NCBI GenBank assembly: GCA_964638385.1
Contig: CAZWZK010000001.1
Coordinates: 1,945-47,448, forward strand
Direction of reading: 5' to 3'
DNA from: an uncultured Gammaproteobacteria bacterium
GTDB taxonomy: Bacteria; Patescibacteriota; Microgenomatia; UBA12405
Length of the DNA: 45,504 bases
The translations under genes were made by a program, and so were the position numbers. The notes below the pieces were generated by a model. It saw only the letters and a list, made by a program, of their open reading frames with translations, was not told where the DNA came from and made no database searches. This document shows positions 1 through 45,504 of the stretch, piece after piece (within the stretch, counting starts at the first letter, position 1; each line of letters starts with the position of its first letter).

Positions 1-1515
1 TTTACATCTTTCTCTTATCTCAATCCTTGTTGACCAATCCATTTCTATTTTTTCTGTAATACAGTAATCTTTAAATTGATTTAGCCAACCAATATAACTA
101 TTGTCAATTTCGTAAATTAAGGCAATCTTTCCCCTTTTACTCTCCCTAGTCTTTCTATAAAACACATTTTGAGTTCTCATGTATTCTGGTACTTCAGTGA
201 TACTATAGGAGATTTTATTCGGCATATATCCATATTTTTTTACTCCATACCACCAGTATAAATATTGATTTGGATAGTCATAAATTTCTGGAACATGAGA
301 ATAAGCCTCAAATCCATCATTGTCCATTTTTTCATAAACCCAATCTACGTTTTTAATTAAATTGTCTAATTTTTTAGGATCATTTTTTCCAAAATTACCC
401 ACAAATTGCCATTGATCATTAACCGTTAGATAAATATTTCGCAGCAAAAATAACCCAACTACTAATCCAATTAGTTTTTGGAATTTATTAATATTTACCA
501 AGGCCATCGCTACCACAAAACAGTACCAGATCCTTAAGCTTTCCAAATACCATAACTTGAGTTCATGATGATAGACCGCCACATAAAACAAAAATCCAAA
601 TCCTAAAAATGCCAAAAAATATAATCCAAACTTTCTATATTTCTTATTGATAACTATCAATACTATTGCTATTACCAACAAAATTAACCCATAGTTCATT
701 GGCAGTATAAATTGACCCTCAAAAAAATCTTTTATTGTTTCAATATGTGAAGTTATTGTCTCTCCTAACGCCATCTTATCGCCCAATATCTGATTACTTC
801 CGTCAAAAAAACCTAACAATAGCTTGGTCATCTGAAATTTATTTTTTACCTCCAAAAGTATTTGAGGTAAAAACCATGGAATTAATCCCAACAAAAATCC
901 TTTCCAATGATTAGCCTTTTTATTCAAAAGTATTATTAAAACCGAAAACCCTACACAGACAATTCCAAAAGCCGCTTCAAACTGAGTTAGTAAAGCACTG
1001 GTCATTCCTAACCAAAAAATTGATTTATTATCTTTCTTCTCCAAAAAATTCCATAAAGCCACAAAGAAATAAATACTCAAATAAGTTGCCATATTTGCAT
1101 TCCAAAAGTTTCTGGTGATATCAAAAAGTCTTGGAGAAAACGCAATAAAAGAACCGATCAAAAATCCTAACCACACATTCTTTTTCCTAAAATACCAAAA
1201 CACAAATCCGGCTGAGCCCAAAAAAAGCAATATATTCCAATAAACCAAAGCTTGAGGACTGCCCCCACCAAGCCAATACGCTGGTAAATTAAAATAATAA
1301 TAAAAAGGCCCCAATCGCAATCCGTTAATTGAAGTTGTTGGTCCCAAAACAGCGATATCTTTAAATTCTCCCAATGCTCTTATATCCAACATATCTCTTG
1401 CCTGATCGTAGGTAAATGATGTCGAATAATTTTCTGTTTGTTTAAATCTAATAAAACCAGAAATTAGTAAAATAATACTAAAAACCACCAACAAAATTTT
1501 TTCCGTTGCTTTCAT
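1..1515 (-). CDS. Polytopic membrane protein, GT-C-like (ArnT/PMT-type glycosyltransferase-like), 3' end cut by window edge
   Basis: The ORF is open from the ATG (cat at 1513-1515) to position 1. It is absent from the supplied track because no stop lies inside the window. My translation starts MKATEKILLVVFSIILLISGFIRF...FTYDQARDMLDIRALGEFKDIAVLGPTTSINGLRLGPFYYYF. This is clearly paralogous to the N-terminus of the 26092..27567 product (GDQGRDVYIIRDL..FIGPQTSIGNMYLGPWFYY). It is hydrophobic and multi-TM throughout. Confidence 0.7.
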   Translation of the reverse strand, partial: MKATEKILLVVFSIILLISGFIRFKQTENYSTSFTYDQARDMLDIRALGEFKDIAVLGPTTSINGLRLGPFYYYFNLPAYWLGGGSPQALVYWNILLFLGSAGFVFWYFRKKNVWLGFLIGSFIAFSPRLFDITRNFWNANMATYLSIYFFVALWNFLEKKDNKSIFWLGMTSALLTQFEAAFGIVCVGFSVLIILLNKKANHWKGFLLGLIPWFLPQILLEVKNKFQMTKLLLGFFDGSNQILGDKMALGETITSHIETIKDFFEGQFILPMNYGLILLVIAIVLIVINKKYRKFGLYFLAFLGFGFLFYVAVYHHELKLWYLESLRIWYCFVVAMALVNINKFQKLIGLVVGLFLLRNIYLTVNDQWQFVGNFGKNDPKKLDNLIKNVDWVYEKMDNDGFEAYSHVPEIYDYPNQYLYWWYGVKKYGYMPNKISYSITEVPEYMRTQNVFYRKTRESKRGKIALIYEIDNSYIGWLNQFKDYCITEKIEMDWSTRIEIRERCK

Positions 1516-1536
1516 CTTTTCATTATATAATATCCT

Positions 1537-2808
1537 GTGATCGATATTAAGAATCTTCCATCTAAACCTGGTGTCTATATTTACAAAAACAGCCAGAAAA
1601 AAATCATTTACGTTGGCAAAGCCGTCAATCTTAAGAAACGGGTTTCTCAGTATTTTCAGACCGATCATGCTTTGGGTTATAAAACTAGCCATTTAGTCTC
1701 TCAAATTGCCGATATTGATTTCTATGTTGTTGGTTCCGAAATTGAGGCACTAATTCTCGAGTCAAGCCTTATTAAGCAATATCGGCCTAAATTTAATTCC
1801 CAACTCAAAGATGATAAAAGTTATATTTACATTACTATTACTAAAGATAAATTTCCTTTAATTAAGCCAGCCTTCAAATCAACCCTTAACCAAGAAAACT
1901 ATTTTTATGGTCCTTTCCCTGACAGTCGTTCGGTCAAAAGTCTCCTTAAAACTATTCGACATATTTTTCCGTATTATTCAAAAAAACATGATTCCAAAAA
2001 ATGTCTCTATTGTCACCTTGGGCTTTGTCCTGGCCCAAATCCTAGTCCAAAAGAATATCGCCGCAATATCTCTAGTATTAAAAAAATTCTTAACGGACAT
2101 TTTCGAAAATTAATTAGTCAATTGACTAAGGAAATGACCTTATTTTCTCAATCAGAAAATTATGAATTAGCCAAAGTCCGCCGCGATCAAATTGATTCTT
2201 TGAAATATGTTATCTCTGGTTGGCAGAGTCTTAGTCACTTATATCAAGAAATTGATTTCAAAGAAGATAAGTACCAAAAAGCTGTTGATCAATTAATTTT
2301 GACTTTGTCTACAAACTTCCCTCAACTCAAAAAAATCAATCGAATTGAAGCTTATGATATCTCCAACCTTGGATCCAAAATCTTTGTCGGTGCTATGACT
2401 GTTTACCAAAATGGCAAAATCGATTCTTCTCAATATCGTCAATTCAAAATTGAATCAAAAATCACCCCAGATGATCAATTTATGATCAAAGAGGTTATCT
2501 ATCGCCGGCTCAAACATTCGGAGTGGACCTCTCCTGATATTATTCTTGTTGATGGGGGAAAACCTCAAGTTTCTGCTGCTCATCAAGCAGTCGACTTGTC
2601 TATTAGTTCTAGTCTTAAACAAATTGCCATCATCGGTCTGGCCAAAAAATTTGAAACAATTATCATTAAAAATATTGACAACTGGGAGGAAATTAATTTA
2701 CCCAAAAACTCACCTGCACTTCAATTACTCCAACAGCTTCGTGATGAGGCTCACCGCTTCTCTAACCGCTACCGCAATAAACTTGTAAAAAATAAATTAA
2801 ATCTGTAA
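1537..2808 (+). CDS. uvrC: Excinuclease ABC subunit C, short form (GIY-YIG + UVR + endonuclease domain, no C-terminal HhH2)
   Basis: GTG start. GIY-YIG motif GVYIYKNSQKKIIYVGKAVNLKKRVSQYF..EIEALILESSLIKQYRPKFN. UVR-like helix NYELAKVRRDQIDSLKYV. C-terminal nuclease motifs IEAYDISNLGSK and LRDEAHRFSNRY. Confidence 0.85.
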   Translation: MIDIKNLPSKPGVYIYKNSQKKIIYVGKAVNLKKRVSQYFQTDHALGYKTSHLVSQIADIDFYVVGSEIEALILESSLIKQYRPKFNSQLKDDKSYIYITITKDKFPLIKPAFKSTLNQENYFYGPFPDSRSVKSLLKTIRHIFPYYSKKHDSKKCLYCHLGLCPGPNPSPKEYRRNISSIKKILNGHFRKLISQLTKEMTLFSQSENYELAKVRRDQIDSLKYVISGWQSLSHLYQEIDFKEDKYQKAVDQLILTLSTNFPQLKKINRIEAYDISNLGSKIFVGAMTVYQNGKIDSSQYRQFKIESKITPDDQFMIKEVIYRRLKHSEWTSPDIILVDGGKPQVSAAHQAVDLSISSSLKQIAIIGLAKKFETIIIKNIDNWEEINLPKNSPALQLLQQLRDEAHRFSNRYRNKLVKNKLNL

Positions 2809-2812
2809 AGGA

Positions 2813-4267
2813 TTATTTTTTAATTTGTTCATCAAACTTAACCATTCTCCTAATATGTTCCTTGGCCCAACTTGTCTTAGCTATATCACCCCAATTTTTA
2901 TTGACATTTAATTTTTTACCCAACAATACTTCTATTAAGTCACCTGTTTTTAGCTCATCATTAATTTTTCCCATCTTGCCATTTATTTTTACTCCAATAC
3001 ATCTGTCTCCTACACTCGTATGTATCTTGTAGGCAAAATCAAGAGCTGTAGATTTTTTGGGTAACTGTATTGTGTCTCCTTTAGGAGTAAACACATAGAT
3101 ATAATTAGTCAAAACTTTTATTTGATAATTATTGACATTATTATCACCCTTTTGCCATTTAACCAAATCCTTAACCCATTCCATACCTCGCCCACCATTT
3201 TCACCATTTTTCCCCATTTTATAAGCTATATGTGATGCTGGTCCAAACTCATTAAACTCATGCATTTCTTTAGTTTTTATTTGAATCTCCACTGTCATTC
3301 TTTCCTTCCAGTTGATAGTTGTTTGAATTGATCTATAACCGTTTGGTTTTGGTGCCGAAATATAATCCTCAAACTCTTCAGGTAAATAATTGTACTTAGC
3401 ATGAAGTAGTCCCAAAACGGTATAACAATCAACCAAATCATCGGTCAAAACTCGTATTGCTACTCTATCTTTCACTTGATACCCATCACCTTTCCTTTTT
3501 ATTTTTGAATACGTACTGTAAAGACTTTTGATTCTTCCTTCGACTATTGCATTGTTAATATTATTAATTTTTAGAATCCTTTCTATTTCGTTTTTAATTA
3601 AATTTAAAGCCTTTATCTCATCCTTTTCTCTATCTTTAAAAAATATTTGGATCCTTTCTGCTTCTTCAGGGTGGAGGATTCTAAAAGCAATATCTTCAAT
3701 CCTTTTCTTAAAATAATGTAAACCTACATATTCAGCCAATGGTCCATAAACCTTCATTATATTTTTAGCATAAATTATCTGCCTTTCTTTAGGCAAATAT
3801 TCTATAGTCATACTATTATGAAGTTTATCTACTAGTCTAATTATTAATACTCGCACATCATTAACCGAAGAAAAGAAAAATTTTCTATATATCTCTACGC
3901 TAGTATTGTTTATTTGTAGCCCAGAAGTTTTTGTTTTTACCTCAGTTAATCCTGAAACAAGCAAAGCCACTTCATCGCCAAATTCTCTCGCAATATCCTC
4001 CAATGTAATATCAGTATCTTCAACACAATCATGAAGCAATGACGCTAAAACGGCTTCTTGACCGATATTAAGTTGGGCTACTACCTTTGCAATCCAAGCA
4101 GGATGAGATATATACGGTTTTCCCGAATATCTCTTTTGTCCTTCATGAGCTTTCGCCATAAAGTCATACCCTTTTTTAATCAAAATTTTGTCAAAATTAG
4201 GTATTTTGGAAATTACATATTCCAAATCTTGCCAATAATTGTCGCTAAAAGATAAATCTAATCCCAT
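2813..4267 (-). CDS. rel: RelA/SpoT-homolog (p)ppGpp synthetase/hydrolase, short form (HD + synthetase + TGS only)
   Basis: HD motif LLHDCVEDT. Synthetase motifs GRIKSLYSTYSKIKRKG and EIQIKTKEMHEF. TGS domain IYVFTPKGDTIQLPKKSTALDFAYKIHTSVGDRCIGVKINGK. It ends about 40 aa after TGS. Confidence 0.85.
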   Translation of the reverse strand: MGLDLSFSDNYWQDLEYVISKIPNFDKILIKKGYDFMAKAHEGQKRYSGKPYISHPAWIAKVVAQLNIGQEAVLASLLHDCVEDTDITLEDIAREFGDEVALLVSGLTEVKTKTSGLQINNTSVEIYRKFFFSSVNDVRVLIIRLVDKLHNSMTIEYLPKERQIIYAKNIMKVYGPLAEYVGLHYFKKRIEDIAFRILHPEEAERIQIFFKDREKDEIKALNLIKNEIERILKINNINNAIVEGRIKSLYSTYSKIKRKGDGYQVKDRVAIRVLTDDLVDCYTVLGLLHAKYNYLPEEFEDYISAPKPNGYRSIQTTINWKERMTVEIQIKTKEMHEFNEFGPASHIAYKMGKNGENGGRGMEWVKDLVKWQKGDNNVNNYQIKVLTNYIYVFTPKGDTIQLPKKSTALDFAYKIHTSVGDRCIGVKINGKMGKINDELKTGDLIEVLLGKKLNVNKNWGDIAKTSWAKEHIRRMVKFDEQIKK

Positions 4268-4279
4268 AATTTGAGTTTA

Positions 4280-4288
4280 ATTATATCA
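4280..4288 (-). promoter_or_regulatory. Extended -10 promoter element (TGaTATAAT on minus strand) for rel
   Basis: Plus strand attatatca at 4280-4288 reads TGATATAAT on the minus strand. It lies 12 nt upstream of the rel ATG (4267), inside the 26-nt sortase-rel spacer. Confidence 0.4.
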
Positions 4289-4293
4289 AGAAA

Positions 4294-5013
4294 TTAAATT
4301 CTTTCGGCAAAAATCAACAATCTCTGCCAATTTGTCCCAATCGGCCAACAGGTTTGCAAAACCAATAATTCTCGGTCTTTTTCTGAATATGTAAGATATT
4401 CAACTTCTTTTGCTCCAATAATTTTTTTTGTATATACCTTATACATATAATCTTTTCCCTTATAATTTATCAAAATAACATCATCATTATTTAATTCACC
4501 CAAAAGATAAAAAACCGAATTTTGTCTAGCTGCCAATAATTCTTGCTGTGTTGAATGGGCGAACAAATATGTAGTCGTTCCTTTTCCGTCTCCAGGCAAT
4601 GATGATATTGATGACTGGGCAATATCATTGCCTTTCAAAACTGCCATATACTCTTTTTTGTTATAAGGCGAAACCCCTTTTATAATTTTGGCATTAGCTC
4701 CAATTTTTGGTACTTCAATATTAAATTCATCACTTTCCTTTTCTATTTCAATATTAGTTTCGCTTTTTATTTCTTGTTCTACTACACTTATTTTTTTTAT
4801 TATTTTCTCTTGATCTATCGCTTTATAAGTAATCCAGCTTTTCATTAACGGTTGATATATATATCCCAAAGCCCCCACGGAAAAGAAGATAGTAACTGTC
4901 CCTAGATAAAAAAGCCACTTTCTCCACCAACATGGATTGTTGTAAATAACTCCTTGTTTCGACTTTATCTTGACGCTTCTTTTTCTTGGTGTTACTTTAA
5001 AAAAGTTATCCAT
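4294..5013 (-). CDS. Sortase-family transpeptidase (membrane anchored)
   Basis: N-terminal TM segment LFYLGTVTIFFSVGALGYIY. Catalytic His context TYLFAHS. Catalytic Cys in the TLxTC-like motif LLVLQTCWP. C-terminal Arg context QRLLIFAERI. Confidence 0.8.
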   Translation of the reverse strand: MDNFFKVTPRKRSVKIKSKQGVIYNNPCWWRKWLFYLGTVTIFFSVGALGYIYQPLMKSWITYKAIDQEKIIKKISVVEQEIKSETNIEIEKESDEFNIEVPKIGANAKIIKGVSPYNKKEYMAVLKGNDIAQSSISSLPGDGKGTTTYLFAHSTQQELLAARQNSVFYLLGELNNDDVILINYKGKDYMYKVYTKKIIGAKEVEYLTYSEKDRELLVLQTCWPIGTNWQRLLIFAERI

Positions 5014-5042
5014 ATTCTCTTAATTAAACCATTTATTTTAAT

Positions 5043-5071
5043 TTGACAAAAGTAGACCTTTACTTTAAGAT
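5043..5071 (+). promoter_or_regulatory. Sigma-70-type promoter TTGACA-17-TAAGAT upstream of greA
   Basis: TTGACA at 5043-5048, a 17-nt spacer, then TAAGAT at 5066-5071. The predicted TSS is near 5078, about 70 nt upstream of the greA ATG. Confidence 0.5.
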
Positions 5072-5079
5072 ACTTACTC

Positions 5080-5125
5080 ATCTGCAGCTCCCGAGCAGAT
5101 TTTTAGAAAACCCGGGAGTTTTTTT
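5080..5125 (+). terminator. Intrinsic-terminator-like hairpin + T7 tract inside the greA leader (attenuator or small RNA 3' end)
   Basis: CTCCCG (5088-5093) pairs with CGGGAG (5113-5118), followed by TTTTTTT (5119-5125). An overlapping alternative hairpin pairs ATCTGC (5080-5085) with GCAGAT (5095-5100). Confidence 0.45.
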
Positions 5126-5147
5126 ATTAAATCTTTAATTTTGTAAA

Positions 5148-5606
5148 ATGAACAACAAAAGTCTTTTAACCAAGGATGGTTATGATAGATTAGTCGAACA
5201 GTTAGGTGAATTAAAAAAGAAACAAGACCATTTAATTACTCAAATTGAAGAAGTTGCTCAACCAGACGAGTCAGGGGAGGATGGCTTAGCTTCTCAGCTC
5301 AAAGAAGAGCTCGAAGTTACCAATACAAAAATTGATGAAATCGAGGAAATGCTCGAAGTTAGTGAAATTATTAGTGATAATATTGATTGTGACTCTATCC
5401 AAGTTGGTTGTAAAGTAAAAATAAAAATTGCTTCTAATACCAAAGAATTTTTTATAGTTAATCACCTTGAATCAGATCCAACTGTCAACAAGATCTCCGA
5501 TCAATCACCCTTAGGCCGAGCTTTGATGGGAAAGAAAATTAATGACGAAATTGAAGTCGATGCTCCAGTTGGAAAAATCACTTACAAAATCGTCTCTATT
5601 AACTAA
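5148..5606 (+). CDS. greA: Transcription elongation factor GreA
   Basis: N-terminal coiled coil LTKDGYDRLVEQLGELKK. C-terminal FKBP-like domain SPLGRALMGKKINDEIEVDAPVGKITYKIVSI. Typical size of 152 aa. Confidence 0.9.
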   Translation: MNNKSLLTKDGYDRLVEQLGELKKKQDHLITQIEEVAQPDESGEDGLASQLKEELEVTNTKIDEIEEMLEVSEIISDNIDCDSIQVGCKVKIKIASNTKEFFIVNHLESDPTVNKISDQSPLGRALMGKKINDEIEVDAPVGKITYKIVSIN

Positions 5607-5635
5607 TATAGCCTTGAATATAGTAAAATAACTTC

Positions 5636-7096
5636 ATGGCAGACATTAAGCTTAACGAACTTCAAAAACAACGACAAGATAAACTTGAGAAAATTAAGTC
5701 TCTTGGGATAAACCCTTATCCGCAACCAAATTTATCCAAAAAATCAACTATTTCTGACGCTCGTGAATCTCTAGACAAATCTGTCGAAGTTGCCGGACGA
5801 ATCATGTCTCTTCGTGGTCACGGTAAAATTCTTTTTGCCGACCTTCATGACCAAACTGGAAAAATCCAACTTTTTTTTCAAGAAAAAATATTAGCTGAAA
5901 AAATGGCTCAAACAAAACTTCTTGATTTGGGAGACATTATTTCTGTCTGTGGTGATGTTTTTAAAACCCAAGCCGGTGAAACTACTATCAATGTTTTTAA
6001 ATTTGAAATTTTAGCCAAGAATTTACGGCCACTACCTGAAAAATGGCATGGTCTCAAAGATGTCGAAGATCGCTATCGTCAACGTTATGTTGATCTTATT
6101 GTCAATCCTGAAGTTCGAGAAGTTTTTAAAACTAGAACCAAAATCTTAACTCAGATGCGTCTTTTTCTTGATGACCATGGTTTTTTGGAAGTTGAAACCC
6201 CAATTTTGCAACCAGTTTATGGCGGTGCTTCAGCTAAACCATTCACTACTCACCACAACACTCTTGATATGGACATGTACCTTCGTATTTCTGACGAACT
6301 TTACCTCAAAAGATTAATTGTTGGTGGTTTTGAAAAAGTTTACGAAGTTTCTCGTGATTTCCGCAACGAGGGTGTTTCTCGTTTTCACAATCCTGAATTC
6401 ACTCAAATCGAATTTTATTGGGCTTATATTGATTACAATGTTTTAATGGATTTTACCGAAAAATTAGTCAAACATATAGTTCAGTCAATTAAGGGAGATC
6501 TAAAATTTACCTTTCAAGGTACTGAAATTGATTTTACTAAACCTATAGAAAGAATCACTTTTACTGATGTTATTCAAAAACATACTGGGATAAATATTGA
6601 CCAAATCAAAACCGAAGAAGAATTTAAACAAACTATAAAAGACAAAAATATCAAAGTTGATATGAAAGGTGTTGTTGGTCTTGGAGCTTGTTTTGATGCT
6701 CTCTACAAAGAACATGTCCGTCCTAACATTGTTGGTCCAGCCTATGTTTGTGACTATCCTGCCGAAATGATTGCTTTGGCCAAACGTAAAGCTGATAACC
6801 CGGCCAAAATATCTTCTTTCCAACTACTTATCTGTGGCACAGAATTCTTAAAAGCCTACAATGAGCTTAACGACCCCAAAGATCAAGCTGATCGTTGGTT
6901 GGAAGAAGTTGCTTTAGAAAAGAAAGGTAATGAAACTGCTATGCAATTTGACAGTGATTATATTCGTGCTTTGGAATACGGTATGCCACCAACCTCTGGA
7001 TGGGGTATGGGTATCGATCGTTTTACTCAACTTCTTACCGATCAAGCAACTATCAAAGACGTCATTCTTTTCCCAGCCATGAGAAACGAAGAGTAA
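5636..7096 (+). CDS. lysS: Lysine--tRNA ligase, class II
   Basis: OB-fold N-terminal domain, RYRQRYVDLI. Class II motifs FLEVETPILQ, YEVSRDFRNEG and GWGMGIDRF. Confidence 0.95.
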   Translation: MADIKLNELQKQRQDKLEKIKSLGINPYPQPNLSKKSTISDARESLDKSVEVAGRIMSLRGHGKILFADLHDQTGKIQLFFQEKILAEKMAQTKLLDLGDIISVCGDVFKTQAGETTINVFKFEILAKNLRPLPEKWHGLKDVEDRYRQRYVDLIVNPEVREVFKTRTKILTQMRLFLDDHGFLEVETPILQPVYGGASAKPFTTHHNTLDMDMYLRISDELYLKRLIVGGFEKVYEVSRDFRNEGVSRFHNPEFTQIEFYWAYIDYNVLMDFTEKLVKHIVQSIKGDLKFTFQGTEIDFTKPIERITFTDVIQKHTGINIDQIKTEEEFKQTIKDKNIKVDMKGVVGLGACFDALYKEHVRPNIVGPAYVCDYPAEMIALAKRKADNPAKISSFQLLICGTEFLKAYNELNDPKDQADRWLEEVALEKKGNETAMQFDSDYIRALEYGMPPTSGWGMGIDRFTQLLTDQATIKDVILFPAMRNEE

Positions 7097-7105
7097 AATA
7101 AATTA

Positions 7106-7759
7106 ATGAAATTACTTCTCACTTCCGCTGGTATTAGGAATCAAACAATTCTAAAAGGTCTTGACGAACTTGCCCTCAAACCATTCGACCAACTCAAAGT
7201 TGCTTTTATTCCCACTGCTGCCAATTTAGAATCAGGTGATAAAGAGTGGTTAATCGACGATTTACGTCGGCTTAGTTTCTTAAAATTTTCTCAAATCGAT
7301 ATTGTTGATATCTCAGCGTTACCAAAAGAAATCTGGTTAACAAGATTAGAGGAGTCTGATATTCTTTTCGTCGAAGGTGGCAACACATATCATTTAATGT
7401 ATTGGTTCAATAAATCTGGTCTTTCAAAAATCCTTCCAAAATTGTTGGAAACCAAAATCTATATTGGTGTTAGCGCTGGATCAATTATCGCTACCCCAAG
7501 CCTAATTAACGCCGATTTTGAGTCTAAACCTTTAAAAGAAATTAATGAAGAAATTTTTCACCAGGGCTTAAAATTAGTTGATTTTATGATTGAGCCTCAT
7601 ATTAATTCAATATATTTTCCTGATTCAACTTTAGAAAAATTAGCTAAACGATCAAAAAAATACAACTCTCCTATTTATGGGATTGATGATGAAACCGCTA
7701 TCAAAATCGATGGTGATAAAATTGAGGTTATTAGTAATGGTGTTTGGAAAAAATTTTAA
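7106..7759 (+). CDS. Peptidase S51 (dipeptidase E-like) family protein
   Basis: FVEGGNTYHLMYW and the nucleophile-serine context YIGVSAGSIIA. About 217 aa, typical of the family. Confidence 0.7.
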   Translation: MKLLLTSAGIRNQTILKGLDELALKPFDQLKVAFIPTAANLESGDKEWLIDDLRRLSFLKFSQIDIVDISALPKEIWLTRLEESDILFVEGGNTYHLMYWFNKSGLSKILPKLLETKIYIGVSAGSIIATPSLINADFESKPLKEINEEIFHQGLKLVDFMIEPHINSIYFPDSTLEKLAKRSKKYNSPIYGIDDETAIKIDGDKIEVISNGVWKKF

Positions 7760-7766
7760 AAATAAT

Positions 7767-8357
7767 ATGAATCGCCAAAATTATCTTGATGCTCTAAAAA
7801 ATTCTCTTGAGACAAATATTGTTTCTCATTCCTTGGCTCTGGAAGCTTGTATGGGTGGAATTTATGATTATCTCAAAGAGAATAATTTACTCAAACCAGA
7901 CGAATTACCCAAAGAAGATTGGCTTTTGGCTGGTCTGATTCACGACATTGACTATGTTGGCGATTTCAAAGAATCTCATCCCAACAAAACCCAAGAAGCC
8001 TTAGCAAAGTTCAATTTAGAAATTTCTGATGATATTGATAAACTAGTAAAATCTCATGCTCCAAAAATTTCTGGAATCAAGCCCCGAACCCAAGCTCAAT
8101 GGTCTATATTTTGTGCCGACAGTTTAACCGGCTTGATTGTCGCCGTTGCTTTTGTTTATCCATCTCGCAAACTCTCTGATGTCAAAGTTTCCTCTGTTCT
8201 CAAAAGATTCCTCAAAGAACCTCGCTTTGCCGCTGGCACTCGTCGCGATGAAGTCAAAATGTGTGAATTGTCAGATGGTCTAAATATTCCTCTGGAAAAA
8301 TTTATCGAAATCTGTCTCACTTCCATGCAACAAATCGCCCACCAAATTGGGTTATAA
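7767..8357 (+). CDS. HD-domain hydrolase
   Basis: The internal ATG at 7767 (MNRQNYLDALK) avoids an 83-nt overlap with the upstream gene. HD motif LAGLIHDIDY. Confidence 0.65.
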   Translation: MNRQNYLDALKNSLETNIVSHSLALEACMGGIYDYLKENNLLKPDELPKEDWLLAGLIHDIDYVGDFKESHPNKTQEALAKFNLEISDDIDKLVKSHAPKISGIKPRTQAQWSIFCADSLTGLIVAVAFVYPSRKLSDVKVSSVLKRFLKEPRFAAGTRRDEVKMCELSDGLNIPLEKFIEICLTSMQQIAHQIGL

Positions 8358-8363
8358 TTTGTC

Positions 8364-8717
8364 ATGGATAGTCAATCACTAATTCTTGCCAAAAGTTTTT
8401 TAAATCAAATTGTCAAAGTAATTATTGACCGCCAACTTGGATCTCTTCACCTAAAATGGAAATTTAAATATCCAGTTAATTACGGTTATTTGCCCGAAGT
8501 TTTTGCCCCAGACGGAGAAGAGCTCGATGTTTATCTTCTTAAAATTACTCAACCATTAGAAGAGTTTACTGGTAGGGTAGTGGCCATTATTCATCGCCTC
8601 AATGATGATGACGATAAATTAATTATCATTCCTGACGGCGAAACTATTACTGACCAAGAAATAGAAAATTTAACTAACTTTCAAGAACAATTCTTTAAAC
8701 ACACAATAGTGCGATAA
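8364..8717 (+). CDS. Short inorganic-pyrophosphatase-like protein (117 aa)
   Basis: NYGYLPEVFAPDGEELDVYLL and NDDDDKLIIIP resemble the family I PPase core (NYGfIPqT..DGDPlDvlv / D..DdKvi.V). The protein is much shorter than canonical PPases. Confidence 0.5.
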   Translation: MDSQSLILAKSFLNQIVKVIIDRQLGSLHLKWKFKYPVNYGYLPEVFAPDGEELDVYLLKITQPLEEFTGRVVAIIHRLNDDDDKLIIIPDGETITDQEIENLTNFQEQFFKHTIVR

Positions 8718-8723
8718 TTAACT

Positions 8724-9269
8724 ATGAAATACATCGATAATTTCATTACCAAATCAGGCCAAGAAATTAAGTTTCGCTATCCCACCATCAAGGATGTTAA
8801 AAAACTGAAAAATTATATTAATAAAATTTCAGCCGAACAAAGTTTTATTTTGCTTCAAGGTTTCCAAAACACTCTAGAGTCAGAAACAAATTGGCTCAAA
8901 GATAAATTGGAAAAAATTTCTAAAAATAAATGTGTTTATCTTTGTGGTTTTTACAATAATCAACTAGTCGCCTGTGCTGAAATTACTTTAGGTTTTGAAG
9001 CCAAATCACATCTTGGAGGTTTTGGTATTAGTGTTGCTCTAGAATTTCGCGGACAAGGAATTGGTCAAAAAATTATGGAATTGGTAATTTCTGAATCAAT
9101 CAAAAAAATGCCAGAAATGAAAATTATTGATCTTGAAGTTTTTGGTCAAAATCAAATTGCTCAAAATTTATACCGAAAGATGGGGTTTATTGAATATGGT
9201 AGATTACCGTCTGGTCTCGAAAGAAGAGGCCAGTTTGACGACGCTGTTTACATGTACAAAAAACTCTAA
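8724..9269 (+). CDS. GNAT-family N-acetyltransferase
   Basis: Acetyl-CoA binding motif A, FRGQGIGQKIMELVI. Typical C-terminal YRKMGFIEYG. Confidence 0.8.
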   Translation: MKYIDNFITKSGQEIKFRYPTIKDVKKLKNYINKISAEQSFILLQGFQNTLESETNWLKDKLEKISKNKCVYLCGFYNNQLVACAEITLGFEAKSHLGGFGISVALEFRGQGIGQKIMELVISESIKKMPEMKIIDLEVFGQNQIAQNLYRKMGFIEYGRLPSGLERRGQFDDAVYMYKKL

Positions 9270-9318
9270 CAAAAATACGTCATTGCAATCAACCTTGTCT
9301 TTACTAACACGAGAAGAT

Positions 9319-9335
9319 CTCCCTTTTTAAGGGAG
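9319..9335 (+). terminator. Perfect 7-bp hairpin downstream of the GNAT gene (terminator-like, no U tract)
   Basis: CTCCCTT-TTT-AAGGGAG at 9319-9335. A GC-containing stem in AT-rich DNA, but it is not followed by a T run. Confidence 0.3.
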
Positions 9336-9426
9336 GAAGTTTGACAAAAACTAAACAGGTCAGTTTCTTTTTGCGTTTAATCTGCGTAGATTTTAAGGGT
9401 TTTATTTTGTTAGAATATTATCAATT

Positions 9427-10695
9427 ATGATTGACATTAATTTACTCCGACAAGAACCGGAAACCGTCCGTCAAGCATTAATTAACCGTCAAAAAGATTC
9501 TTCCGTTGTTGACGAAATTATCAAACTCGATTCCTCCCGACGCCAACTCTTGTCTGATGTTGAAAAACTTCGTGCTGATCAAAATTTTCTCAGTCGCCAG
9601 TTCAAAGGTAAACCAACCGAAGAACAATTATCTCAGGCAAGCAGTATCAAATCTAGTTTAAAAGACAAAGAAACTCAACTTAAAGATCTTGAAGATAAAC
9701 AAAATTCTATTTTAGAAACTATTCCCAACATTCCTGCACCCGATGTTCCTATTGGAAAAGATGACTCTGAAAATCCTGTCTTTAAAACCGTTGGGGAAAT
9801 TCCCAAATTTGATTTTCAACCATTAGACCACGCTGATCTCGGTGAAAAACTAGATATCATTGATATCAAAAAAGCTGCTCAAGTTTCTGGTTCCCGTTTT
9901 GGCTATTTCAAAGGCCAAGGAGCAGTTCTTGAAATGGCAGTTATGTTTTATGCTTTCCAAAAACTAGTTTCCAAAGGATTTATTGGTATGATCCCTCCAT
10001 CCATGGTTAAAAGTAGCAGTGAATGGAAATGTGGTTACGCCAGTAATAAAAATCTTTTTGGTGCTTATTATTCAGTTCCCGAAGATGATTTAATTTTTAT
10101 CTCTAGTTCTGAACACGCTGTCGTTCCATATCATATGGATGAAATCCTCGATTCTAGTAATTTACCTATTAAATATGTTAATTATTCCACTTGTTTTCGT
10201 CGCGAAGCCGGTACTTACGGTAAAGACATGAAAGGTATCCTCCGGGTTCATTGTTTCAACAAAGTTGAAATGAATATTTTTACTCTTCCTGATTATAAAA
10301 TTTCTGATGCTATGTGTTTAGAAATGTTGGCTTGTGAAGAAGAAATTATGCAGGAGTTTGGTATTCCTTATCAGGTAGTCAAAAATTGTACTGGTGATTT
10401 ACCTCAACCAAATCGCCGTATGTACGATATTAATTCTTGGTTCCCTGGTCAAAATGCTTACCGAGAAACCCAGTCTTGTAGTAATTGTGGTGATTATCAA
10501 GCTCGCCGCCTCAATACCAAAGTCAAAATTAACGGCAAAAACGAATTCGTCCATATTTTAAATGCTACTATGATTACTGACCGAGCTGTTTTAGCTATCA
10601 TCGAAAATCACCAGCAGGCTGATGGATCAATCAAAATTCCAAAAGTCTTACATCCTTACACCAACTTCGAAGTTATCAAACCTAACAAAAGCTAG
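9427..10695 (+). CDS. serS: Serine--tRNA ligase
   Basis: N-terminal coiled-coil arm. Class II motifs TCFRREAGTYGKDMKGILRVHCFNKVE, GDYQARRLN and LNATMITDRAVLAIIENHQ. Confidence 0.95.
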   Translation: MIDINLLRQEPETVRQALINRQKDSSVVDEIIKLDSSRRQLLSDVEKLRADQNFLSRQFKGKPTEEQLSQASSIKSSLKDKETQLKDLEDKQNSILETIPNIPAPDVPIGKDDSENPVFKTVGEIPKFDFQPLDHADLGEKLDIIDIKKAAQVSGSRFGYFKGQGAVLEMAVMFYAFQKLVSKGFIGMIPPSMVKSSSEWKCGYASNKNLFGAYYSVPEDDLIFISSSEHAVVPYHMDEILDSSNLPIKYVNYSTCFRREAGTYGKDMKGILRVHCFNKVEMNIFTLPDYKISDAMCLEMLACEEEIMQEFGIPYQVVKNCTGDLPQPNRRMYDINSWFPGQNAYRETQSCSNCGDYQARRLNTKVKINGKNEFVHILNATMITDRAVLAIIENHQQADGSIKIPKVLHPYTNFEVIKPNKS

Positions 10696-10708
10696 AGGAG
10701 CCACCCCA

Positions 10709-10744
10709 GTCCGGTTCTTTCATTTCTTAATGAGGGAACCGGAC
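10709..10744 (+). terminator. 9-bp perfect hairpin downstream of serS (terminator-like)
   Basis: GTCCGGTTC (10709-10717) pairs with GAACCGGAC (10736-10744), with inner CATT/AATG pairing possible. There is no clear T tract afterwards. Confidence 0.45.
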
Positions 10745-10794
10745 GAAGGTATTTAAATCAAAATTAGCTAATCGATTAATCTATAATATTATTT

Positions 10795-13473
10795 ATGCTG
10801 AATTTCTTAAAAAATATTTTTGACGATAATGCCAAAAGAATTAAGTCATACCAAAAAATTATTACCAAGATCAATGAATTTGAATCAGAGATCACTAAAT
10901 TGAATGATGCTGAGTTATCCCAAAAAACCGATTATTTTAAGAAACTAATCAAGAAAGGTAAAACACTTGATGATCTTCTTCCCGAAGCTTTTGCTGTTGT
11001 CCGAGAAGCCGTCAAACGCACTATTGGCGAACGGGCTTATGATGTTCAGCTTATGTCAGCTATCACTCTCCATCAAGGTGCTATTGCTGAACAAAAAACC
11101 GGTGAAGGTAAAACTCACTCAGTTATTTTTCCAGCTTATTTAAATGCCCTAACTAGTAAAGGTGTTCACATAGTTACTCCAAACGATTATCTTACTCGTG
11201 TTGGTGCTGGTTGGTATCCCAAAGCTTTACACTTATTAGGTATTTCCACCTCTTGTCTTGTTCATGAACAATCTTTTGTTTTAGACCCAGAATATACCGA
11301 TGAAACCGAAAAAATCGATGATCGTTTAGCCCATCTCAAACCTGTTTCTCGTCAAGAAGCTTATTTGGCCGATGTTACCTATGGTACTAATAATGAATTT
11401 GGTTTTGATTATCTTCGCGACCACATGGCTCCTCACCAAGACCAAGTTGTCCAACGCCCTCATCATTTCGCTATTGTCGACGAAGTCGATTTTGTTTTAA
11501 TCGACGAAGCCCGCACTCCTTTGATTATTTCTTCGCCCAACAATCAACCTACCGATAAATACTATAAATTTGCCAAGATCGCCTCGGAACTGCAATCGAC
11601 TGACTATGTTATTGATGAAAAGTCACGTTCCGCCACTCTTTCTGAATACGGTATTCGTAAAGTTGAAAGAACCTTGGGAGTAACAAATCTATACGAAGAA
11701 TCTTTTGAAACCATCCATTATATAGAAAATGCTATCAAGGCTCGGGCTTTATTCCACAAAGACAAAGATTATGTTGTCAAAGATGGTGAAGTCATTATTG
11801 TTGATGAATTTACTGGTCGTATGATGAATGGTCGCCGTTGGTCTGATGGTCTTCATCAAGCAGTTGAAGCCAAAGAAGGTGTAACTGTTCAACGTGAATC
11901 GCAAACCTGGGCTACTATTACTTTTCAAAATTATTTCCGTCTTTACGAAAAACTGTCTGGTATGACTGGAACAGCCATGACCGAAGCTGAAGAATTCAAA
12001 AAAATTTACAATCTCGATGTTGTCACTATCCCTACTCATCGTTCACTCCAACGTCTCGATCAACACGATTTAATTTTCAAGACTCAAAGATCAAAATATG
12101 CCGCCATTGCCAATTTAGTCGAAGAAAAATATAAAACTGGTCAACCAGTTCTTATTGGTACTACTTCTATCGAGAAAAACCAAATCATTTCTTCATTACT
12201 TCATAAAAAAGGTCTTCCTCACCAAGTTTTAAATGCCAAAAACCATCGCTCTGAAGCTGAAATTATTGCCAAAGCTGGTAAAAAAGGTGGTATCACTGTA
12301 GCCACTAATATGGCTGGTCGAGGAGTCGATATTATTTTAGGCGGTCCCAAAGACGGTGTTGAAAAAACTAAATGGCAAAAAGAACACGATGAAGTCCTTT
12401 CTTTGGGTGGTCTTTGTGTTATCGGTACTGAAAGACACGAATCTCGCCGTATCGACAATCAACTTCGTGGTCGAGCTGGTCGTCAAGGTGATCCTGGGTA
12501 TTCTCAGTTCTATGTTGCTCTTGACGATGATATTATGCGTATTTTTGGTGGCGACAAAATTAGTTCATTAATGAGCCGATTCAATATGCCCGAAGATACC
12601 CCATTAACTCATCCACTGGTTTCCAAAGTTATTGAACAAATCCAAGTTAAAGTCGAAGGTTTCCATTTTGATGCTCGCAAAAACCTAGTTGAATATGATG
12701 ACGTTATTAATAAGCAACGCCAAATTGTTTATCGGCTTCGCGATCAGGTTTTATTAAACCAAAAAAATGATCCAACCAAAAATCATGAATTAGTTTTTAA
12801 ATACTTAACTAACCAAATAAACACTTTGATAACCATCAATACGTCCTATGAGAATGGAAAAATTGATGGCGAAAAAGCCTCTCTGGAGTTTATGGAAATT
12901 TTACCCATGAATTCATCTATTCGAAATCAATTAGTCAAAGATCTTGAAAAAAGCGATAATCCATCAGAAATGTTAATTAGTCTTTTGGAAGATCAATGGC
13001 AGGCAAGGTTCAAACTTTTTGGTCGTGATATTGCCGACAGTATTTTGGCCTATTCCATCGTCTCAACCCTAGATCCTCTCTGGGTTGAACATTTAACCGC
13101 ATTAGATGATCTTCGTGATGGTGTTCGTCTTCGTGGGTATGCCCAAAAAGATCCTTTAGTGGAATATCGCAAAGAAGGGTTTGAAATGTTTCAAAAATTA
13201 ATGACCCAATTTGAGTACAACTTAGCTCGAAAAATCTTCCGCCTTGAACCTGTAGCTCCACAAGCAACTACCCCTTCAAATGTAACCGAAGGTAGGGGAG
13301 ACTCTCTAGAAAACAAACCAGAATCTGACGGAGCAAACAATAATAGCGATTCTGTCCAACTACCACCACTACCTCAACCTATTAAAAAAGATCAAGTTAT
13401 TGGTCGCAACGATCTTTGTCCTTGTGGTTCTGGTAAAAAATATAAAAAATGTTGTTATCCAAAATTCGGTTAA
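10795..13473 (+). CDS. secA: Preprotein translocase ATPase SecA
   Basis: Walker A QKTGEGKTH, DEAD-like FAIVDEVDFVLIDEARTPLIIS, VATNMAGRGVDI, LRGRAGRQGDPG. C-terminal zinc finger CPCGSGKKYKKCC. Confidence 0.97.
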   Translation: MLNFLKNIFDDNAKRIKSYQKIITKINEFESEITKLNDAELSQKTDYFKKLIKKGKTLDDLLPEAFAVVREAVKRTIGERAYDVQLMSAITLHQGAIAEQKTGEGKTHSVIFPAYLNALTSKGVHIVTPNDYLTRVGAGWYPKALHLLGISTSCLVHEQSFVLDPEYTDETEKIDDRLAHLKPVSRQEAYLADVTYGTNNEFGFDYLRDHMAPHQDQVVQRPHHFAIVDEVDFVLIDEARTPLIISSPNNQPTDKYYKFAKIASELQSTDYVIDEKSRSATLSEYGIRKVERTLGVTNLYEESFETIHYIENAIKARALFHKDKDYVVKDGEVIIVDEFTGRMMNGRRWSDGLHQAVEAKEGVTVQRESQTWATITFQNYFRLYEKLSGMTGTAMTEAEEFKKIYNLDVVTIPTHRSLQRLDQHDLIFKTQRSKYAAIANLVEEKYKTGQPVLIGTTSIEKNQIISSLLHKKGLPHQVLNAKNHRSEAEIIAKAGKKGGITVATNMAGRGVDIILGGPKDGVEKTKWQKEHDEVLSLGGLCVIGTERHESRRIDNQLRGRAGRQGDPGYSQFYVALDDDIMRIFGGDKISSLMSRFNMPEDTPLTHPLVSKVIEQIQVKVEGFHFDARKNLVEYDDVINKQRQIVYRLRDQVLLNQKNDPTKNHELVFKYLTNQINTLITINTSYENGKIDGEKASLEFMEILPMNSSIRNQLVKDLEKSDNPSEMLISLLEDQWQARFKLFGRDIADSILAYSIVSTLDPLWVEHLTALDDLRDGVRLRGYAQKDPLVEYRKEGFEMFQKLMTQFEYNLARKIFRLEPVAPQATTPSNVTEGRGDSLENKPESDGANNNSDSVQLPPLPQPIKKDQVIGRNDLCPCGSGKKYKKCCYPKFG

Positions 13474-13480
13474 AAATATT

Positions 13481-14503
13481 ATGTTAAGTTTTAAATTCAC
13501 TTCAAAAAAAATCTGGAAAGAAATTGATCGATCAAGAAAAATTTTACTTCATCTCCATCCTGGAGTTGATGGTGATTCACTTGGGTCATCACTGGCTTTT
13601 TATCATGTTTTAAAATCTTTAGGCAAAGATGTCTGTCTAATCCAAGGAGATACTGAACTCCCCAAAAATTTAATGTCTTTACCTGGCACAGACAAGATAA
13701 TTTCCAAAAATATCTTTCAAGTTGACTTATCTCAATTTGATCTTTTTATCATTAATGACTCTTCTTCTTTAAAACAAGTTAGTCGTCTTGGTGAAGTAAA
13801 ATTTCCCAAAAAACTAAAAACCATTGCTATTGATCATCATCAAAGCAACGAGAAATTTGCCAATATAAATTTAGTTGTTCCTACTAGTCCAGCCACCTCT
13901 CAAATTTTATTTGAACTTTTTCAAATTAAAAAGATCAAAATGACCCCCAAGATAGCCGCCTGTCTCATCACTGGTATTTATACTGATACTGGAGGTTTTA
14001 AATACTCAAACACCACCCACAAGACTCTTAATATTGCTGCTCAATTATCCAAAATTTACCCTAAATTTACTCAAATTATTTTTGATATTGAAAATACTGA
14101 CGAGCCAGATAGACTCAAATTTATTTCTTTATTACTTTCATCTGTCGAAACTTTTTATTCCAACCATGTTGCTGTCGCTTCTCTTTCTTACAATGATATT
14201 CAATCAAACAAACTAAGTAATAGCTCAGTCAATGGTTATTCTGAAATTTCTAATATGCTCAAATCGGTTGTTGGTTGGGATATTGCCTTTACTTTAGTTG
14301 AAGTTCAGCCAGAAGTTGTCAAAGTTAGTTTTCGTACTCGTGATAGTAAAACTTACGATTTATCTCAAATTGCTCTGCATACCAAGGCTGGTGGTGGTCA
14401 TCGTGCTGCTGCTGGGGCTACTATTAATAAATCTATTTCCGAATCCAAACAATTGATTTTAGATATCATCAAAAAACTTTACCCAAAAATTGATAGAATT
14501 TAA
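13481..14503 (+). CDS. DHH/DHHA1 phosphoesterase (NrnA-like oligoribonuclease / pAp phosphatase)
   Basis: The ATG at 13481 lies just after the secA stop; the track start at 13400 overlaps secA. Motifs HPGVDGDSLGSS, AIDHHQSN (DHH) and GGGHRAAAG (DHHA1). Confidence 0.8.
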   Translation: MLSFKFTSKKIWKEIDRSRKILLHLHPGVDGDSLGSSLAFYHVLKSLGKDVCLIQGDTELPKNLMSLPGTDKIISKNIFQVDLSQFDLFIINDSSSLKQVSRLGEVKFPKKLKTIAIDHHQSNEKFANINLVVPTSPATSQILFELFQIKKIKMTPKIAACLITGIYTDTGGFKYSNTTHKTLNIAAQLSKIYPKFTQIIFDIENTDEPDRLKFISLLLSSVETFYSNHVAVASLSYNDIQSNKLSNSSVNGYSEISNMLKSVVGWDIAFTLVEVQPEVVKVSFRTRDSKTYDLSQIALHTKAGGGHRAAAGATINKSISESKQLILDIIKKLYPKIDRI

Positions 14504-14555
14504 TTAAAGAAGAATAAGTAATATTTAAAAAATGTCTTATCTTCTTAAATAAATA

Positions 14556-14963
14556 ATGGACGATTGTATTTTTTGTAAAATAATCAAAAAAGAAATTCCT
14601 TGTTTTAAAATCTACGAAGATGATTTGTTTTTGGCTTTTTTAGATATTAATCCCCTTAATTTAGGCCATACTCTTTTAATTCCTAAACAACATTTTCAGT
14701 GGGTTGATGAAGTCGAGCCTTATGATCAATATTGGCAGCTTGCTCGTAAATTAAGCCAAGTTATCCAAAAAGTTACTGGCTGTCTTCTTGTGGCAAAAAT
14801 AGTTTATGGACTTGGTGTTTCCCATGCCCACATTCATCTTATCCCAAAATACGAAAAGGACGATCATATCGGAGGAATTCATCTAAGTAATATCAAAAAT
14901 ATAAACTCTGGAGAAATGTCTTTAATTGCCAAAAAAATTAGCGATTCTTTCGGTCAGCTCTAA
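14556..14963 (+). CDS. HIT-family (histidine triad) nucleotide hydrolase
   Basis: CIFCKII N-terminus, LNLGHTLLIPK, and the histidine triad HAHIHLIP. Confidence 0.85.
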   Translation: MDDCIFCKIIKKEIPCFKIYEDDLFLAFLDINPLNLGHTLLIPKQHFQWVDEVEPYDQYWQLARKLSQVIQKVTGCLLVAKIVYGLGVSHAHIHLIPKYEKDDHIGGIHLSNIKNINSGEMSLIAKKISDSFGQL

Positions 14964-16779
14964 TTCTGTCTGTTTTATTCAAGATTTTTTTACGTAATCT
15001 AACTTTTTGAGGGGTTACATCAATTAATTCATCTGAATTAATGAAATCCAAAGATTCCTCGATTGAATATTTGACTGCTGGAGCTAAAACGATATTATCA
15101 TCATTACCAGCCGAACGGGTGTTAGTTAAGTGTTTCCCTTTACAAATATTAATTTCCAAATCTCCTTCCACCGGTCTCAAACCGACTACTTGACCTTCAT
15201 ACACTTGTTCGTTTGGATCAATAAAATTAGTTCCTCGGTGTTGAGCCAAATCAAGTCCGAAAGACAAAGCTTTTCCAGTTTCAAAAGCAATCATAACCCC
15301 GTTTCTTTCTTTTTTATTTTCTTCTTGTTTTGGTTCGTAACCCAAAAATAATGTATTAATAGAGACAGTTCCCTTGGTGGCCGATACTAAAGTATTTCTC
15401 AACCCCAAACCGTTTCTTTCACTAATCTTGTAGGTCATTCTTGTTCCTGTTTTATCATCAGTTGTCATATCAAGCATTTCTCCTTTTCTTTTACCTAGTT
15501 CTGCTGTGATTGTTCCTACATACTCTTCTGGTGTGATAATAATCATTTCATTAAAAGGTTCATATACTTTACCATCAATTGTTTTTAAAATTACTTCTGG
15601 TTTACCCACTTCCATAGCGTAACCTTCACGGCGTAATTTTTCGATTAAAATAGCTAAATGTAATTCACCTCTACCCGAAACCAATACTCGAATTGCATCA
15701 TTTGGATCATCTTCAATTTTTAACCCTAAATTAGTTTCTACTTCTTCATTTAATCTGGCTTTAAGCTCACGGCTGGTCAAAAATCTAGCCTCTTCTTTGG
15801 CGAAGATTCCTGTATTAGGCCCGAAACTAGCTTTAAGTGTTGGTGGAGTAATTTCAATCATTGGTAAAGCCACCTGACAATTAATATCAGTCAATGTTTG
15901 TCCGATTTCAATTGCGGAAATTCCGGCTAAATATACTATTTCTCCCGACCCAGCTTCACTTACTTCTACTTTATTAATTCCTTCGTTGACATACATTCTT
16001 TCAATTCTAAAATTACCTTTAGTTTTTTGATCTGAATTAACCAAGGAGACTGACATGCCTTTAGTGATTTTCCCTTTAGTAATTCTTCCTACAGCTAATT
16101 TACCTAAATATTCATTCTTTTCAAAATTAGATACTAACATTTGAAAAGGAGAGTCAATATCTTTAACCGCATTAGGTATTGTTTCTAAAATTTGTTCAAA
16201 AACCGGGCTAATATCGGCTGGTTCATCCATATTTTCAGGCATTTGTTTAAAAGCTTTTCCGTCTCTACCAATACAATATATAGTTGGAAAATCCAATAAT
16301 TCTGGGTCGTCTACCAAAGATAAAAATAAATTTTCTGTATCAGCTAAAACTTTTTTAACCTGTTGATCTTTTCTGTCAATTTTATTGATTATCAAAATAA
16401 CTTTCAATTTGTATTCCAAAGCTCTTTTCAGAACGAATTTTGTTTGTGATAATGGCCCTTCAGCTGCATCTACAATCAACAAAACTCCGTCAACCATGTT
16501 CAACACTCGTTCAACCTCTCCACCAAAATCAGCGTGTCCAGGAGTGTCTACGATATTAATTTTGGTATTTTTATAAAAAACTGAAGTATTTTTCGATAAA
16601 ATTGTGATTCCTTTTTCTCTTTCCAAATCATTACTGTCCATGATTCTATCCATCGACATTTCATTTTGGTTATCTCTAAAAGTGTGGGTTTGTTTCAAAA
16701 GTGCATCTACCAAAGTAGTCTTGCCATGGTCAACATGGGCAATAACAGCAACGTTTCGAATATCGGTCAAATTAGGCAT
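14938..16779 (-). CDS. typA: Translational GTPase TypA/BipA
   Basis: G motifs [24 protein letters not shown] and NKIDR. EF-G-like domains. 613 aa. Confidence 0.95.
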
Positions 16780-16785
16780 TCGCTT

Positions 16786-16813
16786 ATTCTACTACAAGAT
16801 TCTAAATTTTCAA
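16786..16813 (-). promoter_or_regulatory. Promoter TTGAAA-16-TAGAAT for typA, -10 only 6 nt from the ATG
   Basis: The minus strand reads TTGAAA (plus 16808-16813), a 16-nt spacer, TAGAAT (plus 16786-16791), 6 nt, then ATG (16779). No SD is present. Confidence 0.5.
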
Positions 16814-16867
16814 TCGTTAATTACTAAGATAATACTCCATTTTATGGCTGATTTTGTATAATCAGTT

Positions 16868-17635
16868 ATGTCAAAAAAGAAATTAATTTTATTAGCTTTA
16901 ATAATCATTTTTACTTTTGGAATTTATTTTTTAATCCAGATACTTAATTTTCCAAAATTAGACAACAAAATTGAACAAATTTCTAACCAAGTAGACCAAC
17001 TCAAAGAAACAATCATCCTTTTGCCAACAAAAATTATGGAATCTGGACTGCCTGACAAGCACCTTATCCAAACTGTTTTTGTTCCTCAATCTCCCGAAAA
17101 AAACTGGGATCAACCATGGCAAGACGCTTGTGAAGAAGCCTCTTTGTTAACCGTAGACTATTATTATCGAGGTGTTGATTCTTCTAGTCCACAAACAATA
17201 AAAAATGATTTACTTAAAATGATTGACTTTGAAAATCAACAATCCTTTTCTCACGATATGAACCTTGATCAAATGACCGTTGTTGCTCAAAAATATCTTG
17301 GTTATTCCACTAAAATTATAAAAGACCCTTCAATCGAAGATATAAAAAAATACTTAGTCCAAGACATCCCCATAATCGTCCCTGCCAATGGCAAAACTCT
17401 TTATCGAGAAAACAAACACTTCAAAGACGGCGGTCCTTATTATCATAATCTAGTTATTTTAGGTTACGATGATAACAAACAAAAATTCACCGTCCATGAC
17501 GTTGGAACTCAGTTTGGAGCCTATTTTAAGTATTCTTACTCTCTTCTTCTTGAAAGTATTCACGACTTTCCTTCTTCTAATCAAAAAGAAGATATCAGTA
17601 GTGGAGATAAAAAGGTCTTAATTTTGATAAAATAA
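16868..17635 (+). CDS. Membrane-anchored C39-like (papain-fold) cysteine peptidase domain protein
   Basis: N-terminal TM segment. QSPEKNWDQPWQDACEEASLL gives the Cys context and YHNLVILGYDD..FTVHD the His context, resembling the Peptidase_C39_2 type domain. TATAAT at 16857-16862 lies 5 nt from the ATG. Confidence 0.5.
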   Translation: MSKKKLILLALIIIFTFGIYFLIQILNFPKLDNKIEQISNQVDQLKETIILLPTKIMESGLPDKHLIQTVFVPQSPEKNWDQPWQDACEEASLLTVDYYYRGVDSSSPQTIKNDLLKMIDFENQQSFSHDMNLDQMTVVAQKYLGYSTKIIKDPSIEDIKKYLVQDIPIIVPANGKTLYRENKHFKDGGPYYHNLVILGYDDNKQKFTVHDVGTQFGAYFKYSYSLLLESIHDFPSSNQKEDISSGDKKVLILIK

Positions 17636-17639
17636 AGAC

Positions 17640-18239
17640 ATGAATCAAAAAATTAAATTTCTCAGTTTGATTATTGTTTCTTCTTTATTAATTTCTGGTT
17701 GTACCAAAAAAACAACTACTAAAAATACCAATATGGACTTAAATACTATTCCTACATCTTCTCAAAATGTTACTCCATTACCCTCTAAAACCGATACCCA
17801 ATCAAATCCAATAGTTTCTCTTAAAACCAAAAATGGCGAAATTTTAATCAAACTTTATCAGGATAAAACTCCCAATACTGTGGCTAATTTTATCAAAAAG
17901 GCAGACAGTGGCTATTATAACGGACTACCTTTTCATCGAGTTATTTCTGGCTTTATGGCTCAAGGCGGCGATCCTACTGGAACTGGTATGGGTGGCGGCA
18001 AGCAAACCTCAGAACTTAATGATGTTCCATTTGTTCGAGGCAGTCTTGGCTTAGCCCGCACCGCCGAAACCAAATTAGTTAGCAATGATAGCCAATTCTT
18101 TATTTGTTTTACCACCGAAGGTTGCCAACACTTAACTTCAGATTACGTTAATTTTGGTGAAGTTATTTCAGGCCTTGATGTTCTCGATAAAATTTCCCAA
18201 GGTGACAAAATTATTAGTGTTACTTCTAAAACTAAATAA
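17640..18239 (+). CDS. Cyclophilin-type peptidyl-prolyl cis-trans isomerase, lipoprotein
   Basis: Lipobox LLISGC after the signal peptide. FHRVISGFMAQGGDPTGTGMGG and SNDSQFFI. Confidence 0.9.
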   Translation: MNQKIKFLSLIIVSSLLISGCTKKTTTKNTNMDLNTIPTSSQNVTPLPSKTDTQSNPIVSLKTKNGEILIKLYQDKTPNTVANFIKKADSGYYNGLPFHRVISGFMAQGGDPTGTGMGGGKQTSELNDVPFVRGSLGLARTAETKLVSNDSQFFICFTTEGCQHLTSDYVNFGEVISGLDVLDKISQGDKIISVTSKTK

Positions 18240-18673
18240 TGATCAAAAAAATTACTTATTTTATAATCGCTATTATTCTTTTTGGTGGTATTTTTTGGTT
18301 ACTATCACAACCTCCCAAGAACCAAGATTTAAATTATTACGACGTCATATCAAAAGACATTTACAAAGATTATCCTGTTTACGACAACCCAGATCTGGTT
18401 TTTTATTGGGGTAATGGTTGTCCTCATTGCGAAAATGTTGAAAATTGGCTCAATGAAAAAAATGCTGACGCAAAACTAAAAGTTAACTATAAAGAGGTTT
18501 ACTATAACCAACAAAATCAAACAGAGTTAACCAAAACTATCCAGCAATACTGTCCTGAATTGATGGAATCTGGTGGAATTGGTGTTCCTACTGGATTTGA
18601 TCCTGTCAACAAAAAATGTATTCAAGGTGACACTCCAATAATCGATTTTTTGTCATCGAAACTAGCTAACTAA
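18239..18673 (+). CDS. Membrane-anchored thioredoxin/glutaredoxin-fold thiol-disulfide oxidoreductase
   Basis: N-terminal TM segment. CxxC active site WGNGCPHCENV. cis-Pro context GIGVPTGF. Confidence 0.6.
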   Translation: MIKKITYFIIAIILFGGIFWLLSQPPKNQDLNYYDVISKDIYKDYPVYDNPDLVFYWGNGCPHCENVENWLNEKNADAKLKVNYKEVYYNQQNQTELTKTIQQYCPELMESGGIGVPTGFDPVNKKCIQGDTPIIDFLSSKLAN

Positions 18674-18676
18674 ATT

Positions 18677-19057
18677 ATGTCAAAAAAGACTAAGCCTCAG
18701 AAAGTTACTTTAAAAAGTATCATTAGGCTTATTCTTTTTCTTGCTATCGTTTTTTTAATAATCTCTTTTATTAGTCGTCAACAAACGATTAAAACAGAAA
18801 TAAGTGATCCTACTGTTTATATCGGAGAATCTTTAGGAGGAGGTGTTTTGGGAACATTCTATTCAAAACTTCCCGAAAAAAGTCGTTATCAAATCGAAAA
18901 TTTTAATCAAACCGAAGCAGGAATCTTTCTTCAAAACTCCACAGAATATCTTAAAAACCAACTTAACGGCTTTCCTCAAAAACAAATTAAAGAAATCAAA
19001 AAAGCCGTTATCAAAAATATATCTGACGACATGATTAAAAACATTGAAGAAAATTAA
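18677..19057 (+). CDS. Hypothetical membrane-anchored protein
   Basis: Single N-terminal TM segment [15 protein letters not shown]. No recognisable motif. Tightly packed in a co-directional gene string. Confidence 0.4.
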
Positions 19058-19062
19058 ATATT

Positions 19063-20136
19063 ATGAGTTTACTTCCAGACCTCAAAGCAAAATTTGAGGC
19101 TATTAAGATTAAAATTAACCACCTCTCCAATTTAAAGGAATTATCTCAATTAGAAAAACAATCACAAAAATCCAATCTTTGGGATAATCCATCTCAGGCT
19201 CAAGAGTTATTACAAACAATTTCTGCTCTGCAAAAAAATGTTCAATTAGTCAATCAAATTGAATCAGAAATTTCCACACTAGAAGAATTCATTAATTTTA
19301 TTTCTAATAATCCAGATCCATCCATCGAATTAGAAATATCCTCGTCAATATTAAAATTAGAAAAAGAAATTTCTGATCTTGAACTTCAAACCTATCTTTC
19401 TGGAAAATACGATTCAAAATCAGCTATTCTTTCGGTTCATTCTGGGCAAGGTGGTACTGAAGCTATGGATTGGGCTGCCATGCTCCAAAGAATGTACCTT
19501 CGTTTTTTTGAACGTAAAGGTTGGAAATATGATGTTATTGACCTGATCCCTGGGGAAGAAGCTGGAATCAAATCGGTTTATTTCAAAGTCTCTCAACCCT
19601 TTGCCTTTGGTTATCTCAAAAAAGAATCAGGAGTTCATCGTTTGGTGAGACTTTCGCCGTTCAATGCTGATCAGCTTCGCCAAACATCTTTTGCCAAAGT
19701 TGAAGTTACCCCTATTCTTGACTTTGCTTCTGATTTCAAAATTCCTCCGGAAGATATTGAGTTTTCCGCTTATCGTGCTGGTGGTCATGGTGGTCAAAAT
19801 GTCAACAAAGTTTCTACTGCCGTTAGATTGGTTCATAAACCTACAGGTATTAGTGTCTCTTGCCAAAGTCAACGTGGCCAAGAGCAAAATCGTGAATTAG
19901 CCCTTCAAATGCTCACTTCAAAAATTTGGGCGCTAGAACAAGAAAAACAAAACCAAGAAAAGCAGGATATAAAAGGAGAAAATATTGTTGCCGGTTGGGG
20001 ACACCAAATCCGATCATATGTCCTTCACCCATACAAAATGGTTAAAGATTTACGGACTCGATACGAAACATCTGATACTGTCTCTGTTCTTGATGGTAAT
20101 CTTGACTCTTTTATTGAAGCTGAATTAAAATTGTAG
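19063..20136 (+). CDS. prfB: Peptide chain release factor 2 (no programmed frameshift)
   Basis: SPF tripeptide ([16 protein letters not shown]) and GGQ motif ([13 protein letters not shown]). A single uninterrupted ORF from the N-terminus. Confidence 0.92.
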
Positions 20137-20137
20137 A

Positions 20138-21163
20138 ATGTCAAAAATTGCCAAAATTATTTTAATCTCTGTTTTAAGTCTTATTGTTTTATATATTGCT
20201 GGTATTTTTTGGGGAATAAGAGTTATTTCAAAAAAAATTGATCAACCGACATCATATATTCCTTCATTAATTAGTCAAATTAAATCTGACAACCCATATT
20301 CAAATAAAGATAAAATCAATTTCATTATTTTGGGTTTAGACAAAAGAGACGACTCTCTCGAAAAAACCCAAACCACAGATACTATTATGTTTGCCTCTCT
20401 TAATCTAAAAGACTATAAAATTAATACTATTTCTATCCCTCGAGATCTTTGGTTTTACGACATCAATGCTAAAGCTAACGAAATCTACCCGCTCTCTCTT
20501 GATCAACCCAATCAATTTTCTTTTATCAAAGAAAAATTTCAAAAATTAACAGGCCAAAATATTGATCATGTGGTTATTTTAACTACTGATAATTTAATTA
20601 GTTTTGTCGATCTTATAGGTGGTGTCGATTTAACCTTAGAACAGGGGTTTATCGACAAACAATATCCTAACCCTGAGTATATAAAAGATCCCAAATCTGG
20701 AGCACCTATCTACAAAACTGTCGAGTTTAAATCTGGTCAGATCCATTTAGATAAATCAAATATTACCGAATTTGTTCGTTCCCGCAAAGGTGGCGAAACT
20801 GTTGCTCAAGGGGGGACTGATTTGGCCAGAATCAAACGACAACAACAACTCCTTGAAGCTATCTTGGCCAAAGTAAAAAGCGGGGATTTTATCAAAAATT
20901 TTTCTCAAGTTTTTGATCTTTACAAGTTTTGGAACAAGGATATCTCCAAAGATATTACTGATCTTCAAAGTCTTCAAATAGCCTCTGTTCTTGGCGAAAA
21001 TATAACCAAACTTAACTTCAACAAAATTGAAATAAAAGTTGGCACTACCGCCAAAAACGGTCTTATTTACCACCCCATCAAATTCATCAATAAACAATGG
21101 GTTTTTATTCCTTCCGACAAAGACTACAAATCCTTCCACCAATTTTTCTCCGACTCAATTTAA
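20138..21163 (+). CDS. LytR-CpsA-Psr (LCP) family glycopolymer-to-peptidoglycan ligase
   Basis: N-terminal TM segment. NFIILGLDKRDD, TDTIMFASLN, ISIPRDLW, FVRSRKG. Confidence 0.85.
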   Translation: MSKIAKIILISVLSLIVLYIAGIFWGIRVISKKIDQPTSYIPSLISQIKSDNPYSNKDKINFIILGLDKRDDSLEKTQTTDTIMFASLNLKDYKINTISIPRDLWFYDINAKANEIYPLSLDQPNQFSFIKEKFQKLTGQNIDHVVILTTDNLISFVDLIGGVDLTLEQGFIDKQYPNPEYIKDPKSGAPIYKTVEFKSGQIHLDKSNITEFVRSRKGGETVAQGGTDLARIKRQQQLLEAILAKVKSGDFIKNFSQVFDLYKFWNKDISKDITDLQSLQIASVLGENITKLNFNKIEIKVGTTAKNGLIYHPIKFINKQWVFIPSDKDYKSFHQFFSDSI

Positions 21164-21254
21164 TCTTATTGAACCCTATTGTTTTTCTACGATCCAAAAT
21201 CTACGACCTAACTACTAATTTGCTATACTGAATTATTAGATTTTAATTATAGAC

Positions 21255-21731
21255 ATGGACATACCAAATTTATCTAAACCAAACCCTGAAGTTAATCAAT
21301 TAAAAGTTCCCCATACGCCCAAATTAGTCTTTGTTATCTTAACTATTTTAGCTATTACTTCAGGTTTTTGGATTTCCCGTTTTTGGCCAACAGAAACCAC
21401 TGCCGAAGTCAGCAAAAGCGACAGTTTAGTTGCTAATGAAGCCGCAAAAATTGTTGAAGGAGAAGAAATAAAAACTGGTGTTACTTATGGCAATTTAAGT
21501 AAAACTTTCGGTGATAGTGCTACTGGTACTATCAAAGCTGGTGGTATCAATGGTGACGGTACCCACACTCTCGAACGTCAAGGTGGAGCTACTCAAAATG
21601 CCGCCCTAACTTCTTCAGTCGTCGATCTTGATCTTTTTGTCGGCAAAAAAGTTGAAGTCAAAGGTGAAACTAATGATTCTGCCAAAGCTGGTTGGTTGAT
21701 GGATGTTGGTAGTATAAAAATTCTTGAATAA
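21255..21731 (+). CDS. Hypothetical membrane-anchored protein (first gene of the ftsEX string)
   Basis: TM segment LVFVILTILAITSGFWI, then a Gly/Thr-rich extracytoplasmic domain. Its stop lies 1 nt before the ftsE ATG. Confidence 0.4.
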   Translation: MDIPNLSKPNPEVNQLKVPHTPKLVFVILTILAITSGFWISRFWPTETTAEVSKSDSLVANEAAKIVEGEEIKTGVTYGNLSKTFGDSATGTIKAGGINGDGTHTLERQGGATQNAALTSSVVDLDLFVGKKVEVKGETNDSAKAGWLMDVGSIKILE

Positions 21732-21732
21732 A

Positions 21733-22455
21733 ATGAAAATTGTTTTTGATAAAGTTGATAAAAATTTTGGCCTTATCAGTGCTCTAAAAGACATTAGTTT
21801 TACTATCGATCAGGGTGAATTTGTTTTTGTCGTTGGCCACTCAGGCGCTGGTAAATCAACTATTCTCAAATTAATTCTCAATCAAGTCAAACCTAGTAGT
21901 GGTCAAATTACTATAGATGATATTAACCTAAGTTTAGGCAAAAAAGAAGAAATTGATAAAGCCAGACGGCAAATGGGTGTCATTTTTCAAGATTATCAAC
22001 TTATTATGGACAAGTCAGTCGAAGAGAATATTGCCCTTAGCCTAGATATTATTTCTTTTCCCAAAGACAAAATATCAGCCAAAATTGACGAAGTCATAAA
22101 ACAAGTCAATCTCAATAGTCGTCGTTACCTTTTCCCTTCTCAGCTTTCAGGTGGTGAACTTCAACGAGCTGCTCTCGCCAGAGCTTTAGCTATCGAACCA
22201 AAAATTATTTTGGCCGATGAACCGACAGGTAATCTTGATACTGAAAATTCCTGGAATCTAGTGAAGTTACTCAAAGATATTAATGAAAAAAGTCATACTA
22301 CTATTATTATGACCACTCACAATCAAGAAATTGTGGATTCTCTCAATAAACGTCAAATCGAAATAAAAGATGGTCAGATAACCAAAGATACTGCCATCAA
22401 AAAAGAATCAGTACCATCAAAAAATATTCATTCAAAAAAACATGAGTCCAACTAA
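21733..22455 (+). CDS. ftsE: Cell-division ABC transporter ATPase FtsE
   Basis: Walker A GHSGAGKST, signature LSGGELQR, Walker B ILADEPTGNLD. The ATG at 21733 is preferred over the TTG at 21724. Confidence 0.9.
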   Translation: MKIVFDKVDKNFGLISALKDISFTIDQGEFVFVVGHSGAGKSTILKLILNQVKPSSGQITIDDINLSLGKKEEIDKARRQMGVIFQDYQLIMDKSVEENIALSLDIISFPKDKISAKIDEVIKQVNLNSRRYLFPSQLSGGELQRAALARALAIEPKIILADEPTGNLDTENSWNLVKLLKDINEKSHTTIIMTTHNQEIVDSLNKRQIEIKDGQITKDTAIKKESVPSKNIHSKKHESN

Positions 22456-23314
22456 AACCACTTGGCACCATATCCGCCGTTCTCCTATCCAAAGCTTTAC
22501 TGCGCTTCTTTTAATGACTTTTAGCTTTGTTTTGGTTTCTGCTTTCATTGCTGTTAATTTTGGTCTTTCTCAAGTCCTCAATTATTTTGAAACTAAGCCT
22601 GAAATTACCATCTTTATCAAGGATGGACTAGAAACTTCCAGTATTGAAAATCTCAAAAAAGACTTATCAAACTATTCCGGTATCAAAGAAGTAAAGTACA
22701 TTTCCAAAGAAAAAGCTCTAGAAATTTACAAACAACAAAATCAAGACAACCCCATGCTCACCGAAATGGTAACTGCTAGTATTCTCCCGGCTTCTATCGA
22801 AGTAACCGTTTCTGACCCAAAGATATTAGAACAGATTTACCAAAACTATGCCACTAAAACTGATGTTGTGGACGAGATTATTTATCAAAAAGATATTATT
22901 GGCTCTTTGCTCGATTGGACCAATATTATCAGAAAAACCGGATTAATAATCACCATTATTGTTCTTCTAATCAGTTTTTTTTCTGTTTCTTCCATAATTG
23001 GGATGAAAACTACCAATCGTAAAGATGAAATTAAAATTAGCCGCTTATTGGGCGCTTCTAATTTTTATGTCAAACAACCCTTTTTACTTGAAGGCGTTTT
23101 TTATGGATTTTTTGGCAGTTTAATTGGTTCAATCTTGATTTTTTCTATCCTCTTATTTGCTCGCCAATCTATCAACTCATTTTTTCAGCCAGTCGAATTT
23201 ATTACTAATAATTTTGGCAATTACGGTATAGTAATTTTGTCTGAGATTGTTTTTGGTTGCTTCATTGGTCTATTAGCTAGTTGGATTGGTGTCAAAAGAT
23301 ACATCAAATTCTAA
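22442..23314 (+). CDS. ftsX: Cell-division permease-like protein FtsX
   Basis: TM1, a large extracytoplasmic loop, then 3 C-terminal TMs. KISRLLGASNFYVKQPFLLEG. Overlaps ftsE by 14 nt. Confidence 0.85.
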   Translation: MSPTKTTWHHIRRSPIQSFTALLLMTFSFVLVSAFIAVNFGLSQVLNYFETKPEITIFIKDGLETSSIENLKKDLSNYSGIKEVKYISKEKALEIYKQQNQDNPMLTEMVTASILPASIEVTVSDPKILEQIYQNYATKTDVVDEIIYQKDIIGSLLDWTNIIRKTGLIITIIVLLISFFSVSSIIGMKTTNRKDEIKISRLLGASNFYVKQPFLLEGVFYGFFGSLIGSILIFSILLFARQSINSFFQPVEFITNNFGNYGIVILSEIVFGCFIGLLASWIGVKRYIKF

Positions 23315-23318
23315 TCTG

Positions 23319-24506
23319 ATGCTCAAAAAAAATGTTTTTATACTACTTTTAACCACTCTTTTTCTTACCTTAATTCCAGTTGTAAGTTACGCTCAAAGTA
23401 CCGAAGAAATCCAAACTCAAATCAATCAGTATATTCAAAAGCTCAATGAACTTGGCACTGCCAAAAATACTCTCTCTAACCAAATTAAATTACTCGATTC
23501 TCAATATCAGTTAACTCTCCTTAAAATCACCCAAACCGAAACCTCTATAAAAACCTTAGAAAGAGAAATTGATCAGCTCAGTGTAGAAATTGGTAAGCTT
23601 GAAGTTCAAATAAACCAGCTTTCTCAAAATTATATTCACCAGACTGTCCAAAACTATAAACTTCAAAAGAAAATCCCTGCCTTTGCCTATATTTTTTATT
23701 CCAACCTCAACACATTTCTAGAACAACACCAATACATTTCATCAATTCAAGAGAATAGCCGGGAAAATCTTATCAATATGGAAACTGTTCGTTCTAATTA
23801 TGACGACCAAAAAACCGCTAAAGCTAAAAAGCAAACCGAAATGGAGGAGCTCAAAAAAACTTTAGCCAACCAAAAAACAAGTCTTACTAGTCAAAAGGCG
23901 TCAAAAAACAACCTTTTGGAATCAACTAAAAATGATGAAAAGAAATATCAATCACTTTTAGCTGAAGCTCAATCCCAACTAGCTGCCCTCAAGAATTTCT
24001 CTAGCTCAGCTGGAGGCAGTACTTGTCTTGGTGCTAGCCCTGGTGGTGGCAGTGATGGTAATTTTTATTCTCAAAGAGATCCTCGTTGGTGCAATCAATA
24101 CATTGGTAATTCCCGGGACACAATTGGATCAGTCGGTTGTTTCATTAGCAGTGTTTCAATGGTTTATAAAAAACTTGGATCCGGAACCACGCCATCCGCC
24201 TATGCCGCCAACTCAGGTAATTTTTGGGGTAATACTGCTTACATGTCTACTCCAAATCCTCCATCTGGTTATATTTACAAACAGGTTTCTTATAATAGTG
24301 GCACTATCGACAGTGAGCTTCAGGCTGGTCGTTATGTTATTGCTCAAGTAAAAATGTCTAATGTTGCCGGTATGCATTTTATCGTCATAATCAGTGGTAG
24401 TAATGGTAACTACAAAATTCACGATCCTTGGTTCGGGGCTGATCTTAACTTCTCTGATCGTTATTCTCCTGGTTTAGTTATGAGTCTTCGTCTAATCACT
24501 AAATAA
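23319..24506 (+). CDS. Secreted coiled-coil protein with C-terminal C39-like/papain-fold cysteine peptidase domain (PcsB/CwlO/RipC-analogous candidate FtsEX partner)
   Basis: The ATG at 23319 lies 4 nt after ftsX. Signal peptide LLLTTLFLTLIPVVSYAQS. About 200 aa of heptad-like Q/L/E/K-rich sequence. C-terminal QRDPRWCNQYIGNSRDTIGSVGCFISSVSMVY (Cys) and VAGMHFIVIISG (His). Confidence 0.6.
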   Translation: MLKKNVFILLLTTLFLTLIPVVSYAQSTEEIQTQINQYIQKLNELGTAKNTLSNQIKLLDSQYQLTLLKITQTETSIKTLEREIDQLSVEIGKLEVQINQLSQNYIHQTVQNYKLQKKIPAFAYIFYSNLNTFLEQHQYISSIQENSRENLINMETVRSNYDDQKTAKAKKQTEMEELKKTLANQKTSLTSQKASKNNLLESTKNDEKKYQSLLAEAQSQLAALKNFSSSAGGSTCLGASPGGGSDGNFYSQRDPRWCNQYIGNSRDTIGSVGCFISSVSMVYKKLGSGTTPSAYAANSGNFWGNTAYMSTPNPPSGYIYKQVSYNSGTIDSELQAGRYVIAQVKMSNVAGMHFIVIISGSNGNYKIHDPWFGADLNFSDRYSPGLVMSLRLITK

Positions 24507-24540
24507 CCTCAGCCAAAGGCTGATCCACCTCTGGCGGAAA

Positions 24541-24578
24541 AAATCCCCCATCTTTCGACAGGGGATTTAATTGTTTTT
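24541..24578. terminator. Bidirectional intrinsic terminator between convergent genes
   Basis: AAATCCCC (24541-24548) pairs with GGGGATTT (24561-24568). It is flanked by an upstream A run and followed by TTTAATTGTTTTT. It is the only convergent junction in the window with room for a terminator. Confidence 0.55.
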
Positions 24579-24612
24579 ATGTTTTTCTACAATCTACGAT
24601 CTAAGATCTAAC

Positions 24613-25242
24613 TTAGTATCCGCGGATCTTTTTTCTCAAAGCAAATCCGGATAAACCTAGTCCAATTACACCAATGGTTTGGACAACCAAATCCATACTA
24701 CCAGTTTCTGGAATTATTACTCCATCCTTACCACCTAAATAATAGGTAGCATCATCTTTTTCACTAACTTCATCAACCTTAGCGGTAGCTACGTTAGTTT
24801 CTTTAGTTAAAGTTTTTACTTCAGTTGCCTTATCAATTTTAGCTCTGATCAAAAACTCTTGAGAGTGACCAGCATTTAGTTCATCAATTGTCCATTCAAC
24901 TTTATTATCGGTACTATTGTAAGAACCAGGGAAAAAGATTAATTTTAAAAATGGAGGTAAAGTATCGGTCACTTTAATATTTTTCATATTAGTAGTTCCG
25001 GTATTGGTTACCTTAATTTTAAATTCAATAACGTCGTTTTGATAAAAAACTTTATTCGAACTAGAAATGTTGTCAACATATTCCGAAGAATGAATTGATC
25101 GCAACTTCTTGTCGACTGACAAAGTTTTTCTATTATCAGTATTAGAATAAGAATACGAATCAGCCTTAACAAAGACAGGTTTAATTAAAGAACCTGCGGT
25201 CAAAGCTACCAAGAAGATAGTCGATAAAATTTTATTTTTCAT
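24613..25242 (-). CDS. Sortase-anchored surface protein with DUF11-type repeat domain (IPETG sorting signal)
   Basis: The ATG at 25242 is preferred over the GTG at 25251, because an AGGTGG SD (plus 25248-25253) lies 5 nt upstream of it. Signal peptide ILSTIFLVALTAGS. NIKVTDTLPPFLK is a DUF11-like motif. The C-terminus has IPETG (24700-24714), a hydrophobic segment and an RKKIRGY tail. Confidence 0.75.
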   Translation of the reverse strand: MKNKILSTIFLVALTAGSLIKPVFVKADSYSYSNTDNRKTLSVDKKLRSIHSSEYVDNISSSNKVFYQNDVIEFKIKVTNTGTTNMKNIKVTDTLPPFLKLIFFPGSYNSTDNKVEWTIDELNAGHSQEFLIRAKIDKATEVKTLTKETNVATAKVDEVSEKDDATYYLGGKDGVIIPETGSMDLVVQTIGVIGLGLSGFALRKKIRGY

Positions 25243-25289
25243 ATGTTCCACCTGCTTATTAAATATATATTAATAAATAATTATAGGCT

Positions 25290-25318
25290 ATTATATGACC
25301 AGTTGGTCTATTTGTCAA
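25290..25318 (-). promoter_or_regulatory. Perfect consensus promoter TTGACA-17-TATAAT for the surface-protein gene
   Basis: Minus strand: TTGACA (plus 25313-25318), a 17-nt spacer, TATAAT (plus 25290-25295). The predicted leader is about 40 nt and contains the AGGTGG SD. Confidence 0.6.
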
Positions 25319-25370
25319 GTAAATTTGTATTAGTTCCCCAAAAGCATGGTTGTTGTTATACTTACATTAT

Positions 25371-26099
25371 ATGAAACCATTCTTAATCAATGAGCTTTCT
25401 GTCTTTTTCCCTTGTTATAACGAAGAAAAAAATATAAAAAATACTGTTTCAAAAGCTATCCCAATACTCCAAAAAACAGCTGCCAAATGGGAAATAATTT
25501 TAATTAATGATGGATCAAAAGATAGTACCGGTAAAGTTCTAGAAGAAATTCAACGAGAATATCCAAAACAAATCAAAATTATCACTCATAGTCCCAATCG
25601 TGGATATGGCGCCGCTCTCAAAAGTGGTCTTTATAACTCCCAATATCAATGGATAACCTTCACTGACTCTGATGGCCAATTCGATTTTTCAGAAATTACT
25701 GACCTTATCAAAAAACAGCAGTCGTCAAAAGCCGACATTGTTATTGGTTATTATCTCTCTCGCCAAGTATCAAAAACCGCTATTCTTACCTCAAAAATTT
25801 GGGAACTTATTGTTTTTATCCTTTTTGGGCTTCGTGTAACTGATATTGACTGTGGATTTAAATTGCTTAACAAAAAAGTAGTCGAAACTATTCCTAAGCT
25901 AGAAGCCGAAAGGGGAGCTTTCATTAGTAGTGAATTTTTGATTAAATCCAAAAAGGCCGGTTTCAAAATAGTTGAAATTGGTGTTCATCACTATCCTAGA
26001 GTCGAAGGTAAAGCCACTGGTCGCAATATAAAAGTTATTCTCAAGAGTTTTTCAGATCTCTTTCGTCTTTGGTTTAAAATTAACTTCCATCGTGCTTAA
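25371..26099 (+). CDS. GT2 glycosyltransferase, polyprenyl-phosphate-sugar synthase-like (DPM1/GtrB/ArnC type)
   Basis: FFPCYNEEKNI, INDGSKDSTG, NRGYGAALKSG, DxD FTDSDGQF, DIDCGFKL. The ATG at 25371 is preferred over the TTG at 25350. Confidence 0.8.
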   Translation: MKPFLINELSVFFPCYNEEKNIKNTVSKAIPILQKTAAKWEIILINDGSKDSTGKVLEEIQREYPKQIKIITHSPNRGYGAALKSGLYNSQYQWITFTDSDGQFDFSEITDLIKKQQSSKADIVIGYYLSRQVSKTAILTSKIWELIVFILFGLRVTDIDCGFKLLNKKVVETIPKLEAERGAFISSEFLIKSKKAGFKIVEIGVHHYPRVEGKATGRNIKVILKSFSDLFRLWFKINFHRA

Positions 26100-27567
26100 A
26101 CTAAAAAAATTCTTGCTTTCTAATTTAGTGTTAATTTTCATCCTTATAATAGGTGCTTTTTTGAGGCTTTACAAAATCGATGGGTATATGGAGTTTTTAG
26201 GGGATCAAGGTCGTGATGTCTATATTATTCGTGATTTATTCAAAAATGGTAATCTTTTCTTTATTGGTCCACAAACCAGCATCGGTAACATGTATCTTGG
26301 TCCATGGTTTTATTATTTAATCGCGCCAGCTCTACTCTTGGCCAATTTCAATCCGATCGGCCCAGCAATTTTTATTGCCATTATAAATATTGCTACCATC
26401 GCTCTTATCTACTATGTCTGTCAAAAATGGTTTAACCGCTCAGTTGGTCTAATTTCTGCTTTCCTTTTCAGTATTTCTCCTGTAGTCATCAAATATTCAA
26501 ACTTTATTTGGAACCCAAATATTATGCCATTCTTCTCCTTACTCTTTATCTATTTCTTTTTTGAAGCTGTTTTCCATCATAAATATAAAAACTTCCTTTT
26601 TGCTTCACTTTCATTCGTTATGGTTATCAACAGCCATTATATAGGTTTAGCCCTTTTACCTTTCCCGGGTCTTTGCTGGTTAGTTATCTTAATTAAGTTA
26701 ATTTATTCAAAATCAAAACATTTAAAACCTTTTTTAACTAATACCTTCCTGGCTGGAATTATTTTTGCCGCTTCTTTAATTCCTCAAATTTTATTCGATA
26801 TTAAACATAATGGCCAAAATATCAAAGCCTTAATCAGTTTTTTTACTTATCGGGAAACTACCGTCAATATTAAGCCCTACAAAGCTATCCCTGAACTTCC
26901 TTTGATTTTTAATCAGATTAATACCGACCTAATCTCTGGTAGAAATATTCAAATGGGTATAATCGTCAGTTCTATTTTTGCTCTACTTATAATTTTGTTT
27001 TTATTCAGAGACAAGAAAAATAAAACCAAATTTTGGGTTATTTTGGGATGGTATTTATTCGGACTAATCGCTCTTGCTTTATACAAACAACATATCTACG
27101 CCCATTATTTTGCTTTTCTCTTCCCAGTTGTTTTTATCTTGATCGCTGTTCTAATTAACCGTTTCAAAATAATTGGTGTCCCTCTCTTATTTTTAATCAG
27201 TTACTTATCTATTACTAATACCCATCTTAAGACTCCTCCAAGTTATCAACTAAATCATTCCAAAAATATTGCTCTGGCTATCAATGAACATCTTTCGAAT
27301 TCAGATGGAAAATATAACATTTCCATGTTGGCTTCATACAATGACTTCCGAGCCTTAGCCCCGCGTTATTTTATCAATCAGACTAATCTCCTTTCTCAAG
27401 AGCTTTACCAAGAAGCCGACACTCTATTTGTAATTTTAGACGATCCACGTAAATGGCCCGATGGTGTTAATTCCGACATTTGGGAAATAAACGTCTTTGA
27501 AAGCAAAAAAATAGACCAAGAGTTCAACAGTGTTGATGGCACAAAAATTATTAAATTGATCAAATAA
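26092..27567 (+). CDS. GT-C-like polytopic membrane glycosyltransferase (GT39/83-like), paralog of 1..1515
   Basis: The GTG start overlaps the upstream GT2 by 8 nt. About 11-13 hydrophobic segments. First-loop acidic motif FLGDQGRDVYIIRD. C-terminal soluble domain. Confidence 0.7.
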   Translation: MLKLKKFLLSNLVLIFILIIGAFLRLYKIDGYMEFLGDQGRDVYIIRDLFKNGNLFFIGPQTSIGNMYLGPWFYYLIAPALLLANFNPIGPAIFIAIINIATIALIYYVCQKWFNRSVGLISAFLFSISPVVIKYSNFIWNPNIMPFFSLLFIYFFFEAVFHHKYKNFLFASLSFVMVINSHYIGLALLPFPGLCWLVILIKLIYSKSKHLKPFLTNTFLAGIIFAASLIPQILFDIKHNGQNIKALISFFTYRETTVNIKPYKAIPELPLIFNQINTDLISGRNIQMGIIVSSIFALLIILFLFRDKKNKTKFWVILGWYLFGLIALALYKQHIYAHYFAFLFPVVFILIAVLINRFKIIGVPLLFLISYLSITNTHLKTPPSYQLNHSKNIALAINEHLSNSDGKYNISMLASYNDFRALAPRYFINQTNLLSQELYQEADTLFVILDDPRKWPDGVNSDIWEINVFESKKIDQEFNSVDGTKIIKLIK

Positions 27568-27607
27568 TAAAACACCTAAAGTTAATTTTTTGTATAATTA
27601 AATCAAG

Positions 27608-28375
27608 ATGAATTCTATATCAATTGTCATTCCTTGCTACAACGAAGAAAATAATCTCAAAAGGGGAGTTTTATCTGAAGTTTATGATTTTCTTAAAACC
27701 CAACAAATTGACTGGGAAGTTATCGTCTGCAACGATGAATCGACGGATAACAGTTTGAAATTAGCCCAAGATTTCGTTTCCAAGCACAAAGGTTTCCGTT
27801 GTCTCGATTTACCTCATGGGGGTAAACCATCAGCTGTCTGGGGAGGAATCAAAGAAGCCAAATTCCCAATTGTCTTGTTTACTGACATGGATCAATCCAC
27901 TCCTTTAAAGGAATTGACTAAGCTCATGCCTTATTTTGATCAAGGTTATGATGTTGTTATTGGGTCTCGTGGCATTGATCGCCAAGGGGCTTCTCTCGTC
28001 AGAAAAATTATGGCTCGAGGTTTTCTACTCGGTCGCCGTTTATTTTTACTTCGCAATATTATTGATACTCAATGTGGATTTAAGGCTTTCAAAACCGATT
28101 TAGCCAAAAAACTATTTCCAGAACTCCAATTTTTTAAAGATAAAAGTGAAAAGAAAGGTTGGCGAGTCTCTGCTTTCGATGTTGAATTGTTATTTATGAC
28201 CCAAAAATGGGGATATAAAATCAAAGAAGTTTTAGTTAATTGGAAAGATGAAGATTCTAGTACTACCAAAGGTGACGATGCTACCCGTTTCAAAAAAGAA
28301 TCAAAACAAATGCTCCAAGAAATTATCCGAGTCAAACGCAATGATTTACGGGGTCTATATGATCAAAAAAAATAA
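27608..28375 (+). CDS. GT2 glycosyltransferase, polyprenyl-phosphate-sugar synthase-like (second copy)
   Basis: VIPCYNEENNL, CNDESTDNS, HGGKPSAVWGG, DxD FTDMDQST, DTQCGFKAF. TATAAT at 27593-27598 lies 9 nt upstream of the ATG. Confidence 0.85.
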   Translation: MNSISIVIPCYNEENNLKRGVLSEVYDFLKTQQIDWEVIVCNDESTDNSLKLAQDFVSKHKGFRCLDLPHGGKPSAVWGGIKEAKFPIVLFTDMDQSTPLKELTKLMPYFDQGYDVVIGSRGIDRQGASLVRKIMARGFLLGRRLFLLRNIIDTQCGFKAFKTDLAKKLFPELQFFKDKSEKKGWRVSAFDVELLFMTQKWGYKIKEVLVNWKDEDSSTTKGDDATRFKKESKQMLQEIIRVKRNDLRGLYDQKK

Positions 28376-29885
28376 CTTTTTTCTCAAGTTCGTTTTATTT
28401 CTAGTAATTTTTGTTTTTTATTTCTTAATTAGATTTCAAAACTTAAATTCTGTTCCAGTTTTTGGTGATGAAGCTATATATGTCCGCTGGTCTCAAATTA
28501 TCAAAAACGAAGAAACTCTTCGATTTATTCCTCAAACAGACGGCAAACAACCACTCTTTATGTGGTTCACCGCTGTTGCTATTCGTTTCATCAGTGATCC
28601 TTTAGCTGCTGGCAGAATCATTTCCATTATCTCCGGATCGCTTATCATGTTAGCTGTTTTTTTAATTACTTGTCTTGTTGTTGATTTTAATTTCCCCGCC
28701 AGAGATCCAATAAAATTTATTAAAGAATCAATCCGTGATAATTTTTATTATGGTTTTCTTTCTTTAATTATTTACACTTTATTACCTTTTTCTTTCTTTT
28801 TCGATCGATTAGCTGTTCCTGATAACACTTTATCTTTGTTTGGAGCTTGGTCACTTTTCTTTTCATTATTATTAGCCAAATTCCGCCGTCTTGATTTATC
28901 TCTTATTTTAGGTATGGTCTTAGGTCTTTCTTGGTTAACCAAATCTCCGGCAATCTATTTTGTTATTTTATCTATTTTTACTTACTTAATCTTCAATCTA
29001 AAACACCTCAAAACCACCTATTTACCAGTTTTATCTGCTGCCTTAGCTTTTGTTATTTACAACATTCTTCGACTTGGCCCTCAATTTCAAATGATTGCTC
29101 TTCGTAACAAAGATTATATTTGGACAATTGGTGAAATCTTAAAACATCCATTAGATCCACTTAAACCACATCTTGGTGACACTTTGGTTATTTTTGGCCA
29201 ATATATTTCCTGGCCAATTTTAATCTTCGCTATCATCGGTATATTTTTATTCCTCTTTTACAAAAAAAATACTCAATTTTTTGTTCTAGCCTCATGGGCA
29301 TTTCTTCCGTTAATTGCCAATGCTGCTATGGCCAAAGTTTTTACTGCTAGATATATTCTTTTTATTCTTCCGCCCCTTATTGTTTTGATTAGTGTTGGTT
29401 TGTCAGTTTTCTTCAAAAATAATTTTTCTCGAGTTCTTTTTGTTTTAATTTTATTAATCCCCAATATCCTTTGGATTAAACAAATATCAACTGACTCGTT
29501 TAACACCAAACTATCTAGTACTGAAACTGGTTACCTTTCTGGTTGGACATCAGGATGGGGGATCAAAGAAGTTTCTGAATTTTTAAAGATACGGGCTCGA
29601 GAAGTTAATGTTATCGTTGGCACTGAAGGAGCTTTTGGTACGTTGCCAGACGGTTTACAAATTTACACTGATCACGTCAACCAGCTAACCGTTATTGGAT
29701 TAGGCCTTGGATTCACTGAAATACCAAGTAATCTTGCCAACGCTCGTGCTTATGGTGATGAAGTCTATTTACTTACTAATAAATCAAGATTTACTGTTTC
29801 TAGTTTAAGTCAGGACAAACTCGAATTAGTTAAAGATTATTCAAAACCAGACGGAGATAGTCTGCTTCTTTATAAATTAAAATAA
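28359..29885 (+). CDS. GT-C-like polytopic membrane glycosyltransferase (ArnT/PMT-like)
   Basis: The ATG at 28359 (MIKKNNFFLKF) overlaps the upstream GT2 by 17 nt. First-loop motif PVFGDEAIYVRW is typical of the ArnT/PMT DE motif. Many TM segments and a C-terminal soluble domain. Confidence 0.75.
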   Translation: MIKKNNFFLKFVLFLVIFVFYFLIRFQNLNSVPVFGDEAIYVRWSQIIKNEETLRFIPQTDGKQPLFMWFTAVAIRFISDPLAAGRIISIISGSLIMLAVFLITCLVVDFNFPARDPIKFIKESIRDNFYYGFLSLIIYTLLPFSFFFDRLAVPDNTLSLFGAWSLFFSLLLAKFRRLDLSLILGMVLGLSWLTKSPAIYFVILSIFTYLIFNLKHLKTTYLPVLSAALAFVIYNILRLGPQFQMIALRNKDYIWTIGEILKHPLDPLKPHLGDTLVIFGQYISWPILIFAIIGIFLFLFYKKNTQFFVLASWAFLPLIANAAMAKVFTARYILFILPPLIVLISVGLSVFFKNNFSRVLFVLILLIPNILWIKQISTDSFNTKLSSTETGYLSGWTSGWGIKEVSEFLKIRAREVNVIVGTEGAFGTLPDGLQIYTDHVNQLTVIGLGLGFTEIPSNLANARAYGDEVYLLTNKSRFTVSSLSQDKLELVKDYSKPDGDSLLLYKLK

Positions 29886-29907
29886 CTCTAGCTGTTAAAA
29901 TATAACC

Positions 29908-31656
29908 ATGTCTAAAATCATCAAACATAAATTATTCTGGCCCATTCTGACTTTTATCCTAACCATACCAGCTTTTTTCTTCCTTCTTAAACCAGGATAT
30001 TTCAATATGCATGATGATATGCAGATGATTCGTCAACTTGAAATGGAAAAGTGTCTCAAAGATGGCCAAATTCCTTGCCGATGGACTCCTGATCTTGGAT
30101 ATGGATATGGATATCCTCTTTTTAATTTTTATCCACCTATGCCTTATTTGGTTGGTCAAGTTTATCGTACGGTTGGATTTTCTTATGTAAACTCTGTCAA
30201 AGCTACAGCCCTAACTCAAATTGTCCTTGCGGCTGCTTTTATGTTTTTATTAGCAAGTTCTATTTTTGGACCTATTGGCGGCTTTATTGCTTCTATTTTT
30301 TACACCTACGCTCCATATCACGCCCTCAATATCTTTGTTAGAGGTGCTATGAATGAAGCTTGGGCTGCTGTCTTTTTTCCTCTGGTTTTTTACTTCTCTA
30401 GACGGCTTATATTAGAAAAGAAAAATAAATTTATTTTCGGCCTCGGAGCCTCATTTGCCGGCATTCTTCTGTCTCACAACCCTATGGCTCTGACATTCAC
30501 CCCAATTCTTTTTCTTTGGGTAATTTTTTGGATCTTTACTCAATACAAAAAACCATTTGGTACTTTTTTTAAAAAACAACTGCCTTTAGTTCTAAAACTA
30601 GTTTTTTCTGGTTTATTTGCTGCTGGTTTAACTGCCTTTTATACCTTTCCAGTTATATTGGAAACAAAATATGTCCAAATTAACACCATGTTCGAAGGTT
30701 ATTATCATTTCTCTGTTCATTTCGCCGGTCTTTTTCAGCTTTTTATTAGTAATTTTTGGGGTGATGGTGCTTCAGTCTGGGGGCCAAACGATGATATGTC
30801 GTTTATGATCGGTTATCTTCATTGGATTATTCCGTTTATTATTTTAATTTTTGCTGCTGTTTCTATTTTTAAGTCCAGAAAAAAACTTAACAAAATTGAT
30901 TCCAAAATCTGGTTAGTTTTATTAACTATCTTTATGGGTTTAAGTGCTGTTTTTATGACCCACAACAAATCCACTTTTATTTGGTTGGCTCTCCCAATTA
31001 TCCAAAAAATTCAATTCCCTTGGCGATTTCTAAACCACGCTGCTTTTCTTCTTTCTTTTTCTGCTGGTGGTATTGTTTTGGTCATTAACAAATATTTACC
31101 AAAAAAGAATCTTTTAGCTTCGTTAATTCTTGCCTTAATTGTTTTAGGTATTAATATTAGTTACTTTACTCCAATTCATTCTGGCCCAATCACTGACGAA
31201 CAAAAATTTTCTGGTAAAGCTTGGGTAAATCAAGTTACTTCAGGAATTTATGATTATCTACCCAACACCGCTAGAATTGCTGCCTTGGGTCCAGCCAAAG
31301 ATTATGTTGATGAAATCTTCCCCGTAGACACCTTCTATACCATTTCAAATGGTCAAAAAGGTAGTGATTGGATGATTTTTAATATCAATATTAATAAACC
31401 AGCAACGGTTACCTTGGCACAACTTGCTTTTCCAAACTTTAAAGTAACCGACAATGGTCAAGAAATATCTTCCAGAATAGAACCAGAACTAGGTCGTTTA
31501 GTTCTTGAACTTTCTGCTGGTGATCATCAATTATTGGTTAAATTTACCAATACTCCAGTTCGGACTATCTCTAATTATATTTCTTTAGCCGCTTGGTTAT
31601 TTTTTGGATTTTTCTTACTAAAACCTTTATGGCTGAAGTTGATCTCCAAGAAATAA
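29908..31656 (+). CDS. Large polytopic membrane protein, GT-C-like (PTPS-related/YfhO-like membrane protein type)
   Basis: LLKPGYFNMHDDMQMIRQLE..IPCRWTPDLGYGYGYPLFNFYPPMPY after TM1. More than 10 TM segments. C-terminal beta-rich domain followed by a final TM segment. Confidence 0.55.
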   Translation: MSKIIKHKLFWPILTFILTIPAFFFLLKPGYFNMHDDMQMIRQLEMEKCLKDGQIPCRWTPDLGYGYGYPLFNFYPPMPYLVGQVYRTVGFSYVNSVKATALTQIVLAAAFMFLLASSIFGPIGGFIASIFYTYAPYHALNIFVRGAMNEAWAAVFFPLVFYFSRRLILEKKNKFIFGLGASFAGILLSHNPMALTFTPILFLWVIFWIFTQYKKPFGTFFKKQLPLVLKLVFSGLFAAGLTAFYTFPVILETKYVQINTMFEGYYHFSVHFAGLFQLFISNFWGDGASVWGPNDDMSFMIGYLHWIIPFIILIFAAVSIFKSRKKLNKIDSKIWLVLLTIFMGLSAVFMTHNKSTFIWLALPIIQKIQFPWRFLNHAAFLLSFSAGGIVLVINKYLPKKNLLASLILALIVLGINISYFTPIHSGPITDEQKFSGKAWVNQVTSGIYDYLPNTARIAALGPAKDYVDEIFPVDTFYTISNGQKGSDWMIFNININKPATVTLAQLAFPNFKVTDNGQEISSRIEPELGRLVLELSAGDHQLLVKFTNTPVRTISNYISLAAWLFFGFFLLKPLWLKLISKK

Positions 31657-33071
31657 AACACAAAACCACCGCCAATGTTCTCTTTTTGTCGCTTAGAAAT
31701 ATTGGTATTCAGGCCATCTCATTTATTGGCTTTTTTTTACTAACTGTTTTACTTGGTACCGCTGACGTTGGTATTTTTGCCATCGTCTCCGAGTCTGTCA
31801 GTATTTTAGGTTACTTTTCTGATGTTGGTTTAGCTGCAGCTTTGATCCAACAAAAAACTGAAGTAACCAAAGATGAAATGCAAACAACTTTTACCATCCA
31901 ACAAATTCTTGTTGGCCTAGCCCTAGTTGTCGCCTTTTTTATTATTAGAAGCAAAAACTTAGGTGGAAATGAATTATGGATTGTTGCAGCTCTTTGTTTT
32001 TCTTTTGCTGCCGCTTCTCTCAAAACCATCCCTTCAGTCCTTCTAGAACGCCGTTTAAATTTTAAATTGATCTCTACTATCGATATTGTCGAAAATGTCA
32101 CTTTCTATGTTTTTGCCGTTCTTTTTGCATTTTTAGGTTTTGGAACTCTTTCTTATGCTATCGCTACTTTTATCCGTAGTGCTCTTGGTTTAATTATTAT
32201 CTACAGTTTTAGTTCCTGGCCAATTGGTTTTTCTTTATCCAAAGATGTTGCCAAAAAATTATTTAAATACGGTATCCCTTACCAATTAAATTCATTTATC
32301 TCTGTCGCCAAAGATAAATTATCAAACCTACTCGTTGCCGGTATTATTGGTACTACTTCATTTGGCCTTCTTTCATGGGCCCAAAAAGGACCTCGAATGC
32401 CACTTAGTTTTATGGATGCAATTATGAAAGTTACTTTCCCAACTTTTGCTCGTCTTCAAGATAACAAAGAGCTTTTAAAAAAATCCCTCGAAAAAAGTTT
32501 ATATTTTATTGCTTTAGTAGTTTTTCCTGTTTTAGTTGGAATTTCCTTTGTTGCCATTGATTTTGTTTATATTGTTCCCAAATACACCAAATGGCTTCCA
32601 GCTATTTTCCCAATGTATTTATATTCATTTAACTATGCCATAGCCGCTATTACAACTCCTATCACTAACGCTTTCAATGCTATTGGTAAAATTACTCTCA
32701 CTACTAAATTTATGATTATGTGGACCGTTTTAACCTGGATATTTTACCCATTACTTAGTTGGAAATTTGGATATATTGGAACTGTTTGGGCCGCTGTTAT
32801 AGTTGGTCTTAGTTCTTTTGCTGTTTGGGTTATTTCTCGAAAGTATTTTGATTTAAATATCTTCTATTCCATCAGGAAACCATTCTTTGGATCTCTCGCT
32901 ATGGTTTTTGTTTTGGTTCTTATTAATTTTCTTTCCCTAAGTCCATTAGTTAATATCCTCACCAAAATATTATTTGGTGTTATCACGTATGGATTATTTT
33001 TATTTGTTTTTTCCAAAGAAGAAGTGAATTGGTTCTTGCAACAACTCCAATGTCTAAAAAACAGAAAATAA
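31629..33071 (+). CDS. Wzx-like (MOP superfamily) polysaccharide/oligosaccharide flippase
   Basis: The ATG at 31629 (MAEVDLQEIKHK..). About 12-14 TM segments. The N-terminus VLFLSLRNIGIQAISFIGFFLL is typical of polysaccharide biosynthesis protein family members. Confidence 0.7.
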   Translation: MAEVDLQEIKHKTTANVLFLSLRNIGIQAISFIGFFLLTVLLGTADVGIFAIVSESVSILGYFSDVGLAAALIQQKTEVTKDEMQTTFTIQQILVGLALVVAFFIIRSKNLGGNELWIVAALCFSFAAASLKTIPSVLLERRLNFKLISTIDIVENVTFYVFAVLFAFLGFGTLSYAIATFIRSALGLIIIYSFSSWPIGFSLSKDVAKKLFKYGIPYQLNSFISVAKDKLSNLLVAGIIGTTSFGLLSWAQKGPRMPLSFMDAIMKVTFPTFARLQDNKELLKKSLEKSLYFIALVVFPVLVGISFVAIDFVYIVPKYTKWLPAIFPMYLYSFNYAIAAITTPITNAFNAIGKITLTTKFMIMWTVLTWIFYPLLSWKFGYIGTVWAAVIVGLSSFAVWVISRKYFDLNIFYSIRKPFFGSLAMVFVLVLINFLSLSPLVNILTKILFGVITYGLFLFVFSKEEVNWFLQQLQCLKNRK

Positions 33072-36058
33072 TAAACATTATTTTGTTTATTGCTATTTTT
33101 TTCTTTAGTTTATCTCAACCAATTTTTGCTCAAAAAGAAAAATTTGTCGTCAATATTAACCCCGTTCGTGGTCTCGATTTTTGGAAACTAGGTATTTCTC
33201 CCACTGATTATGTAAATTTTCAAAAAGAAATTTCTCAAAAAAACAATTTTCCTATTACATGGCTAATCCGTCCTGACTTTTATCTTCCTTCAAAAGACAA
33301 TTATTTTCAGGATCAAAAATTCAAAAATGATGACCTTGGTATTTTTTTAGAGGTTACTCCTTCATGGACAAAACCTTTAAATATCGATTACAAATCAAAT
33401 CTTCCTTGGTATCACTCACAAAATATTTTTCTTTCAGGGTACAACCCCTCTGACCGTGTCAAATTAATCGATTATGCTTTTGAAAACTTTAAAAATATCT
33501 TTGGTTATTACCCCAAAAGCGTTGGTGCTTGGCATATTGATCCTACTAGCGCTCAATATTTAGTCAAAAAATATCAAGTCAATAATTTTCTAATCTGTGC
33601 CGATCAAACCGCTACTGATGGTTATCAAATCTGGGGAGGCTGGTGGGGAATTCCATATTATCCATCAAAAGACAATCTATTAATACCTGCTGCTAAACCA
33701 TCCGACAAATTAAATGCTGTTATTATATTCTGGGCCCAAAGAGATCCAGTCAATGGTTATGGTGAAGGTCGTCACAGTCTTTATAGTCTTCAAGCCAACG
33801 ATTATTCCCAAATAAATTTAAAAACTGACTATTTTCATAAAATATCCGATATCTATCTAAATCAAACCACTAACAATTTTGGCCAAGTTACCATTGGATT
33901 AGAAAATGATAATTATCCAATTTACAAATCAGAATATCAAAATCAAATTAATGATCTTCAAAAGACCAATAGTAAATTTATTACTTCATCTCAATTTGCC
34001 GATTGGTATCTTTCACAAAATCCATCTTTATCACCTTCAGTCGAAATAACCGGCTCTGACCCACTAGATTCTGCCACTCAATTCAAATGGATTCTAAAAA
34101 CAGATAGCCGACAAGCTCTTTTCAAAACCAACAATAATGATTGGCAAACCAAAGATTTTCGCCAATATCAAGGTGAAATCGATGATTATCAATATTATCG
34201 AAATACCGAAAATGTTTTAAATTGGAAAATTTTAGCCAAAATTGATTCTGTTCTAAATTCAAAACAAGATAATCCTACTACCACCAACTATCATTTCGTC
34301 ATAGTTTTTTCTGCCATAATATTATTAGTTTTAGTTATGTATATATTTAAAAAAATCAAACTAATTCCCACTATCGTAGTCATCGTTGGTTCATTGGTTT
34401 TATCTTTAACTATGATTCGTAGTGGTATCAATTACAAATTTGGCTACGGTTTTTGGGGCCCAAATGGACACGATGGTATTTGGCACCTTAGCCTTATCAA
34501 TCAATTACAACAATCTATTCCTCCAAAAAACCCAGTTTTTAGCGGCACTATTCTCAATAATTATCATTGGGGCTTTGATCTTTTTGCTGCCGCTATTGGT
34601 AAAATCTTTAACAACAATAGTTTTGTATATTTTCAACTCCTACCCATCGTTTTTGCTTTGCTAATTGGCCTTTTTTCATATCAACTTATCGAAAAAGACA
34701 CTAAAAATTCTAAAAATGCGCTTCTGTTTGTTTTGGTTACTTATTTTTCCGGATCTTTTGGTTGGATCTATACCCTAATCAAATCCAAAACCATCCATGG
34801 CGAATCACTTTTCTGGTCTATGCAATCTGCTTCAACTCTTATTAATCCTCCCTTTGCTTTATCTCTTATCTTTATTCTAATTGGTCTAATTCTTTGGACA
34901 AAAAACTATTCCACAAAAAAATATTCTCTTGCTGTCTTAATTGGAATTATTTTTGGTCTTCTTGCTGGTATTAAAGTTTACTCAGGTATCTTAGTTGGCC
35001 TAACATTAGTAATTATTTGGCTTATCGATTTTATAAAAACCAAAAAAATTATCAACTTTAATTTTTTTGTTTGGGTCACCACTCTTTTTGTTTCACTCGT
35101 TTTTCTTACTCTATTAGGAGTTCTTCAAGGTTCATCTCTCCTCGAATTTAAACCTCTTTGGTTTGTTCATTCAATGATCGAATCTATTGATAAATTTTAT
35201 TTTCCCAAACTAGCAGCTTATCGCATCAATCTCTCTCAAAACCTCACTCTCATTAAATTTCCATTTTTTATAGCCATCGAATCGGTGTTAATTCTAATTT
35301 TTCTTGTTGGTAATATGGGTTTTAGAATCCTTGGTTTTGAATCAATTTATCAAAAAATAAAACACCACAATTTTTCTAATTTAGAAAAATTTTCTCTAAT
35401 TCTCATGTTTATTTCTTTTATTATTCCCATGCTTTTTGTCCAAAAGGGAACTGCGTGGAACACTATCCAATTCTTCTATTATTTTCTTTTCTTTTCTAAT
35501 ATTTTCTTTGCCCAAAAACTAACTTATCTAATTAAATCAAAACAAATTTCAAAAATATTTATCGCTGTTTTAATTTTATTTTTTTCCAATATCACCACCT
35601 ATTCCACTATCAAGGATTACCTAGGCAACCCACCTCCATCAGCCATTCCTCAAAAAGAAGTCCAAGCCTTAAACTTCCTCAAAAATCAACCTTCGGGAGT
35701 CGTTCTCACATTTCCTTATGATAAATTTGCCAAAGATAAATTAAACATGAGCACTCCTATTCCTATGTATTTATACGAAACTACTGCTTATGTCTCTGCT
35801 TATTCCAACAAACAGGTTTTTCTCGAAGATCAAATGAATCTCGATATTACAGGTTTCGATTGGCAATCACGTCGTAAATTAGTCGACAAATTCTTCAATA
35901 GTAATGACCAATTTTTTGCCCGTGGCTTTTTGGTCGACAATCAAATCAATTATATATATCTTATAAATAGTCAGAAATTTACTCTCGGTCCTTCACAACT
36001 TCAAATAGAAAAAATATTTGATAATGGGCCGGTTCAAATTTATAAAGTTCAAAGATGA
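33050..36058 (+). CDS. 1002-aa membrane protein: signal/anchor + ~400-aa extracytoplasmic domain + ~14-TM core + C-terminal domain (candidate polymerase/GT-C)
   Basis: The ATG at 33050 (MSKKQKIINIILFIAIFFFSLSQPIFAQ). A soluble region runs to about residue 410. A dense TM region begins YHFVIVFSAIILLVLVMYIF. Loop motif GPNGHDGIWHLSLINQL. No family was recognised with confidence. Confidence 0.5.
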   Translation: MSKKQKIINIILFIAIFFFSLSQPIFAQKEKFVVNINPVRGLDFWKLGISPTDYVNFQKEISQKNNFPITWLIRPDFYLPSKDNYFQDQKFKNDDLGIFLEVTPSWTKPLNIDYKSNLPWYHSQNIFLSGYNPSDRVKLIDYAFENFKNIFGYYPKSVGAWHIDPTSAQYLVKKYQVNNFLICADQTATDGYQIWGGWWGIPYYPSKDNLLIPAAKPSDKLNAVIIFWAQRDPVNGYGEGRHSLYSLQANDYSQINLKTDYFHKISDIYLNQTTNNFGQVTIGLENDNYPIYKSEYQNQINDLQKTNSKFITSSQFADWYLSQNPSLSPSVEITGSDPLDSATQFKWILKTDSRQALFKTNNNDWQTKDFRQYQGEIDDYQYYRNTENVLNWKILAKIDSVLNSKQDNPTTTNYHFVIVFSAIILLVLVMYIFKKIKLIPTIVVIVGSLVLSLTMIRSGINYKFGYGFWGPNGHDGIWHLSLINQLQQSIPPKNPVFSGTILNNYHWGFDLFAAAIGKIFNNNSFVYFQLLPIVFALLIGLFSYQLIEKDTKNSKNALLFVLVTYFSGSFGWIYTLIKSKTIHGESLFWSMQSASTLINPPFALSLIFILIGLILWTKNYSTKKYSLAVLIGIIFGLLAGIKVYSGILVGLTLVIIWLIDFIKTKKIINFNFFVWVTTLFVSLVFLTLLGVLQGSSLLEFKPLWFVHSMIESIDKFYFPKLAAYRINLSQNLTLIKFPFFIAIESVLILIFLVGNMGFRILGFESIYQKIKHHNFSNLEKFSLILMFISFIIPMLFVQKGTAWNTIQFFYYFLFFSNIFFAQKLTYLIKSKQISKIFIAVLILFFSNITTYSTIKDYLGNPPPSAIPQKEVQALNFLKNQPSGVVLTFPYDKFAKDKLNMSTPIPMYLYETTAYVSAYSNKQVFLEDQMNLDITGFDWQSRRKLVDKFFNSNDQFFARGFLVDNQINYIYLINSQKFTLGPSQLQIEKIFDNGPVQIYKVQR

Positions 36059-36075
36059 TAAACTAAACATAATTT

Positions 36076-37011
36076 ATGAAATCAAAAGTCAATATTTCAG
36101 CTGTCATTAATGTCCGTAATGAATCAGAACATTTAAATAAATGTCTTAAATCAATCAAAGACTTGGTTGACGAAATTATTGTTGTCGATATGAAATCGAC
36201 CGATAACAGCGTTGCTATCGCCAAAAACTTTGGTGCTAAAGTTTTTAGTTATCGCCCTATGAAATTTGTCGAACCAGCCAGAAACTACGCCCTTTCCAAA
36301 GCTACCGGCAAATGGATTTTGTTGCTAGATCCAGACGAATATTTATCCAAAAGTCTCAAAAAAGAATTAAAGAAAATAACCCAAAGATCAGATGTTGACT
36401 TTGTTAAAATTCCTCGCCAAAATTTTATTTTTGGTAAATGGATTCGCCACGCCAATTGTTGGCCAGATTACCTTATCCGATTCTTCAAAAAAGGTGCTGT
36501 CACTTGGCAAAAAGAAATTCATAGCCAGCCTATTACCAAAGGTAATAGTATTACTTTGCTTGATTCAGAAAAATTAGCTATAAAACACAATAACTATCAA
36601 AACATCAATCAATTTCTCCTTCGCGCTATCCGCTACAGCAACATTCAGGCCGATGAATTAAATGCCAAAGATTACAAAGTCAAAACCAGCGATTTTATTC
36701 TCAAACCTATTCAGGAATTCAATAGCCGTTTCTTTTTTGCCGAAGGCTACAAAGACGGTATTCATGGACTGATTTTTTGTCTTCTCCAAGGCGTTGCTAT
36801 CGGACTCATTTATGCCAAACTTTGGGAGAAGCAAGGATCTGTCGACAAACAACTCCTCAAAGAGTCTTTTGTTTCCGCCAGTCAGGAAGCTAATTTTGAA
36901 TATGATCACTGGTTCTCCAAGTTCTTCAAAGAAGAATATTCTCCAGGAATCTTCAAAGTTCTTCTTATCAGAATTAGACACTGGTTAAATTATTTAACCA
37001 AAAATTTTTAA
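36076..37011 (+). CDS. GT2 glycosyltransferase
   Basis: VINVRNESEHL, VVDMKSTDNS, LLDPDEY. C-terminal hydrophobic helix GLIFCLLQGVAIGLIYAKLW. Paralogous to 37926..38717. Confidence 0.8.
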   Translation: MKSKVNISAVINVRNESEHLNKCLKSIKDLVDEIIVVDMKSTDNSVAIAKNFGAKVFSYRPMKFVEPARNYALSKATGKWILLLDPDEYLSKSLKKELKKITQRSDVDFVKIPRQNFIFGKWIRHANCWPDYLIRFFKKGAVTWQKEIHSQPITKGNSITLLDSEKLAIKHNNYQNINQFLLRAIRYSNIQADELNAKDYKVKTSDFILKPIQEFNSRFFFAEGYKDGIHGLIFCLLQGVAIGLIYAKLWEKQGSVDKQLLKESFVSASQEANFEYDHWFSKFFKEEYSPGIFKVLLIRIRHWLNYLTKNF

Positions 37012-37014
37012 TCT

Positions 37015-37935
37015 ATGGTTAAAATTGCCATTATTGTCTTAAATTGGAATAAGCCAGATCTCACTATTAATACGGTTGATTCGTTATTAAAAATTACCCA
37101 CCATGGGTTCGATTTTCAAATATTTTTAGTCGATAATGGTTCTTCTGATAACTCAATCACTCTCTTCGAAGAAAGATTTTCTAAACAATCATTAGTCAAA
37201 ATTCTCCAAGCTGGGAGCAACTTAGGTTTTGTTGGTGGTAACAATTTTGGCATCAAGCAAAGCCTTAAACTTGGATTTGACTACGTATTATTAATTAATA
37301 ATGATGTTTCAGTTGACCCTAATTTTCTTTCCAACCTCCTAAAAGCTGCCAAAGATAAATACGCTATTTCTGCTCCAAAGATTTATTTTTCCCCAGGGTG
37401 TGAATATCACCAAAATCGTTATTCCAAATCAGAAATTGGACATGTTATTTGGTTTGCCGGTGGCCAAATAGACTGGAATAATATTTATGGTAGCCACATT
37501 GGTGTTGATGAAGTTGACCATGGTCAATTCGATAAAATCAACCCTAATATAGATTTCCTTACCGGTTGTTGTCTTTTAATTCAAAAAGATGTTTTTGATC
37601 AAATTGGTTTACTTGATGAGAAATATTTTATGTATCTAGAAGATGCTGATTTTTGCCAAAGAGCCAAAAAGAAAGGCTTTAAAATCGCTTATATCCCTCA
37701 ATCAAAAATCTGGCATATCAACGCCGGATCTTCAAAAAGTGGGGGAGATCTTCATGATTATTTTTTGACCCGTAATCGACTTATATTTGGTCTCCGATAT
37801 GCTAAACTAAGGACAAAAATAGCCCTTATAAAAGAATCTATTGTTCAATTATTTTCACCCTCGACCACTAAATGGCAAAAAAATGGAATTATCGATTTCT
37901 ATATTAAAAAATTAGGCAAAGGATCATGGCAATAA
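37015..37935 (+). CDS. GT2 glycosyltransferase (rhamnosyl/galactosyl-transferase-like)
   Basis: IIVLNWNKPDLT, VDNGSSDNS, NLGFVGGNNFG, LLINNDV, YLEDADFCQRAKKKGF. Confidence 0.85.
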   Translation: MVKIAIIVLNWNKPDLTINTVDSLLKITHHGFDFQIFLVDNGSSDNSITLFEERFSKQSLVKILQAGSNLGFVGGNNFGIKQSLKLGFDYVLLINNDVSVDPNFLSNLLKAAKDKYAISAPKIYFSPGCEYHQNRYSKSEIGHVIWFAGGQIDWNNIYGSHIGVDEVDHGQFDKINPNIDFLTGCCLLIQKDVFDQIGLLDEKYFMYLEDADFCQRAKKKGFKIAYIPQSKIWHINAGSSKSGGDLHDYFLTRNRLIFGLRYAKLRTKIALIKESIVQLFSPSTTKWQKNGIIDFYIKKLGKGSWQ

Positions 37936-38717
37936 AAACACCTATTTCTATCATTATTTTGGCTGGTAACGAAGAAAAAATGATTGTTGATTGTCTCAAA
38001 ACGTGCAATTGGGCTAGTGAAATTGTTTTAGTTGCCGCCAATTCTTCTGATAATACGGTTTCTTTGGCAAAAAAAACTATTCCTGGTATTAAGGTGGTTA
38101 AGACCGAAGACGAATATAATAAAAATTTTAGTAAATGGCGTAATCTTGGGTTCAAATCGAGCACTCAACAATGGATTATATATATTGATGCTGATGAACG
38201 GATTACTCCAGATCTTCAAAGAAAAATTATTGCTATTGTCAAATCCAAAAATTCTAAATTTACTCATTATGCTATTCCTCGAGCTAATCATTTCTTAGGA
38301 CAAAGAGTTCGTTATGGCGGATCTTATCCTGATTATGTCAAAAGGTTATATAACCGAGATTTTTTTAACGGCTACAAAGGCGTTCTCCACGAGGAACCGA
38401 TTATTACTGGAGAATTGGGTTATATAGATTCTGATTTGCTTCACTACACTCACCGAGACCTTACTTCTATGGTTAACAAGACACTTGTTTGGAGCGATAC
38501 TGAAGCCCAAGCATTATTTAAGTCTGGCCACCCTCCTGTTGTGTGGTGGAGATTTATTAGAATGATGTTAACTAAACTCTGGGAACGTCTCGTCAAGCAG
38601 CAAATGTGGCGTGATAAAGAAGTTGGTTGGGTCTCTGTTATTTTTGAAGTCTTTAATACATTTTTGATTTACGCCCGACTCTGGGAATTACAACAAAAAC
38701 AAAATCAAAAAATTTAA
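37926..38717 (+). CDS. GT2 glycosyltransferase
   Basis: IILAGNEEKMI, AANSSDNT, IDADER. The C-terminal helix resembles that of 36076..37011. Overlaps the upstream gene by 10 nt. Confidence 0.8.
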   Translation: MAIKTPISIIILAGNEEKMIVDCLKTCNWASEIVLVAANSSDNTVSLAKKTIPGIKVVKTEDEYNKNFSKWRNLGFKSSTQQWIIYIDADERITPDLQRKIIAIVKSKNSKFTHYAIPRANHFLGQRVRYGGSYPDYVKRLYNRDFFNGYKGVLHEEPIITGELGYIDSDLLHYTHRDLTSMVNKTLVWSDTEAQALFKSGHPPVVWWRFIRMMLTKLWERLVKQQMWRDKEVGWVSVIFEVFNTFLIYARLWELQQKQNQKI

Positions 38718-38732
38718 GGTATTATTAAGTTG

Positions 38733-39914
38733 ATGGCAAAGAAAGCAGCAATTTATGATCCGTATTTAGATACTCTTGGTGGTGGTGAAAGATATTGTTT
38801 AAGTGTCGCCGAAATTCTTCTTAAAAATGGCTACGAAGTAGACTTGCTTTGGTCAGGAGATAGTTCTTTGGTTCAAAAAGCCGAAAAAAGATTTTCTCTC
38901 AACTTAAACAATCTAAAAATTGTTCCTGATGTCTATGGAATTCAACCCAAAAACCTCGATTTATTGGAAGAAAACGATCATATATCGAAATTCATTAATC
39001 GAACCATCAATCCTCAAAAGATTAATTTAAAAATTAATCAATTAATTAATAAATTCAAAAATAACCGTAAATACGACGTAATATTCTATATTAGCGACGG
39101 TAGTCTACCTTTATTGTTTGGCAAAAAAAATTATCTCCATGTTCAAGTTCCTTTTGTTGCCAAAAATAACTTATCTTCAAAAATAATTCATCAATTGAAA
39201 TCAAAGTTCTTTACTAATGTTATTTGCAATTCACAATTTACAGCATCATTCCAAGAAAAAGCCTTAAAAAATAAAGTTCTTGTGGTTTATCCTCCAGTAG
39301 ACGTTGATAAGTTTTATTCCAACAATAATAAAGAAAATATTATTCTTTCTGTTGGTCGTTTTGATAATATCCTCAATGCCAAAAAACAAGATGTTCTCAT
39401 TGATGGATTTAGAAAACTTTACGAAACCATCCCAAGCCTCAATTGGAAGCTAGTTTTAGCCGGAGGAAGTTTACTTGATCCAGAAAAAAATTCCTATCTT
39501 CAGTATCTCCAGAAAAAAGCTCAAAATCTTCCTGTAGAGTTTGTAGTTAATCCTCCATTTAATATTCTCCAAGAGATTTACTCTAAATCCAAAATTTATT
39601 GGCACGCTGCCGGTTTTGAAGTTGACGAAAAAATTCACCCCGAAAACACTGAACACTTTGGTATCACTGTTGTTGAAGCCATGTCTTCGGGATTAGTTCC
39701 TGTAGTTATAAATCAAGGTGGTATACCCGAAATTGTCGATAATGGTGTTACTGGTTTTCTTTGGAAAACACTTGATGATCTCGTTTCAAAAACCCAAAAA
39801 CTTATCGACAATCCAGAAACATTAAAGCTTATGTCTCAACAGTCCCTTATTAATTGCCAACAGTTTTCCAAAGATAATTTCGAGAAAAAACTTATGGGTA
39901 TAATTGATAGATAA
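38733..39914 (+). CDS. GT4-type (Glycos_transf_1, GT-B fold) glycosyltransferase
   Basis: N-terminal DTLGGGERY. C-terminal EHFGITVVEAMSSGLVPVV..GGIPEIV..GVTGFL (E-x7-E region). Confidence 0.85.
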   Translation: MAKKAAIYDPYLDTLGGGERYCLSVAEILLKNGYEVDLLWSGDSSLVQKAEKRFSLNLNNLKIVPDVYGIQPKNLDLLEENDHISKFINRTINPQKINLKINQLINKFKNNRKYDVIFYISDGSLPLLFGKKNYLHVQVPFVAKNNLSSKIIHQLKSKFFTNVICNSQFTASFQEKALKNKVLVVYPPVDVDKFYSNNNKENIILSVGRFDNILNAKKQDVLIDGFRKLYETIPSLNWKLVLAGGSLLDPEKNSYLQYLQKKAQNLPVEFVVNPPFNILQEIYSKSKIYWHAAGFEVDEKIHPENTEHFGITVVEAMSSGLVPVVINQGGIPEIVDNGVTGFLWKTLDDLVSKTQKLIDNPETLKLMSQQSLINCQQFSKDNFEKKLMGIIDR

Positions 39915-39915
39915 T

Positions 39916-40794
39916 ATGAAAATTTCTGTCGTTGTCACTAACTGGAATGGATTAAAACTCCTCAAGAAAAATCTTGAAACCATTATTAAAAATAGCCCAG
40001 AAGCCGATGAAATTATTTTGGCCGATGATGCCTCAGAAGACAAAAGTATTGCTTACGCCACGAAATTAAAATCTATCTATCCAAAATTAAAAATAATCAC
40101 TCATCATAAAAATATTGGCTTTGGTGCCAATTCCAATGATGCTGTCAACAAATCAAGTGGCGAACTTGTTGTTTTATTAAACAACGATATTCTTCCTCAT
40201 CCTAATTATATTTCTAATTCCTTAAAGCATTTTTCTGACCCAAACGTCTTTGGAGTTGGATTTGCCGAAGTTGGCCATGAAAATTGGGCTAGATTTTTTT
40301 GGAAAAACGGCTACCTTCAACATGAACCAGGAACATCCAATATTCGTAAAACTCATATCTCTGGCTGGGTTTCTGGTGGTAGTGCCATAGTCAGAAAAAG
40401 TTTATTCCAAAAATTAGGTGGCTTTGATCATATTTATCATCCTTTTTATTCAGAAGATCTTGATTTAGGTTATCGTGCTTGGAAATCAGGCTTCATCCTT
40501 CTTTGGGAACCAAAAAGTGTGGTCGAACATCGTCATGAAGCCACTATGTCTAAATTTTCCCTTAGCTTACTTAATTATGTCAAAGAAAGAAATCGTCTCC
40601 TCAATACTTGGCGCAATATCACTGACCCTGATTTATTAACCTCCAACAAAAGATATCTTTTTTTGCGAGTTTTAAGTGGTCCAAACTATATTAAGATAAT
40701 TCGTGCCGCCAAAAAGAAAATAAAAATATCTCCACCACCAATTGTTTTCCCCAAACTAACTGATCAAGAAATTTTAAAAAAGTTTACTCAGTAA
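39916..40794 (+). CDS. GT2 glycosyltransferase
   Basis: The ATG at 39916 (MKISVVVTNWNGLKLL). ADDASEDKS, NIGFGANSN, LLNNDI, FYSEDLDLGYRAWKSGF. Confidence 0.85.
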   Translation: MKISVVVTNWNGLKLLKKNLETIIKNSPEADEIILADDASEDKSIAYATKLKSIYPKLKIITHHKNIGFGANSNDAVNKSSGELVVLLNNDILPHPNYISNSLKHFSDPNVFGVGFAEVGHENWARFFWKNGYLQHEPGTSNIRKTHISGWVSGGSAIVRKSLFQKLGGFDHIYHPFYSEDLDLGYRAWKSGFILLWEPKSVVEHRHEATMSKFSLSLLNYVKERNRLLNTWRNITDPDLLTSNKRYLFLRVLSGPNYIKIIRAAKKKIKISPPPIVFPKLTDQEILKKFTQ

Positions 40795-41271
40795 ATGAAT
40801 CGTAAAAAATTTCTTTCCATATATTTACCTCTTTGTTTATTTTTTAGTCTCTTTCTGTTTTTTGGACTTAGAAGTATTTCTCAAAAAAAATTTTCTCTTG
40901 AAAAGTTTAATACTCTTACTAATACAACTTCAGCCTTAAAAGATAAAACAGACAATCTTTGTAAATACCAAATACTTAGTGAACCCAAAGTTGGTGATCA
41001 ATACGTTAAAATAAATTTTTGGTGTCAAAATTTAACCAAAGCCAGAAGTACCCTTTCTTTGGCTGCTATTCCTGAAACTACTATTGAAGGTGTCCTAAAA
41101 GAATATGCCAGAATCATTAATTTTGACTACAATTTAATCGCTCAAAAACAATGGTACTGTCTAATTAACGACCAAGAAATCTCTTCGGCTAGCCTCAATC
41201 AAACTGTAAAACCCGCCAGCACCATAGATTGTTTCGAAAATAAAAGTTTATCTCGCTATGATCAAAAATAG
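40795..41271 (+). CDS. Hypothetical membrane-anchored, cysteine-containing extracytoplasmic protein
   Basis: TM segment IYLPLCLFFSLFLFFGL. The rest is soluble and contains 4 Cys. There is zero spacing to the upstream gene and a 14-nt overlap with the downstream gene. Confidence 0.4.
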   Translation: MNRKKFLSIYLPLCLFFSLFLFFGLRSISQKKFSLEKFNTLTNTTSALKDKTDNLCKYQILSEPKVGDQYVKINFWCQNLTKARSTLSLAAIPETTIEGVLKEYARIINFDYNLIAQKQWYCLINDQEISSASLNQTVKPASTIDCFENKSLSRYDQK

Positions 41272-42655
41272 TTTTAAACTTCTTATTTTTTTGTCTGTGG
41301 TCATTCTCGCTTTATTTCTACGCAAAAAAGATTATGCTCAAATTCCTATCCCAGGCCAATCTGTTGATGAATATAGTTACTCTTGGGTCGGTCTATCTTT
41401 ATTAAAAACTGGTATGCCTATTGGCATTTCTGGTATTCCTGGATACGAACATCAATATTCAAAATACATTAACGTTGACCGTCTTTACCAAACACTTTCT
41501 AGCGATCCACTGACTATTAATTACCCATGGATGGATCATCCACCTCTCTTAGGTTTAATAACCGGAGGATACGCTACCCTTGCTGGAGCTAATGTTTTTG
41601 AAGAGACATCTTCTCTCCTTATTCGACGTCCAATTATTATTATTGGTACTATTTCAGTTGGTCTACTTATGATTTTTGCTTGGATCAATTTTGGTTTTTT
41701 TGCTTCTGTTATCTCTGGTCTAATTTACGCTACCACTCCACTAATTGTTCTTAGTAGTCGTATGATTCAGGCCGAAAACGCCATTATTCCTTGTCTTTTG
41801 GCCGTCATGATTTTTGTCAGTTTGTATCAAAAAGATAAAAAAGATTTTTGGTTAATCATGGCTGGTCTTTTTTCTGGTTTTGCTACTTTGTTTAAATTAA
41901 CCGGTATTGTTTGCTATCTTTTTGTTTTTTTGGCCCTACTCAATCAATATCGTCAATTCAATCAAAAATTTTTAAAAGATTTTGGTTTTTATTTATTAAT
42001 TGCTCTTCCAATAACTTCATTTTTCTTTTTTTATGGTGCTGCCTATGGCGTCAAAAATTTCTTTAATATCTTCTTTTCAAATGCTAACAGGTTCTATGGT
42101 ATCGGCCCTAGCGCTCTGGTTGATCTTATTCGTAACCAAAGGTTAACTCAACACAAATTTTTACCTGAAATATGGCTTATTGTTGGATGGTTCACTTTCC
42201 TATTTTCATCCTTTTCAAAAAAGAAATTTACTTCAGATCTCACTTTTATTGCTCTAATTTCTTATCTAATAGTTTATTTATTTTTTGGCAGTCAACCCTA
42301 TGGTTGGTATACTTTTCCGTTTTGGCCATTATTAATTCTTAGCCTTACCAGTTTTATCATCACTTCTTTAAATCAAAACAAAAACTCTCTTTTAATATTT
42401 TTCCTTTCTCTAATTTTGCTTGGCGGTAATATTGGCAGAGTAGTTGGTATCTTTGATTTTCAGCCAATTGCCAATTATTGGCGGATAGGTGTCTCTGGAA
42501 TAATTCTCCTGTTATCAATAAAATTGATCATAAAAAAACCATCGAATAATCTTTTTAAAATCCTTATCCTAATCCTGTTAGCTTTCGCTATCTATTTTAA
42601 TCTTCGTTATCTCAAACTCATTAATCTCGACTTCTGGTGGCAAAATATTTCTTAA
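41258..42655 (+). CDS. GT-C-like polytopic membrane glycosyltransferase (ArnT/PMT-like)
   Basis: First-loop motif GQSVDEYSYSWVG. More than 10 TM segments. No large soluble domain. Confidence 0.7.
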   Translation: MIKNSFKLLIFLSVVILALFLRKKDYAQIPIPGQSVDEYSYSWVGLSLLKTGMPIGISGIPGYEHQYSKYINVDRLYQTLSSDPLTINYPWMDHPPLLGLITGGYATLAGANVFEETSSLLIRRPIIIIGTISVGLLMIFAWINFGFFASVISGLIYATTPLIVLSSRMIQAENAIIPCLLAVMIFVSLYQKDKKDFWLIMAGLFSGFATLFKLTGIVCYLFVFLALLNQYRQFNQKFLKDFGFYLLIALPITSFFFFYGAAYGVKNFFNIFFSNANRFYGIGPSALVDLIRNQRLTQHKFLPEIWLIVGWFTFLFSSFSKKKFTSDLTFIALISYLIVYLFFGSQPYGWYTFPFWPLLILSLTSFIITSLNQNKNSLLIFFLSLILLGGNIGRVVGIFDFQPIANYWRIGVSGIILLLSIKLIIKKPSNNLFKILILILLAFAIYFNLRYLKLINLDFWWQNIS

Positions 42656-42659
42656 GTTT

Positions 42660-43979
42660 ATGAAAAAATTTCTTCTTTTCTCTTTTTTTATATTTATTTC
42701 TCTAGTACTGCGAATTATTATCTCCATCAACATCATCCCTCAAGGAGACGTTCTAGTTCATCAAGAGTGGGGGAGTTTTTTGTATCACCAAGGCCTCGCT
42801 GGATCATATTTTTCTCAAGGATGGACATATACTCCACCAACCCAACCACCTCTAATGATGATGTCTTATTTTGTTTCTCATTTAATTTATGAAAATCGCA
42901 ACATTTTTTCACTACTTCACAACTACACCAAGATTCCACCCGCCTTCATTTTAATTGGTTTCCAAAAATATGGTGAAATTTTGACTCTCAGAATTTGGGA
43001 GTTTTTGGGAACCCTAACCATAGCTCTATTTCTTTATTTTAATTATTCAAAAACTCATTCTTTCAAAAAAAGATTACTAATTTTTCTTGCCATAATTTTC
43101 AATCCTATTTCGATTTTTATTAATTCCGTTTGGGGTCAAAACGATATTCTGCCCACCAGCTTTCTTTATCTATCATTTATTTCGTTGTTTTCTTCTTTCA
43201 GTGTTCTTAGCCCAGCAATTTTTACCTTAGGTGTATTATTTAAACCTACTATTGCTGTTATTTCTCCTTTGTATCTTATTGTTTATCTATATCTCTTAAA
43301 AAAACAAAGTCTAAAAAACAACTTATCAAAAACAATTTTGGTTATCTGCTCAGTCCTTCTTATTGTTTTTGTTTCTTTTAAACCATTCATCCCTCTCGAA
43401 ACAAAGCCGCTCGGGTATATTTCCGATATTGTTAATCATCGTATCAGTACTTCTTCTAAGGGCCTTAAATTAGCCTCAGTTTCTGCTTTCAATATATATT
43501 CCCTTATTTTCAATATCGATCAAACATACGCCACCAATGACAAATCATTTATCCAATTAGCCGACATTAGCAGTATTTTATTTGTTGTTATTAATATATT
43601 TTTTATTACCAAACTTATTCGATCCAAAAAAATTACCTTCAATCACACTTTATTTTCTATATTCTTTATCTCTCAAGGATCCTTCTTGTTTATGACCAAT
43701 ATGCTTGACCGATATTTTATCCCCGCGTTTTTGGCTTCAATAGTTATTGCCATAATTTATTGGAAAAAATTTGGCTGGCTAATGATTGCCCAACAAATAA
43801 TTTGGTTTTTAAATCTTATTTATGCCTATTATTATCGAGTTAATGAACCTATCAACCATCTCTTTAGAGATAATAATTTTCTTGTAATTAGATTAATTTC
43901 TTTAATTAGTATTCTTGTCTTTATTTGCCTTTTTCAGCGATATCAAAAATATCTTTCCGTAAATAAACAAATTGATTAA
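42660..43979 (+). CDS. GT-C-like polytopic membrane protein (PIG-V/GT87/DUF2029-like mannosyltransferase type)
   Basis: QGDVLVHQEWGSFLY after TM1, SVWGQNDILP, LFKPTIAVISPLYL. Paralog of 43902..45245. Confidence 0.55.
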   Translation: MKKFLLFSFFIFISLVLRIIISINIIPQGDVLVHQEWGSFLYHQGLAGSYFSQGWTYTPPTQPPLMMMSYFVSHLIYENRNIFSLLHNYTKIPPAFILIGFQKYGEILTLRIWEFLGTLTIALFLYFNYSKTHSFKKRLLIFLAIIFNPISIFINSVWGQNDILPTSFLYLSFISLFSSFSVLSPAIFTLGVLFKPTIAVISPLYLIVYLYLLKKQSLKNNLSKTILVICSVLLIVFVSFKPFIPLETKPLGYISDIVNHRISTSSKGLKLASVSAFNIYSLIFNIDQTYATNDKSFIQLADISSILFVVINIFFITKLIRSKKITFNHTLFSIFFISQGSFLFMTNMLDRYFIPAFLASIVIAIIYWKKFGWLMIAQQIIWFLNLIYAYYYRVNEPINHLFRDNNFLVIRLISLISILVFICLFQRYQKYLSVNKQID

Positions 43980-45245
43980 CGATAAAATCTTTGGCACCAA
44001 TTGATCAGCCCAAGCAAAAACAATTTTTATTCCATCAAGTTGTTGTGGCACCGAAAAAACATAAAACATACTCAAGAAATAAATTGAGGATAAAATAACA
44101 AAATATTTCCAATATTCTTTTTTATATATCGAATAAAATAATAGCGATACTATAGCAAAAAACGAATATCTTTCATGCATCCCTGTCATAAACAACCAAC
44201 CTCCAAATCCAATGGTAAAAATCGACAAAAACACCGTCTCTAGCTTTTTATATTTTACTAATCTAAAAGACAGCAAAGACACCACGCCCAACAAAATCCA
44301 ACCCCATGTTTTTGCTGTTAAAAACAAATATTTCGTCGTTTCAAATCCGACCTTACTTGGAAAAGGAAAAAACAAATACCAAAAGTTAAATGAATTTTGA
44401 TTAATCAAACCTTCACTAGTATTCAATCTTTTTGCCAACAAAAAAAATAAATCCATAATTTTTCCAGCGTTAAACCAAGTCACCGTCCAAACACTAAAAA
44501 TTCCAGCCAATAAACCACCAAGTATTAAATTCCTCCATGGTTGCTTTTGTTTAAACCACACCACCAAAAACAAAGGTGCCAAAATCACACAATTCGGTTT
44601 TAAATTGATGGCAATAGCATAAAGCAACGGAGCCCAAATTGAACGTTTAGTAGTCAGTAATACAAAAGAAATTATCAAAAATAAAAATGACAATTGATCA
44701 GATTGACCCCAAACTGCCGATAAATACCATGAAAATGGCAACAATAAATAAGCCAGCACAAATTTTTTCCAGTCAACTTTCTTGAGTTTACATATTTTAT
44801 AAATCACCCAAGCCACCAATAAATCAGCCAAAACCATAATTTGTTTAATCACAATAATTACCCCCAACAAATACTCCGTGTTTTCATATCTTGCTGTCCC
44901 AAACCATTTTGAAAAATTAAAAAGCCACAAAAATTTTGTTGGTGCCAGTCTATTAAGAGCAATAAAATTACCCAAATTAGATAACAACATCATCAAAAAA
45001 GAGTGTGTTTTGTAAGCCAAAAAATATACCGAACTAATTAAAGGTGGGTGATTTGGCCAAATGCAAGCCCAAACATTCCAGTTATACAAACCTTTTGGAC
45101 TATCATTCACATACATCCATTTGCCCCATTCAGTTTGAACTCTAATATCGCTATGCGCCGGCAAAAACGACAATGCAAATCTCATTAAGATCAAAAACGC
45201 CAACAAACTTACTGTTTTCCAATTATTTCTAAGCCATTGTTTCAT
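43902..45245 (-). CDS. GT-C-like polytopic membrane protein, convergent paralog of 42660..43979
   Basis: HSDIRVQTEWGKWMY, AVWGQSDQLS and INLKPNCVILAPLFL align with the neighbouring protein. TATAAT (plus 45251-45256) lies 5 nt upstream of the ATG. Confidence 0.55.
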   Translation of the reverse strand: MKQWLRNNWKTVSLLAFLILMRFALSFLPAHSDIRVQTEWGKWMYVNDSPKGLYNWNVWACIWPNHPPLISSVYFLAYKTHSFLMMLLSNLGNFIALNRLAPTKFLWLFNFSKWFGTARYENTEYLLGVIIVIKQIMVLADLLVAWVIYKICKLKKVDWKKFVLAYLLLPFSWYLSAVWGQSDQLSFLFLIISFVLLTTKRSIWAPLLYAIAINLKPNCVILAPLFLVVWFKQKQPWRNLILGGLLAGIFSVWTVTWFNAGKIMDLFFLLAKRLNTSEGLINQNSFNFWYLFFPFPSKVGFETTKYLFLTAKTWGWILLGVVSLLSFRLVKYKKLETVFLSIFTIGFGGWLFMTGMHERYSFFAIVSLLFYSIYKKEYWKYFVILSSIYFLSMFYVFSVPQQLDGIKIVFAWADQLVPKILSLINLFIYGKIFLISLKKANKDKNTN

Positions 45246-45306
45246 AACTAATTATAACCTGCACTAGAACAACTTTTTAACTTAATTTAATGTAAAATTA
45301 CAGCAT

Positions 45307-45504
45307 ATGGCTTTAGCCCTATCAATCATTATTCCTACCTGGAACACCGCCCAAACCACCCTGAAGTGCATCAATACCATCAAAAAAAACCTCTCGGATA
45401 TTTCTTATGAAATAATCGTCGTTGACAATGGTTCCATCGACAACACGGCTCAAGAAATTGAAAAATTAAAAAATTCATTGAAAACCTGCCTCGCCAACAG
45501 GCGG
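45307..45504 (+). CDS. GT2 glycosyltransferase, N-terminal fragment (runs off window)
   Basis: My translation is MALALSIIIPTWNTAQTTLKCINTIKKNLSDISYEIIVVDNGSIDNTAQEIEKL. TAAAAT at 45293-45298 lies 8 nt upstream of the ATG. It is not in the track because no stop lies in the window. Confidence 0.75.
   Translation, partial: MALALSIIIPTWNTAQTTLKCINTIKKNLSDISYEIIVVDNGSIDNTAQEIEKLKNSLKTCLANRR

Follow-up and report, generated by a model that had tools for sequence, protein, structure and literature searches.

A gene cluster of an uncultured Shapirobacteria organism with a probable role in surface glycosylation from lipid carriers

Gene content and conservation of the island

What is the function of a 20-kb cluster in which genes for glycosyltransferases lie among genes for large polytopic membrane proteins, in the small genome of an uncultured Shapirobacteria (CPR) organism? 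We addressed this question in a window of 45,504 nucleotides (the whole stretch of DNA analysed). The small genome presumed in the first-pass annotation fits a CPR bacterium, the named homologs coming from Candidatus Shapirobacteria or Woesebacteria. The ORF map also matched its gene inventory: the segment that starts at 25371 and runs to the window end encodes seven GT2-type and one GT4-type glycosyltransferases, one Wzx flippase, seven polytopic proteins and one small anchored protein, with an eighth polytopic paralog at the other window edge (1-1515, minus strand). The operon-like array described there was recovered when spacers were recomputed from the coordinates, the 15 co-directional genes at 25371-43979 being separated by -28 to +40 nt. 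Overlaps occur between A2a and C1 (8 nt), A2b and C2 (17 nt), and Wzx and C4 (22 nt), the last of which recurs in loci L003 and L032. This spacing suggests that the island genes are co-transcribed; promoter and terminator scans of the region revealed no enrichment relative to shuffles.

Most probably, the cluster serves to glycosylate the cell surface, with lipid carriers as the sugar donors. In our main reading, to which we assign a probability of about 0.7, the island is an operon conserved within the lineage, whose products form two cooperating arms that build a glycan for the cell surface on polyprenyl-phosphate carriers. The twelve genes at 25371-40794 form a core (A2a-C1-A2b-C2-C3-Wzx-C4-G1-G2-G3-GT4-G4) that shows the same gene order in almost every one of 78 species-level loci, spanning Shapiro-, Woese- and Blackburnbacteria and reaching down to ~40% identity. 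Since this order is conserved in ~78 other species-level genomes, the arrangement exceeds chance. C4 was present in 75 of 79 loci, Wzx in 72, G1 in 71 and C3 in 63, these being counts per locus in a set where many loci end at contig ends. Variation was confined to the distal GT-C genes.

The polytopic proteins resemble GT-C glycosyltransferases

In a hydropathy scan the polytopic proteins showed ~6-11 TM segments each (six in the truncated 1-1515 ORF). The assignment of all eight as GT-C enzymes is supported by Pfam, by profile-to-PDB comparison or by AlphaFold modelling with Foldseek, and these searches agree with the GT-C-like nature proposed earlier. C1 (26092..27567, plus strand, 491 aa, ~9 TM), C2 (28359..29885, plus, 508 aa) and C5 (41258..42655, plus, 465 aa, in the variable tail and found in 14/79 loci) are of the PMT_2 type, scoring 36.5, 36.0 and 48.1 bits, respectively, against a cut-off of 26.1. 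In the case of C3 (29908..31656, plus, 582 aa), which carries a beta-rich outer domain towards the C-terminal side and a last TM helix, the window protein itself had no Pfam or NCBIfam match, and the assignment came from its AF2 model and from its relatives, 12 of 35 of which match PMT_2 and 11 of 35 PTPS_related. The model (pLDDT 81, pTM 0.86) retrieved STT3/PglB (3e-4) and ArnT (1.4e-3), followed by Emb, DPY19 and AftD. C3 has more than 2144 homologs, the best 120 at 57-93% identity, and ranks with the cluster's best-conserved membrane proteins.

The remaining members are more divergent in their matches. C6 (42660..43979, plus, 439 aa, variable tail) is PIG-M/ALG6/GT87-like, as judged by a sub-threshold Alg6_Alg8 match and by its family profile, which hit GPI mannosyltransferase 1 at 2.6e-10 and ALG6 (6SNH) at 1e-7; 430 representative proteins were collected at E<=1e-3. 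Its paralog C7 (43902..45245, minus, 447 aa; 26% identity over 432 aa, E 2e-21) is convergent with it, the 3' ends overlapping by 78 nt. C7 itself gave no Pfam or NCBIfam match; its relatives match GT87, ALG3 or PMT_2, and some are named 'Gpi18-like mannosyltransferase' by JGI. E1 (1..1515, minus), the eighth GT-C-like protein, is cut by the window edge; it is a paralog of C1 (25% identity over 421 aa, E 4e-16) and scored 26.3 on PTPS_related against a cut-off of 26.4. Between G4 and C5 lies sm (40795..41271, plus, 158 aa), a protein with a single N-terminal TM anchor and no family match, whose homologs adjoin a C5 homolog in 9/9 loci that have sm, in both orientations, making it a possible accessory partner of C5.

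Every acidic motif listed in the first-pass annotation was present, and the key residues proved conserved in family alignments. D38 of GDQGRD in C1 is acidic in 91% of 54 sequences, D37 and E38 of GDEAIY in C2 are 100% conserved (54 sequences), as are D37 and E38 of VDEYSY in C5; D36 and D37 of MHDDMQ in C3 are conserved in 97% and 94%, D30 of C6 is invariant (100%), and D33 of C7 is 100% conserved (52 sequences). Overall, an acidic residue of the first outer loop is conserved in seven of the eight polytopic families, the motif of E1 (YDQARD, where C1 has GDQGRD) being seen in its own sequence only.

These data also bear on whether the polytopic proteins might instead be transporters or structural membrane proteins clustered with glycosyltransferases incidentally. 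No Pfam or NCBIfam match was obtained for the products of 29908, 33050 and 43902 themselves, that of 42660 has only a weak sub-threshold Alg6_Alg8 match, and single-sequence PDB searches of 29908, 33050 and 42660 gave no GT-C match. Against this stand the above-cut-off PMT_2 scores of 26092, 28359 and 41258, the PMT_2 or PTPS_related matches of C3 relatives, the PIG-M and ALG6 matches of the C6/C7 profile, the loop-1 Asp conserved in 7/8 families, and the order with glycosyltransferase genes conserved in 78 loci. Foldseek probabilities were 1.0 for nearly all GT-C entries and <=0.16-0.2 for MFS transporters and GPCRs. For C3, in particular, the probability was 1.0 for OST, ArnT and most other GT-C entries and 0.98 for the best Emb, compared with <=0.16 for MFS. 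We regard the transporter reading as close to refuted.

Two GT2 enzymes may supply the monosaccharide carriers

All GT2 assignments of the first pass (25371, 27608, 36076, 37015, 37926, 39904/39916 and 45307) were borne out by Glycos_transf_2 matches above the Pfam cut-off. Two of these proteins are, by sequence comparison, probably not generic GT2s but GtrB/ArnC/DPMS-like polyprenyl-phosphate sugar synthases. A2a (25371..26099, plus, 242 aa; Glycos_transf_2 2.8e-29) has GtrB (5EKP, 1.3e-16), ArnC (5.6e-15) and DPMS (5MLZ, 1.7e-9) as nearest solved structures; in NCBIfam it aligns over nearly its full length with ArnC, Dol-P hexose transferase and PpgS, each with a sub-threshold score. A2b (27608..28375, plus, 255 aa) is nearest to DPMS (5MLZ, 2.1e-14), GtrB (5e-14) and ArnC (~2e-8), its best near-full-length NCBIfam alignments being to ArnC and the haloarchaeal Dol-P hexose transferase. 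The two are paralogs (28% identity, E 1e-15), and neither has a TM helix in the hydropathy scan.

Enzymes of the GtrB/ArnC/DPMS type charge polyprenyl phosphate with a sugar and so form the donor for GT-C enzymes; as synthases of this kind, A2a and A2b would thus supply the 'priming' that the GT-C enzymes require. The earlier statement that the island has no obvious priming enzyme consequently does not hold for monosaccharide carriers, and applies only to the phosphoglycosyltransferase of a Wzx-type undecaprenyl-PP-oligosaccharide, which is absent from the window. Family searches of the window likewise bore out the reported absence of a WecA/WbaP-type enzyme, of sugar-nucleotide synthesis genes and of a Wzz-type regulator; there was no Wzy in the window, and in 78 relatives none of the genes that recur within +/-10 kb of the cluster encodes a phosphoglycosyltransferase. 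Nor does the window have a GtrA-type flippase, as was noted before, since no small multi-TM ORF lies outside known genes. By analogy this would not be an anomaly, as Wzx-type flippases can fill the role: in S. pyogenes, the Wzx-type flippase GacK is proposed to flip monosaccharide carriers (PMC8035078).

Wzx, the soluble glycosyltransferases and the three-part protein C4

Pfam matches upheld both the Wzx-like flippase and the GT4 enzyme. Wzx (31629..33071, plus, 480 aa) is a MOP flippase (Polysacc_synt_3 7.8e-43; NCBIfam MOP flippase 1e-33, O-glycosylation Wzx 6e-22, TuaB 5e-21), and the GT4 protein (38733..39914, plus, 393 aa, GT-B fold) matches Glycos_transf_1 at 1.4e-23. The cytoplasmic GT2s fall into two paralogous pairs. 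G1 (36076..37011, plus, 311 aa; Glycos_transf_2 1e-18) and G3 (37926..38717, plus, 263 aa; 8e-16; 27% identity to G1, E 1e-23) are closest to GmaR and SunS (2.6e-20 and 6.6e-14 for G1), enzymes that add sugars directly to proteins or peptides within the cytoplasm, so the pair may not act on a lipid carrier. G2 (37015..37935, plus, 306 aa) matches Glycos_transf_2 and Glyco_tranf_2_3, an NCBIfam rhamnosyltransferase subfamily (5e-17) and, among solved structures, galactofuranosyltransferases (6e-9); its paralog G4 (39904..40794, plus, 296 aa; Glycos_transf_2 2.5e-21; 28% identity, E 3e-21), which the first pass had started at 39916, is the final gene of the conserved core. G5 (45307..45504, plus; 5.9e-12) is an N-terminal GT2 fragment cut by the window end.

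C4 (33050..36058, plus, 1002 aa) appears different in kind from the other polytopic proteins, combining an OST/DPY19-like fold with a DUF3863 domain in its AF2 model (pLDDT 89, pTM 0.84). A signal anchor and a DUF3863-like hydrolase/deacetylase-fold domain (residues ~30-400) are followed by a GT-C membrane domain of roughly 13 helices (~415-860) and a small outer C-terminal domain (864-1002). Foldseek retrieved 3LM3 (9e-12), which was also the sole profile match in the PDB (4.5e-4), as well as STT3 (2e-10 to 1e-8), DPY19 (3e-9), AglB (4.5e-8) and PglB (1e-6), and more weakly AftD, Emb and Pmt (1e-3 to 1e-2). The membrane fold is thus predicted to be closest to STT3/AglB/PglB and DPY19, with moderate TM-scores (0.33-0.50 on target, rmsd 12-17 A), so 'OST-like' refers to fold class only. 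The membrane part had no Pfam match in 50 relatives, and C4 resembles no OST at the sequence level and lacks a WWDYG motif; its invariant residues include H474, D475, H479, H506 and D510. Modelling points to a membrane enzyme family that lacks annotation and has a fold like that of the N-glycosylation oligosaccharyltransferases. Near-identical strains, with 94-100% identity in the flanks, exchange the C4 gene as a cassette, and by virtue of this replacement it behaves like a specificity-determining gene.

A two-arm model and its alternatives

In the first arm, which sequence and structural models establish at the family and fold level, A2a and A2b would charge polyprenyl phosphate with single sugars at the inner face; once the carriers are flipped, C1, C2, C3 and the strain-variable C5, C6, C7 and E1 would pass the sugars to an outer-face acceptor, each GT-C using the conserved acidic residue of its first outer loop. 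In the second arm, which we infer, G1-G4 and the GT4 enzyme would assemble a lipid-linked oligosaccharide, Wzx would export it, and C4 would transfer it to the final acceptor or the growing chain, its outer DUF3863 domain in this strain processing the glycan. Wzx may, in addition, flip monosaccharide carriers, as proposed for GacK. The second arm is incomplete as observed, since the window lacks genes for a phosphoglycosyltransferase, Wzy, Wzz and sugar-nucleotide synthesis, and no phosphoglycosyltransferase recurs near the cluster in relatives. TagO, WecA and RgpG are usually encoded away from their clusters; the enzyme may be encoded elsewhere here too, or be unneeded if a DPMS/AglJ-like GT2 primes on a monophosphate carrier.

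A phosphoglycosyltransferase, Wzy and Wzz would not be required if the island held only modules for 'multi-component transmembrane glycosylation' of a polymer that is made elsewhere, with Wzx flipping polyprenyl-P-monosaccharides, C4 acting as another monosaccharide GT-C, and the soluble GT2 and GT4 enzymes serving unrelated cytoplasmic or lipid acceptors. To our knowledge, the characterised GT-Cs of C4's fold class, OSTs excepted, use monosaccharide carriers. GT-A/GT-C gene pairs are known in Firmicutes, and GacI/J/K/L of S. pyogenes combines a GT-A, a Wzx-type flippase and a GT-C (PMC8035078); a TM-less GT-A (here A2a and A2b) and a Wzx-type flippase are common to GacI/J/K/L and the island. 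These systems are precedents for the two-arm model as well. We nonetheless consider this reading unlikely: five soluble glycosyltransferases directly follow Wzx-C4 in conserved order in ~60 species, which is hard to explain if their pathway is unrelated, Wzx is the island's only exporter for their product, and no relative has backbone-synthesis genes beside the cluster.

Under the two-arm model, we lean, at somewhat short of even odds, towards a wall-associated heteroglycan as acceptor, later fixed to peptidoglycan by an LCP enzyme. An LCP (LytR-CpsA-Psr) ligase at 20138..21163 (plus; LytR_cpsA_psr 3.5e-23) could provide the wall-attachment step. Surface proteins are a less probable acceptor, and a membrane glycolipid takes the remainder. 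The window also encodes a sortase (4294..5013, minus; 9e-17) and a DUF11 surface protein (24613..25251, minus; 1e-14) that ends in IPETG, a hydrophobic stretch and RKKIRGY. Its gene is divergent from the operon, with a 12/12 sigma-70 consensus at 25318-25290 (minus strand), and a homolog of ~214 aa lies near the cluster in 23 related loci, directly upstream in L003 (DUF11/CLIPPER). The DUF11/IPETG protein is a candidate acceptor, and the LCP ligase, sortase substrates or pili/S-layer suggested previously may each be linked to the island.

Tentatively, the island can also be read as a general system for protein glycosylation that follows the logic of archaeal Agl or streptococcal Pgf. C4 would then be an oligosaccharyltransferase that passes the glycan flipped by Wzx en bloc to surface proteins, whether S-layer protein, pilins or sortase substrates like the neighbouring DUF11 protein, and the remaining GT-Cs would add O-linked or terminal sugars to the same proteins. 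The best folds of C4 (STT3/DPY19/AglB/PglB, 2e-10 to 1e-6) are all protein-modifying, the polysaccharide- or lipid-directed AftD and Emb matching at 1e-3 or weaker, and there is a weak match between its C-terminal domain and the C-terminal globular domain of AglB (3VU0, E 2e-2, probability 1.0). C1 and C2 match Agl23, A2a and A2b match AglJ models and, over their first ~160-170 residues, NCBIfam PgfS, and G1 is nearest to GmaR and SunS; moreover, an IPETG protein with a strong predicted promoter adjoins the operon and recurs in the 23 relatives. AglJ primes on Dol-P, with AglD, AglR, AglS and AglB (PMC3871713), while GtrB/PgtC2 and PgfS/PgfM1 mediate protein O-glycosylation, Pgf being a precedent for LPXTG adhesins (PMC12041528); the Agl, GtrB/PgtC2 and Pgf systems are precedents for the two-arm model too. 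On the other hand, C4 has no STT3 Pfam match and neither WWDYG nor DK/MI motifs, its DUF3863 domain points to a polysaccharide as substrate, N-X-S/T sequons number just two in the DUF11 protein, which also lacks a disordered region rich in Ser/Thr, and at least four core GT-Cs exceed the number in known protein systems.

The density of GT-C genes, which had been called unusual, is high compared with Firmicutes but normal for the Microgenomates lineage, and the heavy investment in outer-face glycosylation suggested at the outset is the natural reading. Four of the GT-C genes belong to the conserved core and the others to the variable tail.

Content of the glycosylation cluster

The window (G+C ~33%) holds 43 sizeable ORFs. 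Family searches place housekeeping and division functions at 1537-25251, where UvrC, RelA/SpoT, a sortase (4294-5013, minus strand), GreA, LysRS, SerRS, SecA, BipA, a release factor, FtsE, FtsX and a DUF11 protein are encoded, together with an LCP ligase (20138-21163). From 25371 to the window end, as the first-pass annotation had proposed, all ORFs proved to encode glycosylation-type or membrane proteins, namely seven Glycos_transf_2 members, one GT4 enzyme, one Polysacc_synt_3 (Wzx) flippase, seven polytopic proteins and one 158-aa protein with a single anchor. The ORF coordinates also bear out the spacers of -28 to +40 nt given for 15 co-directional genes, and the cluster genes probably form one operon. 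Its 12-gene core (25371-40794) contains two GT2 genes, A2a (25371) and A2b (27608), each ahead of a gene for a polytopic protein, C1 (26092) and C2 (28359); then follow the polytopic C3 (29908), the flippase gene wzx (31629), the polytopic C4 (33050-36058, 1002 aa) and five genes for soluble glycosyltransferases, G1 (36076), G2 (37015), G3 (37926), GT4 (38733) and G4 (39904). The tail comprises the small protein sm and the polytopic proteins C5 (41258), C6 (42660) and C7 (43902, minus strand). An eighth polytopic paralog, E1, had been noticed at the opposite window edge, and this was upheld: the ORF (1-1515, minus strand), truncated by the window edge, is 25% identical to C1 over 421 aa (E 4e-16).

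C6 and C7 are convergent, their 3' ends overlapping by 78 nt (43902-43979), and the same overlap is present in an independent contig (L001). No tRNA gene or Rfam family was found in the 45.5-kb window. When the island was scanned for promoters and terminators, counts were no higher than in shuffles, and the DUF11 promoter was the only clear site. GC skew is negative throughout the window (-0.02 to -0.32) and is lowest at minus-strand genes (1-5000 and 43000-45000).

FtsE and FtsX are followed by a gene (23286-24506) for a secreted protein of 406 aa that contains a long coiled coil and has weak EnvC/SMC matches. The protein has no Pfam match, and its close homologue in a related locus (L003) has a weak Peptidase_C39_2 match; it looks like an EnvC-like FtsEX partner in which a cysteine-peptidase-type domain replaces LytM.

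The polytopic proteins are GT-C-like

The large polytopic proteins had been read as GT-C-like glycosyltransferases, and we found sequence or fold homology for all eight, by Pfam, profile-PDB or Foldseek searches. A hydropathy scan gave about 8-11 TM segments in the seven complete proteins and 6 in the truncated E1, and AF2 models of C3 and C4 contain 11-13 long helices. C1, C2 and C5 match PMT_2 above the Pfam cut-off, and E1, a paralog of C1, has a borderline PTPS_related match. C3 itself is without a family match; among 35 relatives, PMT_2 was matched in 12/35 and PTPS_related in 11/35. The AlphaFold model of C3 (pLDDT 81, pTM 0.86) was aligned by Foldseek with STT3/PglB, ArnT, Emb, DPY19, AftD and Pmt at a probability of about 1.0, as against <=0.16 for MFS transporters. 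C6 and C7 are paralogs of one another (26% identity, E 2e-21), and a profile of their family (52 sequences) retrieved GPI mannosyltransferase 1 (PIG-M, 2.6e-10) and ALG6 (1e-7) from the PDB. Members of this family match GT87, Alg6_Alg8, ALG3 and PMT_2, and several relatives are named 'Gpi18-like mannosyltransferase' by JGI. Profiles or structure models were needed to link C3, C4 and C6 to solved structures: single-sequence PDB searches returned nothing for the first two and only chance ClpP matches for C6. Since profile-profile comparison is weak (probability 1.7% for C4 against C3, 33% for C3 against C6/C7), the C4, C3 and C6/C7 families are related at fold level only. The reading of the polytopic proteins as transporters was rejected on the Foldseek results for C3 and C4 together with the family matches and the acidic motif.

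The acidic motif reported for the first outer loop was found as well. After TM1, an acidic residue is 91-100% conserved in each of six families, at D38 in C1 (91%), D37/E38 in C2 (100%), D36/D37 in C3 (97%/94%), D37/E38 in C5 (100%), D30 in C6 (100%) and D33 in C7 (100%); D475 of C4 is invariant, and in E1 the motif was read from its own, single sequence. By the positive-inside rule the loop is predicted to lie on the outer face. The predicted donor of the GT-Cs is a polyprenyl-phosphate-linked sugar, which the adjacent GtrB/DPMS-like synthases support indirectly.

C4 has an oligosaccharyltransferase-like fold

Searches of Pfam and NCBIfam with C4 gave only noise. At E<=1e-5 its homologs number 561, the named ones all from CPR, and 390 loci encode it in a scan of one genome per species. 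In a 50-sequence alignment the membrane part is very strongly conserved, with the motifs GFWGPNGHDGIWH, NYHWGFD, GGESLFW and QKGTxWNTIQFFYY and the invariant residues H474, D475, H479, H506 and D510. The AlphaFold model (pLDDT 89, pTM 0.84) has a GT-C fold with roughly 13 TM helices and an outer C-terminal domain, and Foldseek splits it into two parts. Residues ~30-400 resemble BDI_3119 (3LM3; Foldseek 8.8e-12, target TM-score 0.66), which is described as a DUF3863 'putative glycoside hydrolase/deacetylase', with CE4-type deacetylases next; the C4 profile also finds 3LM3 by sequence (E 4.5e-4), and a DUF3863 Pfam match is present in 5/50 C4 relatives. By both sequence and fold similarity, the N-terminal domain is a DUF3863 / putative glycoside-hydrolase-deacetylase beta/alpha-barrel. 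Of the 78 best related loci, some 20 (~1/4) encode this long form of C4, and in the others the protein starts at ~residue 420-450.

The membrane and C-terminal part matched STT3 (2e-10 to 1e-8), DPY19 (3e-9), AglB (4.5e-8) and PglB (1e-6), the comparison with oligosaccharyltransferases (OSTs) yielding a Foldseek probability of 1.0 and TM-scores of 0.33-0.50 on the target; matches to AftD, Emb and Pmt were much weaker (1e-3 to 1e-2). Its C-terminal domain matched AglB 3VU0 with a Foldseek E of 2e-2. Pfam STT3 is absent from C4 and its 49 relatives (0/50), the C4 profile matched no OST chain in the PDB, and the C-terminal domain contains no WWD motif, its conserved stretch being PLYAYETTAYVSA; C4 was therefore not filed as an OST. 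Neither the WWDYG nor the DK/MI motif was found in C4. On the evidence of the model, C4 is a GT-C whose nearest fold neighbours are oligosaccharyltransferases and the C-mannosyltransferase, and by sequence it is not of the STT3 family. The conserved overlap with wzx is the one feature that suggests an oligosaccharide donor. As for a reading of C4 as a Wzy, EpsG scored 16.9 bits against a cut-off of 30.1, in 1/50 relatives, and the GT-C fold result was preferred.

Donor synthases, soluble glycosyltransferases and priming

A2a and A2b are paralogs whose top PDB matches are GtrB, ArnC and DPMS. NCBIfam alignments are near full length for ArnC and Dol-P hexose transferase, and for PpgS in A2a only, and the PgfS match spans about the first 160-170 residues; all NCBIfam scores lie far below the equivalog cut-offs. 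DxD-type stretches (FTDSDGQ and FTDMDQS) are present in their sequences, and both are best classed as putative polyprenyl-phosphate sugar synthases of the GtrB/ArnC/DPM1 class that would make the donors for the GT-Cs. A hydropathy scan found no C-terminal TM anchor in either protein (0-1 weak hydrophobic stretch), which lowers the certainty of class membership while leaving it possible; human DPM1 and mycobacterial Ppm1 are TM-less members of this class. A2a overlaps C1 by 8 nt and A2b overlaps C2 by 17 nt, and a Wzx-type flippase is encoded three genes downstream. The combination that characterises multi-component transmembrane glycosylation, namely a GT-A synthase, a flippase and a GT-C, with GT-A and GT-C adjacent, is present here.

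Among the soluble enzymes, G1 and G3 have GmaR and SunS as their closest solved relatives, and for G2 and G4 the best matches are GT2s of the galactofuranosyl- and rhamnosyltransferase types. No convincing TM segment was seen in G1-G4 or GT4 (G1 has one weak hydrophobic stretch), and all five are presumed to be cytoplasmic.

The absences listed in the first-pass annotation persisted under family searches. No WecA/MraY-like or WbaP-like phosphoglycosyltransferase (PGT) was found in the 45.5-kb window, nor does a PGT occur among the families of genes that recur in the ±10 kb around the cluster in 78 relatives. There is no GtrA-type flippase, every short multi-TM ORF sitting inside a known gene in another frame, and no Wzz-type regulator in the window, where Wzz/GNVR, and likewise Wzy_C and O-antigen polymerase, gave nothing above threshold. 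Set against a Wzx/Wzy pathway, Wzx and soluble glycosyltransferases are present, and an initiating PGT, Wzy and Wzz/PCP were not seen in the window.

C4 is exchanged between near-identical loci

Locus L032, from a near-identical strain, has 94-100% nucleotide identity to the window on both sides of C4. A short-form C4 fills precisely the interval from the wzx stop (33071) to about 36100; one breakpoint coincides with this stop codon and the other lies close to where G1 begins. Over the compared stretches (window 33072-36100, L032 5837-7600), this allele is without the 1.4-kb N-domain (DUF3863) and is ~60% identical in nucleotides and 56% in protein; both alleles have the same 22-nt wzx overlap and the same first codons (MSKKQKI). 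Discordance in both directions was also observed in other locus pairs (L005/L054 and L010/L049): in one pair C4 is 64% identical, as against 92% in the neighbouring genes, and one pair is reversed (72% against 51%). C4 is a swap-prone cassette; that near-identical strains have exchanged it suggests that the surface varies under selection, for example by phages or hosts.

Comparison with known systems

Taken as a whole, the cluster comes closest to three known systems: the multi-component systems of Gram-positive bacteria, the Agl pathway of haloarchaea and wall assembly in mycobacteria. In the Gram-positive systems (CsbB/GtcA/YfhO, CsdAB/CD/EF with CflA, and GacI/J/K/L; PMC8035078), as here, a GT-A that charges C55-P with one sugar adjoins a polytopic GT-C acting outside, and several GT-A/GT-C pairs are possible per genome. 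The likeness to Gac extends to a TM-less GT-A (GacI, with its helper GacJ) and a Wzx-type flippase (PMC8035078). Unlike these systems, the cluster combines two pairs, at least two unpaired core GT-Cs and five soluble glycosyltransferases in one 12-gene operon; neither a GtrA-type flippase nor a GacJ-like helper was recognised, and in place of YfhO its GT-Cs are related to PMT_2/PTPS, resemble PIG-M/ALG6 or belong to a family that is unannotated. With the Agl N-glycosylation of Haloferax volcanii (AglJ/G/I/E, AglD, AglR, AglS and AglB; PMC3871713) it shares DPMS-like GT2s for a monophosphate carrier, several soluble glycosyltransferases extending a lipid-linked glycan, a Wzx-like flippase, and an OST-fold GT-C plus a further GT-C adding a sugar from a separate carrier, with no PGT needed. 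NCBIfam matches to AglJ, Agl23, Agl16 and Dol-P hexose transferase are weak and far below cut-offs. The host, in contrast to Haloferax, is a peptidoglycan-bearing bacterium, there are many more GT-Cs, and C4 is non-STT3 by sequence, without WWDYG.

C4 itself resembles STT3, AglB, PglB and DPY19 in having a ~13-helix GT-C domain followed by an outer C-terminal domain and an acidic residue in outer loop 1; the coupling of its gene to a lipid-linked-glycan flippase is a further OST likeness. It differs from OSTs and DPY19 in having no detectable sequence similarity to them, no WWDYG, DK/MI or TIXE, a C-terminal domain of only about 140 aa, an N-terminal DUF3863 in about a quarter of relatives, and invariant motifs of its own (GPNGHDGIWH, NYHWGFD, GGESLFW and QKGTxWNTIQFFYY).

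Mycobacterial arabinogalactan and lipoarabinomannan assembly (Ppm1, PimE, MptA-C, AftA-D, EmbA-C and Lcp1) employs serial GT-Cs outside the membrane with polyprenyl-P-sugar donors and a TM-less polyprenyl-P-mannose synthase; a cytoplasmic lipid-carrier stage precedes the outer stage, and an LCP ligase links the product to peptidoglycan. Many GT-Cs that would act in series outside the membrane, a TM-less synthase and an LCP ligase are encoded here too, and a cytoplasmic stage would likewise precede the outer one. However, the sequence relationship is at superfamily level only, in mycobacteria the genes are dispersed or belong to separate clusters, and WecA and sugar-activation genes, known there, were not seen here.

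Streptococcal protein O-glycosylation (Pgf, GtrB/PgtC2) uses a GtrB-like GT2 and a GT-C for the extracellular modification of membrane proteins and of adhesins anchored by sortase, and in S. mutans adhesin genes lie inside the Pgf gene cluster (PMC12041528, PMC5856776). A2a and A2b match the PgfS model, whereas the streptococcal GT-Cs are YfhO-type and are accompanied by neither a Wzx nor a block of soluble glycosyltransferases.

Proposed pathway and acceptor

At family and fold level, the gene set includes two donor synthases, eight GT-Cs, a MOP flippase, five soluble glycosyltransferases and one outer domain of hydrolase/deacetylase fold. In the pathway we propose, A2a and A2b would feed the adjacent GT-Cs, and the soluble glycosyltransferases would assemble a lipid-linked oligosaccharide for export by Wzx and transfer by C4. 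The missing PGT may be encoded elsewhere, as TagO, WecA and RgpG commonly are encoded away from their cluster. It would be needless if priming took place on a monophosphate carrier, as with AglJ in Haloferax (PMC3871713).

Both a wall polymer and surface proteins are candidate acceptors. The LCP gene nearby, the hydrolase/deacetylase-fold domain on C4, the number of GT-Cs, the GlfT-like G2 and G4 and the serotype-like exchange of C4 speak for a wall polymer. Modification of surface proteins would fit the OST/DPY19-like fold of C4, the PgfS/AglJ/Agl23-like matches, the GmaR/SunS-like G1 and G3, the streptococcal precedent (PMC12041528) and the nature of the neighbouring DUF11 surface protein (212 aa; 24613-25251, minus strand), which is encoded divergently from the glycosylation operon. 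The C-terminus of this protein consists of IPETG, a hydrophobic stretch and RKKIRGY, a sortase sorting signal, and upstream of the gene lies a perfect sigma-70 consensus (TTGACA-17-TATAAT, 25290-25318, minus strand). In 23 related loci a ~214-aa homologue is encoded close to the cluster, in L003 immediately upstream of it. The DUF11 protein may be an acceptor glycoprotein; inspection showed no disordered region rich in Ser/Thr.

In the most far-reaching reading, C4 would found a CPR-specific, OST-like GT-C family and, with Wzx, the five soluble glycosyltransferases and DPMS/AglJ-like primers, would constitute a bacterial en-bloc pathway of archaeal logic, starting on a polyprenyl monophosphate without a PGT and modifying Microgenomates surface proteins or wall, with C4 as its exchangeable, specificity-determining and possibly phage-driven component. 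We consider this unlikely as a whole, with roughly one chance in five of being correct.

Conservation across relatives and novelty

We gathered 78 species-level loci with the C4 profile, many of them interrupted by contig ends; the close homologs with names come from Candidatus Shapirobacteria or Woesebacteria, which places the source organism in the Microgenomates (CPR/Patescibacteria). Across these loci the core order is kept down to about 40% amino-acid identity, and in L003 the order FtsX, C39-like, DUF11, A2a-C1-A2b-C2-C3-Wzx-C4-G1-G2-G3-GT4-G4-sm-C5 is identical to that of the window. Counted over 79 loci, C4 is present in 75, Wzx in 72, G1 in 71, C3 in 63, G2 and G3 each in 61, GT4 in 58, C2 in 56, A2b in 53, G4 in 52, C1 in 51 and A2a in 40. 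The distal genes are variable (C7 in 15 loci, C5 in 14, sm in 9, C6 in 6 and E1 in 3), and relatives hold instead two more PMT_2 types, a methyltransferase and further polytopic proteins; a 786-aa YfhO-like protein is encoded beside the cluster in 23 relatives. The small protein sm (158 aa, 40795-41271) is always paired with a C5-type PMT_2 gene (9 loci, the pair lying in either orientation), suggestive of an accessory subunit, perhaps for acceptor recognition. Since the core order and the GT-C genes recur across related loci, the high density of GT-Cs belongs to the lineage and is not peculiar to this genome; its core is conserved and its tail varies. Beside Firmicutes the density remains high: the whole B. 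subtilis genome has three GT-A/GT-C pairs (PMC8035078), and S. pyogenes has two GT-C genes without known function besides GacL (PMC12041528).

GT-A synthases that work together with a flippase and a GT-C are a known principle, well described in Gram-positive bacteria (PMC8035078). What is new is the fusion of both arms, synthases with GT-Cs and soluble enzymes with Wzx and C4, in a single operon conserved across the class, a GT-C family of OST-like fold that is unannotated, is coupled to Wzx and has no Pfam or NCBIfam model, and the optional DUF3863 domain and cassette behaviour of C4. In the literature on Patescibacteria, CPR or Microgenomates glycosyltransferases, GT-C or OST we found no description of the operon, an absence that is no proof of unpublished status. 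The CPR/Patescibacteria, which are host-attached and almost all uncultured, make up a large share of bacterial diversity, and the composition of their envelope is largely an open question. Because one core order is kept from Shapirobacteria to Woese- and Blackburnbacteria, the operon is a strong candidate pathway for a major Microgenomates surface glycan, and it supplies specific targets both for expression in heterologous hosts and for analysing the glycans or glycoproteins of enrichments. If the C4 family uses oligosaccharide donors, the known bacterial range of such enzymes would widen beyond PglB.

Among the related loci L006-L081, many contigs come from binchicken co-assemblies and have the title 'uncultured Gammaproteobacteria bacterium', and that of L069 is titled 'Clostridia bacterium'; all carry the Microgenomates operon, and these titles look like placeholders or misassignments.
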